In this document: positions 1-64,000 of the stretch, one piece after another
Layout of the letters: each line of letters opens with the position of its first letter
How positions within the stretch are numbered: position 1 is the first letter of the stretch
Origin: a virus
Taxonomy: Duplodnaviria; Caudoviricetes
DNA: 64,000 bases
Virus record (IMG/VR): IMGVR_UViG_3300049144_000095
Span: 1 to 64,000 of that record
Reading direction: 5' to 3' (one strand)
Notes under the pieces: model-generated
The model's database searches: none
Told to the model about the DNA's origin: nothing
What the model saw: only the letters and a program-made list of their open reading frames with translations
Made by a program: the position numbers and the translations under genes

Positions 1-108
1 GTGCTGGCCATGACCAACCAGTACTGGGACCAGAACGGCGACCCCATCGAGTACGCCCTGGACTTCCTCGGGGCTGGCAGAGAGTTGTCCGCTGAGTACA
101 ACATCTGA
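1..108 (+). CDS. 3' end of a probable GntR/HutC-family regulator (UTRA domain C-terminus), partial
   Basis: Frame 1 reads VLAMTNQYWDQNGDPIEYALDFLGAGRELSAEYNI*, resembling the last strands of a UTRA domain and the C-terminus of the neighbouring GntR. Confidence 0.5.
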   Translation: MLAMTNQYWDQNGDPIEYALDFLGAGRELSAEYNI

Positions 109-120
109 CCACAATGAGAC

Positions 121-164
121 GGGGGGCCGGTTGCAGGGTTGTGGCCTCCCTGCAACCGACCCCC
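121..164. terminator. Hairpin between convergent genes (bidirectional terminator)
   Basis: CGGTTGCAGGG (128-138) pairs with CCCTGCAACCG (148-158), extended by G/C runs. Confidence 0.7.
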
Positions 165-209
165 TCAGTACTGACGGAGCGGCCTTGTACTGCCGTGGGG
201 CTCAGCGCC

Positions 210-944
210 TCACAGGCTGTTGTGAAACGAGAAGCGGCGCTTCCCGTCCGCGATCTTCACGCCCACCTCGACGACACGGCCGTTGGCCAGCAGGACACGG
301 CGCACCGCCTCACCGACCGTAGGGTAGGGGCCCTTCAGGTCGAGCAGTTGACGCTCCTCGTCGCTCGCCAGCCGCGAGGTGACATCCGTGAAGACCTCCG
401 CCTGCGTCGAACCCATCCGTTCGGCGGCGAGTTCCCGGGAGCCCGACGGAATGGACTCGGACCGCGCCAGCTCCGGTGTCACCGCCGTGACCTCGGGCGG
501 GTAGTACGAAAATCCTGTTGCCACCGGCTTGCCGTCGATCAGGTTCAGCCGCTGTCGGCGCAGCACCTCCTCGCCGGGCTGCACTCCCAGGTGGTGTGCG
601 ATGTCGGGCGGGCAGGGGACCATCCCGATGGACAGGATCTGCGTCGTCTCGTTCTTGCCGAGCGCCCGGCCCGTGGCTGCGCGGTTCTCTGCCCGGTTCA
701 CCACGGTCGCATTGCGGTGCGAAAAATCCGCAACGATCGGCGGCCGATTGCCGTCCGACGGCTCCAGGTAGCCCTCTGCTGTCAGCAGTTCCACGACCTT
801 GTCGATCGTGGCTCGCGACGTGTTGTACTCCTTCACCATCTTCCGTCGTGCGATGAGGGCAGTACCGGGTTCCAGGGCGCCGGACGTGATCTGTCCGCGC
901 AAACTCTGGGCAATAGCCCTGTACTTGGGGATTCGCTCACTCAC
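210..944 (-). CDS. GntR/HutC-family transcriptional regulator (KorA/TraR/KorSA-like), wHTH + UTRA
   Basis: PKYRAIAQSLRGQITSGALEPG...YNTSRATIDKVVELLTAEGY is a GntR wHTH; C-terminal EEVLRRQRLNLIDGKPV UTRA-like; GTG at 944 preceded by GAAGGAG. Confidence 0.9.
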   Translation of the reverse strand: MSERIPKYRAIAQSLRGQITSGALEPGTALIARRKMVKEYNTSRATIDKVVELLTAEGYLEPSDGNRPPIVADFSHRNATVVNRAENRAATGRALGKNETTQILSIGMVPCPPDIAHHLGVQPGEEVLRRQRLNLIDGKPVATGFSYYPPEVTAVTPELARSESIPSGSRELAAERMGSTQAEVFTDVTSRLASDEERQLLDLKGPYPTVGEAVRRVLLANGRVVEVGVKIADGKRRFSFHNSL

Positions 945-963
945 GCTCTCTCTCTCCTTCACC

Positions 964-992
964 TTGTGGCCTAGGCCGTATTGTGTCATGCT
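964..992 (+). promoter_or_regulatory. Putative promoter TTGTGG-N17-CATGCT overlapped by operator TGGCCTAGGCCG (967-978)
   Basis: Read directly; lies between the divergent GntR and membrane-protein genes. Confidence 0.55.
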
Positions 993-1168
993 GGAGTCCG
1001 CAACGCCAGCCACGAAGGAGCGTTGCGGAGAACGCAAGACACGAGTGAGAACCCTTGCGGCTCTCTGGGTGAGGACCAGCCTCCCTTGCAAACGGCCCAG
1101 GCCAGGATATCGCCCTGCCTGCGGAACGTGTCAGGAGGCATCCAGCCCACTCGGACGGAAGGAGAAAC

Positions 1169-2134
1169 GTGACAACGCCGGTGACGGTTCCACCGAAGCC
1201 GACTCGCGACCCCGACGTCCACCTGAAGGACCGTGGCGCCAGCAAGAAGCCGCGCACCCTGAAGGGTGACATCGAGAAGCTGAGAGGCAAGGCGTCGGAG
1301 GTTCGCAGCAAGTGGACCACCGGACGACAGGCAGCAGCCGGAAAGAAGAGGGAGGTCAGACGGAAGGCCGGGGACGTCCTGGCCCCCGCGAAGAAGAGGG
1401 TCAGCGAGGAGAGGCAGCTCGCCGACGAGACGGTGAAGTCGATCTACAAGGCCATCGGTTCGGTGCGTTCGGCACTCGATCCGGCCAAGGGGAAGGCTCG
1501 TCCGTACGTCACGTCCTTCCTGATCTCGTGCGTGATCTCGTGGGCCCTGGGGCCGCAGGTACTCGTAGCCATCTACGAACGACTCTGGTTCCACACGAGC
1601 ACGACGAGCTGGGGTGTGCTGCACGGACCGGGGCGCTGGTTCCGGGACACGGTGGGCATGGCTGCCGAGACGGGGCAGATGTTCGGCCTGATCGCCGCGA
1701 TCTGCCTGGGGGTGACACCCATGTTCCTGTTCAGCGTGAGGAACATGGTGGCGAAGTACCTCGCCGAGTCGCCGTACTACGGCAAGGCGGGCAGGTTCGC
1801 CATCAGGTGGCTTGCTCGGGCCCCTTACCTGGTTCCGACCGTCTACCTCATCGGCGTGGCCTACCCGCAGTACGTCACTCCGGTCTTCGGCAGCCCCTGG
1901 CGGCTGGAGATGTGGCACTTCTACGTGGCCGGACTCTTCTGCACTACGTACTACTTCACGATGTGGGTCTTCGATCGAATCGAACGGCTCCGCGTCGAAC
2001 GGCAGGCCATGTCTGCCGAGGAGCAAGCCAGTACCCAGACCATGGGGCCCGGCATGTTCCACGCACTCCTGATGGTCCCGCTGGCTTCGATCATCTCGGG
2101 TGCACTCCTCTACACCCCGAACGCTGCCTGGTAG
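1169..2134 (+). CDS. Multi-pass membrane protein with basic N-terminus (possibly spread/transfer-type)
   Basis: RBS AAGGAG; Lys/Arg-rich first 110 aa then several hydrophobic segments. Confidence 0.75.
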   Translation: MTTPVTVPPKPTRDPDVHLKDRGASKKPRTLKGDIEKLRGKASEVRSKWTTGRQAAAGKKREVRRKAGDVLAPAKKRVSEERQLADETVKSIYKAIGSVRSALDPAKGKARPYVTSFLISCVISWALGPQVLVAIYERLWFHTSTTSWGVLHGPGRWFRDTVGMAAETGQMFGLIAAICLGVTPMFLFSVRNMVAKYLAESPYYGKAGRFAIRWLARAPYLVPTVYLIGVAYPQYVTPVFGSPWRLEMWHFYVAGLFCTTYYFTMWVFDRIERLRVERQAMSAEEQASTQTMGPGMFHALLMVPLASIISGALLYTPNAAW

Positions 2135-2248
2135 TAGAGGGGCCTCCGTTGCGGAGCGAGTCGCTTGGATTGCAAACCAAGCGACGCCGGGTCAAACCGG
2201 CCGGAGGTACGAAGCGGTGAAAGGCGCCGCTGGAAAGGAGAAGAGGTC

Positions 2249-2311
2249 GTGAACTTCAAGGACGACGACCACAACGGAATGCCGGTGCGCGAGCCGCGCC
2301 CCGGTAACTGA
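2249..2311 (+). CDS. Possible 20-aa peptide MNFKDDDHNGMPVREPRPGN
   Basis: Strong GAAAGGAG RBS before GTG; too short for the ORF track. Confidence 0.3.
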   Translation: MNFKDDDHNGMPVREPRPGN

Positions 2312-2360
2312 CGAGGGGGCAGAACGCCAAGGGGCGTTCTCTTCGAGAAAGGGAGTAAAG

Positions 2361-2933
2361 GTGTTCCAGGCCATCGTGCAGCAGCAGCGGATCGAGGTTC
2401 CTGAGACCTCGTGGCTCGGCCACATGTCGATGGCGGGATTCGGTCTGGCCATCTTCATCGTCTCGGTCCTGTGCATCAACGGATCGAAGAAGACGCAGAA
2501 GCAGATGGGGCCCTGGGGTCCATTCTTCACGGTCGTCATGAACAAGACCGTGACGGAGCCGACCAAGCGCATCGCGATGAAGTGGGGAGGTGGAGATGAA
2601 GGGTTCGACTGGCGCTCACTGATGACATTCCTGATCGGAATGCTGGGCATGACGGCGATCCTCAGCTCCACCGGCGGCTTCGTCCTGACGCTGGCCGACT
2701 TCTTCCAGGGCCTGCTCATGAAGATGTCCGGCTGGCCGGTTCTCGCGGATCTCGGTGCAGGTGGCCTGTGCTTCATCCTGGTCATCCTGGCGATGCGGAA
2801 CCGGGGTGACGACAAGGCGGACCTCGGCTACGGCGCGGCGTGCGGGTTCATCTTCCCGCTGGGCGGCGGCACGTGGTCGGAGATCACCCTTCAGGTCGGG
2901 CACTGGATTCCGCAGATCATGCACATCGGCTGA
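2361..2933 (+). CDS. Membrane protein, about 4 TM segments
   Basis: RBS AAAGGGAG; alternating hydrophobic helices; terminator follows. Confidence 0.75.
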   Translation: MFQAIVQQQRIEVPETSWLGHMSMAGFGLAIFIVSVLCINGSKKTQKQMGPWGPFFTVVMNKTVTEPTKRIAMKWGGGDEGFDWRSLMTFLIGMLGMTAILSSTGGFVLTLADFFQGLLMKMSGWPVLADLGAGGLCFILVILAMRNRGDDKADLGYGAACGFIFPLGGGTWSEITLQVGHWIPQIMHIG

Positions 2934-2943
2934 ACCTCGCCAC

Positions 2944-2977
2944 AACGGCCCGGAACTCAATCGAGTTCCGGGCCGTT
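2944..2977 (+). terminator. Intrinsic terminator
   Basis: Perfect 15-bp stem AACGGCCCGGAACTC/GAGTTCCGGGCCGTT, T-rich tail shortly after. Confidence 0.8.
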
Positions 2978-2992
2978 CCGTGTTTTCTTGCA

Positions 2993-3022
2993 TTGCTAAA
3001 CGGCCTAGGCCAGTGTTAGTCT
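2993..3022 (+). promoter_or_regulatory. HrdB-type promoter TTGCTA-N18-TAGTCT with operator CGGCCTAGGCCA (3001-3012) in the spacer
   Basis: Read directly; upstream of SLT gene. Confidence 0.7.
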
Positions 3023-3049
3023 GGGGTTTCACTCGGAAAGGAGGATCGA

Positions 3050-3673
3050 ATGCGCAAGGTCGGAGGAATTTTCGTCGGCACGTTCCTACTGGTCGGCGCC
3101 GCCCAGGCGATCACCGGCTTCGTTCCAGCCGCTCCCTCAGCGGCGAACGAGCTTCCAGCGCAGAGGGTTGGCGATGCACAGGACGCGAAGTTCACCGGAA
3201 GCAGTGCGCCGATCCGTGCCGGATCCGTCCCGAACAAGCGGTGGGAAGAGCTGATCGACAAGTGGGGCAATAAGTGCAAAGCCCTCACTCCGGCAATTCT
3301 GGCCGCTCAGCTCCACCAGGAATCCATGGGATTCAACCCGCGCGTCGTCTCGGGTCAGAGGAATTCCCCGGTCGGTGCTCGTGGCATCGCACAGTTCATG
3401 CCTGGAACGTGGGCAGATCATGGGGTTGACGCGAACAAGGACGGTAAGCGCGACATCATCGACCCCGAGGACGCCATTCCCTCTGCCGCTGTCTACGACT
3501 GCAAGGTGGCCCGAAGCGTCCGCCACGTCTCCGGCAACGTCACGGACAACATGCTCGCCGGATACAACGCCGGATCGGGCGCAGTCCTGAAATACGGCGG
3601 CATACCGCCGTACAGCGAAACGCAGAACTACGTCAGGATCATCAAGAAGAAGGCGGGAAGGTTCGAGCGGTGA
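3050..3673 (+). CDS. Secreted lytic transglycosylase (SLT domain)
   Basis: ILAAQLHQES (catalytic Glu), GARGIAQFMPGTW, LAGYNAG, ETQNYV motifs; N-terminal signal peptide. Confidence 0.9.
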   Translation: MRKVGGIFVGTFLLVGAAQAITGFVPAAPSAANELPAQRVGDAQDAKFTGSSAPIRAGSVPNKRWEELIDKWGNKCKALTPAILAAQLHQESMGFNPRVVSGQRNSPVGARGIAQFMPGTWADHGVDANKDGKRDIIDPEDAIPSAAVYDCKVARSVRHVSGNVTDNMLAGYNAGSGAVLKYGGIPPYSETQNYVRIIKKKAGRFER

Positions 3674-4269
3674 GTCGCAGGCATCATGGCGCTCTGGCTA
3701 TTTCGGCAGTTGCTGCGTGCGCAGCCCTGTCCACCGGGTGCGGAGCGCTGCACGCTGCTCCGATAACCAACGCCAAGGCCAACGACAACCCGGCCATCGA
3801 GAAGGTCAACTGGTACTCGCCTGAGCAGCGGGCGAAGGAGGCCGCGCGACAAGAAAGCGATGCGCGCGTGGCCCCTCGCCTTCCAGGAGATGCGGCTGCC
3901 GTAGCCATTGCTTACGCTCGCACAAAGATCGGAGTTCCCTACCTCTGGGGCGGCACTGGAACGAAGGCGCAAGGAGGACGGTTCGACTGCTCCGGACTCA
4001 CCCAGGCGGCGTATGCGAAAGCAGGCATCAAGCTGCCGCGCGTAGCCAACGACCAGTGGAACGCGAGCGACAACCACCCTTCCTGGAATGACCTCAAGCC
4101 GGGCGATCTCGTCTTCTTCGGTCAGAAGGGAAACTCTCGCTCCATCCATCACGTGGGCATTTACATCGGCGACGGAAAGATGCTGCACGCCCCGCGTACC
4201 GGCACCTTCATTCGGATAAACGGAGTGCACTACATGTCCGACTATTTCGGGGCCACGCGAGTCGCCTAG
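3670..4269 (+). CDS. NlpC/P60 cell-wall peptidase, probable lipoprotein
   Basis: IGVPYLWGG, FDCSGL, PGDLVFF, HVGIYIGDGKMLHAP; N-terminal ALSTGC lipobox-like; GTGA overlap with SLT. Confidence 0.92.
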   Translation: MSRRHHGALAISAVAACAALSTGCGALHAAPITNAKANDNPAIEKVNWYSPEQRAKEAARQESDARVAPRLPGDAAAVAIAYARTKIGVPYLWGGTGTKAQGGRFDCSGLTQAAYAKAGIKLPRVANDQWNASDNHPSWNDLKPGDLVFFGQKGNSRSIHHVGIYIGDGKMLHAPRTGTFIRINGVHYMSDYFGATRVA

Positions 4270-4314
4270 CCGATCAAACAGTCACTGAACCAACGGATCG
4301 AAACGGAACACTTC

Positions 4315-5160
4315 ATGCGTATCGAAATCCGCAACACGTACGGCACCCCGCACACCTGCGGGACCAGCCCGGCCCACGTCACGGGTTGCGACCGCTACCG
4401 GTTACCTCTGGTCGGCATCATCACCCCCGACAATCCAGCCTACGAAGACATGGTGCAATGGCTGAAGGATGACGGCAACGATACCCGTCCTGAAGGCTAC
4501 GGACTGATCTTCCTGGAGTCCGAGGAGTTTTCTGCCACCTACTTCGGATCGATCGCCCAGATCGAGCAGTACCAGCGTGAAAACGTAGACGGAACTGCAA
4601 CCTTCGACGCCTCGCAGGGTGTCATGTATGCCCAGTGGCCCCACGGGAAAGGTTGGGACGACTACATCCCTCGCGTCTTTTGGAACACCCAAGCGCGCGG
4701 CGCCATTGCCGACGGCGTCGGTCTTGTCACCGCTTTCGCACACACCGAAGTCCAGGGCGCGGACATCATCGTCTACGAGTTCGAAGGTGCATGGACTTAC
4801 GGCGGCGAGACGGAGCGAATGGTCACATACCACTGCACCGCCTGCCATAAGGACACCTTCCACGACTCCGGCCACGTCCACGAGAACACCGGCCCCAGCA
4901 GTCGCCGCTGGGCTGCCCGTCAGGCACGCGAGCACATCATCAGCGCCGCCCGGCACGGCGTCGGCGACACCAACAGCGCCTGCCGCCCCGACAACGGCGA
5001 AATGCTGCGTGTCGTGAACGCCGTGGCGCGAGACAAGCTGGGCACCACAAGCAACGTGCTTCCGGATACCGACGACGCGTACTGCGCCACCAAGGGTCCC
5101 TGCTCGATCCTTCGCAAACTCCGCGCCGGAATTCGTCCGCCTGTCTACCGTCAGATCTGA
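4315..5160 (+). CDS. Hypothetical protein with CxxC-H motif; contains a TTA codon
   Basis: 281-aa ORF; YHCTACH; TTA at 4402-4404. Confidence 0.65.
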   Translation: MRIEIRNTYGTPHTCGTSPAHVTGCDRYRLPLVGIITPDNPAYEDMVQWLKDDGNDTRPEGYGLIFLESEEFSATYFGSIAQIEQYQRENVDGTATFDASQGVMYAQWPHGKGWDDYIPRVFWNTQARGAIADGVGLVTAFAHTEVQGADIIVYEFEGAWTYGGETERMVTYHCTACHKDTFHDSGHVHENTGPSSRRWAARQAREHIISAARHGVGDTNSACRPDNGEMLRVVNAVARDKLGTTSNVLPDTDDAYCATKGPCSILRKLRAGIRPPVYRQI

Positions 5161-5183
5161 GGATCAGGAAAGGGGTGTCATTC

Positions 5184-5525
5184 ATGGAAAGCCTCAGGGA
5201 ACGCCGAGGTGTCCTCGACTTCGAAGTTGAGGTGATGAAGCCACTCAGCAAGAAGCGGCTGATACGCATGGCTCTCCAGTGGGACGACATGCTACGCCTC
5301 CCCCTGTCAGGCGACATCGTCACCGTGGGCCGCTGCGGGCTCAAGGTGGTTCACGGTCCGGCTTCAGACGAGATGCTGTTGAACAGTCCGACAGTGGCCG
5401 TCGACCCCTACTTCGCACCCCCGTACTGGTACGCGAGGTACGACGAAGTGTGGACGAGCGCCGAAGGGCTGGCCGCAGCGTTCGCCGGGGACCCCCGGCA
5501 CCTCTCCGTCGAGGTGCTGGTGTGA
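5184..5525 (+). CDS. Hypothetical protein
   Basis: RBS GGAAAGGGG; stop overlaps next start. Confidence 0.6.
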   Translation: MESLRERRGVLDFEVEVMKPLSKKRLIRMALQWDDMLRLPLSGDIVTVGRCGLKVVHGPASDEMLLNSPTVAVDPYFAPPYWYARYDEVWTSAEGLAAAFAGDPRHLSVEVLV

Positions 5526-6241
5526 AGGGGTCGGTGCACGCGGCCATCGGCGCCTCGGCGCCCGTCACCCTCGTCGCCACGCAGCACGTCTCACTGGTGC
5601 AGGGCGCGGTCATGGCCGCCGTGTCGGCCGGATATGCCCTCCTGCCGGATATCGACCACCCGCTGTCCTGTGCATCGACAGCGCTCGGTAGGGTCACCCA
5701 CAAGGCCGTCCGCAGTCTCTGCAAGGCGACGGTACGCGCGACTTCCACGCACAGGGACTTGGGATACCGGCAGCACATGCGGGTGCGCTACCCCTCGAAG
5801 GACTTCTATCACCGCACCCTCACCCACACCCTGGCCGCAGCTCTCGGGATCGGGGTGACCGTCTACGTGACGAGCTGGATGAGCATGGCGGCGTCTGGTC
5901 TCGTGGCGGCCCTGGGCGTCTACTTGCTCTGGCCCTTGAGGAAGGTCACAAAGGGAGTGGTGATCCTGGGTGCGATGGCCGCAGCCGCCGGATCCGCCCT
6001 CACCTTGACGCCGTGGCTGATCACGCTCGCCGTCACATGCGGGTACATCAGCCACGTGGCGGCCGACGCCTGCACCAAGTCGGGCGTGCCAGCACTCTGG
6101 CCCCTCCCGGTCAAGGGGAAGCGCTGGTGGAACATCCGGATCCTGGACAGCATGGTGACCTCCGGGTCGGCTCTGGAGAAGGGCCCGGCGGTGGGGGTCT
6201 CGGTGTTCGCGAACATCGCGCTGATGTTCCTGAAGTTCTGA
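5522..6241 (+). CDS. Membrane metal-dependent hydrolase (YdjM/DUF457-like)
   Basis: GSVHA...LLPDIDHP...HRTLTHT...GYISHVAADACTKSGVPALWP motif series. Confidence 0.85.
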   Translation: MKGSVHAAIGASAPVTLVATQHVSLVQGAVMAAVSAGYALLPDIDHPLSCASTALGRVTHKAVRSLCKATVRATSTHRDLGYRQHMRVRYPSKDFYHRTLTHTLAAALGIGVTVYVTSWMSMAASGLVAALGVYLLWPLRKVTKGVVILGAMAAAAGSALTLTPWLITLAVTCGYISHVAADACTKSGVPALWPLPVKGKRWWNIRILDSMVTSGSALEKGPAVGVSVFANIALMFLKF

Positions 6242-6243
6242 CG

Positions 6244-6269
6244 AAACCCCGGCCTCGGCCGGGGTTTTT
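6244..6269 (+). terminator. Intrinsic terminator
   Basis: AAACCCCGGCC/GGCCGGGGTTT stem ending in T-run. Confidence 0.8.
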
Positions 6270-6341
6270 GGCTCTTTGCGCACAACCCCTTCATGCCGCA
6301 CAATCGAAGGCGGAAGTGGAGGGAAAGGTGATGCGATAACC

Positions 6342-6755
6342 GTGACGGATGGTCTCTACGAGAGGGATGAGGTCTGGGGTTCGACTGCCCGTCGCACCCT
6401 CCGTTTCGCGCACCCTGACGCGCACGCATCGGTCAGCCCGGAGACCGGCGCTGACCTCGGCCGGGCCTCGGTGGAGGCGAACAGGACAGACGCCTTCGGT
6501 CCCGAAGCGGTGGTGCGTGCCCGCGCGATGGACTACGAGCTGACGACGCGCATCCAGCAGGAGTCGCCCTACGCCCAGGAGACCGTGGTCGAGCACCGTG
6601 TGCACGATTACCGGCTCTACGTCGGAATGTGGGTCGTCGCGGGGCTCAGCGGCGTCTCAGCGTTCCTCACGTACTCCCTGTGGCATCTGCTGATCACTGT
6701 GGTCGCGGTGGCCTTCGCCCTGATGTCGTCACCGGGGCGGCAGTACGCGGACTGA
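6342..6755 (+). CDS. Membrane protein, 2 C-terminal TM segments
   Basis: Hydrophobic LYVGMWVVAGLSGVSAFL and LLITVVAVAFALM; start uncertain. Confidence 0.6.
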   Translation: MTDGLYERDEVWGSTARRTLRFAHPDAHASVSPETGADLGRASVEANRTDAFGPEAVVRARAMDYELTTRIQQESPYAQETVVEHRVHDYRLYVGMWVVAGLSGVSAFLTYSLWHLLITVVAVAFALMSSPGRQYAD

Positions 6756-6781
6756 CCCGGCGCCCACTCGAACCAACCTCT

Positions 6782-6832
6782 TGGCACCCATTGTGGAATG
6801 GGTGCCATTCTGCTTAGAATTGGCCTAGGCCG
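6782..6832 (+). promoter_or_regulatory. Promoter TTGTGG-N18-TAGAAT with 11-bp inverted repeat over -35 and operator TGGCCTAGGCCG (6821-6832) right after -10
   Basis: TGGCACCCATT-gtgg-AATGGGTGCCA (6782-6807); TAGAAT 6815-6820. Confidence 0.75.
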
Positions 6833-6852
6833 TTTTTGAGGAGGAGGTGGCC

Positions 6853-7272
6853 ATGGCTGGACGACCCAGGCAGGACGGTGCAGAGGTCCGTAACCGGCAG
6901 TTGTCGGTCCGGTGGACCAGTACCGAGTACGACCTCATCAAGGTAGCCAAGGAGCAGAACGGCATCCGCTACCTGGTGGACGTCCCGCGCATCATGACCC
7001 TGCGGCAGATCGAGCTGGAGAAGGTCATCGGCAAGAGTGCCGACAACCTGGAGAAGGTCCGGCGCGTCGCGGAACTCGCCTCGGCAGATGAGGTGCTGAG
7101 CCTGACCCTGAAGCAGATCAAACTTCAGGACGCCATCGGGGACGGCATGAAAGACGTCGAATCCGTACGACGAACTCTCGGGCTGGAGACAGTGGAAGAC
7201 ACGCTCTGGGCTCTCGCGAAAGCTCAGATCGAACAGATGCGTTCCGCGCTCGAAAGGGACGTGGCAGAGTAG
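6853..7272 (+). CDS. Ribbon-helix-helix (MobC/CopG-like) DNA-binding protein with coiled coil
   Basis: RNRQLSVRWTSTEYDLIKVAKEQNG fits an RHH strand-helix; RBS GAGGAGG. Confidence 0.65.
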   Translation: MAGRPRQDGAEVRNRQLSVRWTSTEYDLIKVAKEQNGIRYLVDVPRIMTLRQIELEKVIGKSADNLEKVRRVAELASADEVLSLTLKQIKLQDAIGDGMKDVESVRRTLGLETVEDTLWALAKAQIEQMRSALERDVAE

Positions 7273-7277
7273 TCACC

Positions 7278-7460
7278 ATGAGCGCAAATCCCAACGACCC
7301 TCTGCTCACCGTCCCTGAAGCCGCCCGGCGCATGCGCGTAAGGGAGAGGCAGGTGCGAAAGATCCTCGCCCGCAATCTCGTTCAGGGCGTCCGGACGCAC
7401 CTCGGGATCTGCTACAGGCAGGACGACGTGGACGCGGTCGCATCGATAAAACGCCGATGA
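7278..7460 (+). CDS. Excisionase/MerR-like HTH protein
   Basis: LLTVPEAARRMRVRERQVRKIL...YRQDDVDA. Confidence 0.75.
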   Translation: MSANPNDPLLTVPEAARRMRVRERQVRKILARNLVQGVRTHLGICYRQDDVDAVASIKRR

Positions 7461-7627
7461 AGCCAGGCGACGACAGCCGGTGGAGCGTTGCCAGTAGGAG
7501 CACAGTCAGCTTCCTTCGCAGACTGAGCGCCACGCTGCTTCAGTACATCGGCATCCTCGCAGTGATGTCTTTGGTTTACATCCTCGGGTACTTGGCTGTC
7601 TATCAGAAGCTGCCCCGCTGGAAGTGA
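7457..7627 (+). CDS. Small membrane protein (56 aa)
   Basis: ATGA-coupled; LLQYIGILAVMSLVYILGYLAVY TM helix. Confidence 0.55.
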   Translation: MKPGDDSRWSVASRSTVSFLRRLSATLLQYIGILAVMSLVYILGYLAVYQKLPRWK

Positions 7628-7645
7628 GACCGGAAAGGAGAGGAC

Positions 7646-8278
7646 GTGACCCCGGAACAGGAATTGCGTGCCCTCGCGATCCAAGCTGCCGCGTCGCACT
7701 GCGCAGCCAGGGATGTGAGTCTGGAAGATGTAGTTTTCGTGGCCGACGTCTTCTGCGGTTACATCCAAGACGGGGCGGAGCGAGCGCTTCAGATCGACGC
7801 GGCTGGCACCCGTCAGGTGCAGCTCGAACCGGGCATGGGTGACACTTCCCCCGCAGAGGGTCCGGCTCCGGTGGTCAGAGATGTTGAGCTGCGAGAGGAG
7901 CGGTCCGTCGAAGATGTACCGGTCTCCTTCGACCCGGATCCCGTCACGGTAATGCGGGCCGTGCAGGACACGGAGAGCGCCCCGGTCGAACCGAGCGCTT
8001 CGGGGCCGGAACCCAACCCTCCTTCGGCAGACATCATTCCGTTGGCGGCGCGCGGGTCCACAACCCCGCAGCAGAGCAGCGCACGCCACAAGATCGAGAA
8101 GCTGCGCCGTGAGGCGGCGAACAAGATTCTGGCGGAGGCCAAGTCGGCCAAGGCCCTGGAACACAAGCGACGCCTGTACGAGAAGGCGGAGGAGAAGGGA
8201 CTCTGCAACCTCCTGCTTGAGATCGACGGCCAGACGCGGGAGCTGGGTCCCTACCTCGAATCACTCGCAGGCGCGTGA
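7646..8278 (+). CDS. Hypothetical protein
   Basis: RBS GAAAGGAG; good codon bias. Confidence 0.7.
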   Translation: MTPEQELRALAIQAAASHCAARDVSLEDVVFVADVFCGYIQDGAERALQIDAAGTRQVQLEPGMGDTSPAEGPAPVVRDVELREERSVEDVPVSFDPDPVTVMRAVQDTESAPVEPSASGPEPNPPSADIIPLAARGSTTPQQSSARHKIEKLRREAANKILAEAKSAKALEHKRRLYEKAEEKGLCNLLLEIDGQTRELGPYLESLAGA

Positions 8279-8285
8279 CGGCTGG

Positions 8286-8326
8286 TTGCGATAGAATCGC
8301 AGGATAGCGCGAACGACAGGTATCTT
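8286..8326 (+). promoter_or_regulatory. Palindrome TGCGA-N5-TCGCA overlapping promoter TCGCAG-N18-TATCTT
   Basis: Same architecture recurs at 20179-20218. Confidence 0.5.
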
Positions 8327-8354
8327 TGAGTGATCCATTCACGAGGAGGAACCT

Positions 8355-8714
8355 GTGCGCACGACCGGCGACGTCATCAGCCAGACCGTGAAGAACCTAC
8401 TGATGGAAGCTGTCAGGGAGGATCAGGACGCTCTGATCGTCAGTACACCCACCAAGGAGTACAACCGCAAGGTGCACGACCTGGCCGACTTCCTCGGGGT
8501 GTCGCGTCCCTACATGCCGCGCAAGATCCAGTCAGGCTCCTGGAGTGCCAGAGACCTGGACAGGCTGGCCATCTATTTCCGCAAGTACCCCCAAGATTTC
8601 GTCCCTGGTCCTCACGACGAGGGATGGGCGCTGTCGGACCGAGCGCCAGAAGGTAACGCATCGACAGATGTCAGTGCCTCGGGTGACAATCCGGAGATGC
8701 ACTCCGGAGCCTGA
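8355..8714 (+). CDS. XRE-like HTH protein
   Basis: HDLADFLGVSRPYMPRKIQSGSWSARDLDRLAIYF; RBS GAGGAGG. Confidence 0.65.
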   Translation: MRTTGDVISQTVKNLLMEAVREDQDALIVSTPTKEYNRKVHDLADFLGVSRPYMPRKIQSGSWSARDLDRLAIYFRKYPQDFVPGPHDEGWALSDRAPEGNASTDVSASGDNPEMHSGA

Positions 8715-8730
8715 TGAACCGAAAGACGGA

Positions 8731-11130
8731 ATGGAGAAGACCGTGACGGTGAAGTTCACGGACGAGCAGCAGGCTGCAATAGACCTCGCTGCCAAGGGTG
8801 AGTCGTTCTCCCTCATCGCCCCCGCCGGGTCGGGCAAGAGTGCCACGGCGGTCGGCATGGGTCAGGTGCTCCGAAAGAAGAAGGTGCTGTACCTGGTCTA
8901 CAACACGGCCGCCCGCAAGGAGGCTGAGGAAAAGTTCAAGAAGGCGGGCATGACCTGGGTGGACGTGCGCACCACCAGCCAGATCGCCTGGAGGGAGTAC
9001 GCCTACATCCAGGGCGCGAACTACGGCGAGCGGATGAAGCCCCGCGCAACGCACGTGCCCGCCACGGAGATCAGGGACACGCTCGGCCTGCATGACATCG
9101 ACTTCGGCGGCAACCTCGTCCTGAGCGGCTACACGCAGGCGGTGCTGGCAGAGCGGGCGATCGAGCGCTTCTGCAACTCCGCGCGCCCGGAGATCACCTA
9201 CAAGGACGTCGACCTCGTGGTGGCAGGTGTCGACGACATCATCCTGGACGCGGCACGCAAGCACATCGCCAAGCTGGCCAACCGGCTCTGGAAGCAGTGC
9301 GTCCGGCCGGACTCCGGACTGCGGTTCACCATGAACCACGCCTTCAAGCTGGTGGCCTCCGGCGGTGTCAACTACGGATACGACGTCGTGCTCGTGGACG
9401 AGGCGCAGGACTCGAACGACGCCACGATGCGGTTCATCACCAACCAGGTGGGCGCCCAGGCCATCCTGATCGGCGACCCGGCCCAGGCGCTCTACTGCCA
9501 GCCGCTGGGCACTCAGGTCGAGGTGGTTGACGGCGTGAGTGTCGGTTCGCAGCCCGCGAAGACCAAGTCTGTCGCCATCGAGGAGCTGAAGGTCGGCGAC
9601 CGTGTCGTCACCTACGACAACACGCACCTGTGGCGCCGGGGTCGCGAGATCACGCACATCACTCGCTTCGGGCACGACGGCGAGATGGTGAAGGCGACGA
9701 CGGAGTCCGGCCTGACGTCGTCGTATACGCCGAAGCACAACTGCATCGTGCGTATCGACGACAACCTGGCCGACAAGCATGTGGTGTACCTGATGCGGCG
9801 CGGCGATCAGTACCGGATCGGCCGCACGCGGATGATGTACAGCTCGCAGCACAAAGGCTTCGGGGTGGTACTGCGAGGCCGACGCGAGAAGGCCGACGCC
9901 GTCTGGATCCTCTCGCTGCACGACTCGGTTGGCGAGGCGTCTCTCATGGAGATGCTGACGCAGCACGAGTTCAACATCCCGGGTGTCCACTTCGAGTCCG
10001 TCGATGGGGATGTTGTGAACGCCGCTGAGTTCTGGCGGAAGCTGGGGTCCAACAAGGACAGTGGCGAGAAGTGCCTCGCTAGCTTCGGGCGGCTTGTGGA
10101 GTCCCCCCTATGGACGCCTGACATGCAGCACAGGATGGGCATCCGGGTGGCGTTCCCGACGGCTGCTGCCAACGTCATGGACGGCATGAAGATGCTTCCG
10201 CTTCGCAACGTCGACCGGAGATTCAAGGGCAAGGCCCCACGCCACGTCTGGGAGGAGGTGACGGTGGAAAAGTACTACTACGTCGGAGACGTCGTATCCC
10301 TGGAGGTCGACGAGCACCACAACTACTTCGGCGACGGGATCCTCACGCACAACTCCTGGCGTGGGGCGACCGACCAGATCATGCGCCACAAGGGCGAGAA
10401 GCTGTACCTCACCCAGTCGTTCCGCTTCGGAGACGCTGTCGCCGAGGAGGCGGGCAAGCACCTGGTGCACACCGAGACGGGCGTGACGATCAAGGGTCTC
10501 CCCTCCATCAACGACCAGGTCACCGAGGGCGACATGGTCAACCCGGACGTCGTCCTCACCCGGACCAACGGCGGCGCCATGGAGTGGGCGATCAGCTACC
10601 TGGCTGCCGGGAAGAGGGTGGCCCTGGTCAAGGGAACCGACACGATCCTGAACCTGGCCTACGCTGCCGCAGACCTGATGAAGGGCGTGAAGCCGAAGAG
10701 CCTCGAACTGAGCGCCTTCAAGACGTGGCAGGAGCTGGTGCAGTACACCGACGAGCCTGGCGGCGCCCAGTTCAAGCCGCTCGTGCGTCTCGTGCAGACC
10801 CATGGCGTGCACACGCTGATCGACGCGTGCAAGAAGATGGTGAAGTACGACGCGAAGTACCCCAGGCACGACGTGGCTGTGACCACGTGCCACTCCATCA
10901 AGGGCCTGGAGTGGGACAACGTGCAGATCGGGGACGATTTCTTCGAGCCCCGCCCGTTCGAGAACCCGCTCACCAACAAGATGGAGCCCGGGGTCATCGA
11001 CAAGCACGAGGCGATGATCCACTACGTGGCGGTCACCCGTGCGCGCCGCCACCTGGACCGGCACGGGCTGGCCTGGATCGACGAGTACGGCACCCCCGCC
11101 GGGGCCGACCGGATCGCCGTCGGTGGCTGA
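8731..11130 (+). CDS. UvrD/Rep-like SF1 helicase with intein
   Basis: APAGSGKS, YLVYN, DEAQD, GDPAQALY|SWRGA, LTQSFRFG, TCHSIKGLEW, YVAVTRAR. Confidence 0.92.
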   Translation: MEKTVTVKFTDEQQAAIDLAAKGESFSLIAPAGSGKSATAVGMGQVLRKKKVLYLVYNTAARKEAEEKFKKAGMTWVDVRTTSQIAWREYAYIQGANYGERMKPRATHVPATEIRDTLGLHDIDFGGNLVLSGYTQAVLAERAIERFCNSARPEITYKDVDLVVAGVDDIILDAARKHIAKLANRLWKQCVRPDSGLRFTMNHAFKLVASGGVNYGYDVVLVDEAQDSNDATMRFITNQVGAQAILIGDPAQALYCQPLGTQVEVVDGVSVGSQPAKTKSVAIEELKVGDRVVTYDNTHLWRRGREITHITRFGHDGEMVKATTESGLTSSYTPKHNCIVRIDDNLADKHVVYLMRRGDQYRIGRTRMMYSSQHKGFGVVLRGRREKADAVWILSLHDSVGEASLMEMLTQHEFNIPGVHFESVDGDVVNAAEFWRKLGSNKDSGEKCLASFGRLVESPLWTPDMQHRMGIRVAFPTAAANVMDGMKMLPLRNVDRRFKGKAPRHVWEEVTVEKYYYVGDVVSLEVDEHHNYFGDGILTHNSWRGATDQIMRHKGEKLYLTQSFRFGDAVAEEAGKHLVHTETGVTIKGLPSINDQVTEGDMVNPDVVLTRTNGGAMEWAISYLAAGKRVALVKGTDTILNLAYAAADLMKGVKPKSLELSAFKTWQELVQYTDEPGGAQFKPLVRLVQTHGVHTLIDACKKMVKYDAKYPRHDVAVTTCHSIKGLEWDNVQIGDDFFEPRPFENPLTNKMEPGVIDKHEAMIHYVAVTRARRHLDRHGLAWIDEYGTPAGADRIAVGG
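9496..10353 (+). mobile_element. Class-1 intein (286 aa) in helicase motif III
   Basis: Starts CQPLGT, block B YTPKH, ends EVDEHHNYFGDGILTHN followed by Ser; excision restores GDPAQALYSWRGA. Confidence 0.92.
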
Positions 11131-11650
11131 CGAACGACGCCTCACAGCCACGCTGGCCGACTCTCTCGGAGAGTTGCGCCAGCGTGGCTGGCGCACCAGC
11201 GAGCTGTACTGGGCACGCACCCGGCAAGGCTTCATCCATGCCTGGACGCGCGTGCCCGGCGGCGTGGACGAAGTCCTCGTTCTCGCGGAAATCGGTGAGC
11301 GCGGCGACGTCCAACTCCACCGGTTCCTCCTGCTGGAGGGACGGAAGGAGTGGCTGGAGTGCGACGAGAGGGCTTTCCTCGGCTTCCTGGAAACCGGGCC
11401 GTCCGGCCTCAAGGAGGGGCGCAGTGAGCGAGTGCCGACAACCTGCCGGTGTGAATGGATGGTGCACCGCTCCGGCAGACGGGCATACCGGTACGCACGA
11501 GAGCTGGCCCGGCGGTACGGCAAGACTGGAATCCAGAGGCCTTACCGGTGTCACGACAACCCGCGCGCCTTTCACCTGACGCTCATGCAGAAGGGCAGCG
11601 ATGAGCTGATCCCCGATGCCTACCTGGATTCCGGAGTCCACAAGAAGTAA
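11123..11650 (+). CDS. Hypothetical protein with C-terminal Cys/His motif
   Basis: GTG overlapping helicase stop; CRC...YRCHDNPRAFHLT. Confidence 0.6.
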   Translation: MADERRLTATLADSLGELRQRGWRTSELYWARTRQGFIHAWTRVPGGVDEVLVLAEIGERGDVQLHRFLLLEGRKEWLECDERAFLGFLETGPSGLKEGRSERVPTTCRCEWMVHRSGRRAYRYARELARRYGKTGIQRPYRCHDNPRAFHLTLMQKGSDELIPDAYLDSGVHKK

Positions 11651-11668
11651 CGGCAAGGAGGGGGCGCC

Positions 11669-12139
11669 GTGATCACGAGACTTGATCAGCACCAGGATCT
11701 CGCCAAGTCCGGTTTCATCCGAGACGTCAGTGAACGCCTGTACTTGCTCGGGTATGACGTGAACTATAAGCGGCTGTCACCCTCGAAGAAGAAAAGCAGG
11801 ACTTCGCCGCGCGATGTCGTGCACGCACAGAATTCCTGGTTCACCCAGGCCGTAGTGACGGTCATCTACCCGCCCGCGAAGGACCCCCTCGTGGTCCTCC
11901 AGGGGTCGGTGCGCGACCCTGAGGGTGACCAGTTGGGCCGGTTCGAGATCGCCGACCTGGAGAGCCTCTGGCGGTTCGTCGAGGAGAACGGGCAGTGCCC
12001 GTGCGGTGAACAGATGTACTCCGAGACGAGCGCCCGCAAGGTGATAGCCCGGTCGCTGCACAGGCGTGGCAACAGGGGTGACGAGCGCCGCATGACCGCC
12101 TGCCCGGCTGGATGGGCGACTGTCTTTCATCTGAACTGA
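11669..12139 (+). CDS. Hypothetical protein (C-terminal Cys/His motif)
   Basis: RBS AAGGAGG; CPCG...CPAGWATVFHL. Confidence 0.65.
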   Translation: MITRLDQHQDLAKSGFIRDVSERLYLLGYDVNYKRLSPSKKKSRTSPRDVVHAQNSWFTQAVVTVIYPPAKDPLVVLQGSVRDPEGDQLGRFEIADLESLWRFVEENGQCPCGEQMYSETSARKVIARSLHRRGNRGDERRMTACPAGWATVFHLN

Positions 12140-12160
12140 CACATACCGAATGGGGGGCTT

Positions 12161-12598
12161 GTGTCGAACCTGCCCAGATATCGAGTAGAACGCCCCGTCA
12201 CTGGTCGCATCGCAATCAGGATGCCGTACGCGCCGAACAACCGGGTCTGGCTGAAGGATGTCCTCGGCGAGCGCATACGACCTGACTGGGACAAGCAGAA
12301 TCGATGCTGGTGGGTGGCCCGCAACCACTTCGCCAAGGTCATCGAGGCGCTGCGTGACCGGCTCGGCCGGATCGACGTCTACGTGGACTGCCGGAACACC
12401 GAGCGTTGCGACACCCGCTGCAAGAACGCCCGCAGCCGTGAGTGCACCTGCCAGTGTCTCGGCAAGCATCACGGCCAGGGCATCACCTACGGCTGGAAGG
12501 TGGTCGGTGACACCACCGAGGTCCGCTCGGCCGGTATCGTGCGGCGCCACTTCGTCGTAGTTCGGGAAAGGGGAGAAACGCATGAGCAGCAACGGTGA
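12161..12598 (+). CDS. Hypothetical protein with Cys-rich Zn-binding motif
   Basis: CDTRCKNARSRECTCQCLGKHHG. Confidence 0.65.
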   Translation: MSNLPRYRVERPVTGRIAIRMPYAPNNRVWLKDVLGERIRPDWDKQNRCWWVARNHFAKVIEALRDRLGRIDVYVDCRNTERCDTRCKNARSRECTCQCLGKHHGQGITYGWKVVGDTTEVRSAGIVRRHFVVVRERGETHEQQR

Positions 12599-12767
12599 GT
12601 CGGCCTACGAGGCACACGTCCTCGCGACGGAGGACTGCTTCGAGAGGGCAGGCGATCGAGACACCGTCAATCCGGCCGTGGAGATCGGTCAGGGCATCAT
12701 CTCCGCCCTGCTGGCTATCGCCGCTGCCGTCCGTGAAGGTAACTCCGGACGCGGTGGCCAGACGTGA
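12582..12767 (+). CDS. Hypothetical protein
   Basis: RBS GGGGAG; coupled to both neighbours. Confidence 0.55.
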   Translation: MSSNGESAYEAHVLATEDCFERAGDRDTVNPAVEIGQGIISALLAIAAAVREGNSGRGGQT

Positions 12768-13387
12768 AGGCCACGAACCTGACCAACGAGCAGATCAAGG
12801 AACTGCGCGAACGGGCGCGACGTGAAGCCGGACCGTTCGTCAACCCGGCTATCGCGACGGGCTTCACGTCACACAACCCCGAGTGGGCTGCCGAGATCCT
12901 GGGAGAACGAAATTCCGCCATGGGCCTGACATGGCCGGAGGTCTACCTCCTCCACATCGCCAAGCAGGCCGAACCCAATCCACCCCCGCCCCCGCTGGCC
13001 ACTGCCCGACACCTGGCGTACGAGCAGGAGGAGCAGAAGCGCTGGGAAGTTGAACGCGAGAGGCAGCGACGGAGGTTCGACGAGTGGCTGGAGCTGAAAG
13101 CCGCTCTGCACAGGGCGGGCACCGAGGTCACGGTGCGGCACAACTACACCTCGCACCGGCACCTGGACGGGTACACCCAGGGCGGCGACCACATCTACCT
13201 GCTCAAGCCGCTCGACTTCGGCCGCCTGCACCGGGATGCAGAGATCGTTCTGTGCTGGACGCCGAGCCGGGCGAAGGATCTCGACCACTTCCCGGTCGAG
13301 GGTGAGTACGACGACCGGGTGCCCACTTGTAAGGCGTGCCTGAAGACGGCGCGGTCCATTGCGAACCGCCTGCCCGCCGAGGCCTGA
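12764..13387 (+). CDS. Hypothetical protein
   Basis: GTGA coupling; C-terminal PTCKAC. Confidence 0.65.
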   Translation: MKATNLTNEQIKELRERARREAGPFVNPAIATGFTSHNPEWAAEILGERNSAMGLTWPEVYLLHIAKQAEPNPPPPPLATARHLAYEQEEQKRWEVERERQRRRFDEWLELKAALHRAGTEVTVRHNYTSHRHLDGYTQGGDHIYLLKPLDFGRLHRDAEIVLCWTPSRAKDLDHFPVEGEYDDRVPTCKACLKTARSIANRLPAEA

Positions 13388-13417
13388 CGCGAGAACACCG
13401 GAAAGGACAGAAGAAAC

Positions 13418-13936
13418 GTGACGAAAGATCTCTACCAGGACGGCCTCTTTCAGCCCGACGAAGGTGAGTTCACCCGGCTTCCGCAGCGAGTCAGAACCCT
13501 TTGGAGGATCCAGACGGCCACCTCGGCCGTAATCTACGCAGCCGCCGCCGGTGTCGTCCTCGGGCTGCTCATGCCCCGGCTGTTCAACTGGAGCTGGGCC
13601 TGGTCACTGCTCGCCCTCTGCTTCCCCCTCCAGACGGCCTGGATCTGGTCCCGACTGAAGAAGCGCTGGGAGTTCACCGGTTACCGCCTGGACCAGGATG
13701 AGGTGCATTTTCGGTACGGCCTCATGCGCCGCAAGCTGGAAGGCTTCCCCTACGGTCGCATTCAGCTCGTCGAGGTCTCCTCTGGATTCTGGGCCCGTCG
13801 CCTCGGTCTGGCCTACGTCAGCATCTCCATCGGTGCACGCGCACGGTCCGGCATCGGGCCGGTCTCGGCCGAGGAGGCATCCCGACTCCGCGCGGAGCTG
13901 ATGGAACTTACCCGGGCAAAGGCGGTCGAACTGTGA
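13418..13936 (+). CDS. YdbS-like membrane protein with bacterial PH (bPH_2) domain
   Basis: Two TM helices then RWEFTGYRLDQDEVHFRYGLMRRKLEGFPYGRIQLVEVSSGFWARRLGLAYV. Confidence 0.85.
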   Translation: MTKDLYQDGLFQPDEGEFTRLPQRVRTLWRIQTATSAVIYAAAAGVVLGLLMPRLFNWSWAWSLLALCFPLQTAWIWSRLKKRWEFTGYRLDQDEVHFRYGLMRRKLEGFPYGRIQLVEVSSGFWARRLGLAYVSISIGARARSGIGPVSAEEASRLRAELMELTRAKAVEL

Positions 13937-15267
13937 GCAGTGTGATCGAGTCCGGGCGCCTCCATCCCATCACCGCCATTCGGCAGGCCTGGTTGCAGCT
14001 CAGCGTCTTCGTGTGGCTCGCCTGGGATCACCGCGACATCTTCGACGATGTGACCGACAAGTTCGGCGTCCGAGGTCCAGTCGCCTCAGTCCTCACCTTC
14101 GTTGCCCTGGTCAGCCTCATCGTGTACGTCTCCTGGCGCAAGACCGCTTTCACCATGACCTCGGCGTACCTGGACTACCACTACGGGTTGATGCGGCAGG
14201 TGCACCGCCGTATCAACGTTGACCAGATCCGCACCGTGGACGTCGAGCACCCCTTGTTCGGGCGCCCCTTCGGCGTGCGAGCCCTGGTCTTCTCCACGGC
14301 GGCCGGACCGACGAAGCTGGCCTACCTGGGGCCGCATGCGGCGGCAAAGCTACACGACGCCGTGGTGACTCAGACCGGTGCGACGTCCACAAGGGCGAGT
14401 AGTGAAGGCGTCGTCGCGCGCGTCACCGCCACTCGTCTCGCCCTGTCGATCCTGCTGGATGTCGAGGAGCTGCTGGGTCTCATCATCGGCGGCGCGATGA
14501 GCTTCATTCCGTTCATCGTCTCCGGGCATGTGTTCACTCTGGGGCTTGCGCTGCCCTGGCTGAGGACGACCTGGAGGGCGACGGGCAAGAAGTTCCCGAA
14601 GTATCACGGCTGGACCGTGCGTGAAGTGGCGGCGGGCTACCGGGTTGAATACGGGCTGTTCAACAAGGAGCAGTTCACCTGGCAGCGCGACCGGATCTGC
14701 TCCATCACCCTGCATCAGCCCCTGCTGTGGCGCTCACGGGACTGGGTGAAGGTCACCGGCGGATTCGTCGGCAGGGAAGGCGGTGACGGTAACGGCCCGG
14801 AGGACCCTGACGGACTCCTGCTCATCCCCGTGACAACGCGAGCGCAAGCCGAGAAGATGCTGGTCCGCATCTACGGACCCGAGGTTCTGAAGTTGATCGA
14901 CGAACCAGTCCGGGCGCCACGACGAGCCCGTTGGTGCACCCTGTGGCGGCGCGGCTGCGCGCTCAGCCATTCGCGGGACTTCGTGATCGGCTGGAGGGGG
15001 CTGTTCCTGAAGCAGACCGCCACGATCGCCCCCCTGGCTCGGGTGCTGGGCGTGAACGTCCTCCAGGGGCCCTGGCAGCGGGTGCACCAGCTCGCCCACG
15101 TCCGCCTGAGCCTCCCGGGCGGCGACGATGTTCTGGCGGCCCATCGTGACATCCATGAGGCCGCCAGGGTGGCAAGCATGATCCGTGCCTCCACGGTGAA
15201 CAGCGTCCTGACCGGCACTCCGATCGCTCGCCGGTTTGTCGAGAAGATCATCAAGGAGAGCCGGTGA
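13933..15267 (+). CDS. YdbT-like membrane protein with three bPH_2 repeats
   Basis: N-terminal RLHPIT; repeats INVDQIRTVDVEHPLFGRPFGV, RDRICSITLHQPLLWR, LARVLGVNVLQGPWQR. Confidence 0.85.
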   Translation: MSSVIESGRLHPITAIRQAWLQLSVFVWLAWDHRDIFDDVTDKFGVRGPVASVLTFVALVSLIVYVSWRKTAFTMTSAYLDYHYGLMRQVHRRINVDQIRTVDVEHPLFGRPFGVRALVFSTAAGPTKLAYLGPHAAAKLHDAVVTQTGATSTRASSEGVVARVTATRLALSILLDVEELLGLIIGGAMSFIPFIVSGHVFTLGLALPWLRTTWRATGKKFPKYHGWTVREVAAGYRVEYGLFNKEQFTWQRDRICSITLHQPLLWRSRDWVKVTGGFVGREGGDGNGPEDPDGLLLIPVTTRAQAEKMLVRIYGPEVLKLIDEPVRAPRRARWCTLWRRGCALSHSRDFVIGWRGLFLKQTATIAPLARVLGVNVLQGPWQRVHQLAHVRLSLPGGDDVLAAHRDIHEAARVASMIRASTVNSVLTGTPIARRFVEKIIKESR

Positions 15268-15599
15268 CCCAGTCGAACGAGCCGCCCAGTCCCGCTGAGG
15301 TGGTCGGACCGCTGGTCCAGTACCTCGGGTGCATCCTCATCGAGGAGATGACAGGGGCAACGGGGGCTGACCTGCGGCGCTGGCTGGAGGGCGGCTTCCT
15401 GAATATCGATCAGGAGGCGCGACTCCGTACCGGTCACAAAGCACTTCAGATCGTCGCCGAGGTCGACGGGGCGTTCGTTGCTCGGGCCTGGATGATCGGG
15501 ATGGACCCGCACCTCGGCGACGAATGCCCGCTAGTTCTCATCAGGCAAGGGCGCGGGCGGGACGTCCTGGTCGCGGCCCGCGCCTACGTCAACGGCTGA
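15264..15599 (+). CDS. Xre/MbcA/ParS-like antitoxin-domain protein
   Basis: HTH-like LRRWLEG then VARAWMIGMDPHLGDECPLVLIRQG, typical of the MbcA/ParS C-terminal domain. Confidence 0.6.
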   Translation: MTQSNEPPSPAEVVGPLVQYLGCILIEEMTGATGADLRRWLEGGFLNIDQEARLRTGHKALQIVAEVDGAFVARAWMIGMDPHLGDECPLVLIRQGRGRDVLVAARAYVNG

Positions 15600-15623
15600 C
15601 AACGGAAAAGGAGAAGAGAAACA

Positions 15624-16250
15624 ATGAAGGCGTTCTACCCTGGCTTCACCTTCGTGTACGGCGACGCGGAGTTCACCCCGAATCTGCACACGCCCGGCGG
15701 CCTCGTGTCGCTGGCGCTTCACTCCGAGCGCGGCAGCGTCTACGCAGTCAACGCCGAAGCTGACCGCGACGCATTCTGCGCCAGCCCCTTCCGCCGAACC
15801 CACATTTGGTCCAAGCTCCCGCTGCGAAAGGACGGAAGCCTCGACCTCAAGCACCCCGCCGTCATGAGCTACAGCGACATCGCCGACATGGTCGCCGTCC
15901 ACTTCGACACGCTGACCGGAGGCCGGAAGTACCGCAAGCACGTCGGCTTCATCGCCAACCACGGCACCCAGGACATGGGGCGGATCCATGCCATGTTCGA
16001 CGACGACTGGTTCGACGTGATGCCGCCCTCCGTGCCTCGGCGGCCGTTCGCCGACCTCGCCACCCTGGAAGACCTCGCGGGCGTCGAGGACGATCATCTG
16101 CCCAACGGTCTGCGCCTGCCGGAACTGCCCGCCGACGAGGCGCACCACGCCCTGAGGGACGCCAAGTGGGACCGGGAGGTCCACGAGTTCTTGATGCAGC
16201 ACTCCCAGGCCGTGCGCATCGCCAGCGGCGTCGAGCGCCTGGAGAGCTGA
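15624..16250 (+). CDS. DEDDh 3'-5' exoribonuclease (RNase AS/Rv2179c-like)
   Basis: GDAEF (ExoI), LVSLAL, TQD (ExoII), HHALRDA (ExoIII). Confidence 0.75.
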   Translation: MKAFYPGFTFVYGDAEFTPNLHTPGGLVSLALHSERGSVYAVNAEADRDAFCASPFRRTHIWSKLPLRKDGSLDLKHPAVMSYSDIADMVAVHFDTLTGGRKYRKHVGFIANHGTQDMGRIHAMFDDDWFDVMPPSVPRRPFADLATLEDLAGVEDDHLPNGLRLPELPADEAHHALRDAKWDREVHEFLMQHSQAVRIASGVERLES

Positions 16251-16591
16251 TGTCAGATCGACACGACACTTTTCGCCCGTTGATCGATCCGCTGGAGTTC
16301 ACGGGAGTCACTTACGACCTGAACTCCTCTTATGTGGACCGGACCGGTTCCGTGTGGTCCTTCGATGACACCATCAGTGCCGTGGACGGAACGTGGGACA
16401 TGCGGACATCCGACCACTGCTACGCGGAGTCGCTGGCCGACGTGATCCTGAATTGGGGACCGCTCAAGGCGTGCAGCACGAAGTCCAAGGCTTCGCTGCA
16501 CTATCGGCACCTGCCGGAGTGGATCGAAGAACTCAGGGCCGCGACAACCTGTGAAGAGAATGGCTCCAGAAGGACCGAGGTGAGCCCGTGA
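16250..16591 (+). CDS. Hypothetical phage protein (phiSA1p31-like)
   Basis: YDL...YVDRTGSVW...SLADVILNWGPL pattern recalled from Streptomyces phage proteins. Confidence 0.5.
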   Translation: MSDRHDTFRPLIDPLEFTGVTYDLNSSYVDRTGSVWSFDDTISAVDGTWDMRTSDHCYAESLADVILNWGPLKACSTKSKASLHYRHLPEWIEELRAATTCEENGSRRTEVSP

Positions 16592-16800
16592 CGCAGCGTC
16601 CATACGGCAACGACGACCTGCGCGCTCAGGCTGCGCTCTACATGGACCATGTCGAGGTGAGCCCCCTTGTGGTCCTCTCCGACATGGCCGACGAGGAGTC
16701 CTGGCGAGAGCTGGGTGCCGACGACTTCAACGGCGCTCACTCCGCCGCCCTGAAGCTGATCCGGGACGGCGGAGTCACCCGGACCGAGGAGGATGCGTGA
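16588..16800 (+). CDS. Hypothetical protein
   Basis: GTGA coupling both sides. Confidence 0.55.
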   Translation: MTQRPYGNDDLRAQAALYMDHVEVSPLVVLSDMADEESWRELGADDFNGAHSAALKLIRDGGVTRTEEDA

Positions 16801-17327
16801 CCGCCAGCGAGACCCTTCCGGCCGCACCGCTTCCCCGCCTCGCCCTGTGCCCCAACCCGTACTGCGGACAGGAGGTCCGAGTCCGCAACAACCAGACGCT
16901 GTTCAAGCACGACTGGCCGCTCGGTCCGAACGGGCCGATCGTCCTCGACAGCAACGGCTTCATGATCACGCAATGCCCGAACTCCGGATGGCGGGTGAAG
17001 GAGCTGCTGGAGCCCACGTTCGCACGCTGGCTCTGGATGCAGTCGAAGCGATCCGACGGCGACACCAACGAGGTCACGCGGCTTGCCCAGTGGCGGTTCC
17101 AGGGCTGCACTCGCAGCCCCAAGCGCACCGCCCGGGATGTCGAATGGACAACAGCGGAAGAGTTGCACGGCCATCTGCATCTGATCCAACTCGCCCGCGC
17201 CGGAACGCCCGACAGGCGTCCGGGGTTTGGGCACTGCGACTTCGAGTGCGAGTACGTGATGCAGGCCGATCAGGTGTATCAGCGGCTCCTTGCCGAACAG
17301 AACGAGCAATCCCAGGGGGAAAGATGA
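16797..17327 (+). CDS. Hypothetical protein, N-terminal Zn ribbon plus YozE/SAM-like segment
   Basis: CPNPYC...H...C; TFARWLWMQSKR.D...VTRLA. Confidence 0.6.
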   Translation: MTASETLPAAPLPRLALCPNPYCGQEVRVRNNQTLFKHDWPLGPNGPIVLDSNGFMITQCPNSGWRVKELLEPTFARWLWMQSKRSDGDTNEVTRLAQWRFQGCTRSPKRTARDVEWTTAEELHGHLHLIQLARAGTPDRRPGFGHCDFECEYVMQADQVYQRLLAEQNEQSQGER

Positions 17328-17692
17328 GCACCATCTACTGGCAGGACGCCAGGCAGATCGACATGAAGGACTACGACGGCGCCTGCGCGATCCTCCGGTG
17401 GTGCGGTGGCACGGCTCTCGGTGAGGACTACGACCCCTTCGTGATGTCGGTCCCCGGTCCGGATGGCATTCAGTACGCCCAGGACGGGGACTGGGTGGAG
17501 GTCGCCAGCGACGGCTCCTTCTGCGTCGTCCCCGGCTCCAGCCGCACCACGTGCCTGACCTGCAAGGGAAGCGGTGGCGACCCGGACGATCCGGGCGAGT
17601 TCATACCCGAAGCCGGAAAGTACAAGCCCACCTCGCCGTGCCCGGACTGCAAGGGCCTCGGCATCAAGGTCCAGCAAGGAGAGAAGCAGTGA
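17324..17692 (+). CDS. Hypothetical protein with DnaJ-type CxxCxGxG motifs
   Basis: CLTCKGSG and CPDCKGLG; ATGA coupling. Confidence 0.65.
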   Translation: MSTIYWQDARQIDMKDYDGACAILRWCGGTALGEDYDPFVMSVPGPDGIQYAQDGDWVEVASDGSFCVVPGSSRTTCLTCKGSGGDPDDPGEFIPEAGKYKPTSPCPDCKGLGIKVQQGEKQ

Positions 17693-18012
17693 CGATCTTC
17701 CGGCCCGGCGAAGTCCAGCGCATCCCCGAGCAGATCTACAGCGACATGGAGTCGGCCGTCATCCGCCTGACCGGACTGAACGTGGAGCAGGCTCAGCGGG
17801 TGGTCGATGCGGTTCTCGGCCCGCTGCGGCTCGCGCCGGGGGTTGAGCCGAGCGAAGACATGTACCCCTGCGAGCATGCCTACTGGACATACGAGGGCAC
17901 TTGGACCCTGTGTACTCAGCGGAAGGCGCATGATCTGCACCAGGGTCTCGACGGCACGGACTGGCGCACCGGGGACGCCCGTGACGTCAACAGGAAGAGG
18001 TTCGCGCGATGA
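17689..18012 (+). CDS. Hypothetical protein
   Basis: RBS AAGGAG, GTGA coupling. Confidence 0.6.
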   Translation: MTIFRPGEVQRIPEQIYSDMESAVIRLTGLNVEQAQRVVDAVLGPLRLAPGVEPSEDMYPCEHAYWTYEGTWTLCTQRKAHDLHQGLDGTDWRTGDARDVNRKRFAR

Positions 18013-19037
18013 GCATCCCGGACCGTTCCATGCATGCCGTTCTCCGGGTCGACGTACGGACCCGCAAGGATGGCGAGTACTACACCGACCTGTCCGACGT
18101 GCTGCGCCACGCGAAGATGTGGATCGAGGCCGGGCTGTCGGACCGCAACGACTTCACGGACGTCATGGTCACGGAGATGCCGCCGCCTGCCCCGCAGGTC
18201 ACGCTGGGCGACCTGGTGAAGGATGCCTTTGCTGTGCGGAATGCGGGATGCCCAAGTTGTAGCGACGGTACCCATCCGTCTGCGCCCTGCAAGTGCGGTC
18301 ACGACTACCACGGGCACAGTTCTATCGGGATGAACGTCCGACGACCGTGCCTGAACTGCAAGTGCGAGGCGTATCAGGAGTCCCAGAACTACCCGCGCTG
18401 CGGAGCGTGGGGTGGTTGCCCCATGCCGCTCGGCCACAACAAGGGTCACGCCGACCTGCCGGAACGACACCGGGCGCCCGACGTCGAGATGAGCGAACCG
18501 GACAACCCGGCCGCCCATGCTCTCGCCGAGTACATCGCCAGCCATCCCGCGAGCACCGTCATGGCGGCCTGTCGCTATCTCGGCTGGAAGCTCACGTTCG
18601 ACATCCAAGAGGACACCTGCTCGCACGGCCCTGAGCGCCACGGCCCCGAAGCCGGATGCATCGAGTGCCGCTGTTCATCGGCTACAGGGCATGCGACGGA
18701 GCGCACCTACGCGTGCCTACAGTGCAGGGACACCGGCGCCTGCAATGGTGGCCCGTGTCCACTGAGCGCTGAGTCCTCGCTCTCGGTGTGCTCGGTCTGC
18801 TCCGGCGGTATGGAGTGGATCAACGGGGAGACGGGTGGATGGTGGTCCCACTGGGACGCTTCAGTCGACGCCGCCCACCGCGCAGTACCCACACCGAGCG
18901 AATGTCCGGCAGCGCTGCTTCCCGCCGGATCGGATCCCGCCGAGCCGTGCGTAGTGGGTAATCCCCGGAACCCCCTGCCGCACCGGACACACCGTACCGC
19001 CCAGGGTGAAGCCTGGATTCCGAGCGATGAACCCTGA
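18009..19037 (+). CDS. Cys/His-rich multi-module protein
   Basis: At least six short CxxC/CxC/H clusters in 342 aa. Confidence 0.6.
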   Translation: MSIPDRSMHAVLRVDVRTRKDGEYYTDLSDVLRHAKMWIEAGLSDRNDFTDVMVTEMPPPAPQVTLGDLVKDAFAVRNAGCPSCSDGTHPSAPCKCGHDYHGHSSIGMNVRRPCLNCKCEAYQESQNYPRCGAWGGCPMPLGHNKGHADLPERHRAPDVEMSEPDNPAAHALAEYIASHPASTVMAACRYLGWKLTFDIQEDTCSHGPERHGPEAGCIECRCSSATGHATERTYACLQCRDTGACNGGPCPLSAESSLSVCSVCSGGMEWINGETGGWWSHWDASVDAAHRAVPTPSECPAALLPAGSDPAEPCVVGNPRNPLPHRTHRTAQGEAWIPSDEP

Positions 19038-19260
19038 GACCGGAGACCCCGGGCCGGTGGGGGGCGTGGACCGCAACGATGAGACCGAGGATTTCGGCCA
19101 CAGGCCTGTTGTCAGTTTCATCGACGGACGCGCCCTCAATCGGGTGTGCGCCCGCTGTACTACCCATACGGCTACTGGCATCTGGGGAGTCCGATGGCCC
19201 TGCACCAGCGCCATCATCCTCGGACTTGTCCCACGACCGGTCAGCGGATCACTTCGGTGA
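19027..19260 (+). CDS. Hypothetical protein
   Basis: VCARC...WPC motif; overlaps upstream stop. Confidence 0.5.
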   Translation: MNPETGDPGPVGGVDRNDETEDFGHRPVVSFIDGRALNRVCARCTTHTATGIWGVRWPCTSAIILGLVPRPVSGSLR

Positions 19261-20140
19261 CCGGCCCGTAGGCCACATCGAGGTCGAACCACACATGGTC
19301 GCGGATACCAGCCCGCTGGTTGAAATCCTCGGCCCGCATCGCCAGCAACTGCTCGGCCCGCTCCTCCACCGTTCCGGTCAGCTCGGTTCCGTGGCGGTGC
19401 GGGCCGTTGTTGTATCCGTCCCGGACGGTGTTGCCGTTGCAGGCCCCGCCTTCGCAGCCAGCACCGATGAACCCGGCATGGTAGGCCCGGCCCACCTCGG
19501 GGAAGACCGTGAGGCGGTCCATCCTGTGCCGCACTCGGCCCATGGCGCCGTCGATTCCGCTCCACAGGTGAGGTGCACAGGGGTGGTCGGGGAACGTCCG
19601 GCGAAGGTGCTCCATCCGGTCGTCCAGGTATGACATCGGAAGGTAGTCCAGCACCTCCCGCAGTCGTTCAGGCCGGAAGCTCGTCCCGACCGTTGGCGCA
19701 AAGGGCCGCAGGGTGGCCTGGTGGGCACTCTGCGGGGTCGGCGCTGGTGCACCCACGTCCGGCTTGCAGGCGGTCACGCAGAAGGCTTCAGGGGCCAGTT
19801 GGTGGGCGCTGCGGTGGTAGGTGAAGTAGTCGACGCAGGTGAAGATGTCGTCCTCGATCATGTGGATCAAGTCAGCGTCGTATTCCATGGACTCGTGCAG
19901 GGCCTGGAGCATGTTCCGTGTCGGCCCCTGATCGGTACACGGCTCCCGGTGGACGACGTCCACTCGCTTCGATCCCACGTTCCAGGCGAACCGGCTGATG
20001 ACCTCGGGAACCAGTGGATCGGGATCGTGGTCGACGTTGATCCGGTAGCGGAGCCCATACTCGTCCGCCTTGGCCAGGCGCATGAGGGTGGCCAGCAGGA
20101 AGTCAGGCCTGCGCCACGCGACAACGTTGACGATCTCCAT
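19241..20140 (-). CDS. GT-A fold glycosyltransferase (paralog of 47353-48201)
   Basis: AWRRPD, HMIEDD metal-binding motif, RAYHAGFIG. Confidence 0.8.
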   Translation of the reverse strand: MEIVNVVAWRRPDFLLATLMRLAKADEYGLRYRINVDHDPDPLVPEVISRFAWNVGSKRVDVVHREPCTDQGPTRNMLQALHESMEYDADLIHMIEDDIFTCVDYFTYHRSAHQLAPEAFCVTACKPDVGAPAPTPQSAHQATLRPFAPTVGTSFRPERLREVLDYLPMSYLDDRMEHLRRTFPDHPCAPHLWSGIDGAMGRVRHRMDRLTVFPEVGRAYHAGFIGAGCEGGACNGNTVRDGYNNGPHRHGTELTGTVEERAEQLLAMRAEDFNQRAGIRDHVWFDLDVAYGPVTEVIR

Positions 20141-20178
20141 GCCCCCTCACTCTACGGGTCCCTGCCCACAGAAGAAGC

Positions 20179-20218
20179 TGCGAAAAAATCGCAGAGCTCC
20201 GCGACTAGATGGTAAGAT
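20179..20218 (+). promoter_or_regulatory. Palindrome TGCGA-N5-TCGCA overlapping promoter TCGCAG-N18-TAAGAT
   Basis: Second copy of the architecture at 8286-8326; divergent intergenic region. Confidence 0.5.
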
Positions 20219-20266
20219 TGCTCCAACGGGCCTTGGGGACAGGGCCCTTCGGAGAGGAGAAGTGCT

Positions 20267-20980
20267 GTGCCCGGCACGAAGAACAAGAACTCGCGCTACG
20301 TCAACGTGCGAACGAACACCCTCGTCGAGGTCTTCGCGGAGGGTTCGGGAACGCTGCGGATCGCCACTGTCAGTGTCGACGGCTATGGTCGTCGCCGCAC
20401 CGCCCCTGCTACCTCTTTCCACCCGCACTACCTGGACGGAAACGGTCGGCCCCGGTCCTCGGGGTACGTCCCGGTGAACTCCCTGCCGGGCGACCACCCG
20501 CGCGCCATGAAGACGGAGATCGACAGGATGGAACTGCTCGAAAACCTGGACAGCCTGAGCGACGACGAACTGCGCGAAGTGATCGCCGAACAACAGCGGA
20601 TCTTCAACGACACCAAGACGCTGATCGAGCGGGCCAAGGAGATCGCCAAGAAGCGCCGGAAGGTGCCGGGCCTGGAACTGCACGGCGACACCGCCTTCGT
20701 GTACTCACCCAACAGGAAGTTCGACGCGGCGACGGCGAGGCGAGTCCTGGATGTCAAGACCCTGGCGAACGTCTCGGTCTCGAAGCCCGACGCAACCCGC
20801 GCCAAGCAGGTTCTCGGTGAGGACTCGGACCTCTACAAGGCCTGCGTCAAGGAGAGCGGCCTCAAGCTGGAGGTCCGTGAGGCGACCGACGAAGACCGCC
20901 TGAGGGTGCTCGACGAGCGCACGACGGCAGCCCCCGAGACGATGGACGAGGACTTCGATCCGGACGAGCCGCCGTTCTGA
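20267..20980 (+). CDS. Hypothetical protein with central coiled coil and acidic PPF tail
   Basis: RBS GAGGAG; strong codon bias; ends DEDFDPDEPPF. Confidence 0.7.
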   Translation: MPGTKNKNSRYVNVRTNTLVEVFAEGSGTLRIATVSVDGYGRRRTAPATSFHPHYLDGNGRPRSSGYVPVNSLPGDHPRAMKTEIDRMELLENLDSLSDDELREVIAEQQRIFNDTKTLIERAKEIAKKRRKVPGLELHGDTAFVYSPNRKFDAATARRVLDVKTLANVSVSKPDATRAKQVLGEDSDLYKACVKESGLKLEVREATDEDRLRVLDERTTAAPETMDEDFDPDEPPF

Positions 20981-20990
20981 CGGACCGGCA

Positions 20991-21031
20991 GAAAGCGGGC
21001 CCCGCCGCCCTCTGAGCGGAGGCCCGCTTTC
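20991..21031 (+). terminator. Intrinsic terminator
   Basis: GAAAGCGGGCC/GGCCCGCTTTC 11-bp stem. Confidence 0.7.
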
Positions 21032-21048
21032 ATGCCAGGATAACCGTC

Positions 21049-21771
21049 ATGAACGACATTGCCGTGCTCATACCTTTCGGCAACGGAACTCCGTGGCGCA
21101 GGAAGGCTCTTGACTACACGCGATCCTGGTACGCCGAGAACCTGGAAGGTGCCAGGATCCTCATGGGTCACAGCTCAGGCGCCTGGTGCAAGGCCGATGC
21201 GGTCGCGAACGCCCTGTCCCGCTCCTCCGGGGAAGAGATTCTTCTGATCGCCGACGCGGACTCGGTCACGCCCGGGGTGAAGCAGGCGGTGCGCGCCGTG
21301 CAGGACGGGGCGGCGTGGGCCGTTCCCCACCTGAAGGTCTACCGGATGAGCCAGGAGGCCACCACGGAGATCTATCAGGGGGCGGCACCCGGCTCGCTGA
21401 CGGGTCAGAACCGGTGGCTGGACCAGAGTCCGTACAAGGGGTACGAGGGTGGCGGCATCACGGTCCTGCGGCGCGAGGTGTACCTCGACTGCCCGCTCGA
21501 CCCGGCCTTCCGGGGGTGGGGCCAGGAAGACGAAGCGTGGGCCATGGCCCTCAACGGCCTGTACGGGCCCCCCTGGCGGGGCAAGGCACCGCTCTACCAC
21601 CTCTGGCACGAGAAGCCGGTACGTCTCACCCGGTACGCCGGGTCCGCCGCCTCTCTGGCCAGGCTCCAGGAGTACCGGGAAACACGTATACACGGCACCT
21701 GGAAAGAGCTTCTGGGGGAGGCAAGAACCACTGCCGAGGGAGGAGGCAATCCGTGTAAGGTTGCGATATGA
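21049..21771 (+). CDS. GT-A glycosyltransferase (GT2/GT7 C-terminal-like)
   Basis: IAVLIPF, KADAVANA, IADAD (DxD), FRGWGQED, LYHLWH. Confidence 0.85.
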   Translation: MNDIAVLIPFGNGTPWRRKALDYTRSWYAENLEGARILMGHSSGAWCKADAVANALSRSSGEEILLIADADSVTPGVKQAVRAVQDGAAWAVPHLKVYRMSQEATTEIYQGAAPGSLTGQNRWLDQSPYKGYEGGGITVLRREVYLDCPLDPAFRGWGQEDEAWAMALNGLYGPPWRGKAPLYHLWHEKPVRLTRYAGSAASLARLQEYRETRIHGTWKELLGEARTTAEGGGNPCKVAI

Positions 21772-22610
21772 CAGCAGAAGACGGTGAAAACATTCGCACT
21801 TTCGTCGGCGGTCTCGCAGTCGCGGCCATCATGCAGCCCTCTGCGCGCGACAAGCAGGCGGCGCCAGGCCCCAGCGACCTGGCCGACAAGTGCGATGTCT
21901 GCGTAGCCCGGAAGATCGCGGCCTATCTGGGTCTCGGCGACCGGGGCGCGCGGGGCTTCAGCCTCAAGGCGTGGATCGGTACCGCCGTGCACGAGAAGCT
22001 GGAGCGGGACCTCAGGCACATCTACCCGCACGGAGAGCAGGAGATCGAGGTCATCATCGGAGAGGTCCCCGGCCTCGGCCTCGTCAAGGGGCACGTCGAC
22101 CTCTATCTGCCCCGCAAGCTGAGCATCGTAGATTGGAAGACTACAGACCTGAAGAAGCTGAAGGGCTACCGCCTGGCGTCAGGTCCGGGTGCCTACACCA
22201 GCAACCTGACGGCCCAGGAGCGCGACGAGCTGAAGGATCTGAAGGAGCGCGAAGGAGTCGGCCTGCTCACGGAGGCTGAGTTCGGGCGGCTGACGCTGCT
22301 CATGGCCCAGTCCGAGGAGCATTCCGGCGGTGTTCCTGCGGAGTACCTGGGACAGACCATGTTGTACCTGTACGGTCTGCGCGCTTCGGACCGCCGAGCG
22401 GATCACGCGGTCCTCGTGTTCATCCCACGTGACTCCAATGATGTCGCGGACATCTGGGTGGCTTCCTGCCGGTACCGCCCGGAGATCGCTGAGGGTGTCC
22501 TGCGCCGCGCAGCACACCTGACGGCCGTCGTGCGCAGCGGAGGCCTTGCCGGTCTGAAGCCCCACGCCCAGTGCTTCCCGTGCTCGATCCAGCCGAAGCT
22601 CCGTCGTTGA
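21768..22610 (+). CDS. Cas4/RecB-like PD-(D/E)XK exonuclease
   Basis: PSDLADKC..C, IGTAVHEKLE, GHVDL...IVDWKT, QTMLY, C-terminal CFPC. Confidence 0.85.
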   Translation: MTAEDGENIRTFVGGLAVAAIMQPSARDKQAAPGPSDLADKCDVCVARKIAAYLGLGDRGARGFSLKAWIGTAVHEKLERDLRHIYPHGEQEIEVIIGEVPGLGLVKGHVDLYLPRKLSIVDWKTTDLKKLKGYRLASGPGAYTSNLTAQERDELKDLKEREGVGLLTEAEFGRLTLLMAQSEEHSGGVPAEYLGQTMLYLYGLRASDRRADHAVLVFIPRDSNDVADIWVASCRYRPEIAEGVLRRAAHLTAVVRSGGLAGLKPHAQCFPCSIQPKLRR

Positions 22611-22634
22611 AAGACGTACGAACTGGCCTGCAAA

Positions 22635-22648
22635 GTGGCCTAGGCTAC
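22635..22648. promoter_or_regulatory. Operator-like GTGGCCTAGGCTAC upstream of RecT
   Basis: Near-perfect copy of the TGGCCTAGGCC palindrome; GG-TAGGCT -10 at 22664-22669. Confidence 0.55.
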
Positions 22649-22675
22649 CGGTTCAGAAAGTGGTAGGCTGGAGCT

Positions 22676-22745
22676 ACAAGAACAAGAACAAGCCACTTCG
22701 AAAACACAAGAACGAGACGCCTGAAAACACACAAGAACGAGAACA
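22676..22745 (+). repeat. A/C-rich ACAAGAAC direct repeats in the RecT leader
   Basis: ACAAGAACAAGAACAAG then GAAAACAC(AC)AAGAACGAGA twice (22700-22717, 22723-22742). Confidence 0.7.
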
Positions 22746-22759
22746 GGAAGCTGGGTTGG

Positions 22760-23938
22760 ATGGGAACCACTGAACTTGCCCAACGCACCCCCCGCCCGGT
22801 GAGTCCGGCTGAAGCAGTCCGCCTCTCGAAGTCGAAGCTCCTTCCGGAGCACATCGCCGACGACCCGGCGAGCGTCGAGTACATGATGCGGATCGGCGAG
22901 TCCCTGGGGATCGACCCTGTCGCCTCCTTCCAGCACATCTTCGTCTTCCCGGACAAGAACGGCCGCCTCAAGGCCGGGATGTCGGCCCACCTGATGGTCG
23001 CCCTGGCCCAGGCGGCAGGCCACGTCGTCCACGTCGAAGGCAACGCACTGAAGGCGACGGCCCGGCTGATCCGGAACACGTCCCTGGAGGACATCCACCG
23101 CTTCAACGCCATGGCGGAGATCGAGCGCCAGCAGAAGCGCAATCTCCTGGCCAACACGGAGAGCGTTTACAGGTCCCAGCGGGACCTGATTCGCGACCAG
23201 ATCGATGACCTGAAAGCCCTCGCGGAACTGGGCGGCGAAGGTCTCCAGGAAGAAATCAAGAATCTTCAGCGGCAACTCCTCGAACTGCGGAAGCAGTACA
23301 ACTTCCAGGAGCTGCGCGACAAGATCACGGAGACCGAGTTCGACCTCGCCAAGATGGTCCACTTCAAGTCCGAGTGGACGAAGGCCAGGGCCGACCAGGC
23401 GGGTCTCACCGGCAAGTCCGTCTGGCAGAGCTTCGGCCCGGAGATGCTGAAGGCCCGAGCCAAGGCCAGCGTGGTCCGTGACGGCGCGATCGACGTCATC
23501 CTCGGCATCAAGCGCATCCTGAGCGACATGGGGCTGGAGTTCACCGACGAGGTGGACGACGAACTCGCGGTGGCCGGGGTGATCTACCCACCTGAAGAGC
23601 TGGGCGCCGAGGTCGACGAGGACGGAGTTCCCATCAAGGGCCGCGTCGTCAACGTGACGGCACCCGGGGTCAGCAAGGAGCAGGATCGCCTCGTGGCCGC
23701 CGGACGAAAGCTGATCGACGGCAAGAGCGCCGACGAGATCAGTAAGGCCATCGAGCAGTCGCTGCGCAACCCCAAGGTCGACAAGGACACCAAGATCTCC
23801 CGACTCGACGCCGTCCTCAAGGCGGTCAACGAGGCGGGCCGGGGCAAGGAGGAGGTTTCGCAGGACGACGGAAGCTGCGAACTCTCCGCCTACCTCGAAC
23901 GCATGATCCAGGAGCTGAACAGTCCCGTACAGCCCTGA
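22760..23938 (+). CDS. recT: RecT/Red-beta-like ssDNA annealing protein
   Basis: LLPEHI..DPASVEYMMRIGESLGIDPVASFQHIFV...MSAHLMVAL and W..FGPEMLKARA..VRDGAIDVILG; follows exonuclease. Confidence 0.75.
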   Translation: MGTTELAQRTPRPVSPAEAVRLSKSKLLPEHIADDPASVEYMMRIGESLGIDPVASFQHIFVFPDKNGRLKAGMSAHLMVALAQAAGHVVHVEGNALKATARLIRNTSLEDIHRFNAMAEIERQQKRNLLANTESVYRSQRDLIRDQIDDLKALAELGGEGLQEEIKNLQRQLLELRKQYNFQELRDKITETEFDLAKMVHFKSEWTKARADQAGLTGKSVWQSFGPEMLKARAKASVVRDGAIDVILGIKRILSDMGLEFTDEVDDELAVAGVIYPPEELGAEVDEDGVPIKGRVVNVTAPGVSKEQDRLVAAGRKLIDGKSADEISKAIEQSLRNPKVDKDTKISRLDAVLKAVNEAGRGKEEVSQDDGSCELSAYLERMIQELNSPVQP

Positions 23939-23992
23939 CGCAACTGACACACACAACGCGAACACGAGAACAAGGACGAGAGGCACAAGGAC

Positions 23993-25255
23993 ATGAGCAT
24001 CGACGCCACCGAGACCCCCGGCTACGACGAGACCGAGGACCCCTGGGCGACCGGCACGAGCGAGCCGCCCGCCGAGGACGCGACCGGCGAGTTCGACGAG
24101 TTCGACGACATCCTCTCCGGGATGGAGGAGGTGGAAAGCGACGAGCCGATCATCGCCCCGAGCAGCGCCCGTCGGTACACCAACCCGTACGACGTCGGCC
24201 TGAAGAACATGCAGTGGGTCCCGATCCGCATCCTCTCGGCCATGGTCGACCCCAAGAAGGTGCCGCGCCTGTCGTCGAAGACGTGCGTGGCGAAGATGCA
24301 GGTCCCGGACCCGGAGACCGGCGAGATGAAGACGAAGAGGCTCTTCCTCTTCGACCAGATCGAGGAGGCGTTGAAGAAGGGCGCCACCGAGGAGCAGGTC
24401 GACGCCCAGCCGCTGCCGTACTTCGTGTGCACGGCGAACCACGCCTCCAGCGAGTACCAGCGCACCTACGACTGGGAGATCGAGGTCCCGGTCTTCTCGA
24501 TCAAGACGGCCCTCTTCCGCCAGCAGGGCAACGGCCGCACCGGCTACAAGAACGAGTCCGGCCGCTCGCTGCGCGTAGCCGCCGGTGCCACCTCCTCGGG
24601 TGAGACGGTGACCGCCAAGAACCCGGCGCCCGAAGGTCAGATCAACATGCACGACGTCGCCGCCCGGATGGAGGAGAAGATCGTCCTGGCCCAGCTCAAC
24701 ATCGTGCAGGGCAAGAACCCGCGCTACCGCCAGTTCCTCGACGAGAACAACCAGACGATCTCCGTCCAGCTCGACCCCGAGACGGGCGGCCAGGTCACGC
24801 TGCTCAAGCCCGACGCCGACTCCAGCTACGTCTACGACGACGGCACCGGCCGGATCTGGGAGGGCGACGAGAAGACCCTGGTCGCCATCCCGGGTACCGC
24901 CAACCAGTTCGCCATCCGCGACAACAGCGGCGGCGAGGGCACGGGCCCGCTCCAGGAGAAGTACTTCCCGATCAACGACTACCTGAAGACCACGTTCCTG
25001 CCGCTGCCCGAGCGCAAGATCGAGGTCGAGACGTTGGACGGTTCGACGGTCGAGGGCGAGATCACGCTGGAGACCATCGGCGCCATCGCGCAGGGCAACG
25101 TCGTCGGCGCCCAGGTGGACGTCTTCCTGAAGACGGGCAAGAAGGTCACCGCCGTCTGGCTCGGCACCCAGTGGAACGAGAAGGAGCCCGACAGCGGCGT
25201 GGAGGGCGGCCTGGACCACTTCGCCGGTTCGAAGGACCCGGTTTCCACGCTCTGA
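23993..25255 (+). CDS. Acidic, probably abundant replication-module protein (SSB position)
   Basis: Extreme G/C third-position bias; between RecT and primase; own terminator. Confidence 0.65.
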   Translation: MSIDATETPGYDETEDPWATGTSEPPAEDATGEFDEFDDILSGMEEVESDEPIIAPSSARRYTNPYDVGLKNMQWVPIRILSAMVDPKKVPRLSSKTCVAKMQVPDPETGEMKTKRLFLFDQIEEALKKGATEEQVDAQPLPYFVCTANHASSEYQRTYDWEIEVPVFSIKTALFRQQGNGRTGYKNESGRSLRVAAGATSSGETVTAKNPAPEGQINMHDVAARMEEKIVLAQLNIVQGKNPRYRQFLDENNQTISVQLDPETGGQVTLLKPDADSSYVYDDGTGRIWEGDEKTLVAIPGTANQFAIRDNSGGEGTGPLQEKYFPINDYLKTTFLPLPERKIEVETLDGSTVEGEITLETIGAIAQGNVVGAQVDVFLKTGKKVTAVWLGTQWNEKEPDSGVEGGLDHFAGSKDPVSTL

Positions 25256-25308
25256 TCTCCAGGAAAACCGGCCGGGCAGATACGATCGTTTTCTGCCCGG
25301 ACGTGACG

Positions 25309-25336
25309 GGCGGGGTCCTATCGGGCCCCGCCTTTT
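25309..25336 (+). terminator. Intrinsic terminator
   Basis: GGCGGGG/CCCCGCC stem followed by TTTT. Confidence 0.7.
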
Positions 25337-25373
25337 CCGTACCGGAACGTCGCACAGAAAAGGAGGGGTGCCC

Positions 25374-27662
25374 GTGAGCTTCGTCTTCTTCGACGCCATC
25401 TTCCCCAAGGTGTCCAACGACGGCAAAGACCTGGGCTTCGTGGCCATCTCCCTGTACCCGGGCGGCAGGTACAGCGACAGCGAAGGTCCCACGCAGACGA
25501 TCTTCTTTGCGTGGCCGTCGCAGCGGGAAGATCTCGTCGCTTTCTGCCTGCACAATTCCGACAAGGATGTGTACACGGTTCCGGCGCTTTTCCGCGACCG
25601 AACCAGCCGCAAGGGACACAACATCGCGCACCAGTGGGTCGCCTACGCCGACGCCGACTCGCTACCCCTGGACAAGGTCAAGACAGAGCCCACCATGGCC
25701 GTGCAGACCTCGCCCGGTCATCACCACCTGTTCTGGGTCACTGAGACCGACGACCCCCACCAGCTCGTCGACATCTCGCGCACCATCGCCGCCGAGCACA
25801 AGGACGACGGCTGCGACCCGAGCGGCTGGGACGCTGGGCAGCTCCTGCGCGTGCCGGGAACCAGCAACAACAAGCCAGGACGCGACCACTGGCTGATCCC
25901 GCAGCCGAAGATGGGGCCCACGTACACCCTGAAGGCGCTCGCCGACATCTACCCGCCGTACAGCGCCGAAGAGCGCCCCTCGGCGGCCGTGGGCATGCCG
26001 CCGAAGAGCGAGTGGTTCTACACCGCCCAGTCGATCCGCGAGGCGGCTGACGTCTTCCGCGCCAGCCCCGAGGTGCACGATCTGTACGTCTCCGCACTGA
26101 AGCCCAACCAGAACCGCTCGGCGACGCTGTGGAAGCTGCTCAGCCTGCTGTCCCGGATGGATGTGCCACGTCACGCGGCCATGCACATCGCCTGGGAGGC
26201 CGCGTGCAACAAGTTCAAGATCGACGGCCGACCGGAGGAAGACCTCTGGAAGGAGCTGTGCAAGGCCTACGAGCATCCCGACAACCAGCCGGTACGCAAC
26301 TCCCTGACGGACACGAACCTCCTGCGCAAGGAAGTCGACCGGAGCGAAGAGAACCCCGAGAACAAACTCGCCAGGTTCACCGAGCAGGTCACCATCCTCG
26401 GACCGGAAGACCGCGACCTGATACCCACGGACACCTTCGTGGACCGCTATGAGGCCTGGGCCGCAACCTGCACCGACGCACCGCGCATCTATCACCGGGC
26501 CGGAGCGGCGGCGATCCTCTCTGCCGTGTTCGGCGAGTTCGGGAAGTGCCCGACGCCGCACGACACGAACCTCACGCTCTGGTTCTTCATCCTCGGTCCC
26601 ACCACCCGGGCGAGGAAAACGACCGCGATGATGATGTGCATCGACTTCCTCTCCGACCTGTCGGGGCCGGACTACCCCTACATCCTCGGATCGGACGTCA
26701 CGCCCGAGGCGTTGAACATCCTCCTCCCGGAGAAGAACGGCCGCACCTCCGTGTACTACCGGGACGAGGCTCACGGACTGCTGCTGGAGCAGTCGAAGAA
26801 GCGCTACCTGGTGGGCTCTCAGGAGTACGAGACGGAACTCTTCTCCGGCCGGGTCCGCAACTCGCTGCGCGTCGACACCGTGAAGGGGCAACAGGGCGAG
26901 CGCGAGGAGAGCGAGTACAGGAAGACCATCCGTACCAATTTCATCCGGTTCCTGTGCGGGACGCTGGAGCAGGTGTCCAACGCCCTGACCATCGAGAGCT
27001 ACCAGTCCGGTCACATGGCGCGCTTCCTCGTGGCGGAGGCCGACCCGCCGCCGCTGACCGAAGAGGCCATGTACACAGAGCAGTTCGACGGGCAGTACCT
27101 CGAACAGGACGCGATGCGCCAGGGACTCCTCAACGACCTCGCCGCCGCCCGGACGTTCTGGTCTGGCGTCACGGAGCCCGGCAAGGTCATCATGATTCCC
27201 TGGAAGGACGACGCCTGGAAGAGGCTCCAGAAGGCGAAGTACCTGCTCTACAAGGCGGCCGAGGGGCACGAGCTGGCAGAAGTTCTGCTGCCCACCATGA
27301 CCCGCATGGGCGACAGCATGATGAAGATGGCCATCCTGCTGGCCATGGCCGATCGCGAGAAAATCGTCACCATGCCGTACCTGCTGAAGGCGATGAGCCT
27401 GACCGAGGAGTGGTACCGCTCGACAACGCGGGTCGCCGGAAAGATTCTCCACTCCCAGTGGGCAGCCCGGCAGAGCGAGATCCTGGTGGCGATCCAGTCC
27501 CGCAGAGAGGGCGTCACCGAGCAGGACATCTACTCGCGATTCCACCTCAAGATGCACGAAAAGGAAATCGAGTCCGTCCTCCATGTACTCGCGAAGGCGG
27601 GCCGCATCACCAGGGTTCTGGACCGTGGAAGGGTGCGCTACGTCCCCGTCGCAGGAAACTGA
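25374..27662 (+). CDS. Primase-helicase: RepB-type AEP primase + DUF3987-like P-loop domain
   Basis: YADAD, QTSPGHHHLFW, LLRVPGTSNNK; GPTTRARKTT, YRDEAHG. Confidence 0.85.
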   Translation: MSFVFFDAIFPKVSNDGKDLGFVAISLYPGGRYSDSEGPTQTIFFAWPSQREDLVAFCLHNSDKDVYTVPALFRDRTSRKGHNIAHQWVAYADADSLPLDKVKTEPTMAVQTSPGHHHLFWVTETDDPHQLVDISRTIAAEHKDDGCDPSGWDAGQLLRVPGTSNNKPGRDHWLIPQPKMGPTYTLKALADIYPPYSAEERPSAAVGMPPKSEWFYTAQSIREAADVFRASPEVHDLYVSALKPNQNRSATLWKLLSLLSRMDVPRHAAMHIAWEAACNKFKIDGRPEEDLWKELCKAYEHPDNQPVRNSLTDTNLLRKEVDRSEENPENKLARFTEQVTILGPEDRDLIPTDTFVDRYEAWAATCTDAPRIYHRAGAAAILSAVFGEFGKCPTPHDTNLTLWFFILGPTTRARKTTAMMMCIDFLSDLSGPDYPYILGSDVTPEALNILLPEKNGRTSVYYRDEAHGLLLEQSKKRYLVGSQEYETELFSGRVRNSLRVDTVKGQQGEREESEYRKTIRTNFIRFLCGTLEQVSNALTIESYQSGHMARFLVAEADPPPLTEEAMYTEQFDGQYLEQDAMRQGLLNDLAAARTFWSGVTEPGKVIMIPWKDDAWKRLQKAKYLLYKAAEGHELAEVLLPTMTRMGDSMMKMAILLAMADREKIVTMPYLLKAMSLTEEWYRSTTRVAGKILHSQWAARQSEILVAIQSRREGVTEQDIYSRFHLKMHEKEIESVLHVLAKAGRITRVLDRGRVRYVPVAGN

Positions 27663-27674
27663 CGGAGGGACACT

Positions 27675-28622
27675 GTGCCCCGACAGGCAACGGGGCGGCC
27701 CCCGGGACGGCCTCCAGGAGACCGGTACGGGGCGCCCCAGGAGAGGATCAGCAGGGCGAAGACCTTGCTGCCCTCCCTGGGGCGCTTCCCGCACCTCCTG
27801 AGGGCTGTCGACAGGGTCATGGCTGACCCCAACCGGACGGTCTTCCGCAGCCCGTACAACGTCAACCCGGCCGATGTCGACCTGCTGCACGTCTACAGCC
27901 CGGCCGAGCGAGGCCAGATCCTCTCCTTCACCTGGTGGGCCTACGTCAACCGCAACGCCTGGAGCAGGCGGCGCAAACTCGCGGCCGTCACGCTGCTCAG
28001 TCCCCTGATGATGTTCAGCTCGGCGTTCTTCGAGGAGATGACGGACATCCCCTACAAGAGCGCGTCCAAGTGGATGGTGCGCCCTGAGGGGATGATGCCC
28101 AGCCGCGTCACGGGCTCCTGTGACATGCACATCGTCCACCAGGCGCTGGAGGCGGCGGCCCAGGGTGATGCCGAGTTCAGGCTCTTCACGGCCGACATGG
28201 TACGGGACAAAGGAGTACCGGAAGCCATGGCTTCACGGTTGAGCGGAGTGCCGAAACCTGCCCTGCTCGACCCCGGCCGGGGTGTTCAGTTCACGCCGGT
28301 TGGCCCTGATCTGATCACGCTGTCGGTCCGCCCGAGAGAAGAACACTTGGCCTGGTGGGGCGCGGCAGGTGAGCGGGAGCGCGCCCTTTCCCCGCATGTC
28401 TACGGTCAGGAATGGGTGCGGGATCTTCTGCCCGAAGTGCTCCTGAAAGAAAGCATTTTTACCGCCACTCCCGTACCTCGAAATGGGGAGGAATGTTACC
28501 ATCTTTGCATCCCCGGACTGCCCCAACCTCACCGGGCAAAGCATCTCGGGGCCCGCTACTACCAGATGCTCCATGCCTGGGAAGAGAGGTACATGCTCCC
28601 GGGGCTCACGGGCACCACATGA
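27675..28622 (+). CDS. Hypothetical protein
   Basis: RBS GGAGG; between primase and polymerase. Confidence 0.65.
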   Translation: MPRQATGRPPGRPPGDRYGAPQERISRAKTLLPSLGRFPHLLRAVDRVMADPNRTVFRSPYNVNPADVDLLHVYSPAERGQILSFTWWAYVNRNAWSRRRKLAAVTLLSPLMMFSSAFFEEMTDIPYKSASKWMVRPEGMMPSRVTGSCDMHIVHQALEAAAQGDAEFRLFTADMVRDKGVPEAMASRLSGVPKPALLDPGRGVQFTPVGPDLITLSVRPREEHLAWWGAAGERERALSPHVYGQEWVRDLLPEVLLKESIFTATPVPRNGEECYHLCIPGLPQPHRAKHLGARYYQMLHAWEERYMLPGLTGTT

Positions 28623-28638
28623 CCGCCGGGGGGCAACG

Positions 28639-30645
28639 GTGCAGGACGACATAGTCGGGTTCGACATCGAAACAGCAGATGCCGAACTGCTGTTCAAAGG
28701 CGGGCATATCGGGCCGTTCGTCCGGCTCGTCGGCTGGGTCATCGGCGACGGGGAGCCGCAGACCTCCACCAACCCGGCCGACCTGCTCGAAGTTCTCAGC
28801 CGGGCCCGGGTCATCTACGGGCACAACATTCTCGACTTCGACCTGATCGCGCTCGCCTGGCACTGCGGCGCGGACTACCCGTCCCTGGCCGCCAGGAGCA
28901 TCGACACGCTCGTGGGCGAACGCACCATCAACCCGCCCTACCCGAAGTACAGGAAGGACGACGCGACGCAGCAGCGGCGCACGGCCATGGCCCTGCGCAG
29001 GCATGGTATGTCCTTCACGGACCTGCGCATCAGCTACCGCCTGGACGACGTGGCCGCGCGCTACGGACTGCCCGGCAAGACGGACGACCTGGCCAGGCTC
29101 GCCGCCCAGTACGGCGGCTACGACAGGATCCCGCTGGACCTGGAGGAGTACCACGACTACCTGCGTGGCGATCTCTACGCCTCCCGGGCCGTCTATCGGG
29201 AGATGGGCCGCCGGGCGCAGCTCAAGGGTCTCCTTCAGCCAGCAAAACGCGAGATGGGCATCGCTGCCATCCAGGGAGGCATGCACCTCAAAGGCATGCC
29301 CGTGGACGAGCCGGAGGTGGATGCCCAGGTCGAACTGGCCGAGCAGCAGCGCGCTGAGGCCTACGCACTGCTGAACAAGAAGGCCGGGGTACCCCTCCCC
29401 AACTCCGAGATCCGCTATCCGGTCATGTGCGAGATCCGCATCCCCCGCACCACGCCACGCGGCAAGGAGATCCGCAGGCGCTACGAGTCCCTGTTCAAGC
29501 GCTCCTGCCCCGACATCCGTGAGGGCGTCCGGTGGCGCACCAAGGTCATCGGCGCCTCCCCCCTCACCACCACCGAGGGCAGGGCCGCCTTCAGAGAGGC
29601 CCTGCTGGCCGCTGGAGTCGCCCCCAACGACGTTCCCTACACGGAGAAGGGTGCGCTCGCGCTGTCCCGTCACGCGCTCGGTGAGGGCTCCTGGCTGCGA
29701 GGCAAGGAGTCCATCCCGGGCCTGCTGGCGAAGTACCCCGACAGCCCCGAGATCCGCGAGCTGTGCGAGGCGGCCATCCTCATCACCTCCGCAAGCGCCA
29801 AGGCGGAGGAGGTCAAGAAGGCCATCTGCCCGGACGGTCGTGTGCATGCCCGCATCGGCGACATCCAGGCATCCGGCCGGTGGGCGCACGTCGAACCGTC
29901 CATCACGAACATCGGCAAGCGCGGCAAGGCCCAGAAGCGGCAGCGCGCCATGTTCGCGGCCCGGCCGGGTTACGTCTTCATCGCCATCGACCTCGACCAG
30001 GTCGACGCCCGCGCCATCGCCGGATGGTGCCAGGACCCCGAGTACATGGCGCTGGCCCGCCCCGGCATGGACATGCACTACGAAGTGGCGCTGCGCGTCT
30101 ACGGGCCCGGTTCCTGCAACGACTGCCGTAACTGTGCCGAGTGCAAGGAGCGCCGGAGCCGCACCAAGGCGATCACGCACGCCTGGAATTACGGCCAGGG
30201 GCCGCAGGGTGCCTCCGTGGCCACCGGTCTGCCGATCGGAGTCACCAGAGCCTTCGACGAGGGCATGCAGAAGGCGTTCCCCGTCCTGTGCGCCTGGCGC
30301 GACCGGATCCGCAGCTACGCCGAGCGCACCGCCACTGTGCCCAGCAAGTGGAAGCGCCCGCTGCGCGTCATCCCCGGGCATGAGTACACGCAGGCGCCAG
30401 CGCAGGTCGGTCAGTCCACGACACGTGACCTGATGTGCGACGGGCTGTTGCGCATGGACCCCGAGGTGCGCTCCATGCTCTGCCTCGTCATCCACGACGA
30501 GATCGTCCTGGAGGTACCTGAGGACCGGGTCGAGGAGATCGCCGAGAAGGCCATGGCCGCCCTGACGACAACCTTCGAGGGTGTACCCATCACGTGCGGC
30601 GTCTCCCCGGCGGCGAAGTCATGGGTCGGCTGCTACCCGGACTGA
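28639..30645 (+). CDS. polA: Family A DNA polymerase with 3'-5' exonuclease
   Basis: GFDIET, GHNILDFD, YLRGD; ASGRW..PSITNI, DLDQVDAR (A), RSRTKAITHAWNYG (B), VIHDEI (C). Confidence 0.95.
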   Translation: MQDDIVGFDIETADAELLFKGGHIGPFVRLVGWVIGDGEPQTSTNPADLLEVLSRARVIYGHNILDFDLIALAWHCGADYPSLAARSIDTLVGERTINPPYPKYRKDDATQQRRTAMALRRHGMSFTDLRISYRLDDVAARYGLPGKTDDLARLAAQYGGYDRIPLDLEEYHDYLRGDLYASRAVYREMGRRAQLKGLLQPAKREMGIAAIQGGMHLKGMPVDEPEVDAQVELAEQQRAEAYALLNKKAGVPLPNSEIRYPVMCEIRIPRTTPRGKEIRRRYESLFKRSCPDIREGVRWRTKVIGASPLTTTEGRAAFREALLAAGVAPNDVPYTEKGALALSRHALGEGSWLRGKESIPGLLAKYPDSPEIRELCEAAILITSASAKAEEVKKAICPDGRVHARIGDIQASGRWAHVEPSITNIGKRGKAQKRQRAMFAARPGYVFIAIDLDQVDARAIAGWCQDPEYMALARPGMDMHYEVALRVYGPGSCNDCRNCAECKERRSRTKAITHAWNYGQGPQGASVATGLPIGVTRAFDEGMQKAFPVLCAWRDRIRSYAERTATVPSKWKRPLRVIPGHEYTQAPAQVGQSTTRDLMCDGLLRMDPEVRSMLCLVIHDEIVLEVPEDRVEEIAEKAMAALTTTFEGVPITCGVSPAAKSWVGCYPD

Positions 30646-30874
30646 GGTGGCCCGCTTGCAGGTCACAAACGGGTCACAACCTCCTGCATCGACAGGAAGG
30701 GCCGAATGACGCTTGGGGCCGTCCACGGTCCGAAGAGAGGGCGATGATGCGCGCAACACGTGAAGGATTACCCTCGGCCGCCACTCATCTGCCCTGGATT
30801 CGGCGTCCTCAAGTAGCCGCCTGCCGAACGGATTCGAGGATGACGGCCCGGGGGGCAGCGTGCACCATGAGGGC

Positions 30875-31015
30875 ATGAGCGAGAGCACCGAACATGTGAC
30901 GGTCGTCCCGGCCGAGTTGTACGAAGACATGATGAACGACGATGCGCCAGCGGAGCCGGACCCTGCACTCCAGGAAGCAGCTCAGCGCGCCAAGGAGCTG
31001 ATCGACCGAAAGTAG
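30875..31015 (+). CDS. 46-aa protein resembling the DUF1778/TacA antitoxin C-terminus
   Basis: MSESTEHVTVVPAELYEDMMNDDAPAEPDPALQEAAQRAKELIDRK; CACCAT 6 nt before ATG (leaderless); hairpin after. Confidence 0.5.
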   Translation: MSESTEHVTVVPAELYEDMMNDDAPAEPDPALQEAAQRAKELIDRK

Positions 31016-31024
31016 CCGTCACCA

Positions 31025-31066
31025 GCACAAGGCTCCGCACGCAGACAGCCGTGCGGAGCCTTGTGC
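31025..31066. terminator. 17-bp perfect hairpin
   Basis: GCACAAGGCTCCGCACG/CGTGCGGAGCCTTGTGC. Confidence 0.75.
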
Positions 31067-31167
31067 GTGCCGGTCGCACCGATGTGCGGGCTTCCGGTTA
31101 TGTGCGCACCCGAAAAAGAGGCAGCAGGCGACGGGATTTTTATACAGGAAAACCTAAAATTGAAGGC

Positions 31168-31728
31168 ATGGATGCTCACGCGCGCAAGGACGCTGACGGC
31201 TACTTCCTGAACGCCATGGACCCCGGGGGAAGTACCGGACTATCCCTCTTCCACGTGAAGCCCGACGGCTTCCGCCTCCTGGAGTACGTCACCGTGCCCT
31301 GGGATCCACGCAGTGGCCTCAACCCGACCACCACGCTGGTCCAGTGGCGCCTGGAGTACCCCGGAATCCACCACCTTCTCTACGAGGACTTCCACATCCG
31401 GAACACCGAGAACGCAGCGGCCACCGATCCCACCGCTTTCCTGGTCATCGGTGCCGTCGAGCAGGTGATGTTCGACCGTGGGCACACCATGTACGAGCAG
31501 GTCTTCACGCAGGAGCCTGTCGCGGGCAAACGGATGGGCACCGACGAAGTCCTGGAGAAACTAGGTCTCCACATGGACCACCGCCATGCTCAGCGCCACG
31601 TAAGGGACGCGAACCGGCACGTGGTGACTCATCTGGTGAGCCGCCGGTACCTGCCGGTGTGCCAGGTCGCCTTCCCCAGAAGGTCCGTCAGGACCCGTCA
31701 AGCAATACTCCCTCATTCGCACCTGTGA
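31168..31728 (+). CDS. RuvC-like Holliday junction resolvase
   Basis: AMDPGGSTGLS, LLYEDF, HVRDANRH; TAAAAT 7 nt before ATG (leaderless). Confidence 0.8.
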   Translation: MDAHARKDADGYFLNAMDPGGSTGLSLFHVKPDGFRLLEYVTVPWDPRSGLNPTTTLVQWRLEYPGIHHLLYEDFHIRNTENAAATDPTAFLVIGAVEQVMFDRGHTMYEQVFTQEPVAGKRMGTDEVLEKLGLHMDHRHAQRHVRDANRHVVTHLVSRRYLPVCQVAFPRRSVRTRQAILPHSHL

Positions 31729-32170
31729 GCCTGTTCCACTCCAGCCAGCTCAGCACTTCTACGGTGCCCACGTTGATCGTGGCTGTCATCGAGCTGGACT
31801 CTCCGCCCTCGTCCGGGTTCAGAGCCCCTGTGCCGCTCTCCGTCTGAGCGCCCCAGGCGTAGACGGTCACTGTGTTGCCGGGATCCAGGTGACCCCACCT
31901 GTTCACCGTGAGAGTCGCCCGGAGCGGAGCGGGGGTCGTCTCGTGGAACTGGCTGATGTAGATGAGGCTGCTCACACCGGTCGCGGTCTGCACCAGGTCG
32001 CGCTGGACTCCGTCGATTTCGAGAGAGACGGAGAAAGGCCCCTCCGGGCGCTTCTGGGCGAAGGTGAAGTAGAGCCGGATGCCGCCCAGCGTATCCATGC
32101 CGTCGGGAGCGGGGACGTCGAAGTCGAAAGTGGCGGAAGCGCCGTCCGGGGGGATCTGGACAGTGGTCAT
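31688..32170 (-). CDS. Beta-rich protein, last gene of tail operon (probably virion)
   Basis: Coupled to upstream gene; ends LLDGS. Confidence 0.6.
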   Translation of the reverse strand: MTTVQIPPDGASATFDFDVPAPDGMDTLGGIRLYFTFAQKRPEGPFSVSLEIDGVQRDLVQTATGVSSLIYISQFHETTPAPLRATLTVNRWGHLDPGNTVTVYAWGAQTESGTGALNPDEGGESSSMTATINVGTVEVLSWLEWNRLTGANEGVLLDGS

Positions 32171-32355
32171 TCTTCTCCCGTCGAAGTGGCTCCGGTGTCG
32201 GTACCTTGTCCTTGTCCGCTGATGTGCTTGAGTGCCTTGGCGAGCTTCGCCTCCAGTACCGCAATGGTGTGATGCGCGTCGGAAAGCTGTCGCTGATATG
32301 AAGCGATCACGTCGTCCGACGAAACAACCGAGAGGTTTGTCACCGTACCGCCCAT
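32167..32355 (-). CDS. Small coiled-coil protein
   Basis: YQRQLSDAHHTIAVLEAKLAKAL. Confidence 0.6.
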   Translation of the reverse strand: MGGTVTNLSVVSSDDVIASYQRQLSDAHHTIAVLEAKLAKALKHISGQGQGTDTGATSTGEE

Positions 32356-33104
32356 TTGTCTGGAAGAAGTCCGTTCTGTACGACGTGATTCACTACACGC
32401 CTACGCATGATCTCTGGAACCTGTGCCTGCATCAACGCCTGCTCCACAAATCCCTGACGCACGCCCTCCAGCTCGGACTCTCGGTCGGTCAGAAGCTGCC
32501 GTATGTCGTCGAGCGGCTTGGAAGAGACCAGTTCGATCTGCTGCGTCTGTTCCTGCATGCGGTCGGAGGTCTCCGAGCGCGTTTTCACTGTATCGGAGGA
32601 GAGTCCGGTCATGCCCTTGCAGGGAAAGGTCTGCTTCTCTGATGAAGACAGACATCCCTTCACGTCCTCGACCCCGGAAAGCACCGTGTCGATGCACATG
32701 CGCATCACTCCATCCGTAGTGGCAGGCATGACGGCAGGCATGATGCGCTGCATCACGTAGGAGGGAGCGAATGACTTCATACGGGATGGGGGGGCCTCGA
32801 AATAGTGCTCCGTGATTGCAGCAAGAGGATGAGGTCCGTAATCGATTTCCTCCTGTGGATGGTAATACCGCTCCAGATCCTTCAGCTCCATATCGATGGT
32901 GCTGGCGTAATCAGGGAGGCCCCACATCTCCTTTCTGTAGGCAATCCCCTGCAAGCGGATGTGGTGTCCGAACTCGGTGGGATCGTCGAGGTTGTTCGGA
33001 TTTTTGTGCACCACGATGAGCATGTCGGACGCCGGATCGTACTCCTCCTGGGGGCGCGGCTCATGAGGTCGGAGAACATATCGAACAACGTGGAATTCAG
33101 GCAT
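32340..33104 (-). CDS. Hypothetical protein downstream of tail tip gene
   Basis: 254-aa ORF in operon orientation. Confidence 0.65.
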   Translation of the reverse strand: MPEFHVVRYVLRPHEPRPQEEYDPASDMLIVVHKNPNNLDDPTEFGHHIRLQGIAYRKEMWGLPDYASTIDMELKDLERYYHPQEEIDYGPHPLAAITEHYFEAPPSRMKSFAPSYVMQRIMPAVMPATTDGVMRMCIDTVLSGVEDVKGCLSSSEKQTFPCKGMTGLSSDTVKTRSETSDRMQEQTQQIELVSSKPLDDIRQLLTDRESELEGVRQGFVEQALMQAQVPEIMRRRVVNHVVQNGLLPDKWAVR

Positions 33105-33110
33105 GGTTCC

Positions 33111-36100
33111 TCACGGTGTGCCACAGAAGGCGACGAAGAAGACTTCGGTTGTTCCGGCGCTGGATGCCCACTGAAAGCCGCCTTCGGTGCCCTTGGGGAA
33201 GGAGACGATGGATGACGTGACTGGTGTGTTTCCTCCATTGGGGGTGAGGAGTGGGTAGTACTTGCGCGTTGTCACCACTCCGTAGGCGTACGTCCCGTTC
33301 TGGAATGCCATCCGGTCAAGGCGCATCATGTCATTGCTGGAATGACCAGTATTGAACATGCCGCCGATGCGGAATCGGGAAGTGGCGTTGTCCCAGAATA
33401 TGCCTTGCTGGCTGATGGTTTCAGATCCCCAGAATCTGGATATGGTGGTTTTGGTCACGCCATAGGCAAGCTGGATGTCGACACGGCCGGACGAGTTGGC
33501 TGTAGCTTCTGGCGCACTCAGGACGAGACCCTTGGGGTCCCAGCCTCCGGTGCCCGCATTGTCCACCTGAAAGATGCGGGGAGGCAGGCCCGTAGAAGGA
33601 GTCAGCCCCTCGAATCGAATGCCCGCCTGACCGTTGTAATTGCCGTTCTCGGTGATCTGAATGGTGGTTGCGCCCGAGGATTGGCTCTTCATCTCGTAAT
33701 AGGCGCTGCGGATCGAGTGCTTGGCCGTGATGGCGTCCGCGTTCAGGACGTCAGTTGTCACTGCGTTGGCTGCAAGTAGCGGAGTCTTGATCATCCCGTT
33801 ACCGATGAACACGGACGATTCCTGCCAGACCTCGATCTGGCTGAACTCCAGGGCGACGCCTGGCGGTACGCCGTTTTCGAATCGGGCGTATATGTACGGA
33901 ATGATGCCGACGACGCCATTGAGAAGGGGGTAACCGGCGGCCGACTCAATCGTATATGTGCCATTCTGTGTAAAGGTGTAGTCGCCGGTCAGTACGCCCG
34001 AGGTGCTGAGGGAGACGCCGGTGCGCTGATACTGCCGCGCCAGCATGGAAACGGTGATGATGCCGGATCCCAGGCCACCGGCGGGGATGCCCGAGACGGT
34101 GACCACCATGCGGGCCTTGTAGTTGCCCGTCAGAACTCCGTCCGTTCCGCCAGGGCGGGTCACCGGCCACGCCAGCTCCGGGGTGGTCAGCGTGTCCCCG
34201 GGGAAGGTCTGGAGCCGCACGAACAGTTGGGTGTTGTTCGAGAAGCCGAAGCGGTTGAATGCGTTCACGGAATTGACGTTGGTCAGCTTGACGGAGCCGG
34301 TTCCGGGATAGGTCCACGTCACCCCACCCGCAGACGACGCTACGGCCATGGCGAGGCGGGCGTCGTTGAGCGGTCCGGAGGTGAACGTCGGGTCGACCAT
34401 GAGGTTCGACGAATCGCCGACCGCCAATGACTGCACGCTGAGACTGTGCGCCTTGATCTGCTCAGCGGTCAGAGTGCCTGCGGCGATATTGTTGGCTGTG
34501 ATGCTGTTTGCGGCAATGTCCGGGCCGGTGACGCCTTGCACCACAATCTGGCTTACATTCGAAATGCCGGAGATGACGGCTGCACTGTTCATTACCTTGA
34601 AGCGGACATAGACGGTATCGCCGACATTCCACGTCGGAGTGCCACCCTTGCCGCTCATGATGATCGAGGATCCCGGGGAGAAGATGTCGCCCGCATGGAA
34701 CCAGTTGGTCTGATCCCGCGACACCTCTACCTGTATCTCGCGGAACTGGGCGGGATACGTCCCCCCGGCTGAATCCTTGCCGTCCCATTCGGCTTTGACC
34801 GTGCTGAGTTTGGTGGACAGCACTGGAGCTGAGGGATTATTCAGGGCTGCGGTCGAATAGTCCATCCTCCGGGTGATCGAGGACGACCAGTCGGAGGGGT
34901 AGCCGGACTCACGGATCGCCTGCACCCGGAACTCATAGTCGTAGCCGGAGTCCAGCCGGGGAATCTTGCCGTGGATGATCTGCCCGCTGGACGGCGAGTC
35001 GGGCTGGGCCACCACCACCGTGAACGCCTGTGACCAGTTGAAGTCGGAACGGCGAGCGCTGACGTTGTAGCGCGCTACGTCGATGTTTTTGCCGAAGATG
35101 TCCTTGGTGACCACCGTGAAGGCGACGTCGGCCATCGAGACCGGGTCACCGATGGATGAGAAGTAAGGGTCATTGGTGACGGAAGACAATGTCGGCTTGG
35201 CGGGCTTGGCACTGCTGACCGGCTGAGATGGCTTGCCGCTCCCGGCGCCCGTACCGCCGCCGCTGACGGGTCCTCCACCGTTAGTGCTTCGGGCTATCCA
35301 GCGTTCAGTCTGGAGCGCCCGGTCGGTGAAGCGGTCGTTCAGAGTGAGGGAGATGGAGACGCCGTACGGATCCTCGCCCGAGAGCGTGATCTGGTAGACG
35401 CGCATCGCGGCCTTCTGGGCCCCTGTGGGGGCATCGCTGGTCGCTCGGATCCAGTCGCCTGGACGGTAGTCGAACAGGGGGACCGGGGCGCCTTCGGTCC
35501 ACATGAACTTCTTTGTGTACTGGGTACGGCTTTTGTACTTGGTGGCCAGCAGGTTGTCGGTGATCTGCGCGAGCACCTGAACGTCGCTGACGCCGCTGGC
35601 GGAGATCGCCTCGTCCCACTTGCCCCACGGATAGTCCGTCGGGTTGTCGGGCATGACGACCATGCCTGCCGTCAGGCCGTTGTCTCCGATCGCTACGAGC
35701 GTTCCCGCGACCTCTTCCCAGGTGCGCTCCACTGGCTCCTCGGAGGTCGCCAGCATGCCATGAATGTGGACGCCGGTGTCCGTGTCGAGTCTGCGGGCAA
35801 GAGTGCCTTCCGTCGTGTAGCACTCCAGGGCCCGCTTGTTCATGCGCCAATCGAAGAAACCCTGCCTGGCGAAGCTGTCCAGGATCGACCAGGCGTCCTG
35901 CCCGTAGTCGAAGGAGACGTTCCGGATGACTTCAGGCCAGCCGTTGCCGTCCGAGTCGAACAGCGGAGTGAAGGGGATCGTCAGCTTGGGCACGTTACCT
36001 CGCGCGTGAGCGAGGACAACCATGTCCACCAGAGGCCTGGCTGCACTCATGGTGACCGTGTAGACGACCTGGTTGTCCTTGTTCAGGCGCGGGTTGTCGG

Positions 36101-36446
36101 GATCCATCCAGCGGACCTTCTTCAGCATCCAGCCATAGCTGGGCATAGTGAAGGAGAGGATGCGGGGTCGCGTCGCAAGGTCGACGGAACGCCGGATGTT
36201 GATGAACCGGCACCCCGGGTGCTCCACGAACACCCCCGTCTCGGGGTGCCTCAGTTCCAGTGCCACCTCGCACGGATTCTTCAGCGTATCGGCCGCTTCC
36301 GATCCGTCGGGATACGTCATGGTGAGCGAAGGCATGTCGTTGTGCGGTATGCCCGCTTCCCAGGAAAGCGGGTGCGGGAGAATGCCCTTGGACTCGCCGT
36401 CGGGAGCGTATACCCGGAAGCGGGGTATCAGGGTGTTGACGCTCAC
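33111..36446 (-). CDS. Tail tip/host-specificity protein (hub + FN3-like domains + C-terminal module)
   Basis: After Dit; GYDYEFRVQAIRESGYPSDWS FN3-like; ITANNIAAGTLTAEQIKA fibre-like repeats. Confidence 0.85.
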   Translation of the reverse strand: MSVNTLIPRFRVYAPDGESKGILPHPLSWEAGIPHNDMPSLTMTYPDGSEAADTLKNPCEVALELRHPETGVFVEHPGCRFINIRRSVDLATRPRILSFTMPSYGWMLKKVRWMDPDNPRLNKDNQVVYTVTMSAARPLVDMVVLAHARGNVPKLTIPFTPLFDSDGNGWPEVIRNVSFDYGQDAWSILDSFARQGFFDWRMNKRALECYTTEGTLARRLDTDTGVHIHGMLATSEEPVERTWEEVAGTLVAIGDNGLTAGMVVMPDNPTDYPWGKWDEAISASGVSDVQVLAQITDNLLATKYKSRTQYTKKFMWTEGAPVPLFDYRPGDWIRATSDAPTGAQKAAMRVYQITLSGEDPYGVSISLTLNDRFTDRALQTERWIARSTNGGGPVSGGGTGAGSGKPSQPVSSAKPAKPTLSSVTNDPYFSSIGDPVSMADVAFTVVTKDIFGKNIDVARYNVSARRSDFNWSQAFTVVVAQPDSPSSGQIIHGKIPRLDSGYDYEFRVQAIRESGYPSDWSSSITRRMDYSTAALNNPSAPVLSTKLSTVKAEWDGKDSAGGTYPAQFREIQVEVSRDQTNWFHAGDIFSPGSSIIMSGKGGTPTWNVGDTVYVRFKVMNSAAVISGISNVSQIVVQGVTGPDIAANSITANNIAAGTLTAEQIKAHSLSVQSLAVGDSSNLMVDPTFTSGPLNDARLAMAVASSAGGVTWTYPGTGSVKLTNVNSVNAFNRFGFSNNTQLFVRLQTFPGDTLTTPELAWPVTRPGGTDGVLTGNYKARMVVTVSGIPAGGLGSGIITVSMLARQYQRTGVSLSTSGVLTGDYTFTQNGTYTIESAAGYPLLNGVVGIIPYIYARFENGVPPGVALEFSQIEVWQESSVFIGNGMIKTPLLAANAVTTDVLNADAITAKHSIRSAYYEMKSQSSGATTIQITENGNYNGQAGIRFEGLTPSTGLPPRIFQVDNAGTGGWDPKGLVLSAPEATANSSGRVDIQLAYGVTKTTISRFWGSETISQQGIFWDNATSRFRIGGMFNTGHSSNDMMRLDRMAFQNGTYAYGVVTTRKYYPLLTPNGGNTPVTSSIVSFPKGTEGGFQWASSAGTTEVFFVAFCGTP

Positions 36447-36447
36447 T

Positions 36448-37287
36448 TCACACCACCGCGTAACTGGATCGCACTAGCACTCCGTTGTTGCCGCCCACTG
36501 TCGAGACAGTAAACGTACCGGACCTGTTTCCGAAGGGGCCAGATCCACGAGAAGTGAACGTCAACGGACCGTTCCCCCTGAACTCCAGGGCGCCCGTCAC
36601 GTTGGTTCCGGTGGTGAATGAGAAGTCCGACGTCGTTTTCAGGCGAGCCCTCATGTAACGTGGATCGATCAGAAGCCACTGACCGGAGCCGACAGTCGAG
36701 GATCCGTCACCCCAGAAAATGACGGTTCCTGACGTGTTGTCGGTGACCGTCAGAGATGTTGCGGGCCCCGTGAGCAGCAGCAGTGCGTCTGCAATGGGGA
36801 CGGTCGAAGCGACGGCGTTGGGCAGGGTGGACGCCCCGTTGAAGAACGCCTGGTCGGTCTGCGGCCCTCGCCATGCACCCCCCGGGATGTTGAAGATGAT
36901 CGTCGCGTCCGCCCGGTCGGAAGGGCACGAGAAGTCGGGGGTGTTCATGGAGGCGAGCTGCGCCTGCGCCGTCTCTTCGATGCTCCCCCGCACCCGGGTG
37001 AGGGTGATGGGCTGGTTGGTGCCCATACCCAGTAGGCCCATCAGTGTGTTCCAGCGCGACGCCAGCCCCTCGGGGGTCCTGTCCACCACCCTGATCTTCA
37101 GGGAGACCGTGATCTGGGACAGCGGGTCGTTCCACATGGGGATCGCGTAGTGCACGCTCGGGATCTCGACCACGGCTCTGCGTGGCGCCAGGGCGGGCGC
37201 GTACTCAGTGCCGTCCAGCAGGTACATGCCTGAGGTGACGGCCTTGCCGCCGATGGTGAATCCGTTGATCTTGTACGCAGTGGCCAC
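36448..37287 (-). CDS. Distal tail (Dit-like) minor tail protein
   Basis: Directly after tape measure; beta-rich. Confidence 0.75.
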   Translation of the reverse strand: MATAYKINGFTIGGKAVTSGMYLLDGTEYAPALAPRRAVVEIPSVHYAIPMWNDPLSQITVSLKIRVVDRTPEGLASRWNTLMGLLGMGTNQPITLTRVRGSIEETAQAQLASMNTPDFSCPSDRADATIIFNIPGGAWRGPQTDQAFFNGASTLPNAVASTVPIADALLLLTGPATSLTVTDNTSGTVIFWGDGSSTVGSGQWLLIDPRYMRARLKTTSDFSFTTGTNVTGALEFRGNGPLTFTSRGSGPFGNRSGTFTVSTVGGNNGVLVRSSYAVV

Positions 37288-37290
37288 CTG

Positions 37291-40200
37291 TCACACTCCA
37301 CTGATGGTCGCCGCGTAGGCCAGCGACCGGTTGATCGTCACCGACGTCGGCTCGGCCTGCGGGTACTGATTGTTGATGTTGAAGACGGTCGTGGCCCCGG
37401 CCTGCGGCGTGGCCATGCGGGCGATCGACACGGAGATGGACTCGGGAGGCGTGCGGGCCATCATGCCCGCCCCGAGCATCGTGGTGCCGGAATCCCCCTG
37501 GGTGACCCGGACCTGCTTCGAGCCCCCGGTCAGGCCTGCGTCGTACAGCCGCTTGGCCACGCCGGAGAAGCCCCGGCCGCCGCTACGATTGATGACCTCC
37601 AGCAGGGCGCCGAAGCGCTTGGCGGCTGCCGCGTTAACGACGAACTCTCCATTGGAGAGCATCATCGGAATCACGTCGGACTTCGGGCCGCCGGGTCCGT
37701 TGATCCAGCCGCCGGTCGCAGCCTGCCCCACTCGCGGCGGGCTGTTCTTCTGGTAGTAGTAGTAGCCCACCGAGACCGTTGCGGAGCGGTTGAGGGCCCG
37801 GCTGATGTTCGAGCCCGCGTTCCAGGCGGCCTGGACGATGCCGCCGAGCTGCCCCTTGAAGCCGCCCACGTTGGCCAGGGTGACGGTGCCTTTGGGGCTG
37901 AGCTTGCCCCGGTTCGCGTCGGCGACGGCTCGCTTCAGGGCTTCCAGCAGGGCGGTGAACTCGGAGGTCGACAGCTTGCCGTCGCCGTTCACGTCGAACT
38001 TCCCGGCCGCCTCGTCCCCGAGGATCAGCTTGGCCAGCGATTCGATCTGTGCACGGTAGTTGGCGTCGTTGAGCTGCGCCTTGCCCTTGGGGTTGAGCAA
38101 CCCGGCACCTTCCGAAGAGGCAAGGAACTGTGTCAAGGCGAGAACCTTGGCCCGGTACTCTTCGTCGGAGAGCTTGCCCTTACCTTTGGCGTCGAGCTTG
38201 CCTTCGGCTGACAGGCTCTGCACGGTCTGGGTTAGCTGAGCGAGCTGTGTCTGGAACAGCAGGGAGTCCAGAGCGGCCTTGCCCTTGGGGTCGAGCTTGC
38301 CCGACGCCTCGGCCTCCTGTACGACGGCCGCCAACTTCTCGACGTCCCCCTGCGCCTTGATGATGTCGATGGCGACCTTGGGGCTGATCTTCTTGGAGCC
38401 GACCAGGTCGATGTACAGGCTCAGATCCTGAAGCGACTTGAAGGCCTTGGCGTCGTTGGCCGAGATGTCGATCTTTACGCCCTTGAGCCCGTTGAGTTGG
38501 GTGAGCAGTTTCTGGTACTGGTTCGACACGTCGGCGAAGTCCTGCGACGTCTTGGCCTTGTCGATCACATTGCCGAAGATGTCGGCGATGATCGTCTTGG
38601 TCTGGAGGGTCGCGTTCTGGATCTTGCCGGAGTTCTGGATGATGGCCGCAGCCAGCTCGCTGGTCGCATCCCCGCCGATCTCGGCCAGGCGGGGCCCCAG
38701 CTTCTCCAGCTCCTTGGCGGAGAGATTGGCGAGCTGAGCCACAGCGGGTGCCGCCTCAGGTCCGAGCTTACGGAACTGCTCGGCGATCTCCGGGCCGAGC
38801 GTGGTCGATATCTTGATCAGGTTGGCGGACCAGTCGCGCTGCGCTTTGGCGATCTTCTCCAGCTCACGAAGGTACGCATCCAGGCCGCCCTTGCTGGACA
38901 GGTTGAACTTGTCCATCGCATCCTTGGCGCCCGAGAAGGCGCTCTTCGCCGCCTTCTTGAAGGCATCGAGCGGCGTACCGAACTTCTCGAACTGCTGACC
39001 GAGATCGGTGATGGCCTGCTGAGCCGAGTCGGCGTCGGTATCGAGATCTTCCAGGGCCTCCCTGGTCAGCTTGATCTTGCCACTCGCCGACGAGGCCGAC
39101 GCCCCCGTACCGTCCAGGGCATCACTCAGCAGCTTCTTCGCCACCGCCGACTTGGTGGCTTCACTGGACTCCGATGCGACGACCGTACGAAGCGCCTCAA
39201 GGAAGTTCTTGAGCCGGATGGCCGCAGCCGCCTGGTCGTTGATCTCCTTGGCGTACGCGCCATTGACGTTCGGCGCATAGTTGTCGGCTGTCTTGCTGAC
39301 TTCCCGGATCGCCGTATCCAGGTCCGTCAAGGCCCCCTTGGGGTCATTCAGCGACCTGGACAGCACATCGCCGACATTCAGTCCGGAGTCGGCGAGCTGA
39401 TCCAGGGCGTCCTTGCTGATCTTGCTGTTGTCGGCCAGCTTCGACTGTGCGAGAGCCGCCTGCGCGGTGTCGAGCAGCCACTGCTTCACGTTGTCGCCGA
39501 TGGCCACGGTGTTCTCACCAAGGGCTCTCGTCGACTCGTGAACTGCTCCGCTGGCAGCATTGATCTCGCGCAGGTACCGGCGGGCTGCCTCCGCGCCTAT
39601 GTCATGGCCGTTGGCCTGCTTTTGCAGTTCACCTTCCTGGCCCTTGACGGCTTCGATCGCGGTCTTCGTGGCCTGAGCCGAAGACCTGGCGTGCTCCGCC
39701 GCCCGCTGATCTGCGGCGGAGAGGTCGTTCTTCGCGGTGGTGACCGTGCGGTAGACGCCGATGGAGTTCAAAGCGTCCTGGTTACCACTGCGCACGATCT
39801 CGTTGTACTTCTGGATGCCGCCAGCCGCCTTGACTGCCGCATCCGTGTCCGCCTTGATGGCGTTGGCCAGTGCAGTCGTACCCCCCGTGGCATTCATGGC
39901 GGCACTGGAGATCTTCTCCGCTTCGCTGCGGAAGTCGACCATCTGACCGATCATCGGTCCGAGCAGGATTGCCGCAGCTCCGATTGCCATGCCCCAGGGG
40001 CCAAAGGCAAACGAGGCGATCCGCGCCGCTGTGCCCGTTCCGGCGATAGCTGTCGTGGCTCGCGCTGATGTTGTAGAGGCTGCTGTAGTGGCGGCAGCGA
40101 ACTGTGCCGTTGCGGTGGCGAGACTCCGCTGAGAGACGGCAGATGCTGCTGCAACACCTGTCTGCTGCCGCAGGGCATTGGTCGAGGCGAAGGTTCCCGA

Positions 40201-42519
40201 CGCCAGCCCGAGCTGTGCAGCGGCCGACTGCTCGGATGCCAGTGCCTGCTGTCGCATGGGTACGGCAGACAGCGATGCGGCTGTGGCCAGAGCACGCGTG
40301 GACGGCACCGATGCGGCGTTTGCGGCGGCCAGGCGCGCAGCCGAGTTGGCGGCCTGATCTGTGGCCGTAGCGAAGGCGCGGAAACCCGGCAGGGCGCTGA
40401 TGACGGCTTGGCGCTGGGCGTTCTGAGCGGCGACGGTCTGCACGGCAGCAATGGCGGCGCGCTGGTTGGTCACCATGTTCGCCTGGTAGGAGGCCGTGGC
40501 GGCGCGCATGGAGAAGCCCAGCCGTTCATTGGCCGCAGCCTGCGCGTTAGCCGCTCCGATCGCTTCGGCGGAAGTGGCATTCGCTGCGGTCAGGCCATTG
40601 CGATACAGGTCAACGGCAGTTCGCAGGCTCAAGGTGGAAACGCCGAGGTTCTGCTGTAGCTCCCGAGTCGCGATCAGGCTCTGAATGGTCTTGGCGAGGG
40701 CCACCTGGTAGACCAGCCAACCGGATGCTCCCGCCACGGCGACCGCAGTGAGGGTGCCGAAGATTGGCACGATCGGCCCTACGTGGGCAAGGGCTTCGAT
40801 CACGTTGGCCAGGCCCGATGCAATGGATCCGATCGCCTTGGCCAGGGGACCGCCGAGCGTAGCCAGCAGGGTCTGGAAAGCGTCGCCGAGGTTCTGGAGT
40901 TCGGCAGAAGTGGTGTTGTAGATGCCTCGGGACTGGCGTTGCAGTTCCGTGCCTCGCGCGAACTCGACGTTGGCCCTGTCGAAGGAGTCCCGGACGACAT
41001 CGAAGTTGTTGGCCAGACGGGAGAAGACGTCGATGTCGCGGACCGCGTTTACGCCCAGCGCCCGGAGAACGCCCTGGACGTCACCGCCGACACCGGCTGC
41101 CCGGCTCAGGCCCTGGATGAATGCGAGCAGGAAGTCACCCCGTGTCGCCGGGTTGTTGTAGAGCTTCAGCACCTCCGCGTCGGTCATGTTCATGATCTTT
41201 GCCAGCTTGGACAGCTCGGTTCCGCCCGACGAGACGGCGGTGGACAGCTCGTTGAAGACACGGGTCAGGGCGCCACGGGATAGTTCGGGACGCACCTGAA
41301 GGGTGGCCAGGGCTGCCGACAGACCAGCCGTCTCCTGGGCGGTGAGGCCGAACAGGTTGGAGACGGTGGCGATCGAGGCGTTGACGCGCAGAATCTCCTG
41401 GTCGGTCGCGGCCGACGCGGTACCCAGGGCGAGGATGGCCGAGCCGAGCTGTTCCATCTCGGAGATCGGCACGTTCTCCATCTGGGCTATTCGGCCCAGC
41501 AGGATCGTCGCCTCTTCAGAGGCGACACCCGTGGTCAGCGAGAACTTCACAATGGTGTCGGTGAAGTCTCCGAGGTTGGCGGCCGAGATGCCGATCGCAG
41601 CACCGAGCTGGCCGATGCGCGAGACTTCCTCGAAGGAGATCGGGGCATTCTGTGCGATCTCCTGGAACCGCTGAAGCAGGCCGACCGATGAGGCTTCCGC
41701 TTCACCGACAACACGAGCCACCTGGGCAAAGGCCGCTTCCTGGGAAATAGCTGCCCCGGCAAGCGCCTGTGGTACCTGGAGCAGCGTCTTGAAGAGCTGC
41801 TGGAAGGAGCTTTCAAGCTCGCCAACTGTGTTGCGCAGTGCGAAGGTTGAGGCAGAGAAGGACACGTTGGCGCTCGACGCCGACCTGGTGGCCGAGCTGA
41901 GGCGCTGCCGGGACTGCGACAGCTTCTCCTCGTTCTGCGCCATGCGGGCCGCAGACTGCGCCAGCTTCTCCCGTTGGATGGCGAGCTTCTGCTCTTCGAT
42001 CGACAGCCGCTGAGCCGTCTCGGCGGCCTTCCTCTTCGATTGTTCTTCCTTCTGCTGTGCCGAGATCGCGTTCTGCGTGATCGACGACATCTGCTTCTGC
42101 GCCGACGCCAGTGTGCGGACGGCGTTCGCCATCTTTTCGTAGACGGCGACCGTGCGCGTGATTCGCTGATATTCCTTCTCGCTCAAGCCCTGGACTTGGG
42201 CGAGCGCAGAACGGAGCGAGCCGAAGGTGCCGACAAGGGTCTTCGTGACCTGCGACTGCTTCAGCTCGCTTTTCTCAAGCTGCTGAGTGACCTGCGCGAA
42301 GTTCTTGACGACCGAGAGGGCGGAATTGTAAGCAGAAGCGGAGGTGCGGATTTTTCCGGCCAGGTCCGCGTTGACATGGGCGACCTTACCCATGACGGTG
42401 TTCAGGTTCTGGAAGACCTTCTCCATCTGGCCGCCACTCTTGGTGACGGCCTGAGCGCCCTGCGCGAACGACCGGATGTCCAGGTTGATGCGGGCTGTCG
42501 CATCGAACGAACTCGCCAC
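37291..42519 (-). CDS. Tape measure protein (1742 aa)
   Basis: TP901-like ISFEEVSRIGQLGAAIGI...LGDFT; long Ala-rich helices; C-terminal ATGGWINGPGGPKSDVIPMMLSNGEFVVNA. Confidence 0.95.
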   Translation of the reverse strand: MASSFDATARINLDIRSFAQGAQAVTKSGGQMEKVFQNLNTVMGKVAHVNADLAGKIRTSASAYNSALSVVKNFAQVTQQLEKSELKQSQVTKTLVGTFGSLRSALAQVQGLSEKEYQRITRTVAVYEKMANAVRTLASAQKQMSSITQNAISAQQKEEQSKRKAAETAQRLSIEEQKLAIQREKLAQSAARMAQNEEKLSQSRQRLSSATRSASSANVSFSASTFALRNTVGELESSFQQLFKTLLQVPQALAGAAISQEAAFAQVARVVGEAEASSVGLLQRFQEIAQNAPISFEEVSRIGQLGAAIGISAANLGDFTDTIVKFSLTTGVASEEATILLGRIAQMENVPISEMEQLGSAILALGTASAATDQEILRVNASIATVSNLFGLTAQETAGLSAALATLQVRPELSRGALTRVFNELSTAVSSGGTELSKLAKIMNMTDAEVLKLYNNPATRGDFLLAFIQGLSRAAGVGGDVQGVLRALGVNAVRDIDVFSRLANNFDVVRDSFDRANVEFARGTELQRQSRGIYNTTSAELQNLGDAFQTLLATLGGPLAKAIGSIASGLANVIEALAHVGPIVPIFGTLTAVAVAGASGWLVYQVALAKTIQSLIATRELQQNLGVSTLSLRTAVDLYRNGLTAANATSAEAIGAANAQAAANERLGFSMRAATASYQANMVTNQRAAIAAVQTVAAQNAQRQAVISALPGFRAFATATDQAANSAARLAAANAASVPSTRALATAASLSAVPMRQQALASEQSAAAQLGLASGTFASTNALRQQTGVAAASAVSQRSLATATAQFAAATTAASTTSARATTAIAGTGTAARIASFAFGPWGMAIGAAAILLGPMIGQMVDFRSEAEKISSAAMNATGGTTALANAIKADTDAAVKAAGGIQKYNEIVRSGNQDALNSIGVYRTVTTAKNDLSAADQRAAEHARSSAQATKTAIEAVKGQEGELQKQANGHDIGAEAARRYLREINAASGAVHESTRALGENTVAIGDNVKQWLLDTAQAALAQSKLADNSKISKDALDQLADSGLNVGDVLSRSLNDPKGALTDLDTAIREVSKTADNYAPNVNGAYAKEINDQAAAAIRLKNFLEALRTVVASESSEATKSAVAKKLLSDALDGTGASASSASGKIKLTREALEDLDTDADSAQQAITDLGQQFEKFGTPLDAFKKAAKSAFSGAKDAMDKFNLSSKGGLDAYLRELEKIAKAQRDWSANLIKISTTLGPEIAEQFRKLGPEAAPAVAQLANLSAKELEKLGPRLAEIGGDATSELAAAIIQNSGKIQNATLQTKTIIADIFGNVIDKAKTSQDFADVSNQYQKLLTQLNGLKGVKIDISANDAKAFKSLQDLSLYIDLVGSKKISPKVAIDIIKAQGDVEKLAAVVQEAEASGKLDPKGKAALDSLLFQTQLAQLTQTVQSLSAEGKLDAKGKGKLSDEEYRAKVLALTQFLASSEGAGLLNPKGKAQLNDANYRAQIESLAKLILGDEAAGKFDVNGDGKLSTSEFTALLEALKRAVADANRGKLSPKGTVTLANVGGFKGQLGGIVQAAWNAGSNISRALNRSATVSVGYYYYQKNSPPRVGQAATGGWINGPGGPKSDVIPMMLSNGEFVVNAAAAKRFGALLEVINRSGGRGFSGVAKRLYDAGLTGGSKQVRVTQGDSGTTMLGAGMMARTPPESISVSIARMATPQAGATTVFNINNQYPQAEPTSVTINRSLAYAATISGV

Positions 42520-42954
42520 CTAGCCCTCCGGCATGTCGTGCTGGTAGGAGTGCGAACGTGAGGGAAGCCGACGACCGTCGTTCCACACGTTGCGCGCCTT
42601 CGCAAAACGGGTCTCGCCCTTTTGCCTCGGCCGCCCACCCCGGCCTTTCTCATGGTTCTCGCGGTCTTTCTCAACCTCCGCGCAGGCGTAGCAAGTGACC
42701 GACTTGATATCGAAAACTATTTCGTTGTTGGTTGACATCCCGATCCAGGCAGGCGTCCCGCACGACTTGCAGGTCTCCTCTTCCAGGATCGTCACTGCCA
42801 TTGCCAGCTTGCGGTTCTTCTCGTCACCCCAGTCCGACGGGCGCCCGGTCAGCATCGTCAGCGGCGGCACTCCCCAGGACTTCGCCGCGTTCAGCGCCGT
42901 CCTGATCCAGGCTGACGTTTTCCACGTCAGGGCTTCCGCCAGGAAACCCGGCAT
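42520..42954 (-). CDS. Tail assembly chaperone, second (T) frame
   Basis: Overlaps G frame, abuts TMP start; CKSCG...CYAC. Confidence 0.7.
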   Translation of the reverse strand: MPGFLAEALTWKTSAWIRTALNAAKSWGVPPLTMLTGRPSDWGDEKNRKLAMAVTILEEETCKSCGTPAWIGMSTNNEIVFDIKSVTCYACAEVEKDRENHEKGRGGRPRQKGETRFAKARNVWNDGRRLPSRSHSYQHDMPEG

Positions 42955-43642
42955 CGAGCTTGTTCGCCCATTCCTGAGAAGCCGACAGCCCGGTGCCGAC
43001 GGACTCCATCAGGCGCATCAGTTCCGAGGAGATGAGCTTGCCCAGGAAGGCGTTCGCACCCTTCCGGGTCGGAGGCGGCACCTTACGGTTGTCGCGGTGC
43101 AGCACCATGCCCGAGCAGAAGTGCGCGATCTGAGCGGCCAGCATGAACCTGGTCCGGGCGGTGATGTGGTCGAGGTCATCCTCCTTGACACCCTTGAACT
43201 TCGGGTGCTCCTTGTAGAACTCCCGTGTCGCGTCACGGGTGACCGTCCCCAGCTCCTCCGGCGTCTTGACCTGGAAGGTGAGCGTGACAGCCGACTTGAA
43301 GATCTGGTCCTGAAGCTGGTCACGCCAGGCTTCCAGCTCCTTGACCCGCATGCCGAGAGCGTCGCGTCGCTCCACCAGGCCATCCAGCTCGGTGTCCACG
43401 AACGCGCTGGCCGACTGCTGGTTGCGTATCTCGATGCGCTTCTCCAGGCCGGTGACCTCTTGGGCCACCTCCTCCAGCTCCTCCAGCACGCGGGCGAGTT
43501 CCGCACCGCTTCGCTGGTCGAGATAGGCCGTGTGCTTGAACTCGGGGAAAGTCGACTCCCCCTCCAGCCACGCCTCGAAATCGAAGTTGTCCGGGCCGGG
43601 CTCCGGGGCGCCCGACTCGGTGGCGATGTCCTGCTCGGTCAT
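42824..43642 (-). CDS. Tail assembly chaperone (G frame)
   Basis: Between tail tube and TMP; helical, acidic. Confidence 0.75.
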   Translation of the reverse strand: MTEQDIATESGAPEPGPDNFDFEAWLEGESTFPEFKHTAYLDQRSGAELARVLEELEEVAQEVTGLEKRIEIRNQQSASAFVDTELDGLVERRDALGMRVKELEAWRDQLQDQIFKSAVTLTFQVKTPEELGTVTRDATREFYKEHPKFKGVKEDDLDHITARTRFMLAAQIAHFCSGMVLHRDNRKVPPPTRKGANAFLGKLISSELMRLMESVGTGLSASQEWANKLDAGFPGGSPDVENVSLDQDGAERGEVLGSAAADDADRAPVGLG

Positions 43643-43673
43643 GCTCGTTCCGTCCCTTGGGTTGAGCGTTTCG

Positions 43674-44240
43674 TCAGCTACCGGTGCTGCCGACCTGAAC
43701 CAGGCCCTCGGAGGACTGGCCCTGCGGGTAGAAGGTCGGCTGAAGCTGAAGCGGAGCGGTGGCGTCGTTGACGACGTTCGGGTCACCCGAGAGGAACTTG
43801 AAGATCGTGACCCAGTCGTTGTTGGCCGCCTGCGGATCCCTCACCGGGTGCTTCGAAATCCGCTGTACGAGGTAGCCCGACCGCAGGGGCTTCTTGAACA
43901 GCCTCATCACGTCGTTGTAGATCGACGGGTCGAGCTTGTTCGGGTCGCGGTCCAGGAAGACGCTGAGCTGTCCCTCGTAGTTCTTGGCGGTCGGTGTCGC
44001 CACGTTCGAGTCGTCGCAGAGACCTCGGGTGTCATCCGTGTCGCGGTCCGTCCAGCCGAGCGTGATGTCGGTGGTCAGTGCGCACGAAATGTTCAGCCCG
44101 GCGTTGATCTCTGCGGCGGTCGGGTGGTCGAGGTCCGCAAACCCCTGACCGTACGTGCCTTCGTAACCCTCGGACGTCTGGTCCGACTCGTCCACCCACC
44201 AGATGGTAAGACTCGGTGGTAGACTTTTGACTGCTGCCAT
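43674..44240 (-). CDS. Major tail (tube) protein
   Basis: PTAAEINAGLNISCALT...GLCD...GYLVQR...WVTIF; strong codon bias; ends GSTGS. Confidence 0.85.
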   Translation of the reverse strand: MAAVKSLPPSLTIWWVDESDQTSEGYEGTYGQGFADLDHPTAAEINAGLNISCALTTDITLGWTDRDTDDTRGLCDDSNVATPTAKNYEGQLSVFLDRDPNKLDPSIYNDVMRLFKKPLRSGYLVQRISKHPVRDPQAANNDWVTIFKFLSGDPNVVNDATAPLQLQPTFYPQGQSSEGLVQVGSTGS

Positions 44241-44297
44241 ATCGGTGTTTCCCTCCGGCCGGAAGGTGTGATCCTTCAGCCGGATCATAATGGGAAA

Positions 44298-44338
44298 GAC
44301 CCCCATTTGAGTGAGTGCCAGCCACTCAAATGGGGGTC
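44298..44338 (-). terminator. 16-bp hairpin terminator downstream of HNH gene
   Basis: GACCCCCATTTGAGTG/CACTCAAATGGGGGTC, then TTT on - strand. Confidence 0.75.
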
Positions 44339-44366
44339 CAGGGAAGCGGGTTCTGCGAGTTCGTCG

Positions 44367-45392
44367 TCAATTCCGTGTCTGGGTATGGCTATTCATCCAG
44401 CGGATGATTTCCTCTCGAATGAAGAGAGATGGCTTGCCGACCCTGACTGGCCGAGGGAAGTCGGCCTTGCGCTTCCTGTAGGTCGGCAGGTAGGTACGTT
44501 CGATGCCGAGGATGTCGGCAACCTCGCCTGACGTGATGCAGCCCTCGCGCTTCACCCCAGGCGCTACCTCGACAGCCTCTCCTCCAGCACGTCTTGCATA
44601 GTTCCTCGCCGACTTTGCGTTCACGCAGATCCGGCACCGACGAACGTAGGAGACTTTGCCGTTCCGGGTGCGCTTCTCCAGGATGAGGTTGTCACCTTCG
44701 AGCTTGTGTCCGTCATCGCATCCATCGCGCTCGGCCTGATACTGACCCCGGCCTCGCACCCCCGTCTTTGGCTTATACGCCTCACGTCGGGCCGCCTTTA
44801 CCTCAGGACGTGCGTGGTACTCGCGGTTGTACGTCTGGCTGTAGGCTCGCTCGCAGGTCAAGCAGGTTCGCCATCCACTTTCACCGATCCGCGTGTTTTC
44901 TGGCGCGAACGCGTGACCTCTGTCGCAGTGCGTCTTCCGAGCGTTCTGAGCGGTGGGGCTGACGCCGCGCAGTGTGTTGACCTTCTGTGAAACTTGCTCC
45001 AGGTGCTCATGGTTCACACAGGGGCGAAACCGGCACAGGTGGTCGGTCTCGCGCTCAGGGTCTCGATCTCGACCGCCGACGATGACCCAGGCGTAGAGGT
45101 GCCCGAAGGCTGACCCGCCTTCAGTTTTCGACCAATCAGATCGGAACTGACTGTACCCCCAAGGGTTAAGCCCTCCGCCCCAGATGACGCAGTCCGGCTT
45201 GGCTCCGAAGATTCGCTGAACTTCCTTCGAGGGGTTCTTCAGAGTGTAGTAGTCGAACCGGGCAGCATCGCCAACTATGCGACTGCGCGGGATTCGGACG
45301 AGCTTTTTCCAGGCTACGAGATGGGCGGTGCACATTCCCCACGAAGAGGCGGCGTAAGCGCAATCACCCACCCAGCACGTCATGTTGGGCAT
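44367..45392 (-). CDS. Free-standing HNH homing endonuclease with Zn-finger repeats and C-terminal HTH
   Basis: CVIWGG..N.WGY, HLYAW, DHLCRFRPCVNHEHL..VSQKVN; THCDRGH..CLTC, CDDGH..CRIC; AlpA-like ITSGEVADILGI..FPRP. Confidence 0.9.
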   Translation of the reverse strand: MPNMTCWVGDCAYAASSWGMCTAHLVAWKKLVRIPRSRIVGDAARFDYYTLKNPSKEVQRIFGAKPDCVIWGGGLNPWGYSQFRSDWSKTEGGSAFGHLYAWVIVGGRDRDPERETDHLCRFRPCVNHEHLEQVSQKVNTLRGVSPTAQNARKTHCDRGHAFAPENTRIGESGWRTCLTCERAYSQTYNREYHARPEVKAARREAYKPKTGVRGRGQYQAERDGCDDGHKLEGDNLILEKRTRNGKVSYVRRCRICVNAKSARNYARRAGGEAVEVAPGVKREGCITSGEVADILGIERTYLPTYRKRKADFPRPVRVGKPSLFIREEIIRWMNSHTQTRN

Positions 45393-45417
45393 TTCCTCCC
45401 CCTTTCCATGAGTTTCG

Positions 45418-45447
45418 ACGCTAATGGAGAGGGGTGCCATAAGTCAA
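45418..45447 (-). promoter_or_regulatory. HrdB-type promoter TTGACT-N18-TAGCGT for the HNH gene
   Basis: Near-consensus hexamers 26 nt upstream of the ATG. Confidence 0.7.
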
Positions 45448-45502
45448 CCAATCATCACTTTCCCTTACCATTTGGTGGGTGGATGCATGTCGCCAAGCCG
45501 CT

Positions 45503-45985
45503 TCACGATCCGACGTCGCTGAACTTGCTCACGTTCACCACACCCTTGTAGCCGACGGCGAGATAGAACCGCAGGGTGTCCCCGATGCCGACGGGATACG
45601 GGTCGCGCACAGTGCCGGATCCCGCCTCCGACAGCTCACCCTGGTCGAGCGGAGCGTAGCCGTGAAGCAGGTCGCGGACCGCCTGGGAGAGCTGAAGGAG
45701 AGCCAGTCCCGAGGGGGCGACCGCCTGCACGATGAAGGCCGCCTGCTTCGTGGTCTCACCGTCTCCCGCCAGCCCGCAGAGGTCGGCAACGGTGATGCGC
45801 CCGCCGAACCCCGAAAGGTCAAATGCCTGGCCGAACCAGAGGATGACTGTCGGCTTGTACAGACCAGAGGGGTCCGGAGTGATCTCGTTGCTCTCGCCGA
45901 TACCTTCGAGGTAGACGGGGGTGTTCGGCAGTCCGAGGTCCACCCGGCGGTAGATGTCGAGTTGCCAGTCCAGAAGGGAGACCAC
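45503..45985 (-). CDS. Tail terminator protein
   Basis: Position before tail tube; beta-rich; ends DVGS. Confidence 0.7.
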   Translation of the reverse strand: MVSLLDWQLDIYRRVDLGLPNTPVYLEGIGESNEITPDPSGLYKPTVILWFGQAFDLSGFGGRITVADLCGLAGDGETTKQAAFIVQAVAPSGLALLQLSQAVRDLLHGYAPLDQGELSEAGSGTVRDPYPVGIGDTLRFYLAVGYKGVVNVSKFSDVGS

Positions 45986-45986
45986 C

Positions 45987-46349
45987 TCAGGCCTCCTTGC
46001 CTATGAGGTCCGCCAGAGCCTGCGGCCAGGACGTGAAACGCACCGCCCGATCGTCGAGGTAGCTCGTCGCGGGAAGCTTCCGGTTGGTCACCAGCAGAAC
46101 GCCCCGCTGGTTCCAGAAGTCCCAGACGTAGCTCGGGGGCCCGTCAACGGTCACATGGAAGCCGTGCTCCCTCAGCCAGGAAGCCACCTGCCACTTGTCG
46201 CGGCTGGTGAGGATGAACACGGCCTCCTCGATCATCAGCGACTTCAGTCCTTCGAGGGCACCCTCCACTGGTTCGTCGTAGATGGAGCCGTCGTGCCAGC
46301 CGCGTGAGTAGCGGTGCACGACCCCGTCGAAGTCCACTGCGATCGTCAT
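45987..46349 (-). CDS. Capless HAD-family phosphatase
   Basis: IAVDFDGVVH (I), ILTSR (II), K, YLDDRA (IV); ATGA coupling. Confidence 0.85.
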   Translation of the reverse strand: MTIAVDFDGVVHRYSRGWHDGSIYDEPVEGALEGLKSLMIEEAVFILTSRDKWQVASWLREHGFHVTVDGPPSYVWDFWNQRGVLLVTNRKLPATSYLDDRAVRFTSWPQALADLIGKEA

Positions 46350-46930
46350 GCTGCACTCCGTTCGCCGTGCGGTACGCGTGCCAGTTCGCGCATCCGGACC
46401 AGCCGCTTGTCGCTGACGCCGAAAGGGCGGTAGTGCAGACACCGAGCACAGCGCCCGCAGTCGCTGTTCGCCAGGACGGGGTGCTCGCACGTGCAGGCTG
46501 CGTGAGCCCTCTCGATCGCCGAGCAGTCTCCGTGGAACAGGCCCGCCTCTCCGCGCCACCACGGCCCGCGTGACCCGTGCCAGGAGTGCGAGACGTTCAC
46601 GGGGTCGCCCTTGCGGTCGCGCCCCTGGCACCAGGCGCACCGGGTCAGCAGGCGGCGCCGCAGAAGCTGGAGGGGGCGGATCTGGATACGCCAGTGGTGG
46701 AGGTGCAGTTTCCATCGCTTGCCCCGGCAGGTGACGTCGTCATGGCCCGAAGGGTCCCGGTGCCACACCGTGATCATGCCGGGCCAGTACAGGCCTCTCC
46801 CGGCCACGGTCCAGTAGGCACCTCTGAAGTCCCACCGGATGCCCTGCTTCAGGGCCACGCCGGTCTTCCAGGCGCTGCGACGGGGCCAGGGACGGGGGAT
46901 CTCCACCACCACGGTAAGGGGATCGTGCAT
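46346..46930 (-). CDS. Hypothetical Trp/Cys/His-rich protein
   Basis: TVWHRDPSGHD, HLHHWRIQ, RCAWC, CARC. Confidence 0.65.
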   Translation of the reverse strand: MHDPLTVVVEIPRPWPRRSAWKTGVALKQGIRWDFRGAYWTVAGRGLYWPGMITVWHRDPSGHDDVTCRGKRWKLHLHHWRIQIRPLQLLRRRLLTRCAWCQGRDRKGDPVNVSHSWHGSRGPWWRGEAGLFHGDCSAIERAHAACTCEHPVLANSDCGRCARCLHYRPFGVSDKRLVRMRELARVPHGERSAA

Positions 46931-47343
46931 CAGCGGCCCCCCAGGCGTGCGGAGAGTTCCGCCGTCACGGAGTTGAAGGCGTCGAACACGGCCATCATGG
47001 GCGTGATGCCGGTCCTGGTGCCGAACTCCTGGAACGGGGCGTAGAAGGGGTTCCCGTACTCCCAGCCGAAGGAGATCTTCAGGATGTCCGTACCGAAGTC
47101 TCCGGTCCCGGTGACGGAAGCCTTCATCTGGCCGGTGTCGACACGGGACTTGGCGCGCACCATCCCCTCACCCCGCCGACGGGCATTCGACAGGTCGAGC
47201 ACCAGCCGCTGGCGCGACTTGTTCAAGTGGTCGACAACGAAAGCCGACAGGCCGATATCGAAAGCACCGCCAGGCGTGCCTCCGCCGTAGTACCGCTGCG
47301 CACCGCCGAACCGGTAGTTGTACTTGATGCCGATGTAGGCCAT
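46930..47343 (-). CDS. HK97 gp10-like neck/tail completion protein
   Basis: SRVDTGQMKASV...YAPFQEFGT..ITPM. Confidence 0.8.
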   Translation of the reverse strand: MAYIGIKYNYRFGGAQRYYGGGTPGGAFDIGLSAFVVDHLNKSRQRLVLDLSNARRRGEGMVRAKSRVDTGQMKASVTGTGDFGTDILKISFGWEYGNPFYAPFQEFGTRTGITPMMAVFDAFNSVTAELSARLGGR

Positions 47344-47352
47344 CCCAACCTC

Positions 47353-48201
47353 CTACGCCTGGAGAGCCGCGCCCAGGGCTTCCTCTTCCGGAGCGGTGGG
47401 CAGGTTTTCTTCGAGGTCTATCACCTCATGATCCTTCAGTTCTCCGGCGAGAGCGTTCATTTCTTCCGACCGCATCGCGAGGATGCGGGCCGAACGCTGC
47501 TCCACCGTGCCTTCCGTGAGCTGAGTCCCCGGCCTGTTGTACCCGTGGAACCCGGCGTGGAAGGCGCGCGGGCGCGTCGTGTAGACGGTCTTCGCTCCCA
47601 TGGATTCGCGAATGCGGTTGATCAGGCCGTCCTGTTCGGCATGGCCCGCCGGAATGATGCTTCCGGGGAACATCCGCTGGCAGTACCGGACCATGTCGCC
47701 GTAGTACCCGGGCCCGTCGTGCGCCGTGATCCTGTCGGCCACGTCACGGCGCATGGAAACCCCCAGCGACTGATACGAGGGGTGGAGGTAGGCGGCCTCG
47801 CTTCTCGGCCTGATCTGGTTCTGGTTGCGGCAGGCGCTCACCGCGAAAGCCGAGGGGGCTATCCGGTGCATGGCTTCGTGGTACCTGAAGTACCCCCGCG
47901 CGACCAGGACATCGTCCTCGACGATGTGGAGCAGAGACCAGGGCAGGCGCATGCAGTCGCGGATGCCGGACATGACGTTGTAGGAATTGCCCCGGTATGG
48001 GTGATCGTGCATTTCCCGGAGGTAGATGGACGTGAAGCGCCGGGAGAACTTCTCCGCGACAGTCCTGCATTCCGGGTCGTAGGAACGGTCGAGGCTCACC
48101 ACGACAGACACCCCGTCAGGAGCTGCCTGCTCAAGGCACGTCAAGCAGGCATGCAGCATGTCGGGCCTGCGCCAAGCGGGGATGAGAACGACATGCTTCA
48201 T
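47353..48201 (-). CDS. GT-A fold glycosyltransferase
   Basis: LIPAWRRPDML, HIVEDD, RAFHAGFHG; paralog of 19241-20140. Confidence 0.85.
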   Translation of the reverse strand: MKHVVLIPAWRRPDMLHACLTCLEQAAPDGVSVVVSLDRSYDPECRTVAEKFSRRFTSIYLREMHDHPYRGNSYNVMSGIRDCMRLPWSLLHIVEDDVLVARGYFRYHEAMHRIAPSAFAVSACRNQNQIRPRSEAAYLHPSYQSLGVSMRRDVADRITAHDGPGYYGDMVRYCQRMFPGSIIPAGHAEQDGLINRIRESMGAKTVYTTRPRAFHAGFHGYNRPGTQLTEGTVEQRSARILAMRSEEMNALAGELKDHEVIDLEENLPTAPEEEALGAALQA

Positions 48202-48202
48202 G

Positions 48203-48553
48203 TCAGTCCACCTTCGGTAGGGCGTGGAACGAGCCGTCTGCCGCGAAGACGGCCTTGATGTCAGCCAGTGGCACGTCGGTCAGCGATAGCCAGCAATCCC
48301 GGCACGGGGTGCCGTCCTCTGGCACAGGTTTGCCGCAATATCGGCACGGGGTGCCAGGTTCCTCCACGGGGCGGCCGCACGGGCTGGCATGGTCCGGATG
48401 ATCGGGGAAGCGGCACTCCTCGCGCCCGCCGGAAGCGCACGACCGGCACACGCCCGGGGTAATCCGGTCCAGCCAGGCCGGATGGAACACCTCGCCACAG
48501 AAGGAGCACGAGAACGGCACCCCGTGGCCAGTTCCAGGTCGGGTCATGGGCAC
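48203..48553 (-). CDS. Small Cys-rich Zn-binding protein
   Basis: CSFC, CRSC, C..H.H..C, CRYC, CRDC; coupled between two GT genes. Confidence 0.55.
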   Translation of the reverse strand: MPMTRPGTGHGVPFSCSFCGEVFHPAWLDRITPGVCRSCASGGREECRFPDHPDHASPCGRPVEEPGTPCRYCGKPVPEDGTPCRDCWLSLTDVPLADIKAVFAADGSFHALPKVD

Positions 48554-49449
48554 TGCACCAGCTTCAGGGCCACGTTACGAAACTCGGCGTTCCGCTTCAG
48601 CAGATGCTCCCTGGCGGCTTGGCCGACCTCACGCCTCCGGTGGGGAGTCAGTGCCGCCGCACGCTGCACCGCATCGATGATCAGCCCGGGGTCCGTGTAG
48701 GTCTGAAGGGCCTGGTGATGGCTTCGGGTTTTCGTCACTCCGAGCAGATAGCCCCACTCCGGCCGGATGTGCTCGTTCATCGGCGAGGCATCCGTTGTGA
48801 TCACAACTGCTCCGACGGACATGGCCTCGGTGATGTAGTGCCCCCAGCCTTCAGCGACTGAGGGGCAAAGGTGGATCTCGTGTTCGTTCATCAGGCGGTC
48901 CAGCTCCCGCCCGGTAGGCGAGATGACGACAGAGATGTGATCCGGTACGCGAACCGGCTCCTTCGAGACGATGGTCAACGGCGGGAGATCCGGATTCCGG
49001 CGCCACGCCTCGACCACTTCTTCGGTGCCCTTCATCTGCGACTTCCCGCGTACGTGAAGGCACTTCAGTTCCCTTGGAACCGCTGGGTCCATCCGGTCGC
49101 AGCCGAGGAACCCCGTGAGGCGCACGTCGCGGGCTCCCCGCTGACGGCAGAACTGTGCAGCGTATGAACTCTTCGCCCATATCTGGTCAAAGGCGGGCAA
49201 GTACTTCAGCCACTCGGTGGGGTACCACTCCAGGTTCAGCACGGCAATGTTCCGGTCGGCGCACTTGGCCAGGTTCCGGCTGACAAGCTCCAGGTGAAAG
49301 GCGACATCGGCGTGGTCCATCACGTCCGACTGCCAGTCCTCGAAGGAGACTTCATGTCCCGCCGACGTGAAAAGGTCCGTCAGCAGCTTCGCATCCAGTG
49401 ACAGGCCGACACCGTTATCCCGGCTGATGAGGGCAATTTTCAGCCCCAC
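48544..49449 (-). CDS. GT-B (GT4-like) glycosyltransferase
   Basis: LHVRGKSQMKGT; IHLCPSVAEGWGHYITEAMSVGAVVITTD (EX7E). Confidence 0.9.
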   Translation of the reverse strand: MGLKIALISRDNGVGLSLDAKLLTDLFTSAGHEVSFEDWQSDVMDHADVAFHLELVSRNLAKCADRNIAVLNLEWYPTEWLKYLPAFDQIWAKSSYAAQFCRQRGARDVRLTGFLGCDRMDPAVPRELKCLHVRGKSQMKGTEEVVEAWRRNPDLPPLTIVSKEPVRVPDHISVVISPTGRELDRLMNEHEIHLCPSVAEGWGHYITEAMSVGAVVITTDASPMNEHIRPEWGYLLGVTKTRSHHQALQTYTDPGLIIDAVQRAAALTPHRRREVGQAAREHLLKRNAEFRNVALKLVQCP

Positions 49450-49468
49450 GTTCCCCCACCTTCCCCCG

Positions 49469-50038
49469 TCAGGGTCCCGTGACCTCGGGATTCCAGACAA
49501 TCGGCTGCATCGAATACGGCTCTGGCAAAGTCTGCGGATGGCCCGCGTCCACGTCGCACAGGAGATTCCGCAGCCATGCGTTCGAGGACATCAGCGGGTT
49601 GCGCACATGAAGAAGATAGTGGCCAAGTTCTGGATCGCCCATGACAAGGTGACCGAGATCGGGGTCGTCCGGGTCCGGGGTGAAAGGCCTGACCAGGTCA
49701 TTGGCATGGATGGGCGGGCACTCGCGGATGGGCGTCTGAACCCGGATAGCGTGATCGGTGCCCATGTCGCCGCGCTGGGTCCTGACGCGCGCACGCCAGT
49801 CCTTGTTGTTCGCCAGCCGGGCTCGGCCCCGGTACAGGAGGACCAGCTCTGGATACTTCTCGCCGCCTTGCCCGTCCGGAATCGTCAGGCCGCCGGTGAC
49901 GGGATCAAAACCGTACTCATTACCTCGACTTGGTCTGCGGAATATCTCCACGGCGGCGTTCATGTGCCCGCGAGGAACCGACCGCTGATGCCATGCCCAG
50001 CGTGGATCCAGGGCCGTCCGCCTGTTGAGTGCAGCCAT
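49469..50038 (-). CDS. Head-to-tail stopper (DUF6093-like)
   Basis: LLYRGRARL...IRVQTP..CPPIHANDLV; after adaptor. Confidence 0.7.
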   Translation of the reverse strand: MAALNRRTALDPRWAWHQRSVPRGHMNAAVEIFRRPSRGNEYGFDPVTGGLTIPDGQGGEKYPELVLLYRGRARLANNKDWRARVRTQRGDMGTDHAIRVQTPIRECPPIHANDLVRPFTPDPDDPDLGHLVMGDPELGHYLLHVRNPLMSSNAWLRNLLCDVDAGHPQTLPEPYSMQPIVWNPEVTGP

Positions 50039-50092
50039 GCACCCATTCTGCACGCAGATCTGGACAGAGATTGCTGTGGATTTCGATTCGGT

Positions 50093-50578
50093 TTACAGCC
50101 ACCTGCCCACGGTGCTTCGACCTCCGGGCGTCTCCCAGGCCGGAAAACCGTGCAGGGTGTAGGAGAACCCGTCCACCGGCACCGGCTGGAAGTCGACGAT
50201 CATCATTCCCTCGGCTTCCTCCTCGACCGCTTCCGCCCGGTCCTCAAGGGCCTTGGCTCCAGATAGAAGCGCCGAGGCCAGCTTCGCGCCGTCGGTCTGA
50301 AGATCCTCGGTCCGGATCACCTTCTGGATCAGGGCTTCGGATACCGCAAGAGCCCTCAGTGCCGATGCAGCCGCACGGTAGAGGCGCGCAACGCCCTCAC
50401 CCTGAGCAATCTCATAGAGGCGCTGGAGGTGAAGGTCGGAGAACATGTACTCCGCATTGCCCTCACCGGCGTAGTCCACTTGCTCCACGTCGGGGATGAG
50501 GGCCCGGATGGTGCCGACCGTCGTGGAGAGGTCCGGCGGGTAGACGTCCTGCCGAGCGGTGGTTCCGATGGCGGCCAT
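50093..50578 (-). CDS. Head-to-tail adaptor
   Basis: VGTIRALIPD...FSD..L...AAASALRALA..IRTEDLQTDG pattern of actinophage adaptors. Confidence 0.8.
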   Translation of the reverse strand: MAAIGTTARQDVYPPDLSTTVGTIRALIPDVEQVDYAGEGNAEYMFSDLHLQRLYEIAQGEGVARLYRAAASALRALAVSEALIQKVIRTEDLQTDGAKLASALLSGAKALEDRAEAVEEEAEGMMIVDFQPVPVDGFSYTLHGFPAWETPGGRSTVGRWL

Positions 50579-50659
50579 TGCGTCACCCTCCCTGGATCGA
50601 CACGCAGCGGGCCTTTCGGAGATCACTCTAGGCGTCTCGCAGCGCCCACTGAAGGTGTG

Positions 50660-50815
50660 TCCGATTTGGTAATTATGCACTAATTAACGGTAATTAATAC
50701 CCTCCACTGGTATCAGGCATCCTGACCTGGGCGGATGCCAGCCGCGACGTTCGGCATCCTGAGGTCGAACAAGGGCTTGCTCATTTATAGCAAACCTTTT
50801 CATGAGTGAAATGGG
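50660..50815. other. AT-rich intergenic region with phased TAATTA palindromes and short repeats
   Basis: TAATTA at 50670, 50681, 50691; GGCATCCTGA at 50717 and 50754. Confidence 0.6.
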
Positions 50816-51299
50816 TTATCGCAGCAGGTCAAGCCAGTAGGTGCTCAAGCCCTGGCAATGCATGTCGAACCCCCTTGCACATGGATCGACAAGGAAGGGT
50901 ATCTGGTGTCCCCTTTGGGTCGATTTGAGAGTTCTCGGAATGGCATCCAACTCTCGGAAAAAACAGAGATGCATCAGGGGTGACCTGCTGCCACCCGGAC
51001 CTAAGAACAAGAGATAGTCCTCATCGCCGTTGTCCTCTACCGGTAGTAGGGGGCGTGGCGCCGCGAACTGAGGAGGCAATCGCTTCGCTCGGGTACCAGT
51101 GGGGGCTGAGCCAAGTCTGTGTCTGCGGCCACGGGGTGCTGAACGCGCGCCTGAAGCGTCCCGTAGTCATCGGTGGGGGTGCGGGCGGACGTGAGTGCTG
51201 CGAGGACCGCACAGGGCCGCACAGGGCTTCCCGGGCCACGCATCGAGGGTTGCGTGCCTCATGCCGAAGAGGGAGACTCGTTCCAGGAAAGGAGAAGGC

Positions 51300-51656
51300 A
51301 TGCACTTGACTACGGAACGGGTCCTTTCCGCCGCCCGGATGCCCGGCCTGTCGCACGGGGCGTTCCGTCTCTACGTCATCCTGGCCGGAGCTGCGGCTCA
51401 GCGGAGCGCCGAGGGTGACTACTTCCCCGTGACGCTCAAGGGCCTGCTGCGGCTGCACCCGGGCATTGCCGGACGCTGCGCCGGGACGACCACCGTCTTG
51501 AAGCAGATGGCCGAGCTTCAGCGCAGGGGGCTGATCCTGATGGACTCCGCGCTACACCGTAACGAGCCGGAACTTCCAGTTCGCGTGAAGGTACTGGAGG
51601 CCGGGTTTTCCGAGGAGTTCCAGATCGCCCTGGCGGACATGGTCTGCCTTCAGTGA
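51300..51656 (+). CDS. Winged-helix protein (HTH_36/Rep N-terminal-like)
   Basis: GLSHGAFRLYVIL...TVLKQMAELQRRGLI; RBS GAAAGGAG. Confidence 0.6.
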   Translation: MHLTTERVLSAARMPGLSHGAFRLYVILAGAAAQRSAEGDYFPVTLKGLLRLHPGIAGRCAGTTTVLKQMAELQRRGLILMDSALHRNEPELPVRVKVLEAGFSEEFQIALADMVCLQ

Positions 51657-51903
51657 CGTTGCGACTACTCAGCGAACGACCTTGTGGCGTCCCTTAGTTC
51701 ACTTGTAAGCGTGGTGTATTCTCCGGCCGTTCGCACCTGCCGGATACGAAGGGAAGAGTGGATGGTGATGGCGACCGGACCGGAAGCTGGATGTCCGGAG
51801 TAGAGCAGGCCCGGAGCGGCGGCAAGATTCTAGCGCGCTCGTAGCTATTACCTCCCTCGGAAAGGAGAGCGGATGAACGCAGTTCATTCGCAGTGATTGC
51901 ACT

Positions 51904-52221
51904 ATGAAGAACGAGAACCTGCGGCTCACCAAGACGACGATTGCGGTACTTCAACAACTCTTGGCCGCCACGGACGAACACCCTGCATACGGATCCGAAA
52001 TTGCATACCGTGCAGACCTTGAAGTGAGCACTGTTTCATACATCTTGAAACGCCTTCGCGAAATCGGGTGGGCCGAGGGGTGGCACGAGGACGACGGTTT
52101 GCACATTCCGGGTCCCGGACGTTACTACCACGAATTGACTCCTGTTGGATACGAGAATGCCGTGAAAGCCCTACTCGCTCGTGACAGGCGTCGCCGCGAA
52201 CAGTTCCGGAGATTTTACTGA
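51904..52221 (+). CDS. PadR-family wHTH regulator
   Basis: YGSEIA..ADLEVSTVSYILKRL..GW....RYYHELTPVG. Confidence 0.8.
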   Translation: MKNENLRLTKTTIAVLQQLLAATDEHPAYGSEIAYRADLEVSTVSYILKRLREIGWAEGWHEDDGLHIPGPGRYYHELTPVGYENAVKALLARDRRRREQFRRFY

Positions 52222-52298
52222 TTCACCACCTCGGCGCTTTCACGGAAGCGCTGGCCGGTGGAATCTTGTACGGATTCAGCAAATACGGAGGCCCCATC

Positions 52299-52847
52299 GT
52301 GAATGCCGATGAACTGACCAGCCTCGGCGAACACCTGCACGGGCTGCTTCGGGCGGCCCAACCGGACGCCGCCTCTCGACTCAGTACCGACACGCTGGAG
52401 CGGGTCGCGGAAGACTTCCTGACGGAGGCTGCCGCGCAGGAGTGGCTTGCTTCCCAGATGGAGAAGACCCGGCTCCGATCTCTGGAGTACGCCAACGGCG
52501 CGGCCATGGAGCTGAGGCCAGCCGAAGAAACTGCCGCCATGTGGGTAGGTATCTGCCGGGGCCTGCTGCAAAATGCTCCCAATTACAGCGAGACCCAAGT
52601 GGGCCTGGACGGAAAGATCGTAATGGAGACCCGCCTGTCGGGGTCATCTGAAATCTTCACCGTCACCGTGCAGAGGCACGGGCCGGAAAAACTCACCCCC
52701 CATGAAGCCCGCGTCAAGGCGGAGAACGCAATCTTTGCCGTATGGCGGTGGATCGAAAATGCCAACGACGGGCACGGGTCAGATATAGGCGACCTGATGT
52801 CGGTGCTGGAGCGACGCGGCTTCCCTGCCCCGGCCGACGGTGAGTGA
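52299..52847 (+). CDS. Hypothetical phage protein
   Basis: RBS GGAGG; LTPHEARVKAE motif. Confidence 0.65.
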   Translation: MNADELTSLGEHLHGLLRAAQPDAASRLSTDTLERVAEDFLTEAAAQEWLASQMEKTRLRSLEYANGAAMELRPAEETAAMWVGICRGLLQNAPNYSETQVGLDGKIVMETRLSGSSEIFTVTVQRHGPEKLTPHEARVKAENAIFAVWRWIENANDGHGSDIGDLMSVLERRGFPAPADGE

Positions 52848-52905
52848 ATATGCGGACCCTTCGGCAGACGGAAAAGATCACAACAACGCGTGAGGGTGGG
52901 CGTGG

Positions 52906-53157
52906 GTGAAGAAGACAGGCGTGGCACTGCTGGCGGAGAACGACCAACTCCGAATGGCCATAGCTGATGCTCTGAGTCGCCTGGACGGGGGCGCCCTGTC
53001 TGTGAAATGCGTTTCGTGCGGCGCGAGGCCGAGACTGTCCTGCTGCGACGATGACCCCCTGCCGTTCCCGCATGCGGCCCGAGTGAAGCAGGCGACAGAC
53101 GCCTTGCGGCAGGTGCTCGTGGATGCCCTCAAGGAGTCGGGGCCGATTCGTCAGTGA
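52906..53157 (+). CDS. Hypothetical protein with CxxC..CC
   Basis: KCVSCGARPRLSCC. Confidence 0.5.
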   Translation: MKKTGVALLAENDQLRMAIADALSRLDGGALSVKCVSCGARPRLSCCDDDPLPFPHAARVKQATDALRQVLVDALKESGPIRQ

Positions 53158-53494
53158 CACCTCGGGCCGGACCGTCACCTGGCGGGGGGTCGATGGGTTC
53201 CGCTCTGCCGAAGGCGTCCGGCCACCAGCGGCTTCGCCGCAGATCGCTGAACCGGCCGTCTCTTCCCGAAGGGGGAAACTCGACAACTTACTGAAAATAG
53301 AACACGGTTGAGAATCAACAGCGGGATCGGATGCTCCTTCGGGTGACTCCGGTCCCGTCTGTCTTTCCAGAATCTTCAGGAGGATGGTTTCTCTTTCGTG
53401 TCCCAACCTGAAAGACTCACCTCCGGCGAGGGTCCGGCCGCCATGAAGCGGCGGCACTGGCTGGCGAGAAAGTCCGGCGGAAAGGTTGGCGGGG

Positions 53495-53890
53495 ATGGCG
53501 CGAAAGCAGAACGTCTTGGGCCTCCTGCTGAGAGCTGGATCACTCCTCTTCGTGGCTCTCGTCATGGCCTTCAGCCCGTACTGGCCAGTGTCCTTCGTCT
53601 TCTTCTACTCCGCCGTCCTCATGCTTGGGCGGTTCAAGTATGAGGACGGCAGGAGAAGGCGCCGCAATGCTGAGCAGCAGTGGTGGGCCCGCCAGAAACG
53701 CGGCATCGTGCAGCCGCCGCTCGAACCCTGCTGCCTGCGTCACGACGACACGGGCTTCCTTCACGACCTGCTCTGCACGCGCGACCGCAGCGGCGAGGTG
53801 CCGACAGGGCCGGGGGGTTTCAGCGTGGACTGGGACCGGCTGGCGGCTGTGGAGCTGGGCAACCCGGATTCTGGAGAGGGCATTCAGTGA
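53495..53890 (+). CDS. Membrane protein (2 TM)
   Basis: Hydrophobic N-terminus; GTGA coupling to next gene. Confidence 0.5.
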   Translation: MARKQNVLGLLLRAGSLLFVALVMAFSPYWPVSFVFFYSAVLMLGRFKYEDGRRRRRNAEQQWWARQKRGIVQPPLEPCCLRHDDTGFLHDLLCTRDRSGEVPTGPGGFSVDWDRLAAVELGNPDSGEGIQ

Positions 53891-54249
53891 GTCTGCAACG
53901 CACCATGGACGATCCGCTGGCAGAGATAGCGCGCCTTCGGGACGGCGAAGAAGACGGCTGGACCGAAGCGGCCTGGCCGAGGCCGGGCCAGTACCTGAAG
54001 AGGCTGCACGAGCTGGACTCCGAGCAGCGCATTCAGAGCCTGGCGAACCTGCTCGGGGCTGCTGAAGCAGCCCATGCGTGTCTCGTGGGCATGCACCAGG
54101 AGAACCTTCAGGAGCTGCGTCAGCGCGCCATGAATTCCTGGTCCGCGCTCACCAGGATCGCCGGGCTGTGCCGGGACCCCGAGAGGGACGGCTTGATCCA
54201 TGTGAGCGAGATCGTCGAGCTTCTTCCCCCTGCTCTCCGGTACGGATGA
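53887..54249 (+). CDS. Hypothetical protein
   Basis: GTGA coupling; plausible codon use. Confidence 0.55.
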   Translation: MSLQRTMDDPLAEIARLRDGEEDGWTEAAWPRPGQYLKRLHELDSEQRIQSLANLLGAAEAAHACLVGMHQENLQELRQRAMNSWSALTRIAGLCRDPERDGLIHVSEIVELLPPALRYG

Positions 54250-54297
54250 GTCCGGCCGGTCAGTGAAGTTCGACTGAAGCAGACGGAAGGGGAAACC

Positions 54298-54750
54298 ATG
54301 GGAGACGTGCGCGACCCGGAGCGCGACCAGCCGCTGCCCAAGCCCGGAGGGCTGCCCGTTCAGGAGATCATGATCGGCGTCATCAGGGAGCGGCGCGAGT
54401 ACGGCAAACGCAAGTACGGCCGCCCGCTGGAGACGCACAACGGACGCGATGCCCTGAAGGACGCCTGGGAAGAAGCGCTGGATCTGTTCACCTACCTCAC
54501 ACAGCTCCGGCTGGAGCGCGGTGACGTCCTGCCGGGCATGAGCGGGACCGAGGAGGTGGAGCAGGGTGCCTCTGTGCGCACCTCCGTGCGGCAGAAGGAC
54601 CCGCTGGCGGAGCTGATACCGCACAAGTGTCTCCGCTGCGGGCACCGGCCGCATTTGCCTGGTCAGTGCCTGGGTGAAGCTCCGTCGGGGCTCGCCAACT
54701 GCCAGTGCGGCGCCGAGGCCCTGGTCGAGCGAGTACTCGGCACGCTTTAG
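54298..54750 (+). CDS. All-alpha NTP-pyrophosphatase-like protein with C-terminal Cys/His module
   Basis: ERREYGKRKYG....NGRDALKDAWEEALDLFTYL. Confidence 0.55.
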   Translation: MGDVRDPERDQPLPKPGGLPVQEIMIGVIRERREYGKRKYGRPLETHNGRDALKDAWEEALDLFTYLTQLRLERGDVLPGMSGTEEVEQGASVRTSVRQKDPLAELIPHKCLRCGHRPHLPGQCLGEAPSGLANCQCGAEALVERVLGTL

Positions 54751-55010
54751 CGAACAGGCCCGGAAAACCCGGGAGCCCCCGCCAGAGGCAGGGGCTCTTC
54801 GGAAAGGAGAAGAAACGCAACTGGGCCGACTAGAGCGACACAGACGTCCCTACTCACGGACGGGGAGGGTGAGTCCCACGCCACGTCCAAGAATGTACCC
54901 CATGGCGGGGATTGATGCCAACCGTTAGCGGTGGAGTCCAGGAGTGGCACGCTGTGCCAACAACCGATCTTCCCTTTGTGCTCCAGTCCGTAGCGCAGGA
55001 GTGAACGCAC

Positions 55011-55043
55011 GAAGACCCCCCGCCTGCATGTCGGGGGGTCTTC
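55011..55043 (-). terminator. Terminator after major capsid gene
   Basis: GAAGACCCCCCG/CGGGGGGTCTTC stem. Confidence 0.75.
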
Positions 55044-55123
55044 GTGTTGCCCGGCAGGGACGGAAGCCGGGCAGGGGCGGTCGAGATCTATCCCGGGTCA
55101 CCCGCCGCCCGGCTTGTCAGCGG

Positions 55124-56440
55124 TCAGGAGCCCGCCGGGCCCGAGACCTTCGGGCCGCTGGTGATCGAGGCCATCCGGACCGAGTTGTCCTGACCCGTAC
55201 CCAGCGACACCGCCACCGCCGACGCGTCGATACCGGCGGCGCCGATGATCGAACGCACGCGGTACTGGATGTCGTCGTGGCTGAACGAACCCTCGAAGGC
55301 GCTGATGTCGCCGCCGCCGAGCGCACGGCCCGTGTCGCCCATGACCCGCACCTCGGGGGTCTCGTGACCACGCAGGAACGCCGTCACGATCGCCGGACCA
55401 CGGTCGGTCTGGCCACCGGCCGGAACCAGGTACCAGGTCGTCGCGGCGTTGACCGAGTTGTCGATGAGCGGCAGCCAGGGGCTCTCGACCACCGTGAAGC
55501 GACCGGCGATCGGCGAAGAGACGTTCTGGCGGATCTCGGAACCGTCGGCCGCCGTGCGCACCCGCAGGTACGTGGTGCCCTGCGCGATCTCCTGCGCGGT
55601 GAGCGCGAGGGACGGCGGAACGAGCAGCACGAAGTTCTGCACGCGGACCTGTCGGCCCGCGACGGTGCGCATGCCGATGTAGTTGATCGCGTGCTCCAGC
55701 GCGTCGAGCGTCAGAGCGGGGTTGCCGGGGACGAAGTTGCCCTCGGGGGCGTGGCCGCCGAAGTCCTCGGTCGTGTTGAAGAAGTCGGGGTTCGGGCCGC
55801 TGGACGTGGCGAGGACACCCGTGGTCAGGACGTCCTCGGTGTCGCGGGCCCACCGCGCCATCTCCGTCGGGAGCTGCGAGAGGACCCGCAGCTCGTCGTT
55901 CATGAAGGCTTCCCACGAGAAGGGGAACCGGGCGCCGTACTTGTTGACGAAGTAGTCCGAACCCTCGGTGGTGAGGTTGAAGGTCGGGTACTCCGTCAGC
56001 TCCGGGATGCGGGGCAGGGCCCGGACGTGGCGCTCGGCGCCGCCGTTGTAGTCGGTCGTCTGCGACTGACCGGCGACCGCGTCCCAGCGGACCATGCGTG
56101 CGGGCCGGAAGTCGGGCACCGTGGTGCGCACGGAGAACGTCGGCCACTGCTGCGGCAGCTCGGCGTACTGACCGAGCATCGACGCCTGGCTGATCGACTG
56201 GAACAGCAGGGGGAAGTCGCCGGACGAGACGGCTTCACGCAGTCGGCCCATCGCGACCGGGGAACCGGTCTCGGCCTCACGCTTGAGGCGCAGGAACTCG
56301 ACGGCACGGGCCATCTTCACCAGACGGGCGTCGGCGCTCTCGCGGAGTGCGGCGCGGCGTCGACCGTGAGCCTCGGCGATCCGAGCGAACTCAGGGTTCG
56401 TGGTCGCCTTGATTCCGTCGAGGAGGTTCAGGGCAGTCAT
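55124..56440 (-). CDS. Major capsid protein (HK97 fold, Mu gpT-like)
   Basis: VPDFRP, PELTEY, VNKYGARFPFSWEAFMNDEL, LLVPPSL; extreme codon bias; ends GPAGS. Confidence 0.92.
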   Translation of the reverse strand: MTALNLLDGIKATTNPEFARIAEAHGRRRAALRESADARLVKMARAVEFLRLKREAETGSPVAMGRLREAVSSGDFPLLFQSISQASMLGQYAELPQQWPTFSVRTTVPDFRPARMVRWDAVAGQSQTTDYNGGAERHVRALPRIPELTEYPTFNLTTEGSDYFVNKYGARFPFSWEAFMNDELRVLSQLPTEMARWARDTEDVLTTGVLATSSGPNPDFFNTTEDFGGHAPEGNFVPGNPALTLDALEHAINYIGMRTVAGRQVRVQNFVLLVPPSLALTAQEIAQGTTYLRVRTAADGSEIRQNVSSPIAGRFTVVESPWLPLIDNSVNAATTWYLVPAGGQTDRGPAIVTAFLRGHETPEVRVMGDTGRALGGGDISAFEGSFSHDDIQYRVRSIIGAAGIDASAVAVSLGTGQDNSVRMASITSGPKVSGPAGS

Positions 56441-56457
56441 GACTCAGGAGCCTCCTT

Positions 56458-56943
56458 TCAGGATCCGGAAGCGGTCTTGTCGGGGACCGCGTTGGTGTCG
56501 CCCGGGGTGGGCTGGACCACCTTGACGATCGGAACGCCGTCGGTCGTCTGGCCGACGATCGTGCCGAAGGGGTCCGAGTTCGACGCGGTGGTCAGAGTGG
56601 CGCGGGTGTTGCCCGAGGCCGCCACGATGAACACGGGGGTGCCGCTGCCCTTGGTGGTGGGGTCCCAGCCGGTGACCGGGAAGGCGAAGCAGCCTTCCAG
56701 GGCGACCGAGGCCCAGCCGGGCGCGAGCGAGTTCGCCGGGTTGCGGGTCTGGGTGACCGTGGTGTCGCCGATGGTGTAGGAGACGGACTTGCCGCCGACC
56801 TCCTGCGCGAAGCCGACGATCGAGCCGATCTTCACCGGGTCACCGGCGAGGGTCGGGTCGTCGTTCTTGTGCGGGTCGTTGCCCCGCAGCGGCAGCGGGA
56901 GGGAGACCCACTGGCCGTACTTGAAGATCTCGTTCTTGGCCAT
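56458..56943 (-). CDS. Capsid decoration protein (DUF2190-like)
   Basis: AGDPVKIGSIVGFA...SVALEGCFAFP; ends TASGS. Confidence 0.75.
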   Translation of the reverse strand: MAKNEIFKYGQWVSLPLPLRGNDPHKNDDPTLAGDPVKIGSIVGFAQEVGGKSVSYTIGDTTVTQTRNPANSLAPGWASVALEGCFAFPVTGWDPTTKGSGTPVFIVAASGNTRATLTTASNSDPFGTIVGQTTDGVPIVKVVQPTPGDTNAVPDKTASGS

Positions 56944-58025
56944 CAGTAGGTCCCTCCCGACAGGAGGTCGCGGATCTCGTTGAGGTCGCTGTCGGACGCG
57001 GACGAGCTGCTGTAGGACGCCGACGCCGACTCGGTGAGGCCGAGGTTCGAGGACTGGTGCTCCAGGCCGGACCGCTCGGTCTCGCGCAGGAGCTTCTTCA
57101 GGTACTCGCGCTCGTGGTTGATCGACTCGTGCAGGTCCTGGTCCGGACGGTAGGACTGCGCGAGGCGGATCATCGAGGGAAGGGGGAGCTTCGCCTCAAG
57201 CAGCTCGGTGAGAACGTCACCGGTGCTCTTCGACTCCTTGAGCGCCTTGTCGGCGGCCTCGGCGCGGTCACGCAGGTACGTGATCGCCTCGGCGAGCTTC
57301 TGGTTCTCGCGAGCCTGCTTCGCGGACTCGCTCTGCGCCTCCCGGAGCGCCTGCGCCATGCGGGCCACGTCGACCGAAACCTGGTCGAGGTTTTCCTTGA
57401 CGCTCTCCTTGAGGGCGGCGACCTCGTTGCGCAGGTCACCCGACCCCAGGGTAGAGGGAATCGTGGTGGGGGCAGATCCCGCGCTGGGGACTGCTGCGGT
57501 CTGCTCTACCGGAGGGGACTCCGGCGCGGCCGACTCGGTCATAGTGACGAGCCTTCCTCCCGCTCCAGCGCGGGTGACGAGGTCAACGGAAAGGCCCTCG
57601 GAGATCTGGCGGACTATTCGCCCCGAGGGAGTCTCTTCGATCTGGCCAGCAGCTCGGATCGAGAGCCCGATGACTTTGTTGAGTTCCTGTACCAGGGACT
57701 TGGCGTTCTCGGTGAACTGGACGCGCGAGAAAAGACCTCGCCCGTCCTTTCCGTCCTCGAACGTAGCGTCGTCGAGCAGGTAGCCAGCCAGGTCCCGGAC
57801 ACTGCGCTCCGGACGCTCTTCCTCTTCGGTCTCCGTGGGGTGATCGAAGTAGATGTGCGTTCCGGCGGGAAAGGCCGTGGCCCCGTCACGGATCAGGACA
57901 TCAGCCGGGTAGTAACCGCTGCTGCCCTGGATGTCAGCTTCGATGAGGCATACGCGCCAGATACCTTTGCCGGACGACGGGTCCGGCGTAAGGGTTGCGG
58001 ATTCCCGCAGCGTCTCCTGGTTCAT
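56943..58025 (-). CDS. Capsid maturation protease + scaffold
   Basis: IYFDHP, GLSIRA, SVDLVTRAGAGG; coiled-coil C-terminal half. Confidence 0.85.
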   Translation of the reverse strand: MNQETLRESATLTPDPSSGKGIWRVCLIEADIQGSSGYYPADVLIRDGATAFPAGTHIYFDHPTETEEEERPERSVRDLAGYLLDDATFEDGKDGRGLFSRVQFTENAKSLVQELNKVIGLSIRAAGQIEETPSGRIVRQISEGLSVDLVTRAGAGGRLVTMTESAAPESPPVEQTAAVPSAGSAPTTIPSTLGSGDLRNEVAALKESVKENLDQVSVDVARMAQALREAQSESAKQARENQKLAEAITYLRDRAEAADKALKESKSTGDVLTELLEAKLPLPSMIRLAQSYRPDQDLHESINHEREYLKKLLRETERSGLEHQSSNLGLTESASASYSSSSASDSDLNEIRDLLSGGTY

Positions 58026-58097
58026 ACGCCCCCTCGCTGATCAACGACGAGGCACACACTAATAGCACTGGGGGGCAAATGTCCCAACCGAAGTGCA

Positions 58098-59828
58098 TTA
58101 ACTTCCTTCGTCTCGCAGTTCGTGGTCTGCGTAGGACATGGGGTCCGGCTGCTTCGGGGCCGCAGTTGCACGCGAGTTTCCCGCCTTGAGCGGGGATGGT
58201 GCACCGGGTCCACCCGTGCCAGCGGGAGGAGTATTCCTCGAATTACTGCCTGATTGATCGGAGTTTGGCTTCGAATCAACCTTGGGGATTCCCTGGCCTG
58301 TTCCTCCCGCCACATAGGGAAGCTGGTCGAGCGTCGGAGCCTTCCTGCCGAAATCCTTCCACTTGTCGTGGAAGGCGTCGAGGGCCATCGCCCTCGCCTC
58401 TTCCGCCGAGACGAGCCCCAGGCGGATCAACATGTCGAGAGCCTGCATGCGCCGGTGCACCGGCTCCTCGGAAATCTCCGGCCACCGCAGCCGGACCTTG
58501 AGACCCAGCACCTTGAAGATCTGACGGAACGTCTCGTCCATCACCTTCTGGCGGGACTGCATCACGAGAATCGTCGACTGGTCGAGCGACGTGGCGCCCG
58601 CATTGTTGGCGATCGACGGGTCCTCCAGAAGCGCAGGCAGGGGCACATCCAGAGCGGAGGCCACCATCGATGCCAGGGGTCGGCCCGATTCAAAGTCGAC
58701 CTTGGTGTTGCCGCCTACCGCCGACAGATCCTGCCCCGCTCCAAGGACTGCCGAGGCCCCCACGTTCAGAGGCTGCCCTGTCGCCGGATCCACGCGGGGG
58801 GCTTGCGCCATGGCGGCAGCCGTACGGCGGACCGACCGCGACTTGTCGGAGGTGACCTTCCAGGCGAAGCGTGCGTACGCCTTCGTCAGCGTCGCGCAGT
58901 TTTCCAGGAACTCCTTGTACGCCTTGGTCCACCAGACTGCCGGAAGCACGTCGGGGATGCCCCAGCGCCAGCCCGTCAGCCGGTTGAACGGAACGTGGAC
59001 CAGAACCTTCGAGTTGTCGACAGGGTCTCCCGCGATGGTCCCCGCCCCCCGGCCCCTGCCCATGGCCCTCAGTCCGGCGGGCGTCGGGTACCAGACGTCC
59101 CGGAATGAGAACTTGGCGGCCCCGCCCGAATCGCCTTCGCGGTCGGCGCGGATCCAGCTCCGGCCCCTGGCGACCGCTTTGGGTGCCGTGATGGGGTTCA
59201 GCTCGATGTCGGCGCCGAAGTCCAGTTCGAGATCCCAGTCGTTCCAGGTGCGGCGGATGTACATCAGGCGCTCCCTGTTGCCGCGCTGAGACACCCCTTC
59301 GGTTATCTCCTCGAAGGGGATTCGCTGCACCTCCTTGGATCGGCGGTCAACCAGAAAGAAGAGATTCCCGTCGGTTCCGGCGGTGCGTTCCAGTTCGAGC
59401 TGTGCCAGCGGACCTGTCAGAACTTCCGCGATTCCCTCGGGAAGTTCCGGCTCTACGTTCACAGTTCGTGGGCGGCCGGGCCCCTGGATGAATTCCTCGG
59501 GAACCACTGAAACGCCGGATCCCCAGATGTACCCGGTTCGTACTCGCAGGCCGCGACCCACGAGGGGATTGACGGTCGCCACGGCGCGGCACAGCTCGCT
59601 GGCGTTATGCAGAGCGTCCAGGGTGAAGGTGTTCGCCCCCTCGGTGGGGCCCATCAAAGGGCGCCACCCGATGTCTTCCAGGGCGAGTTGCACGCGGCCG
59701 AACTCGCCTGCCTCGCGCATCTCTTCCGTGACAAGTCCCGTAAGTTCCTCGTTGCGGGCTTCGAGATTCGCCACGAGCGTCTGGATTTCCGTCAGCGACA
59801 GCTCTTCGACGGGCCTCTTCATCTGCAT
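58098..59828 (-). CDS. Portal protein
   Basis: NPLVGRGL....IWG, DGNLFF, RWGIPDVLPAVWW; between TerL and protease; ends DEGS. Confidence 0.88.
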   Translation of the reverse strand: MQMKRPVEELSLTEIQTLVANLEARNEELTGLVTEEMREAGEFGRVQLALEDIGWRPLMGPTEGANTFTLDALHNASELCRAVATVNPLVGRGLRVRTGYIWGSGVSVVPEEFIQGPGRPRTVNVEPELPEGIAEVLTGPLAQLELERTAGTDGNLFFLVDRRSKEVQRIPFEEITEGVSQRGNRERLMYIRRTWNDWDLELDFGADIELNPITAPKAVARGRSWIRADREGDSGGAAKFSFRDVWYPTPAGLRAMGRGRGAGTIAGDPVDNSKVLVHVPFNRLTGWRWGIPDVLPAVWWTKAYKEFLENCATLTKAYARFAWKVTSDKSRSVRRTAAAMAQAPRVDPATGQPLNVGASAVLGAGQDLSAVGGNTKVDFESGRPLASMVASALDVPLPALLEDPSIANNAGATSLDQSTILVMQSRQKVMDETFRQIFKVLGLKVRLRWPEISEEPVHRRMQALDMLIRLGLVSAEEARAMALDAFHDKWKDFGRKAPTLDQLPYVAGGTGQGIPKVDSKPNSDQSGSNSRNTPPAGTGGPGAPSPLKAGNSRATAAPKQPDPMSYADHELRDEGS

Positions 59829-59879
59829 GAGATCACCTTAACGGTGTATTTGGCGCAGTGAAGAGACCCTTCTACGGGT

Positions 59880-60086
59880 TCATCGGGGCGGTTGCTCCTC
59901 TTTTTCTGTCAGCGGCATGGCGTCGTCGCACGAGTCGGCGAGCTTTTTGAGTGCCCCGTCCCGCAACGGAGAGGGCTTGGAGCGCATCAGATGCAGAGCC
60001 AGGTGTACGTAGAGGCGGCCCAGCTCTCCGCCGTCCTGGGCTCTGAGCCTGATGCGGCGGAGAGCCGCCTCGGACCTGTCGTACAC
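59880..60086 (-). CDS. Hypothetical protein (68 aa)
   Basis: RBS GAGGAGG before GTG. Confidence 0.5.
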   Translation of the reverse strand: MYDRSEAALRRIRLRAQDGGELGRLYVHLALHLMRSKPSPLRDGALKKLADSCDDAMPLTEKEEQPPR

Positions 60087-60096
60087 ACCGGCCTCC

Positions 60097-60537
60097 TCAG
60101 GGGGATCCGACCGCCATGAAGTAGGGCAGCCGGTAGAAGTAGCCGGGTGTGGCGAGGCGCATGGTGTTGTCGTTGTAGAGGTCGACGAAGCGCTGCATCT
60201 GGGCTTCACTCAGGTGCTGGTAGTAGAATTTGGCGCGGCCGTTCCTGATGGGCGGCAACGGTTCCCCTGGGCGGGCAGTCTGTTCAGGCAGGTCGAGAAC
60301 TTCGTGCAGGTATGCCTTGTAGTCCTTGTCGGTCGGTTCGACGGCCCAGCCTTCCGATATCAGCGCCAGGAACGTCTCGGGGTGGAGTGACCCGCAGAAC
60401 GAACAGCAGGGGCCCGGATCTGATCCGTGCGCCTCTCCGGTGTTCCGGTCGGCGTCGCGCCAGGTGTCCAGGTTCTCCGAGTGCTCCCAGGGGCCCGCTT
60501 CCTGCATGCGTCGCGGGCAGGTCTGTGTATCCGGCAT
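60097..60537 (-). CDS. Hypothetical protein
   Basis: RBS GGAGG; CSFCGSLHP, KFYYQHL. Confidence 0.65.
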   Translation of the reverse strand: MPDTQTCPRRMQEAGPWEHSENLDTWRDADRNTGEAHGSDPGPCCSFCGSLHPETFLALISEGWAVEPTDKDYKAYLHEVLDLPEQTARPGEPLPPIRNGRAKFYYQHLSEAQMQRFVDLYNDNTMRLATPGYFYRLPYFMAVGSP

Positions 60538-60576
60538 GGCTTTCCTCCTTGGGTTCTGCGGCGCGTTGGGCGTGGA

Positions 60577-62946
60577 TCAGTAGGGCGCGATCATGGTCTC
60601 CGGATCCGTCATCCACTCGTCGTCGCTGTACATGCTGGCCATTTCGTCAGCCGTCTCACTGACGACGTCGCCCTGCTGGAGTCCTTCGGCGACCGGGGCT
60701 GTTGCGTACGCCACGGCGTCGGCGAGGTCGGGTGAACGTCCGTACTCGGACCGCATCGCCTCCTTTGAGGCGATCAGCAGGCGGCCGTTCTTGATCGAAT
60801 AGAAGATCATGCGCAGGTCGTCCGAGACCAGCTCGTCAGGGTCGATGATCTTGGCGGAACCGTTGTACATCTTCTGCCGAAGCTGGTCGAACCAGAAGGC
60901 TCGCGCGTTGTAGAAGCCGTACACGGAACCACCGACATTGGGGGGCGGGGCGGCCGATCCGTGCATCTCGTACACCGTGTACCAGGGCTCGGGAAGCAAC
61001 GCTGCGCGGGCGTTGAGAGTGTCGATGACACCGGCACCCAGGCCGACGCCGTCGACCCGGATCTCCACCCACGGAGCGTGCAGTTCGGCCTTCAGGCGTT
61101 CCGCGATCTCCAGAACCTTGTATGCAGAGGAAACGGTGTCGGTCCCCGACCACGAATCTTCGACTCGAACTGTTACGCCCGAGTAGGAAACGACCACCGT
61201 CTTGTCGGACCCGAACCGTGCAACGTCCACGCCCAGGCGCAGGATCGAGTACTTGGACGGGGCCGGAGGTTCGTCAATTGCATCGGCAATGAGCGACGGA
61301 GAGAAGAGGGAGGACTGGCTCTGCTCGGGGAAGCGGGCTTCGATCTTCGAGATGTAGCGAGGGTCCTTCTCGCCCCAGTCCGCAAGGCGCTCCTCGGCCC
61401 AGTCCTTGGAGATGAGCACTTCATTCAGGAGCTTCGGCACCGGCTCGTTGGTGAAGTTCGGCGTGGTCGATGCCGGAATCGAAATCCTGTTCCATAGGTG
61501 GGCGGTTCGAGGCTCCAGGAAGTTCTTGCCGAACTCGGTGTTGCGATCGTCCGGGTTTCCGATGGCCAGGATCCGGCATCCGACGTTCGTAGTGATGGCC
61601 TCGACGCCGGTCCAGATCTCCTCCGGGATGCCGCAGGCCTCATCGAGCAGGACCAGGACGTAGCGACGGTGGATGCCGTGGAAGCTGTGCCGGTCACCCT
61701 TGGCGGGCTTGCGGCCGAAGCCCACAATCTGACCGTCTGCCAGCTTCCACTCATCGGCCTGTGTCACACGCCCCGGCATGGGGTGCGGACCGCGCTGCGA
61801 GTTGGAGTGGTGCTTGCGGATCTCCTCCCAGAGAATCTTGTTCACCTGGGCGTATGTCGGTGCGGTGCTGACCACGATGGCCTGGCCGGGGGGTTTGGTG
61901 GACACCCACCAGCAGGCGAGCACGGAAGCGATCATCGAGTTGTGGGTCGGTACACCCCGCTCTCCGCACAGGTACAGGTGGTCCTCCGCGTCCACCTGGA
62001 TGCACTGAACATCGTGCTCACCGACCGGAGTTACGGAAACGATTCTCCAGCCGTCATCCCCCCAGCTCCCCTGCTGGCTGAGCAGACGCGAGAATGCCAG
62101 GGCCCTGGTGTTCGGATCCGACAGGTGCTGCGGAGCGTGAGTGCCCATCAGGGCGAGGTGGCGCAGGACCGTGCCGTACTGCCGCTCCCGCCGGTAGATG
62201 GTGTGCACGCCGATCGCGTTCATCCGCTGCCGGATCGCGGATATCTCGTCCGGCTCTTCGCTGCGGGTTTTCCACAGCAGAGCTGTGCGCCCTTCCGGAT
62301 CGAGACCGATGCGCTCCCGCAGCAGGGTCTGCGTCTCGGGGTCGGGATTCCAGGCTGTGCCGCGAGGTTCGAGGTGGGGGATCGCGCCCGGGATCACGGC
62401 GACGCCGCGCATCTGGGCGAGTTCCCGTGTCGACATGATGCGGGCGCGGTGATGCCACAAGCCGGTTTCGACCGGCACCCCCGCACGGTCGGACCGGATC
62501 TGTATGTCGGCGAGAACCTGGAGTGGAATGACCGGCCACAAGTGATCACCGGACGCGACGATCTTTTCGACCGCGCCGCCCCTCTCCAGGCGCAGCAGGT
62601 ACGCGTCTGCCTTGTGCTCCCCCGTAGTTGCCACGACTGTCACAGGGCTTCCGTCGGACCCGAGTACCTGCATCCCGGCTTTGACGTCACCCATTCGCAC
62701 AGGACCATTCGGTGTGTGTACGAGTTCATTCAGGCCAAGTGCTTTGCCCGTGCCGTGACATGACGCAACGACAGTTCTCTTGTTTCGTATAAGAGACGCA
62801 CAAATTTCCTGCTGCTTGCTCCACAGGTGCACGCCGAGAACATCCCGGGCCCAACCGGTGGGATCATTGACCCATCCGGCCTGTCGGGCCTGGTTGCGAA
62901 AGTAGGCCTCGGCGTCCGAGGCGATCCGCTCGTCCTGTGAGGACAT
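60577..62946 (-). CDS. terL: Terminase large subunit with intein
   Basis: VASCHGTGK|S Walker A, LLDEACGI Walker B, IGNP, LGVDVARFGSD and SPDLADA nuclease motifs. Confidence 0.95.
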   Translation of the reverse strand: MSSQDERIASDAEAYFRNQARQAGWVNDPTGWARDVLGVHLWSKQQEICASLIRNKRTVVASCHGTGKALGLNELVHTPNGPVRMGDVKAGMQVLGSDGSPVTVVATTGEHKADAYLLRLERGGAVEKIVASGDHLWPVIPLQVLADIQIRSDRAGVPVETGLWHHRARIMSTRELAQMRGVAVIPGAIPHLEPRGTAWNPDPETQTLLRERIGLDPEGRTALLWKTRSEEPDEISAIRQRMNAIGVHTIYRRERQYGTVLRHLALMGTHAPQHLSDPNTRALAFSRLLSQQGSWGDDGWRIVSVTPVGEHDVQCIQVDAEDHLYLCGERGVPTHNSMIASVLACWWVSTKPPGQAIVVSTAPTYAQVNKILWEEIRKHHSNSQRGPHPMPGRVTQADEWKLADGQIVGFGRKPAKGDRHSFHGIHRRYVLVLLDEACGIPEEIWTGVEAITTNVGCRILAIGNPDDRNTEFGKNFLEPRTAHLWNRISIPASTTPNFTNEPVPKLLNEVLISKDWAEERLADWGEKDPRYISKIEARFPEQSQSSLFSPSLIADAIDEPPAPSKYSILRLGVDVARFGSDKTVVVSYSGVTVRVEDSWSGTDTVSSAYKVLEIAERLKAELHAPWVEIRVDGVGLGAGVIDTLNARAALLPEPWYTVYEMHGSAAPPPNVGGSVYGFYNARAFWFDQLRQKMYNGSAKIIDPDELVSDDLRMIFYSIKNGRLLIASKEAMRSEYGRSPDLADAVAYATAPVAEGLQQGDVVSETADEMASMYSDDEWMTDPETMIAPY
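61939..62742 (-). mobile_element. Class-3 intein (268 aa) in the TerL P-loop
   Basis: Starts Ala (ALGLNE); DHLW, VQCIQV, PTHN followed by Ser. Confidence 0.9.
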
Positions 62947-63376
62947 TGTGATCCTTTCTCATATGCCGCAAATATCATTCCTCACGGAGTGACGGATCCG
63001 GTAACCTCTTCGCGCCCCGACCTGTCAGCACAGGGCAGACAGGACTCCACTTCCAGGGGGCTGAGGATGCGCCAGGGGGCCCGGCGGCAGGTACGCTCGG
63101 GCCCTTCCTCATGCAACGAACGAGCGGGCAGTGACTCAGAGTTGCGCGTCAAGTACGCCAAACGCGTCATCCTGCCTACCTCGATCGAGCCAACGTAAGA
63201 GGTTCGTCTCCGAACTCTCACCGTCCTGAGGTAGGAAGGAGCGCGAGTCAGTGCAAGCATGAGCCGGGAGGGGTATGGCTGAGGCGGCCGGTTTACGACC
63301 AAAGCGGCAGGTTCAGCGAACTCCCTGACTACGATCCGACTTTCCTTTCCAGACACTCTGTGCCACCCTTAAAAAC

Positions 63377-63763
63377 ATGAAGAACAGGTACCCGAAACTG
63401 TGCAGCATCTGCCAGGGTCTTGTTCCAGCCGGTGAGGGAATCCTGTACCAGGACAGCTCCGGCTGGAGCGTGACCCACTCCGGTGCATGCCCGCGAGGAG
63501 ATCAGGACAACGGCTCTATCCGTCACGGACACGCGAAGGCGTACGCGCGCCGAGTGCTCAGCCTGACGCGCCGCTCTGATGTCAGCGTGGCTGAGATCGA
63601 AGAAGCCGTTCGCCACCTGGCTGCCCTTGTGCGCACGGGCTGGACCACCATCGAAGCGTGCGAGCGCATCCTGCTGAACTCCAAGGCCATGGAGGGTCTG
63701 GACCGGCTCTCAGTTGAGGGCATCATGAGCCAGCTCTCCACCGAGGAGTCTCACGTCGGCTGA
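63377..63763 (+). CDS. Hypothetical protein (N-terminal Zn ribbon)
   Basis: NRYPKLCSICQGLVPAGEG...H..C. Confidence 0.6.
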   Translation: MKNRYPKLCSICQGLVPAGEGILYQDSSGWSVTHSGACPRGDQDNGSIRHGHAKAYARRVLSLTRRSDVSVAEIEEAVRHLAALVRTGWTTIEACERILLNSKAMEGLDRLSVEGIMSQLSTEESHVG

Positions 63764-63940
63764 CGACGGAAGACCCAGCATGTCGAGCATTTCAAGGAGG
63801 GCCCCCCTGGGGTCCTCCTCTTTCATTGCGTAGGACGCCATGTTCAGCATCGCCACGCGATGACAAGCGACGCACTGCCCGCAGGGTATGGGCATGCACT
63901 GGCGCGGAATCGTCACGCTTGAGACCGGGGTGATGTCCAC
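63710..63940 (-). CDS. Hypothetical small protein
   Basis: C....CGQCVAC; C-terminal ALLEMLDMLGL. Confidence 0.45.
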   Translation of the reverse strand: MDITPVSSVTIPRQCMPIPCGQCVACHRVAMLNMASYAMKEEDPRGALLEMLDMLGLPSSADVRLLGGELAHDALN

Positions 63941-63972
63941 TGTTTCAGCCCTTCCGGTAGTGGGGTTGCGAA

Positions 63973-63984
63973 TGGCCTAGGTCA
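63973..63984. promoter_or_regulatory. Operator-like TGGCCTAGGTCA
   Basis: Fifth, intergenic copy of the palindrome, one mismatch. Confidence 0.5.
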
Positions 63985-64000
63985 TGTGCTTCTCTGTAGA

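Follow-up and report, generated by a model that had tools for sequence, protein, structure and literature searches.

The region at positions 210 to 7460 of the window, which is the whole 64,000-nucleotide stretch analysed here, combines a regulator, membrane proteins and cell wall hydrolases with the virion genes of a tailed phage on one molecule. An earlier note had described it as a conjugative-plasmid-like module on a candidate phage-plasmid. Two questions follow, namely whether the block is a conjugation module and whether the replicon carrying it is a phage-plasmid.

Genome and relatives

The window belongs to a 251-kb contig from soil metagenomes, where it reached a high depth (~160-200x in one small run). 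Circular topology, proposed earlier as a point to check, was supported: the two ends of the contig share a 156-bp overlap with one mismatch, so the contig closes on itself. The first 156 bases of the window duplicate the contig end, and base 1 is crossed by metagenome contigs. The genome is collinear with phage Kela throughout, and 141 of its 325 ORFs match Kela.

31688-62946, minus strand: virion module (minor tail proteins, tape measure, major tail, capsid, protease, portal, terminase), collinear with Kela gp60-gp20

Virion proteins are 61-89% identical to those of Kela (tblastn; Kela annotation), which confirms, from terminase through minor tail, the siphovirus head-tail operon previously placed on the same molecule as the block. 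The 251-kb phage is a very large prolate siphovirus of the SEA-PHAGES cluster BM type. BM phages are described as prolate siphoviruses of 184-200 kb that have ~1-kb terminal repeats and lack integrase and repressor (PMC6687918, PMC10652959). No integrase or repressor is listed in the Kela annotation.

Two Streptomyces isolates also harbour relatives. Scaffold 14 of S. cucumeris NEAU-Y11 is a complete collinear phage genome (185,382 bp, 62% G+C, 127-bp end overlap), present as a circular, stand-alone contig within the isolate assembly. The 252,977-bp contig of Streptomyces sp. NPDC058947 carries the same block, together with ParA, its partner and the recombinase described below.

Regulators and membrane proteins

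1-108, plus strand: GntR2, 3' end of a second GntR/UTRA regulator (full gene at contig 250377-251111)
122-164, no strand: G+C-rich hairpin with 17-nt arms between convergent GntR genes (inverted repeat I2, 94% complementary)
210-1091, minus strand: GntR1, HutC-subfamily GntR/UTRA regulator, divergent from TM1 (Pfam)
1169-2134, plus strand: TM1, 321-aa membrane protein (hydropathy; AlphaFold model)
2361-2933, plus strand: TM2, 190-aa orphan membrane protein with 3-4 transmembrane segments (hydropathy)
2944-2977, plus strand: terminator-like hairpin with a 15-bp stem and T-rich tail, directly 3' of TM2

GntR1 possesses GntR (E 1.4e-8) and UTRA (1.6e-16) domains according to Pfam and matches phrog_10724 (2.3e-36). 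It shares 66% identity with Kela gp99, 61% with its NPDC058947 counterpart and 59% with that of S. cucumeris. With a KorA-type GntR encoded by a small plasmid of S. californicus, identity is 30%. Its true start probably lies near 989, because the homologs have 244 aa. GntR2 also has GntR (5.9e-9) and UTRA (1.8e-18) domains and is 35% identical to pIJ101 KorA; it is present in the NPDC058947 relative and absent from Kela. This second gene, which the earlier gene list had missed, ends at about 108 and converges on GntR1. The hairpin between them is probably a bidirectional terminator, and metagenome contigs end there at poly-G/C.

TM1 is predicted to start with a Lys/Arg-rich helix (residues ~31-102) and to continue as a bundle of membrane helices (AlphaFold, pLDDT 77). 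No match to TM1 was detected in Pfam, NCBIfam, PHROG or PADLOC, no fold match to the model was found in PDB and Atlas, and profile comparison with pIJ101 Tra and SpdB gave probabilities below 1% (hhalign). All 73 placeable TM1 homologs are located on contigs of the phage family. TM2 is 65% identical to Kela gp96 and had no tblastn match among 72,556 plasmids. Since a hairpin follows TM2, the two genes form a separate unit.

Wall hydrolases and neighbouring genes

3050-3673, plus strand: secreted SLT lytic transglycosylase (Pfam SLT 4.7e-12)
3670-4269, plus strand: NlpC/P60 endopeptidase lipoprotein (Pfam NlpC/P60 3.4e-27)
4315-5160, plus strand: p281, Cys/His-rich 281-aa protein, an insertion that among the phages only this one has, in common with Streptomyces plasmids
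5175-5525, plus strand: p116, small conserved orphan protein (identity 36% with Kela gp90 and 48% with its NPDC058947 counterpart)
5528-6241, plus strand: YdjM-family membrane hydrolase (Pfam YdjM 1.3e-18)
6782-6807, plus strand: terminator-like hairpin with an 11-bp stem
6847-7272, plus strand: p141, orphan
7278-7460, plus strand: small HTH protein, 60 aa, weak HTH_17 / MerR-Xis type
8545-11130, plus strand: UvrD-type helicase interrupted by an intein (Pfam AAA_19, UvrD-helicase, Intein_splicing, UvrD_C)

The transglycosylase possesses an N-terminal signal sequence and a catalytic QES motif (residues 90-92), and is 58% identical to Kela gp95, annotated as 'glycosyltransferase', and 45% identical to the SLT part of a pZL1 cell-wall hydrolase. 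The GTG start of the NlpC/P60 gene overlaps the SLT stop codon (GTGA), which points to translational coupling. The lipoprotein has the lipobox LSTGC and an intact Cys/His/His triad (motifs DCSG, HHVGI and LHA). It is 77% identical to Kela gp94, and has counterparts in NPDC058947 (79%) and S. cucumeris (56%). Judged by these motifs, both enzymes look active and exported. The YdjM protein also matches phrog_20744, 'hydrolase' (2.4e-25), and its gene is syntenic with Kela gp89 and the NPDC058947 YdjM gene. At the DNA level, p281 matches a hypothetical gene of Streptomyces plasmids, with 81-82% identity for most of the 17 plasmids, pFRL1 among them. No p281 match was found among 50,697 phage records, and Kela, the S. 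cucumeris element and NPDC058947 all lack the gene. Its family is small (43 representative clusters), and p281 recurs in an independent soil sample. This gene was also missing from the earlier list.

The divergent GntR regulator, the two multi-TM proteins (multi-pass by hydropathy, TM1 also in the model), the secreted SLT, the NlpC/P60 lipoprotein and the YdjM-like hydrolase of the earlier note were all recovered with the domains and signals given above. Its 'MobC-like RHH', p141, was not: no family in Pfam (even at E<=10), NCBIfam, PHROG or PADLOC was matched, and p141 shares 33% identity with its NPDC058947 counterpart and, in a partial match, 43% with that of S. cucumeris. The 'Xis-like HTH' stood in part. 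The HTH_17 match is weak (E 0.005, 17 bits, below the cut-off of 27), and its homolog Kela gp85, 61% identical, is annotated as 'HTH DNA binding'. The helicase that follows matches Kela gp81 DNA helicase and opens a replication gene block 3' of the region.

Conservation of the block

The order GntR, TM1, TM2, SLT, NlpC/P60, p116, YdjM, small HTH and helicase is syntenic in cluster BM, as seen in the Streptomyces phages Kela, JustBecause, Satis and Frankenweenie, and can be followed gene by gene in Kela (gp99-gp81), the S. cucumeris element and the NPDC058947 contig. Because it is syntenic in BM phages published without integrase or repressor, the block is family-conserved phage DNA. It does not come from a conjugative plasmid, since TM1 and TM2 have no plasmid, Spd or Tra relatives and the 251-kb genome gave no match to a T4SS ATPase or TrwC-type relaxase (T4SS-DNA_transf, AAA_10, TrwC). 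Against a conjugative-plasmid module, as first proposed, stand synteny with strictly lytic BM phages, placeable TM1 homologs confined to the phage family and membrane proteins free of plasmid relatives. On balance, we favour a conserved phage 'envelope' block over a conjugation module at 210-7460, with a phage-plasmid as the most likely carrying replicon.

Partition cassette and recombinase

Outside the window, the 251-kb phage possesses a parA-partner-palindrome cassette in common with Streptomyces plasmid pZL1. ParA was detected with Pfam CbiA (30 bits, above cut-off) and NCBIfam ParA_partition (E 1.5e-15, a score below the equivalog cut-off). Two neighbouring pZL1 genes are their counterparts, with 53% identity for ParA and 49% for its partner. 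The partner has no recognisable ParB, HTH or RHH fold; its family occurs with 65-69% identity on other ~250 kb contigs of the lineage and with ~50-56% on many plasmid-sized Streptomyces contigs. A perfect 22-bp palindrome, AGTTGTATCGCGCGATACAACT, has exactly two copies in the 251 kb (232266 and 234436), the latter a few bases 3' of the stop codon of the partner gene. In pZL1, too, two palindromes that share a 16-bp core with that of the phage immediately follow the partner gene. The two palindromes would likely be the centromere of a plasmid-type parA-partner operon.

The genome also encodes a tyrosine recombinase (Pfam Phage_integrase, 78 bits; Arg, His-x-x-Arg and Tyr present), with 60-65% identity to the recombinases of many circular plasmids (85-99 kb) from Streptomyces. 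The plasmid-phage pCQ4, of the ~90-kb class, has the same recombinase family, plus phage tail genes and ParA/ParB. The enzyme is likely a multimer resolvase or integrase. It could be a chromosomal integrase, for which an attB search in the S. cucumeris genome, a weak test, found nothing. ParA and recombinase have no counterparts in BM phage records. The traB, parAB, rep and integrase genes that had been proposed as a check outside the window were thus partly found, as a Tra/KilA protein, ParA with a partner, and the recombinase; no plasmid Rep protein was identified in the 251-kb genome, in which an iteron-like array adjoins a winged-helix gene.

An ordinary lytic jumbo phage, with par cassette, recombinase and plasmid-like gene as inert or repurposed cargo, is a fairly unlikely explanation. 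Published accounts call all cultured relatives non-temperate (PMC10652959), the 251-kb genome yielded no CI-type repressor, and both the high soil depth and the gene exchange with plasmids evident from p281 (82% DNA identity to plasmid genes) agree with it. The phage-sized contigs in the isolate assemblies could then reflect a chronic carrier infection or contamination rather than a stable plasmid. However, ParA, partner and palindromes are conserved jointly, with the plasmid and at 65-69% across the 250-kb lineage, and conservation as a set points to a functioning system under purifying selection. The S. cucumeris element possesses its own, different parA-partner-palindrome set beside GntR1, together with the same recombinase (64%), so that two sublineages each have the trait independently. 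Moreover, two separate isolates carry lineage members, one as a whole circular contig.

Possible function of the block

The hairpins split the block into units. TM1-TM2 would form a two-gene membrane-protein unit, divergent from GntR1 and closed by the strong hairpin. The next unit would comprise the Sec-exported transglycosylase coupled to the NlpC/P60 lipoprotein, then YdjM, with the small HTH protein and helicase after it. From their domains, the exported hydrolases and membrane proteins may remodel the hyphal wall or cross-walls locally, from the membrane side, during infection, and GntR may set the timing, with a small-molecule ligand at the UTRA domain as cue.

Signal-peptide endolysins are known from other Gram-positive phages, which favours another use of these enzymes: an accessory lysis cassette, in which exported muralytic enzymes, together with membrane proteins of a holin-like or regulatory kind, aid the endolysin against the thick Streptomyces wall late in infection. 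The block does encode two exported, active-looking peptidoglycan hydrolases, for which endolysin and tail-lysin domains are the closest matches in PHROG, with membrane proteins immediately upstream. Nonetheless, a canonical endolysin with small downstream genes is located elsewhere (contig 238278-239207, 57% identical to Kela gp117; Kela gp117-120), so the block would not be the main lysis system, and the NPDC058947 relative carries a separate Amidase_2+LysM endolysin. The block adjoins regulator and replication genes, a position expected of early or middle genes and away from the late genes, and TM1 (321 aa, long basic N-terminus) is unlike known holins. We regard accessory lysis as improbable, although domain-based evidence would fit wall remodelling, accessory lysis and superinfection exclusion alike.

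An Spd-like spreading or mating apparatus under a KorA-like GntR, moving phage or plasmid DNA between hyphal compartments or mycelia with the Tra-family translocase of the phage, appears similarly doubtful. It would imply transmission by both virion and conjugation, and the 251-kb phage might then spread conjugatively through the mycelium. An SLT and NlpC/P60 pair is the usual content of Gram-positive conjugation wall hydrolases (CwlT, PrgK), in favour of such an apparatus, and the SLT resembles that of pZL1 (45%). The layout recalls pIJ101, where korA (GntR) is divergent from tra-spdA-spdB-kilB, and the plasmid-phage pZL12 offers a precedent, with transfer via a major tra gene plus two genes next to it (PMC3583192). 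Aligned over their full length, GntR1 and GntR2 share 30-35% identity with regulators of the KorA type, but such values are nothing unusual for HutC-type proteins. A Tra (pIJ101 KilA)-type FtsK-like translocase is encoded outside the window (28-31% identical across 73-82% of its length, E 4e-26 to 5e-45) and keeps the Walker A, Walker B and WATQxP motifs. However, it lies ~30 kb from the block with no membrane-protein genes beside it, and lacks the N-terminal ~190 residues of pIJ101 Tra, which contain the membrane segment. Its surroundings showed no clt-like repeat cluster, and its conservation extends to lytic BM phages and to small Streptomyces phages. It would be a soluble DNA translocase common to the entire phage family. 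TM1 and TM2 are also unlike SpdA, SpdB, KilB, DUF2637 and Tra, and no plasmid homologs were found.

Returning to the conserved phage block on a phage-plasmid, the earlier phage-plasmid proposal is supported by the par genes, recombinase, circular contig and isolate relatives, and not by the block as a plasmid module. The additions over lytic BM phages would be the parA-partner operon with its palindromes and the tyrosine recombinase. Based on soil metagenome sequence and the contigs of its isolate relatives, the 251-kb phage is probably a giant phage-plasmid (plasmid-prophage).

Gene content of the regulator and wall-hydrolase block

An earlier note, made from the sequence alone, described positions 210-7460 of the window as a conjugative-plasmid-like module on a tailed phage, and its gene list proved largely right. 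A GntR regulator gene with a UTRA domain (GntR1, 210-1091, minus strand; Pfam) is divergent from the plus-strand gene starting at 1169, and the two multi-TM proteins that had been listed correspond to the membrane proteins TM1 (1169-2134) and TM2 (2361-2933). The secreted SLT protein was recovered by Pfam at 3050-3673, with a signal sequence and the catalytic motif QES. The lipobox LSTGC and all three residues of the Cys/His/His triad are present in the NlpC/P60 lipoprotein (Pfam NlpC/P60, 3670-4269), whose GTG start codon overlaps the SLT stop codon. A YdjM-like hydrolase is encoded at 5528-6241 (Pfam YdjM), as proposed. Two names from that list did not hold: the protein called a MobC-like RHH (6847-7272) had no match in four libraries, including Pfam at E <= 10, and the 60-aa protein called Xis-like matched HTH_17 only below the cut-off. 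No PADLOC model for defence functions matched any block protein. The full siphovirus head-tail module reported on the same molecule is complete, including terminase, portal, protease, capsid, tail tube, tape measure and minor tail proteins.

A second GntR/UTRA gene, GntR2, absent from the earlier list, ends at window base ~108 and converges on GntR1 across a strong hairpin. Upstream of GntR2, shortly ahead of window base 1 when the circle is closed, lies the inverted repeat GTGAGCTAGTA(N15)TACTAGCTCAC (positions 250290-250376 of the whole record, hereafter contig), a candidate autoregulatory operator of the HutC type. The search for an operator shared by the GntR1/TM1 intergenic region and other promoters revealed no notable recurring 11-mer. 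Terminator-like hairpins at 2944-2977 and 6782-6807 divide the block into a TM1-TM2 unit, a hydrolase unit, and a unit from the small HTH gene to the helicase. The UvrD-type helicase gene (window 8545-11130) harbours an intein (Intein_splicing domain, residues ~341-603), whereas its homologs in phage Kela and in the related contig of Streptomyces sp. NPDC058947 (~495-537 aa) lack it.

Genome structure and relationship to cluster BM phages

The phage genome is a single IMG/VR virus contig of 251,159 bp with 65% G+C, and the window is its first 64 kb. The terminal 156 bases of the contig repeat the first 156 with one mismatch, and metagenome contigs of two runs span window base 1, so that this base marks a cut made in assembly, not an end of the molecule. 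Logan contigs place the phage in at least four soil metagenome samples. The joints seen in these contigs are short-sided and are probably those of other organisms.

DNA searches matched only large Streptomyces phages, namely Kela, JustBecause, Frankenweenie, Satis, Kradal, Quantum and EhyElimayoE. Against the Kela genome, reassembled from its annotated record, 141 of 325 ORFs (43%) had tblastn matches, using GC3-called ORFs and not Phamerator phams, and their order is collinear across the whole genome. Membership in cluster BM is set at 35% or more shared gene content with cluster members, a threshold that the predicted ORFs of this phage exceed in the comparison with Kela. Identity to Kela reaches 77% for the terminase, 80% for the portal, 89% for the major capsid protein and 85% for the major tail protein (tblastn); the protease, tape measure, minor tail proteins, DNA polymerase I, primase-helicase and endolysin were also matched. 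Cluster BM phages are prolate-headed siphoviruses of 184-200 kb with terminal repeats of ~1 kb (PMC6687918), and the description of Frankenweenie reports the absence of integrase and repressor (PMC10652959).

Four genes outside the window enter the comparison.

Genes outside the window considered in the comparison (contig coordinates)
220464-221804: FtsK-like gene (Tra homolog), Pfam FtsK_SpoIIIE at 22 bits only
234465-235385, minus strand: partner gene, 306 aa, adjoining ParA
235385-236350, minus strand: ParA, homologous to a member of the pZL1 pair
69069-70175, minus strand: tyrosine recombinase, catalytic residues intact

This phage shares with Satis, JustBecause, Kela, Kradal and Frankenweenie a collinear genome with virion proteins 61-89% identical, the block from GntR through TM1, TM2, SLT, P60, YdjM and HTH to the helicase, the FtsK-like Tra homolog, a Ro60 gene and the endolysin. 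It differs in size (251 kb versus 184-200 kb) and in carrying, in addition, a cassette of parA, partner and palindromes, the tyrosine recombinase, the second GntR/UTRA gene, a plasmid-derived gene of 281 aa, and large unique regions at 73-100 kb and 175-197 kb. At contig 245111-245201, five to six tandem copies of an 18-bp repeat lie within a 520-aa ORF (243884-245446) and probably encode a repetitive protein segment.

The block as conserved phage core

The order GntR1, TM1, TM2, SLT, NlpC/P60, p116, YdjM, small HTH and helicase is kept in three relatives: in Kela, where it spans gp99 to gp81, and equally in the Streptomyces cucumeris element and the NPDC058947 contig. Among 73 TM1 homologs, every placeable one is on a contig of this phage family, and the one in phage EhyElimayoE is annotated as 'membrane protein'. 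TM2 had no match among 72,556 plasmids. A TM1 model built from a 43-sequence alignment (pLDDT 77 overall, 85-94 in the membrane bundle) resembled nothing in PDB (Foldseek) or in the ESM Atlas (shape search), with a best E of 0.2 and TM <0.3, and all scores stayed <0.9 in a language-model Atlas search with TM1, TM2 and the 281-aa protein.

The 251-kb genome has no match to the T4SS coupling protein (PF02534), the AAA_10 ATPase (PF12846) or the TrwC relaxase (PF08751), the relaxase search covering the TrwC type only, and the scanned large unique ORFs contain no VirD4, VirB4, TraG or relaxase domains. There is no gene for a membrane-anchored FtsK/SpoIIIE-family Tra translocase in 210-7460. Spd, KilB and DUF2637 proteins were likewise not found by tblastn against pIJ101 and a related plasmid, nor DUF2637 by Pfam at E <= 10, and the TM1 family profile aligned to pIJ101 Tra and SpdB with a probability <1% (hhalign). 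GntR1 and GntR2 are 30-35% identical to KorA-type proteins, a level not specific within the HutC subfamily. With its predicted GntR-family regulator divergent from the neighbouring genes, the block nonetheless presents the feature known from KorA, TraR and KorSA.

The likeness to the kor/tra/spd locus of pIJ101 consists of a KorA-type GntR regulator divergent from an operon with membrane proteins, and of a Tra/KilA-family translocase in the same genome. Unlike in pIJ101, the phage translocase gene lies away from the block and its product is anchorless; lytic phages also keep the locus, and neither SpdA, SpdB and KilB homologs nor a clt were found. The label of a conjugative-plasmid-like module is therefore unsupported for 210-7460, given the synteny in BM phages, the lack of T4SS ATPase and TrwC-type relaxase matches, and the absence of Spd or Tra kin of TM1 and TM2. 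Because the gene order is syntenic, the placeable TM1 homologs lie on phage contigs, TM2 has no plasmid match and the transfer genes searched for were not found in it, the block belongs to the conserved phage core, in lytic members too.

Nor is the block the main lysis cassette, since an endolysin homolog is encoded separately at contig 238278-239207; its counterpart in the NPDC058947 relative has Amidase_2 and LysM domains. From the domains alone, we read the block as a putative envelope-remodelling cassette, in which two exported wall hydrolases and membrane proteins would be controlled by a ligand-sensing HutC-type regulator. Paired septal wall hydrolases such as RpfB-RipA of mycobacteria and CwlT of ICEBs1 combine a lytic transglycosylase or muramidase with an NlpC/P60 endopeptidase, exported or lipid-anchored. 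The block likewise pairs a predicted lytic transglycosylase with a predicted NlpC/P60 enzyme, exported or lipid-anchored, but as two separate, translationally coupled genes.

A block gene shared with Streptomyces plasmids

The Cys/His-rich protein p281 (4315-5160, 281 aa), not on the earlier gene list, differs from its neighbours in the block. Its gene has 81-82% DNA identity to a hypothetical gene of Streptomyces plasmids, a level that holds for most of 17 matching plasmids, including pFRL1 and plasmids of S. rochei and S. albidoflavus. No counterpart was found in any related phage examined or in 50,697 phage records, and the protein-representative search returned a small family without annotation. 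The plasmid identity together with the absence from all phage records suggests a recent transfer of the p281 gene from plasmid to phage. Judged by DNA identity, p281 is the sole block gene demonstrably of plasmid origin.

A Tra/KilA-family translocase outside the block

The search for traB outside the window led to the FtsK-like gene, a Tra/KilA homolog, which lacks a membrane anchor and is shared with lytic phages. Its product matches Tra of small Streptomyces conjugative plasmids with E values of 5e-45 to 4e-26, including Tra/KilA of pIJ101, whose gene neighbours korA, spdA, spdB and kilB. Conserved in the alignment are the Walker A, Walker B and WATQxP motifs as well as a helix-turn-helix-like tail at the C-terminus. 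The N-terminal ~190 residues of Tra, membrane segment included, are missing, and the phage protein has no transmembrane segment. The genes flanking it encode soluble proteins. TM1 was considered as the missing anchor and rejected, as its profile is unrelated to pIJ101 Tra in hhalign; a weak tblastn match of TM1 within a Tra gene (E 0.008) was taken as chance.

Homologs of the translocase are 75% identical in Kela and JustBecause and ~42% identical in Satis and Frankenweenie, and occur in small Streptomyces phages too, so the gene is not special to this genome. Near it, no cluster of 8-mer repeats resembling a clt was found and GACCCGGA is scattered, a weak negative as clt sequences vary among plasmids. 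Published notes on the FtsK-like gene go no further than the remark that it 'might be used during replication' (PMC11536984). What Streptomyces phage annotations routinely call an 'FtsK-like DNA translocase' is, more specifically, homologous to conjugative Tra/KilA, and the use of a conjugation motor by phages of a mycelial host is therefore testable in Kela and Satis.

Partition cassette

Par genes, not visible in the window, are present at 232.2-236.8 kb of the contig, where ParA, its partner and 22-bp palindromes are conserved with plasmid pZL1. ParA is 53% and the partner 49% identical to an adjacent gene pair of pZL1, and neither has a counterpart in the BM phage records. The perfect 22-bp palindrome AGTTGTATCGCGCGATACAACT occurs in exactly two copies in the genome, at 232266 and 234436, the latter a few bases beyond the partner stop codon. 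In pZL1, the partner gene is likewise followed directly by two palindromes, which share the 16-bp core TGTATCGCGCGATACA with those of the phage. Partner homologs have 65-69% identity on other ~250 kb contigs of the phage lineage and ~50-56% on many plasmid-sized Streptomyces contigs, again after a ParA gene. The phage thus carries a predicted plasmid-type partition system of ATPase, partner and candidate centromere; as all three are conserved together between phage and plasmid, this is the strongest single evidence that the system works.

The partner model has a pLDDT of 74, with the N-terminal 75 residues disordered. Neither fold nor profile searches matched the partner in PDB, so 'ParB' would be a positional label only, and a ParB_N search of the phage genome was negative. 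The pZL1 plasmid (Streptomyces sp. 14R-10, 127.9 kb), typed as conjugative MOBF/MPF_T by PLSDB, shares the par locus with the phage, but in the plasmid the pair adjoins a gene of the DUF2637 (SpdB) type and T4SS-type functions, neither of which the phage has. Exactly between the par palindromes of the phage are a gene for a Thg1-like tRNA-His guanylyltransferase (contig 232268-233089) and a 422-aa orphan gene (233120-234388).

Recombinase and possible origin

An integrase, also sought beyond the window, is represented by the tyrosine recombinase, which BM phages lack. Its identity to the recombinases of dozens of Streptomyces replicons of 85-99 kb is 60-65%. Among them is pCQ4, a circular plasmid on which phage tail genes occur together with ParA/ParB, and all these replicons form part of the pool of plasmid-phages resembling pZL12. 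A search for serine recombinases in the phage genome was negative. Neither a tRNA fragment nor a conserved core that could mark attP was found beside the recombinase genes of the two elements, and the search for attB in the S. cucumeris genome gave chance-level matches only (E >= 0.08), a weak test that a short core could escape. Of the tyrosine recombinase domains, a 349-aa ORF (contig 191182-192231) has the N-terminal SAM-like one only, with no catalytic domain detected, and is possibly a degenerate second recombinase.

In a region that Kela lacks, four TTGCATGATGA repeats with an exact spacing of 22 bp (contig 189046-189113) lie upstream of a winged-helix gene of 161 aa (188285-188770, minus strand). 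Homologs of this gene, 30-38% identical, are encoded on many large Streptomyces plasmids, and no Rep family was matched. The array is a possible iteron-type plasmid origin.

Relatives in Streptomyces isolates

Scaffold 14 of Streptomyces cucumeris NEAU-Y11, reached through a capsid protein match, has 185,382 bp, 62% G+C and a 127-bp overlap between its ends. The whole scaffold is collinear with the phage genome (143 ORFs matched) and encodes a recombinase of 64% identity in the same slot. It possesses its own ParA-partner pair, directly downstream of and co-oriented with GntR1, and right after this pair, at 132957-133014, two copies of a different palindrome, TGTGAACCATGGTTCACA, lie 34 bp apart, a candidate second and different centromere in the same phage family. 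In Streptomyces sp. NPDC058947, a contig of 252,977 bp carries the block together with both GntR genes, ParA, partner and recombinase. Two more isolate contigs, of 237 kb and 187 kb, that encode homologs of the recombinase or the partner were set aside, as their contexts are plasmid-like or chromosomal and they are not BM phages.

Chance contamination explains these contigs less well than plasmid prophages do, because two sublineages with different par cassettes were found in two independent isolates, with a complete circular contig of replicon size in one of the two. A carrier state could also lie behind phage contigs in isolate assemblies.

Phage-plasmid lifestyle and possible spread

The designation as a candidate phage-plasmid, in contrast to that of a conjugation module, is supported by the virion module, by ParA, partner and palindromes and the plasmid-phage recombinase outside the window, and by the relatives in isolates. 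Of the known Streptomyces plasmid-phages, pZL12 is the recognised extrachromosomal prophage (PMC7157519), to which pSLE1 is related (PMC4487206). Like this phage, pZL12, pCQ4 and pSLE1, circular plasmid prophages of ~85-90 kb, combine virion genes with par genes (ParA/ParB) on one circular replicon, and the recombinase is 63% identical to that of pCQ4. Otherwise pCQ4, of which 41 kb were examined, shares one small adjacent protein and one weak match, and represents an unrelated phage lineage. The present genome is ~3 times larger, and its par cassette is of the pZL1 type, not the ParB_N type.

In pZL12, transfer depends on a tra gene and two neighbours (PMC3583192), and by analogy we hypothesise that this phage may transfer by conjugation or spread through the mycelium. 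The hypothesis is weakened by the Tra homolog being anchorless and shared with lytic phages. A conjugation-derived spread within the mycelium by this family of large Streptomyces phages, of which the sublineage with par genes would be the clearest case, seems improbable to us. In such a process, the soluble Tra-type DNA pump would dock on phage membrane proteins such as TM1, the exported SLT and NlpC/P60 pair would aid it, and replicating phage or prophage DNA would be pushed over hyphal cross-walls or into fused neighbours, virion-free. If true, a virus of a multicellular bacterium would have a second way to spread, one like that of a plasmid. As for the flagged block, its predicted products are exported wall enzymes together with orphan membrane proteins, a conserved set linked to a regulator.

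Among actinobacterial prophages, the extrachromosomal ones are considered nearly exclusive to mycobacteriophage cluster A, pZL12 being the only one from Streptomyces (PMC7157519), and cluster BM phages are regarded as strictly lytic (PMC10652959). Our analysis points to a sublineage of 185-253-kb prolate siphoviruses with plasmid-type par genes and a plasmid-phage recombinase, probably present in Streptomyces isolates as a replicon of its own. Should this be confirmed, its members would rank among the largest known phage-plasmids, with hosts in the main genus of antibiotic producers.

Follow-up and report, generated by a model that had tools for sequence, protein, structure and literature searches.

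A palindrome repeated about 31 times over host-type promoters of a 251-kb Streptomyces jumbo phage, the probable operator of a phage-encoded GntR regulator

A palindrome, YGGCCTAGGCCR, occurs in about 31 copies in the genome of a 251-kb Streptomyces jumbo phage, where it lies over promoters of the host type. Judging from the sequences, it is probably (with a likelihood of about three in four) the operator of a HutC-type GntR regulator encoded by the phage itself, hereafter GntR#1, which we predict to be an autoregulated repressor. The window, that is, the whole stretch of DNA analysed, comprises the first 64 kb of this genome, which belongs to a relative of the cluster BM phages Satis and Kela. 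The evidence comes from the statistics of the motif, its overlap with promoters, the family of the protein, the retention of the residues with which it would read DNA, and the joint conservation of motif and gene. The features of the window involved are the following:

210..944, minus strand: GntR#1, 244 aa, a HutC-subfamily regulator (GntR winged helix-turn-helix plus UTRA), the proposed operator-binding repressor
967..978: O1, TGGCCTAGGCCG, with the GntR#1 start codon 22 nt downstream
980..988, minus strand: putative extended -10 TGACACAAT of the GntR#1 promoter, predicted from the consensus, ending 2 nt before the core
1169..2134, plus strand: 321-aa gene without a known function, divergent from GntR#1, syntenic in all relatives
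3001..3012: O2, CGGCCTAGGCCA, in the 18-nt spacer between a -35 TTGCTA (2993-2998) and a -10 TAGTCT (3017-3022)
3050..3673, plus strand: SLT-domain lytic transglycosylase gene (Pfam SLT, 4.7e-12), heading the cluster downstream of O2
5450-6241: YdjM-like membrane protein (Pfam YdjM, 1.5e-18), part of the SLT cluster
6821..6832: O3, TGGCCTAGGCCG, 1 nt after a -10 TAGAAT (6815-6820); the ATG at 6853 follows O3 by 21 nt
6853..7272, plus strand: 139-aa gene downstream of O3, with no Pfam or PHROG match
22636..22647: O4, a variant, TGGCCTAGGCTA, with one core mismatch (core 22637-22646, GGCCTAGGCT)
22760..23938, plus strand: gene of a RecT-like ssDNA-annealing protein, following O4 (weak match, PHROG 4171 at 3.7e-8)
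63973..63984: O5, a variant, TGGCCTAGGTCA, with one mismatch (63974-63983, GGCCTAGGTC)

Within the window, the 11-mer TGGCCTAGGCC is found exactly at 967-977 (plus strand), 3002-3012 (read on the minus strand) and 6821-6831 (plus strand), three occurrences against 0.00 expected from 100 dinucleotide-preserving shuffles. A previous, sequence-only reading of this DNA had listed five copies of the palindrome, all of them between genes, and had taken them for a genome-wide element. The intergenic placement of all five was confirmed; the copies at 967, 3002 and 6821 are exact, but those at 22637 and 63974 proved to be one-mismatch variants of the same family. The genome-wide character was borne out by a scan of the whole 251 kb, which contains 18 exact copies of the core GGCCTAGGCC and none of its reversed control, and 13 near-exact copies bring the family to 31 sites. 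The GGCCTAGGTC/GACCTAGGCC variant occurs 12 times across the genome, at gene boundaries. Instead of the random scatter through coding DNA that had been named as the outcome speaking against a regulatory element, 30 of the 31 sites lie outside gene calls and the remaining one overlaps a stop codon (P ~3e-18, with gene calls made in this analysis that leave 23% of the genome non-coding). Almost a third of the genome's CTAG tetramers (31 of 106) fall in motif sites, and the symmetry extends past the core into the flanks, where 61 of the 62 half-sites have Y at position -6. The independent annotation of Kela gives six exact sites out of six, plus one variant, in intergenic positions upstream of co-oriented genes. 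We found no paper reporting GGCCTAGGCC in a phage or Streptomyces context.

O1 (core at 968) follows the minus-strand extended -10 of GntR#1, itself kept in five orthologous promoters, and falls within the -35/spacer of a divergent plus-strand promoter; the gene at 1169..2134 is likely its second target, and an identical 33-bp block is retained here in Kela, Satis and Frankenweenie. The O2 layout, TTGCTA-N18-TAGTCT upstream of the SLT gene, is the same in these three phages and in L012 and L014. O4 stands between an exonuclease gene that ends at 22610 and the RecT-like gene, and is followed after 17 nt by TAGGCT. O5 marks the point where the minus-strand virion module (31-64 kb, with terminase, portal, capsid and tape measure genes), which has zero internal motif sites, diverges from a plus-strand 136-aa gene starting at 64032, beyond the window. 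The promoter overlap first noticed at O1 to O3 is plausible in each case (extended -10/-35 spacer, 18-nt spacer and 1 nt after TAGAAT). As for the regulon then proposed, the sites at the regulator's own gene and at the SLT/membrane cluster stand, but the set is far larger, and most of its members are small genes without a known function; the label "RHH-Xis" given to 6853-7272 finds no backing in Pfam or PHROG, and the RecT target does match a RecT-like PHROG family, but weakly.

The predicted fold of GntR#1 is settled by Pfam and PDB sequence matches. An N-terminal GntR winged helix-turn-helix (PF00392, E 1.1e-8, 35.1 bits for a cut-off of 27) precedes a C-terminal UTRA effector-binding domain (PF07702, E 1e-16, 61.4 bits for a cut-off of 23.8), and the PDB matches are to the HutC members 2RA5 and DasR (both ~1e-10), YydK and NagR. 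In NagR and DasR, two arginines (Arg38 and Arg48 in NagR) read G-5 and G-4, and positions -3 to -1 make backbone contacts only (PMC4333415; PMC4918961). Their equivalents in GntR#1 are R34 and R44, with Asp48 at the position of DasR Arg62, and the guanine-reading pair (R48 and R58 in DasR) is present in GntR#1, as it is in 69 of the 70 homologues of the phage clade. The corresponding proteins of Satis and Kela are gp101 and gp99. The original assignment to a GntR/HutC-type operator agrees with the HutC-type gene adjacent to the motif (210-944, minus strand) and with the copies kept at its orthologues down to 44% identity, and also before the SLT gene. A second GntR protein of the phage, GntR#2, had been put forward as a further binder. 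We rejected it because neither guanine-reading arginine is present in it, it is missing from the syntenic position in Kela, and it has a different, unique inverted repeat of its own.

Motif and regulator are conserved together. The exact core precedes the start of the orthologous GntR gene by ~20-45 nt in 11 of 12 phages, whose proteins are 44-100% identical and whose surrounding DNA has diverged, and in L015 and L016 this copy is the only one in 20 kb. In the exception among the 12, one arginine has been lost and the matching G has been lost too. The homologue P0067 carries Leu at the Arg38 equivalent, unique among the 70 phage-clade homologues, and its promoter contains GCCTAGGCAA twice, with G-4 kept and G-5 absent in four of four half-sites (a single natural variant with two sites); the L013-type site reads TTGCCTAGGCAA. 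A different type of palindrome, GCGCTAGTACTAGCGC, is found in the plasmid clade, which is devoid of the Arg48 equivalent, and in ZL12.

These data bear directly on whether the palindrome could be the operator of some other protein, either another DNA-binding protein of the phage, or host DasR or a further host HutC regulator exploited by the phage, in which case the copy at the GntR promoter would merely put gntR under that protein's control. Another phage protein could be the binder because the functions of about 300 of the phage's genes are not known, and the phage encodes several additional HTH proteins. Moreover, the core is only two symmetric positions away from the DasR operator dre, with the GG steps read by DasR and NagR kept, and some copies are dre-like in their flanks too, such as ACTGGCCTAGGCCACG, with 3 mismatches to the 16-mer. 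We nevertheless regard this explanation as unlikely: the motif tracks the GntR#1 clade, down to the two phages with a sole copy in 20 kb, and is altered where the Arg38 equivalent is altered, whereas canonical dre, GGTCTAGACC, has zero occurrences in the phage genome. In the assembly of S. cucumeris NEAU-Y11, a 185-kb phage scaffold accounts for 15 of the 23 exact sites, which leaves 8 for the remaining 9.3 Mb, and the motif is not a common host regulatory site because the Streptomyces genome beyond that scaffold holds only ~1 site per Mb.

All promoters considered here are consensus matches. A -10 box (TANNNT) abuts the core or lies 2-17 nt downstream at 25 of 31 sites, against 2.66 +/- 1.56 expected, and six sites have no strict -10 nearby. 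At 12 sites the core begins 0-2 nt after the end of a strict TANNNT (0.46 expected), and at 17 the -10 is located 2-17 nt downstream, which places the core in the spacer or on the -35. Furthermore, 28 of the 31 sites are <=130 nt upstream of a co-oriented start, and the genes behind them are mostly small and of unknown function. The 12 abutting cores share the last T of TANNNT and would fill the discriminator and the +1 region in a fixed register, giving a G+C-rich discriminator, as expected if the motif were itself a promoter part, with RNA polymerase or a phage-modified polymerase reading it as the discriminator or start-site element of a single promoter class. Such a role is decidedly improbable: the register varies, as the 17 sites with a downstream -10 include the conserved SLT promoter, a directional element gives no reason for a perfect palindrome with symmetric Y/R flanks, and searching the phage for a sigma-70-family gene gave no match to Sigma70_r2 or Sigma70_r4.

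Intergenic sites of the family tolerate variation only at -4, where A may replace G. The central-position variants GGCCTCGGCC, GGCCGAGGCC and GGCCTGGGCC, which are chance-like and mostly found in coding DNA or terminator stems, were excluded from the family. A few intergenic GGCCCAGGCC/GGCCTGGGCC copies that follow -10-like boxes (199556, 203906, 219513) may be weak sites and are left uncounted. A DNA-level role other than transcription, as a restriction-modification or nuclease site (the motif contains CCTAGG and GGCC) or in recombination, replication or packaging, is hardly credible, for although CTAG palindromes are typical restriction targets and the host strongly avoids the motif (23 copies, compared with 235 of the reversed control, in the 9.5 Mb of NEAU-Y11), a restriction target should be depleted in the phage, where the motif is enriched ~90-fold, and its sites are restricted to gene starts and promoters, the regulator's own included, with the pattern of tolerated variation just described.

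If YGGCCTAGGCCR is the operator of GntR#1, a dimer of the protein would sit on the palindrome, and the two conserved arginines of each winged-helix domain would read the GG at -5/-4 of each half-site. Each operator would belong to a core promoter of the sigma-HrdB type, where it would cover the -35 box, the spacer between -35 and -10 or the start site that follows the -10, and since the operators lie on core promoters, bound GntR#1 would keep host RNA polymerase off ~30 of them. Besides its own gene and the one divergent from it, the repressed set would take in the SLT/membrane cluster, the RecT/replication operon and numerous small genes without a known function, and a small ligand would release the protein through its UTRA domain. 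That GntR#1 would act as a homodimer freed by an effector is implied by just two features, the perfect palindrome and the UTRA domain. Binding, repression and a ligand are what we infer from the sequences, and the switch might serve the timing of the lytic cycle or the silencing of a carried state. In its most far-reaching form, a UTRA master repressor would tie ~30 host-type promoters, and with them most of the non-structural programme, to the physiology of the Streptomyces mycelium, so that a "lytic" jumbo phage of 185-270 kb could be a silent episome switched on by a host metabolite. We consider this a doubtful extension. Tyrosine recombinase and ParA-like genes in the phage are compatible with a carried state, and so are the phage contigs as large as whole genomes that turn up when cultured Streptomyces isolates are assembled; against a global repressor stand the notes on cluster BM, which describe phages without a repressor and unlikely to be temperate (PMC10652959).

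A phage GntR operator switch would be of a familiar kind, apparently not yet described for the cluster-BM-like group. One candidate repressor, one 12-bp operator and ~30 promoters defining a co-regulated gene set would make up the first testable regulatory map for these Streptomyces jumbo phages, in which ~90% of the genes have no known function. The pair would also show a two-position change in a HutC operator going with changes in the recognition helix, and the ligand, if found, would reveal a host signal to which such a phage listens. Since host genomes hardly contain the site (~1 per Mb), repressor and operator might be used as an orthogonal switch for Streptomyces engineering.

Among known systems, DasR of Streptomyces and NagR of Bacillus share with GntR#1 the GntR winged helix-turn-helix plus UTRA, operators that overlap promoters, and repression, which for GntR#1 is proposed. 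In the dre operators and in the phage motif alike, CTAG forms the centre of the palindrome and the GG and CC steps keep the GG-N6-CC spacing, and the motif had been described as a variant of the dre core TGGTCTAGACCA, from which every copy departs by exactly two symmetric differences, C/G for T/A at +/-3. The full dre consensus, A(G/C)TGGTCTAGACCA(G/C)T, is unmatched by the phage copies, the closest of which has 3 mismatches to the 16-mer. GntR#1 and DasR are only distantly related, with an alignment (E ~1e-10) that covers residues 3-150 only and falls short of orthology. DasR Arg62 is replaced by Asp across the whole phage clade, and the GlcN-6-P/GlcNAc-6-P pocket of DasR is mostly lost in GntR#1 (S97 to N, Y98 to R, T99 to A, R144 to N, E154 to G), with only R142 kept in an HMMER alignment of modest confidence in that stretch. 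DasR targets GlcNAc/chitin genes, whereas the GntR#1 sites are at phage genes. The link with DasR is one of formal likeness only, and the suggested cross-talk with host DasR and GlcNAc signalling finds no support, given this distance, the lost pocket residues, the closer plasmid relatives described below and the missing canonical dre; our literature search returned no work connecting a Streptomyces phage GntR with DasR. With the HutC operator consensus, Ny-GT-M-TA-K-AC-Ny (PMC4494728), GGCCTAGGCC agrees in the centre C-TA-G and in the 4-nt spacing but departs at the T, GC/GC replacing GT/AC, a point that weighs against the proposed operator reading.

The kill-override (Kor) repressors found on conjugative plasmids and AICEs in Streptomyces (KorA of pIJ101, TraR of pSN22, KorSA of pSAM2 and SCO3932) are autoregulated GntR/HutC repressors of mobile elements that override a lethal kil/tra function, with genes divergent from membrane, transfer or spread genes. 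GntR#1 likewise belongs to a mobile element, in a divergent layout with a candidate operator at its own promoter, a layout also seen in its plasmid homologues. Its nearest non-phage relatives, in a set of 157 Streptomyces plasmid records, are in fact plasmid Kor-type GntRs at 38-42% identity, and SpdB_N-like genes adjoin the GntR gene in several phage relatives. In contrast to the phage clade, the Kor plasmid clade has operators of the GCGCTAGTACTAGCGC type and not the phage GGCCTAGGCC, and lacks the Arg48 equivalent, and the footprinted motif of SCO3932 differs from the phage motif as well (PMC8584621). Kor proteins act at few promoters each, whereas GntR#1 would have ~31 sites over a 251-kb tailed-phage genome.

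Multi-operator phage repressors include C1 of P1, with operators across the genome, c of phiC31, with conserved inverted repeats, and gp71 of mycobacteriophage L5, with stoperators that are asymmetric and act inside transcription units. All three belong to other protein families and are not known to have a UTRA-type ligand-binding domain, and the BM phages are reported to be non-temperate. What GntR#1 would have in common with them are tens of near-identical sites spread genome-wide, its own promoter included, most of them on or beside promoters.

The genome-wide palindrome claimed by the sequence-only reading is borne out across the virus record (251,159 bp, 65% G+C, the window being its bases 1-64000). 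The core GGCCTAGGCC occurs 18 times exactly, against 0 for the reversed control, and 13 near-exact copies (12 of GGCCTAGGTC/GACCTAGGCC and one GGCCTAGGCT) bring the total to 31 sites. Five copies had been listed in the window: three are exact matches to the 11-mer TGGCCTAGGCC (967, 3002 on the minus strand, and 6821; expected 0.00), while those at 22636 and 63973 turned out to be the one-mismatch forms GGCCTAGGCT and GGCCTAGGTC. Thirty of the 31 sites lie outside GC3-based gene calls (P ~3e-18, with 23% of the genome non-coding by these calls), and the remaining one overlaps a stop codon, 39 nt upstream of the next gene. One-mismatch variants of the core centre fall mostly within coding DNA and look like chance. 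The sites account for 31 of the 106 genomic CTAG tetranucleotides, and the palindrome is one base longer on each side: T or C occupies -6 in 61 of 62 half-sites, G occupies -5 in 61, and -4 holds G in 50 half-sites and A in the other 12. Three intergenic copies of GGCCTGGGCC/GGCCCAGGCC (G000, the whole record, 199556, 203906 and 219513), directly after -10-like hexamers (TACTACAT, GTCCAT, AAGTAGT), were left out of the 31 and may be weak operators with an altered centre. Downstream of the YdjM-like gene, ccccGGCCTCGGCCgggg at 6245-6266 matches the motif with one mismatch, but T-rich sequence follows it, and it is a terminator-type hairpin unrelated to the operator.

Features behind the window sites, and the modules around them
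Window site 967/968: GntR#1 (210-944, minus strand), the proposed binder, and a divergent 321-aa gene
Window site: SLT transglycosylase and YdjM-like membrane cluster
Window site: 139-aa gene without family match
Window site: weakly RecT-like gene
Window site: junction heading the virion module
Window 23-31 kb: RecT-like, primase and DNA polymerase genes
Window 31-64 kb, minus strand: terminase, portal, capsid/protease and tape-measure genes
G000 250377-251111, reaching window 1-108 across the record ends, plus strand: second GntR gene

No site lies from 22.6 to 64.0 kb, over the replication genes and virion module. The proposed regulon survives in part: a site does precede the supposed RecT gene, although its product is only weakly RecT-like, and the "RHH-Xis" label of the 139-aa gene lacks Pfam or PHROGs support. 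Beyond the window, 19 of 20 first downstream genes tested gave no significant Pfam match, the exception being an ATP-grasp (Ter-operon type) protein. Early phage genes are typically small, of unassigned function and placed behind host-type promoters.

The overlap with promoter elements also extends beyond the window, at the level of predicted promoters. A TANNNT hexamer abuts the core or starts 2-17 nt past it at 25 of the 31 sites (controls 2.66 +/- 1.56, maximum 8), and a strict TANNNT ends 0-2 nt before the core at 12 sites, against 0.46 +/- 0.67 at random intergenic positions. Its last T is often common to the core flank (e.g., TACGAT, TATCGT, TACAAT, TAGACT, TAAACT, TAGAAT), and many hexamers are of the TAGnnT type, which matches the -10 of sigma-HrdB, the housekeeping sigma factor of Streptomyces. 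A search of the phage for sigma-70-family genes gave none. At 28 sites a co-oriented start codon follows within 130 nt, in most cases with a Shine-Dalgarno match. The core comes after the -10 at 6822 and eleven other sites, where it would cover the start site; as a putative operator it fills the 18-nt spacer of the SLT promoter (TTGnnn-N3-core-N5-TANNNT, kept in this phage and five relatives), and it lies on predicted -35 elements at 93102, 224701 and 22637. A perfect palindrome at such variable register over core promoter elements looks like a repressor operator, and the same two traits speak against the motif being itself a promoter element. Two putative operator-bearing promoters, at G000 217583 and 246132, have the arrangement TTGAC(A/G)-core-N6/9-AAGAGT in common and appear to be copies of a single promoter type that was duplicated.

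The gene of the candidate repressor GntR#1 starts 22 nt past the copy at 968. A GntR domain (E 1e-8) and a UTRA domain (E 1e-16) place this predicted 244-aa protein in the HutC subfamily, and its best solved-structure matches are 2RA5 and DasR (~1e-10). NagR-DNA structures show Arg38 recognizing G-5 and Arg48 recognizing G-4 of GTGG-T-C-T|A, while positions -3 to -1 are contacted through the backbone alone (PMC4333415); the equivalents in DasR are Arg48 and Arg58, and dre, its operator, conserves both guanines (PMC4918961; PMC13191281). GntR#1 keeps both arginines (ARR...TSR). The motif shares with dre the GG at -5/-4, the six-base spacing and the CTAG centre, and differs, as had been noted, at two symmetric positions only, with C/G for T/A at +/-3. 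Where DasR has Arg62, the phage clade invariably has Asp, a candidate cause of altered specificity. We found nothing to favour the suggested cross-talk with DasR/GlcNAc signalling: canonical dre GGTCTAGACC has 0 occurrences in the phage, the best matches to the dre 16-mer (some of them copies of the phage motif) carry 3 mismatches, only Arg142 of the residues holding GlcN-6-P/GlcNAc-6-P is kept in the alignment, and the nearest non-phage relatives of GntR#1 are plasmid Kor-type regulators rather than DasR.

The second HutC-type GntR (244 aa, 28% identical to GntR#1 and convergent with it) lacks both guanine-reading arginines, and Kela has no such gene at the syntenic position. It is preceded by an inverted repeat that is unique, GTGAGCTAGTA-N15-TACTAGCTCAC (G000 250319-250355), whose half-site GCTAGTA resembles the GCGCTAGTACTAGCGC palindrome before plasmid and ZL12 Kor-type GntR genes.

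Motif and gene are conserved together. We compared 12 orthologous GntR promoters, from this phage, Kela, Satis, Frankenweenie, the S. cucumeris scaffold and seven metagenomic or isolate contigs (protein identity 44-60%), and 11 carry exact GGCCTAGGCC ~20-45 nt before the start codon, in otherwise diverged DNA. On two contigs (L015 and L016) this is the only copy within 20 kb, which argues that the putative autoregulatory site is conserved more deeply than any other. The exception, P0067, lies on L013 (272,101 bp, Streptomyces sp. 5-10) and, alone among 70 phage-clade homologues, has Leu for the Arg38 equivalent; two copies of GCCTAGGCAA stand in its promoter, and 4/4 half-sites keep G-4 and lack G-5. 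The next clade out, made up of GntR genes from small plasmids of Streptomyces and from phage-plasmid ZL12 (37-42% identity), lacks the Arg48 equivalent and is preceded by a different palindrome, GCGCTAGTACTAGCGC or near it. In the independent, curated annotation of Kela, each of the six exact sites and one variant falls between genes and precedes a co-oriented gene; among these are the GntR, SLT (labelled "glycosyltransferase"), DprA-like and HTH genes.

SpdB_N-like (plasmid "spread" protein) genes sit near the GntR gene in a number of the phage relatives (L012 13635-14813, L015 10969-11982, L031 2320-3297), which would fit descent of the module from a plasmid Kor/Spd system. On L013 (10862-16615), an unusual fatty-acid/polyketide-type cargo (two KAS III, short-chain dehydrogenase, acyl-CoA oxidase and acyltransferase) follows the GntR orthologue. 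Another relative, L016, encodes at 3448-6129 a UvrD-type helicase with an intein bearing a LAGLIDADG endonuclease domain.

The record ends have 156 bp in common (window 1-156 and G000 251004-251159, 99.4% identical), and the assembly is therefore circular, circularly permuted or terminally redundant, with a true length of about 251,003 bp. A GntR#1 orthologue at 66% identity, together with patches where the nucleotide identity is ~75%, ties it to the Streptomyces phages of cluster BM (Satis, JustBecause, Kela, Kradal, Quantum, EhyElimayoE, Frankenweenie; PMC6687918; PMC10652959), which are described as non-temperate (PMC10652959). Phages of this cluster are also reported to have no integrase. 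The present genome encodes a tyrosine recombinase/integrase (G000 ~69069-70175, minus strand; L009 1420-2526; Pfam Phage_integrase, E 2.7e-23) and gives a weak ParA-like (AAA_31) match near G000 236084-236245; ParB_N was not found in the phage.

In the S. cucumeris NEAU-Y11 assembly, the 185,382-bp scaffold14 (L034) is a BM-like phage with a 64%-identical GntR orthologue. The 9.5-Mb genome holds 23 exact sites, 15 on that scaffold and 8 in the remaining 9.3 Mb, against 235 for the reversed control; the motif is therefore avoided by the host and enriched ~90-fold in the phage. Genome-sized BM-like contigs in assemblies of cultured Streptomyces isolates (L034, L013 and the 252,977-bp contig of P0055) hint at carriage (episome, pseudolysogeny) of, or contamination by, phages described as lytic.

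Mechanistically, GntR#1 would repress sterically at the promoter until relieved by a ligand. This could serve as a timing switch of lytic growth, shutting off or gating early promoters, or as a silencer in a carried state, and we give the two roles roughly equal weight. HutC repressors with palindromic operators are already known, as are autoregulation and phage repressors that act through many dispersed operators. We found no description of this GntR-palindrome pair in the literature; what is new is the predicted repressor-operator pair itself, its scale of ~31 sites and the fact that it runs through a whole group of jumbo phages that is poorly understood.

Follow-up and report, generated by a model that had tools for sequence, protein, structure and literature searches.

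The stretch of DNA analysed here (the window, 64,000 nucleotides, positions 1–64,000 of IMGVR_UViG_3300049144_000095) belongs to a complete 251-kb genome of a Streptomyces-type soil phage and carries two glycosyltransferase genes within the head-tail connector operon. Sequence comparisons identify this two-gene pair, a GT4 gene followed by a gene for a GT-A enzyme, as the conserved unit. The best reading, which we regard as rather probable, is by analogy that the pair glycosylates the phage's own virion proteins. Biologically this is nothing new in kind: glycosylation of phage virions has been described (Freeman 2023), the genes of relatives are annotated as glycosyltransferases, and the idea has already been raised for Streptomyces phages.

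The earlier note had described a trio of ORFs on the minus strand, and the trio was found there: the GT4 gene (48544..49449), a Cys-rich ORF (48203..48547) and the GT-A gene (47353..48201). It is packed between a DUF6093 neck gene upstream (49469..50053, minus strand; Pfam DUF6093, 6.5e-17) and an HK97-gp10-like/Neck1 (tail completion) gene downstream (46930..47343, minus strand; phrog_5, 1.3e-5). The former is homologous to gp32 of the Arthrobacter phage Molivia, which directly precedes the gp10-like gene in that phage; by synteny it might be guessed to hold the head-closure/stopper position, the "stopper" role being taken from gene order only. The latter has 88% identity to its homologue gp49 of phage JustBecause and is homologous also to Molivia gp33. 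A gap of 19 nt separates the DUF6093 gene from the GT4 gene, and a gap of 9 nt separates the GT-A gene from the gp10-like gene. Throughout the operon the spacers are 1–19 nt long or replaced by overlaps, and the minus strand contains no terminator-like site between 42 and 51.9 kb, which bears out the proposed tight packing between the two neck genes. No sigma-70-like sites were found in a promoter scan, and terminator-like sites did not exceed the shuffled expectation, so that these scans tell nothing apart from the lack of terminators on the minus strand. The in-frame GC3 was 0.78–0.83 for each of the three genes. Both junctions of the Cys-rich ORF are spanned by contigs of identical sequence from three further soil-metagenome studies, and therefore the gene arrangement is not an assembly artefact.

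The Cys-rich ORF is flanked, as the earlier note had supposed, by two genuine glycosyltransferases. They belong to different families, and their genes share one orientation and are packed among neck genes. The first has 301 aa and a GTG start, directly 5′ of which lies the SD-like purine-rich run GGGGGAAGGTGGGGGAA. It is a member of the GT4 family (Glycos_transf_1; phrog_2170) and scored 32.1 bits against PF00534 (cut-off 26.4) and 30.9 bits against PF13692 (cut-off 27); the search within its own genome was likewise above the cut-off. The C-terminal domain contains an EX7E motif (E200-GWGHYIT-E208), both glutamates of which are invariant among 39 homologues. This motif and the family profile match above the curated threshold uphold the CAZy assignment to GT4. 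Judged from family membership only, the fold would be GT-B. Single-sequence and profile searches against PDB sequences returned weak matches to the C-terminal domain only. Its homologues number more than 414, and many of them lie on phage contigs of 180–260 kb. We propose that the GT4 protein is a retaining enzyme and the candidate initiating transferase.

The second enzyme has 282 aa. It scored 18.6 bits against Pfam Glyco_tranf_2_3, below the cut-off of 27, and a phmmer search of PDB sequences with the single sequence gave chance matches only (AcrF7, E 0.02), so that a family profile was needed. The family comprises 394 cluster representatives, and its profile matched the PDB sequences of MGAT2 (1.2e-10), POMGNT1 (2.1e-9) and GnT-I (7e-6). 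The AlphaFold2 model (pLDDT 95.1, pTM 0.93) has a single Rossmann-like alpha/beta/alpha GT-A fold. Foldseek returned at least 500 PDB matches at E <= 1e-3, the best 50 of which were all glycosyltransferases or proteins with a glycosyltransferase domain, and the top matches were 1fo8/1foa, 5ggf/5ggi and 5vcm (E 1.7e-11 to 1e-9). Structure prediction, which had been suggested as a check, thus confirmed the GT-A fold through both the model and its matches to GT-A enzymes.

The fold is shared with the eukaryotic GT13/GT16 enzymes GnT-I (1fo8/1foa), POMGnT1 (5ggf/5ggi) and MGAT2 (5vcm), and two sequence stretches are shared as well. A metal/nucleotide motif of the DXD type, V-E95-D96-D97-V, follows the fourth beta-strand, and in alignments its EDD falls on the E-E-D within the "LEED" stretch of MGAT2 and POMGnT1. 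Across 71 sequences of the phage family, D97 never varies, and at least 90% retain E95. In addition, profile alignments revealed a common C-terminal "PRxxHxGxxG" stretch. The distance is considerable, with only 12–18% identity and a TM-score of about 0.55, and unlike the GT13/GT16 enzymes the phage protein is minimal, i.e. soluble and devoid of a stem, a TM or a lectin domain. The Pfam GNT-I and MGAT2 models did not match the GT-A protein of the window and gave weak matches with 4 and 6, respectively, of the 71 family members (E <= 0.01). Profile and model thus indicate that the enzyme is related to the GT13/GT16 beta-1,2-GlcNAc transferases of the GnT-I/POMGnT1/MGAT2 group, a kinship that falls short of established family membership. 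The enzyme is not a generic GT2: the family profile and the AlphaFold model both led to this group. GnT-I, POMGnT1 and MGAT2 transfer GlcNAc in beta-1,2 linkage to glycoproteins, and all three elongate a mannose and not a peptide. We propose that the phage GT-A protein is an inverting, glycan-extending enzyme.

Homologues of the pair in cluster-BK-like Streptomyces phages are annotated as glycosyltransferases in GenBank. The GT4 and GT-A genes abut in 16 close BK-like relatives, all of which lack the Cys-rich ORF in between. Orthologous pairs with 70% and 61–63% amino-acid identity are present in the Streptomyces phages JustBecause (gp47/gp48), Satis, Kradal, Kela, Quantum, EhyElimayoE and Frankenweenie, likewise between the same neck genes. 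The two genes of these JustBecause-type phages share 4 nt and have no gene in between, whereas here they are separated by the 345-bp Cys-rich ORF. JustBecause and Satis are cultured and provide a direct test bed. Six distant, unrelated smaller phages contain the pair with 43–48% identity and have an O-methyltransferase gene in the slot between the two genes. The pair thus occurs both in Streptomyces phages with large genomes and in smaller phages of an unrelated lineage. Genes of distant GT-A family members lie between portal and capsid genes, accompanied by genes for GT2 and GT4 enzymes and pyruvyl transferases.

The window contains four glycosyltransferase genes altogether. A second member of the GnT-I-like family (19241..20140, minus strand, 299 aa) is 32% identical to the neck copy (tblastn against the own genome, E 7.6e-36), and each BK-like phage record has two places that match this family. 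The fourth gene (21049..21771, plus strand) encodes a GT-A-like glycosyltransferase of 240 aa with weak homology to Che8 gp109 and Corndog gp37 (full-length blastp against a small search set, E 2.9e-8 and 1.2e-7); its homologue is labelled "glycosyltransferase" in 7 of 7 related phages. Pfam searches with these two proteins and their neighbours gave no match. An O-methyltransferase gene lies at genome positions 65276–65830, 1.3 kb past the end of the window, and is homologous to the O-methyltransferase in the slot of the distant phages.

Candidate substrates were recognized by their C-terminal Gly-Ser endings, which are found on five virion proteins encoded on the minus strand. These are the major capsid protein (55124..56440; Pfam Phage_capsid_4, 5.5e-32; ...KVSGPAGS), a decoration-like head protein of 161 aa (56458..56943; homologous to Molivia gp29; ...DKTASGS), the portal protein (58098..59828; Molivia homologue gp27; ...ELRDEGS), a 160-aa protein in the neck/tail-terminator position (45503..45985; Molivia homologue gp34; ...FSDVGS) and the tail tube protein (43674..44306; Pfam Phage_TTP_16, 1.3e-27; ...VQVGSTGS), the true start of which is probably the ATG at 44240. 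Among 348 crudely called genes only 10 have a GS ending, and 6 of these 10 are among the structural strand's 21 genes (Fisher p = 4e-6). The endings are retained in JustBecause, where the portal protein ends with ...DESTS and the homologue of the neck protein with ...GAGS.

Molivia has the same gene order, and neither of the two GT families was found in it, nor is a glycosyltransferase annotated in the 50 kb read. Its capsid protein alone has the GS ending (...STGS); for the other four proteins, the Molivia homologues terminate with SA (gp29, ...DTASA), EQ (gp27, ...GKEQ), VP (gp34, ...DVFVP) and, for the remaining one, ...VA/...LL. A survey of tail tube proteins in IMG/VR revealed a serine end in 12 of 12 loci with the GT pair upstream and A, V, L, T or D in 37 of 42 loci without it, the 54 loci representing only about 5–6 independent clades. 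The other five tail tube proteins end with Ser and have no GT pair within 7–10 kb upstream; their records are 5–42% complete, and two contain a weak GT2-like ORF. The Ala/Ser/Gly-rich capsid tail exceeds by about 20 aa that of homologues whose phages yielded no GT, and alignments to homologues that are not BK-like end at residue 396. However, a capsid GS ending is present also in Molivia and in Stenotrophomonas phage Jojan60 (...GSGS), where neither GT family was found, and thus it is not specific for GT carriers. It is partly a general property of this capsid family, and therefore the capsid ending alone carries little weight.

Virion O-glycosylation has been described for the mycobacteriophages Che8 (gp108–110), Corndog (gp35–38) and Myrna (Freeman et al. 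2023, as presented in PMC11256854, PMC12363180 and PMC11600133). According to citing papers, the glycosyltransferases of the phage itself modify the proteins of its capsid and tail tube (PMC12363180, PMC11600133), and glycosylation at the C-termini is reported for Che8, on its capsid and tail proteins. As in these phages, soluble glycosyltransferases and an O-methyltransferase are encoded by the phage itself. The structural operon of Corndog contains an O-methyltransferase and three GT genes (PMC4351075), so that its glycosylation genes are embedded among structural genes like the neck pair described here. In both mycobacteriophages, the proteins of capsid and tail tube end with Ser, mostly Gly-Ser, as is the case here (Che8: capsid ...KTGS, tail protein ...SDGS; Corndog: capsid ...LVGS, tail protein ...KGDS).

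The differences concern host, position and enzymes. The host is of the Streptomyces type and the genome has 251 kb, and the genes lie between the DUF6093 and gp10-like genes, whereas they lie between portal and protease in Corndog and at the right genome end in Che8. The weak homology of the 240-aa enzyme to Che8 and Corndog proteins does not extend to the neck pair, which consists of other families (GT4 and GnT-I-like) than the proven enzymes: comparison with Che8 gp109/gp110 and Corndog gp38 yielded no blastp match at E < 0.5 and hhalign probabilities of 0.6–3.5%. The pair is therefore connected with the proven systems by analogy. The serine ending is found on more proteins than in Che8 and Corndog, including the portal, decoration-like and neck proteins. 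Ser tails on up to five virion proteins, together with the non-homologous pair, point to a more widespread actinobacteriophage trait that involves more than one enzyme set. To our knowledge, virion glycosylation has so far been demonstrated in mycobacteriophages only, and we know of no Streptomyces phage on which a glycan has been observed. Glycosylation of the virion alters antibody recognition of phage particles.

The role in forming a virion glycan, which the earlier note had put forward, fits with the enrichment of Ser tails on virion proteins, with the same endings in Che8 and Corndog, and with Molivia, in which no GT was found or annotated and which lacks most of the tags. We infer as follows what the two enzymes modify, which sugars they transfer, and in which order and at what time they act. 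Both enzymes would be soluble, cytoplasmic and produced alongside the structural proteins. They would O-glycosylate exposed ...GS tails of the capsid, decoration-like and tail tube proteins and of some neck and portal proteins, before or during assembly. The first, alpha-linked sugar would probably be attached to Ser by GT4 and probably be extended by the GnT-I-like GT-A enzyme. The glycan would probably be completed by the glycosyltransferases encoded at 19241–20140 and 21049–21771 and the O-methyltransferase encoded at 65276–65830. A division of labour between an initiating and an extending enzyme had been suggested before, and it is plausible: the extending part is in agreement with GT-A's nearest relatives, which act on mannose rather than on a peptide.

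Modification of a host cell-envelope glycopolymer or a lipid-linked glycan, e.g. for blocking superinfection, masking receptors or aiding release, would be an unlikely but not far-fetched function of the pair. GT4 is a classic family of cell-wall and lipid-linked glycan synthesis, and the usual acceptors of its members are lipid-linked or polysaccharides. In line with this, homologues of the GT4 protein bear the name "glycosyltransferase involved in cell wall biosynthesis" in several sources, WbaZ-like, PglJ-like and GlgM-type enzymes were the PDB sequences that the GT4 profile matched best, and in one relative a UDP-Glc/GDP-Man dehydrogenase and an aminotransferase are encoded beside the neck genes. 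However, neither enzyme contains a hydrophobic or membrane segment (no TM-like stretch in GT4, max KD19 0.95), and among the neighbouring neck genes, scans with Pfam and PHROG detected neither a flippase nor a GtrA-like or polyprenyl-phosphate transferase family. Moreover, the genes belong to the structural operon of a 251-kb genome and not to a lysogeny module, the presence of Ser tails on five virion proteins follows that of the GT genes, and the closest relatives of GT-A act on glycoproteins.

A more specific version of virion glycosylation, which we consider improbable as a whole, would be a eukaryote-like O-mannosyl glycan of the core M1 type, in which GT4 attaches an alpha-hexose (mannose) to Ser and the POMGnT1/GnT-I-like enzyme adds a beta-1,2-GlcNAc. 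In this version, the GT4/GT-A junction would also be a site of repeated insertion of accessory genes by which the glycan or its targeting is adjusted: the O-methyltransferase gene in one lineage and, in the present phage, the zinc-ribbon ORF. If the O-mannosyl reading were true, the GT-A family with its 394 representatives would be an unrecognised viral and bacterial branch of the GT13/GT16 glycoprotein GlcNAc-transferases.

The Cys-rich ORF encodes 114 aa with zinc-ribbon-like CxxC pairs. Its ATG overlaps with the GT4 stop codon as ATGA, and the GT-A gene starts 1 nt past its own stop codon. Ten homologues with about 50% identity share invariant Cys/His columns; C16/C19 pair with C36/C39, C70/C73 pair with C84/C87, and C47/H52/H55/C59 are present in addition. 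Residues C39, C47, H55, C59, C70, C73, C84 and C87 are invariant in the alignment. Pfam scores stayed below the cut-offs (DZR_2, 16 bits versus 27; DZR, 13.9 versus 27.3), the model (pLDDT 70) had no Foldseek match at E < 1, and an Atlas search gave scores below 0.9 and nothing informative.

The earlier note had grouped the three genes as one cassette, and in such a unit the zinc protein would act as an adaptor, chaperone or regulator that directs both transferases to their targets. This is very unlikely, although the ORF sits exactly at the junction and is coupled translationally with both neighbours, the slot holds a functional partner, the O-methyltransferase, in another lineage, and the genotype is unchanged across four soil studies. 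The ORF is missing from 22 of 22 related loci with the GT pair (16 close and 6 distant) and from a relative that co-occurs in the same soil sample, no homologue was found among 50,697 phage records, and the 251-kb genome contains no paralogue. The boundaries of the insert of about 350 bp are clean, and the ten homologues are located in early regions of other phages next to integrase or Cro-like genes, with no GT nearby. Also, the ORF lacks an informative fold or family match. The cassette of three parts was thus not borne out. By these comparisons the Cys-rich ORF is a recent, lineage-specific insertion, a zinc-ribbon-like accessory gene unrelated to the glycosylation machinery, and as a practical correction it should be left out of the glycosylation system.

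Least likely of all is that the enzymes glycosylate hypermodified bases of the phage DNA prior to packaging and thereby evade host restriction: DNA hypermodification is frequent in large phages, late expression could coincide with packaging, and one distant GT-A family member adjoins Tet/JBP and TAGT DNA-modification genes, but the complete genome has no ThyA-type dNMP hydroxymethylase (the control genomes gave matches), GT-A resembles glycoprotein GlcNAc-transferases and not the T4 or TAGT DNA glucosyltransferases, and this reading would explain neither why the genes lie among neck genes nor why the protein tails co-vary. A search of the genome for Tet/JBP also gave no match, a result that carries no weight because the search was without a positive control.

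The Cys-rich ORF is not the only additional gene in this operon. The genome is about 65 kb larger than those of the JustBecause-type phages, and an HNH endonuclease gene, a HAD-like gene and a Cys/His-rich gene of 194 aa are further inserts compared with the operon of these relatives.

The sequence covers the first 64 kb of an IMG/VR virus record that has 251,159 bp and is rated as complete by CheckV. Its neck region is about 72–74% identical at the DNA level to seven Streptomyces phages of 184–200 kb (JustBecause, Kela, Satis, Kradal, Quantum, EhyElimayoE, and Frankenweenie), which belong to cluster BK. The late genes are located on the minus strand. Between 62.9 and 55.1 kb lie, in this order, the genes for terminase, portal, protease, a head protein of 161 aa, and capsid; the neck and tail genes (50.7 to 31.7 kb) come next, after an island on the opposite strand. 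The three ORFs that the earlier note had reported among the neck genes were found exactly there. The GT4 gene (48544–49449, minus strand, 301 aa) starts with GTG after a purine-rich Shine-Dalgarno-like run. Its stop codon is overlapped as ATGA by the ATG of a Cys-rich ORF (48203–48547, minus strand, 114 aa), and the GT-A gene (47353–48201, minus strand, 282 aa) starts one base past the stop of the latter. A DUF6093 neck gene lies 19 nt upstream of the block and a Neck1/HK97-gp10-like gene 9 nt downstream, and the in-frame GC3 is 0.78–0.83 in all three ORFs alike. The arrangement is real, because three other soil-metagenome studies yielded letter-perfect contigs that span the junctions on either side of the Cys-rich ORF.

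The presence of two glycosyltransferases of different families was confirmed. GT4 exceeds the Pfam gathering threshold for Glycos_transf_1, and its EX7E signature (E200...E208) is invariant in 39 homologues. GT-A alone yielded only a sub-threshold Pfam match, to Glyco_tranf_2_3. However, its family comprises 394 cluster representatives, and a 71-sequence family profile matched human MGAT2 (1.2e-10), POMGnT1 (2.1e-9), and GnT-I (7e-6) among the PDB sequences. Structure prediction, proposed earlier as a check, gave an AlphaFold model with a pLDDT of 95.1; it was made from the alignment behind that profile, and its best Foldseek matches were the same three glycoprotein-type enzymes. GT-A has an EDD motif (E95-D96-D97), in which D97 is invariant and which aligns to the metal/nucleotide motif of these enzymes, and a 'PRxxHxGxxG' stretch near the C-terminus is common to all of them. 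This GnT-I/POMGnT1-like identity of the neck GT-A is new. A membrane-like segment was found in neither GT4 nor GT-A. Because MGAT2, POMGnT1, and GnT-I each extend mannose on a glycoprotein, and none of the three glycosylates peptide directly, GT-A would be the likelier extending and GT4 the likelier initiating enzyme, an order of action that we infer.

Virion proteins ending in Ser are candidate substrates. A Gly-Ser C-terminus is present in five proteins: capsid and tail tube, the portal, the 161-aa head protein, and a neck protein of 160 aa. In JustBecause, the same is true for four of the five, and the portal ends with ...TS. Genome-wide, GS is the commonest C-terminal dipeptide (10 cases in a crude 348-gene call), and 6 of the 10 belong to the 21 structural-strand genes (Fisher p = 4e-6). 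The sixth of these, an ORF of 160 aa that lies distally at the end of the tail genes (31688–32170, minus strand, ...VLLDGS), gave no Pfam match. The capsid (55124–56440, minus strand) has a C-terminal tail rich in Ala, Ser, and Gly (residues 397–438, ...AAGIDASAVAVSLGTGQDNSVRMASITSGPKVSGPAGS). This tail is about 20 residues longer than in homologues from Arthrobacter, Stenotrophomonas, and Microbacterium phages, and the final 14 residues diverge even among related Streptomyces phages.

The Arthrobacter phage Molivia offers a natural control, new here, for the GT pair versus the GS endings. It has a homologous module in identical order (adaptor, DUF6093, gp10-like, 160-aa, and tail-tube genes), in which the gp10-like gene directly follows the DUF6093 gene; searches of its genome detected neither GT family, and the 50 kb examined contain no annotated glycosyltransferase. 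Only the Molivia capsid ends with GS, while the other four homologues end with ...SA, ...EQ, ...VP, and ...VA/...LL. A survey of 54 IMG/VR loci, which span only about 5–6 independent clades, showed that wherever the GT pair lies upstream (12 loci), the tail tube ends in Ser; of the 42 loci without the pair, 37 have a tail tube ending in A, V, L, T, or D. Ser-ending tail tubes with no GT pair nearby occurred in five loci, the records of which are just 5–42% complete. The GS ending of the capsid is present also in phages in which neither GT family was found.

Freeman reportedly found the glycans of mycobacteriophages to be O-linked and situated at the C-terminus. In the public records of Che8 and Corndog, two mycobacteriophages with known virion glycosylation, the capsids end with ...KTGS and ...LVGS and the tail proteins with ...SDGS and ...KGDS, respectively; all four end in Ser, like the capsid and tail tube here. 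The neck pair has no detectable homology to their proven enzymes; its orthologues in GenBank relatives are already annotated as glycosyltransferases. Corndog contains an O-methyltransferase and three glycosyltransferase genes within its structural operon (PMC4351075). This kind of system is already known, and the earlier interpretation, initiating and extending enzymes for a virion glycan, is partly supported: the two enzymes, the Ser-ending virion proteins, and the Molivia comparison are in its favor, whereas the Cys-rich ORF has to be removed from it. Modification of the host envelope would be typical work for GT4 enzymes, but it is an unlikely function of the pair, as the enzymes are soluble, the genes have a late structural context, and the tails of virion proteins co-vary with the pair.

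The conserved unit consists of the two glycosyltransferase genes and not of the three-part cassette described before. The Cys-rich ORF is missing from all 22 compared loci that carry both enzymes. In 16 of these, which are BK-like, it was not found and GT4 directly adjoins GT-A, typically overlapping it by 4 nt. The other six represent a second lineage with enzymes 43–48% identical to the neck pair, and all six have an O-methyltransferase of about 187 aa between the two genes; one of them, L011, encodes a portal of the SPP1 type and a capsid of 288 aa. A GT4/(O-methyltransferase)/GT-A module conserved in two lineages is a new observation, as is the finding that the zinc-finger ORF is foreign to the pair. 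In a DNA alignment, about 350 bp are cleanly inserted, precisely where the stop of one gene of the pair meets the start of the other. Sequencing run X1 contains a relative that co-occurs with the phage (about 80% identical, depth 39 versus 190) and lacks this stretch. Ten homologues of the Cys-rich ORF are about 50% identical. Two of their contexts were recovered, one beside genes for an integrase and a Cro-like HTH protein, the second on a phage-like contig without family matches, and neither contained a glycosyltransferase nearby. No homologue was detected in a collection of 50,697 sequenced-phage records, and family and fold searches matched nothing informative; two or three zinc sites are suggested by its conserved CxxC pairs. 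From its absence in relatives, the clean insertion, and the two recovered homologue contexts with no glycosyltransferase nearby, we read the Cys-rich ORF as a putative, unrelated accessory gene inserted at a permissive site. A genuine three-part cassette including it is very improbable, the sole support being that the insertion is precise and translationally coupled.

Distant members of the GT-A family belong to more extensive glycan clusters of phages, together with GT2, GT4, and a pyruvyl transferase, in locus L036 (3033–6843) between portal and capsid genes and in locus L037 (2372–10053) next to Tet/JBP and TAGT DNA-modification genes. The latter neighborhood would fit glycosylation of DNA, which is nevertheless hardly credible for the neck pair, as a ThyA-type hydroxymethylase was not found in the complete genome and the relatives of GT-A are glycoprotein-type.

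Further candidate genes of a glycan pathway were detected. The replication-side part of the window encodes a second GnT-I-like GT-A paralogue (19241–20140, minus strand, 299 aa), which is 32% identical to the neck GT-A and matches a second place in each related Streptomyces phage record, and a 240-aa glycosyltransferase (21049–21771, plus strand) with full-length but weak homology to Che8 gp109 and Corndog gp37, annotated as glycosyltransferase in related Streptomyces phages. An O-methyltransferase gene 1.3 kb past the window end (genome 65276–65830, minus strand) shares 78% identity with JustBecause gp13 and about 30% with the one that separates GT4 from GT-A in the second lineage (L011, L024–L028); it probably belongs to the pathway of the pair. 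The closest large relative, L010, is a contig of 253 kb from a Streptomyces sp. assembly. Its neck genes are separated from the structural genes downstream by opposite-strand genes (10358–14375) for a UDP-glucose/GDP-mannose dehydrogenase, a protein of 414 aa, and a class-III aminotransferase, which look like sugar-nucleotide supply genes beside the GT pair.

The neck operon contains three more lineage-specific inserts compared with JustBecause, all on the minus strand: a second Cys/His-rich ORF (46346–46930, 194 aa), which is present but uncalled in L010, a 121-aa HAD-like protein with an 'AVDFDG' motif (45987–46352; phrog_1238, Pfam HAD_SAK_2 under the cut-off), and an HNH endonuclease of 357 aa (44367–45440) that has an HTH domain at its C-terminus and whose gene separates the tail tube gene from that of the 160-aa neck protein. 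The tail tube ORF (43674–44306, minus strand) is listed with 210 aa. Because every relative aligns from residue 23 (MAAVKSLPP...), its true start is probably the ATG at 44240, which would yield 188 aa, the same as for JustBecause gp51.
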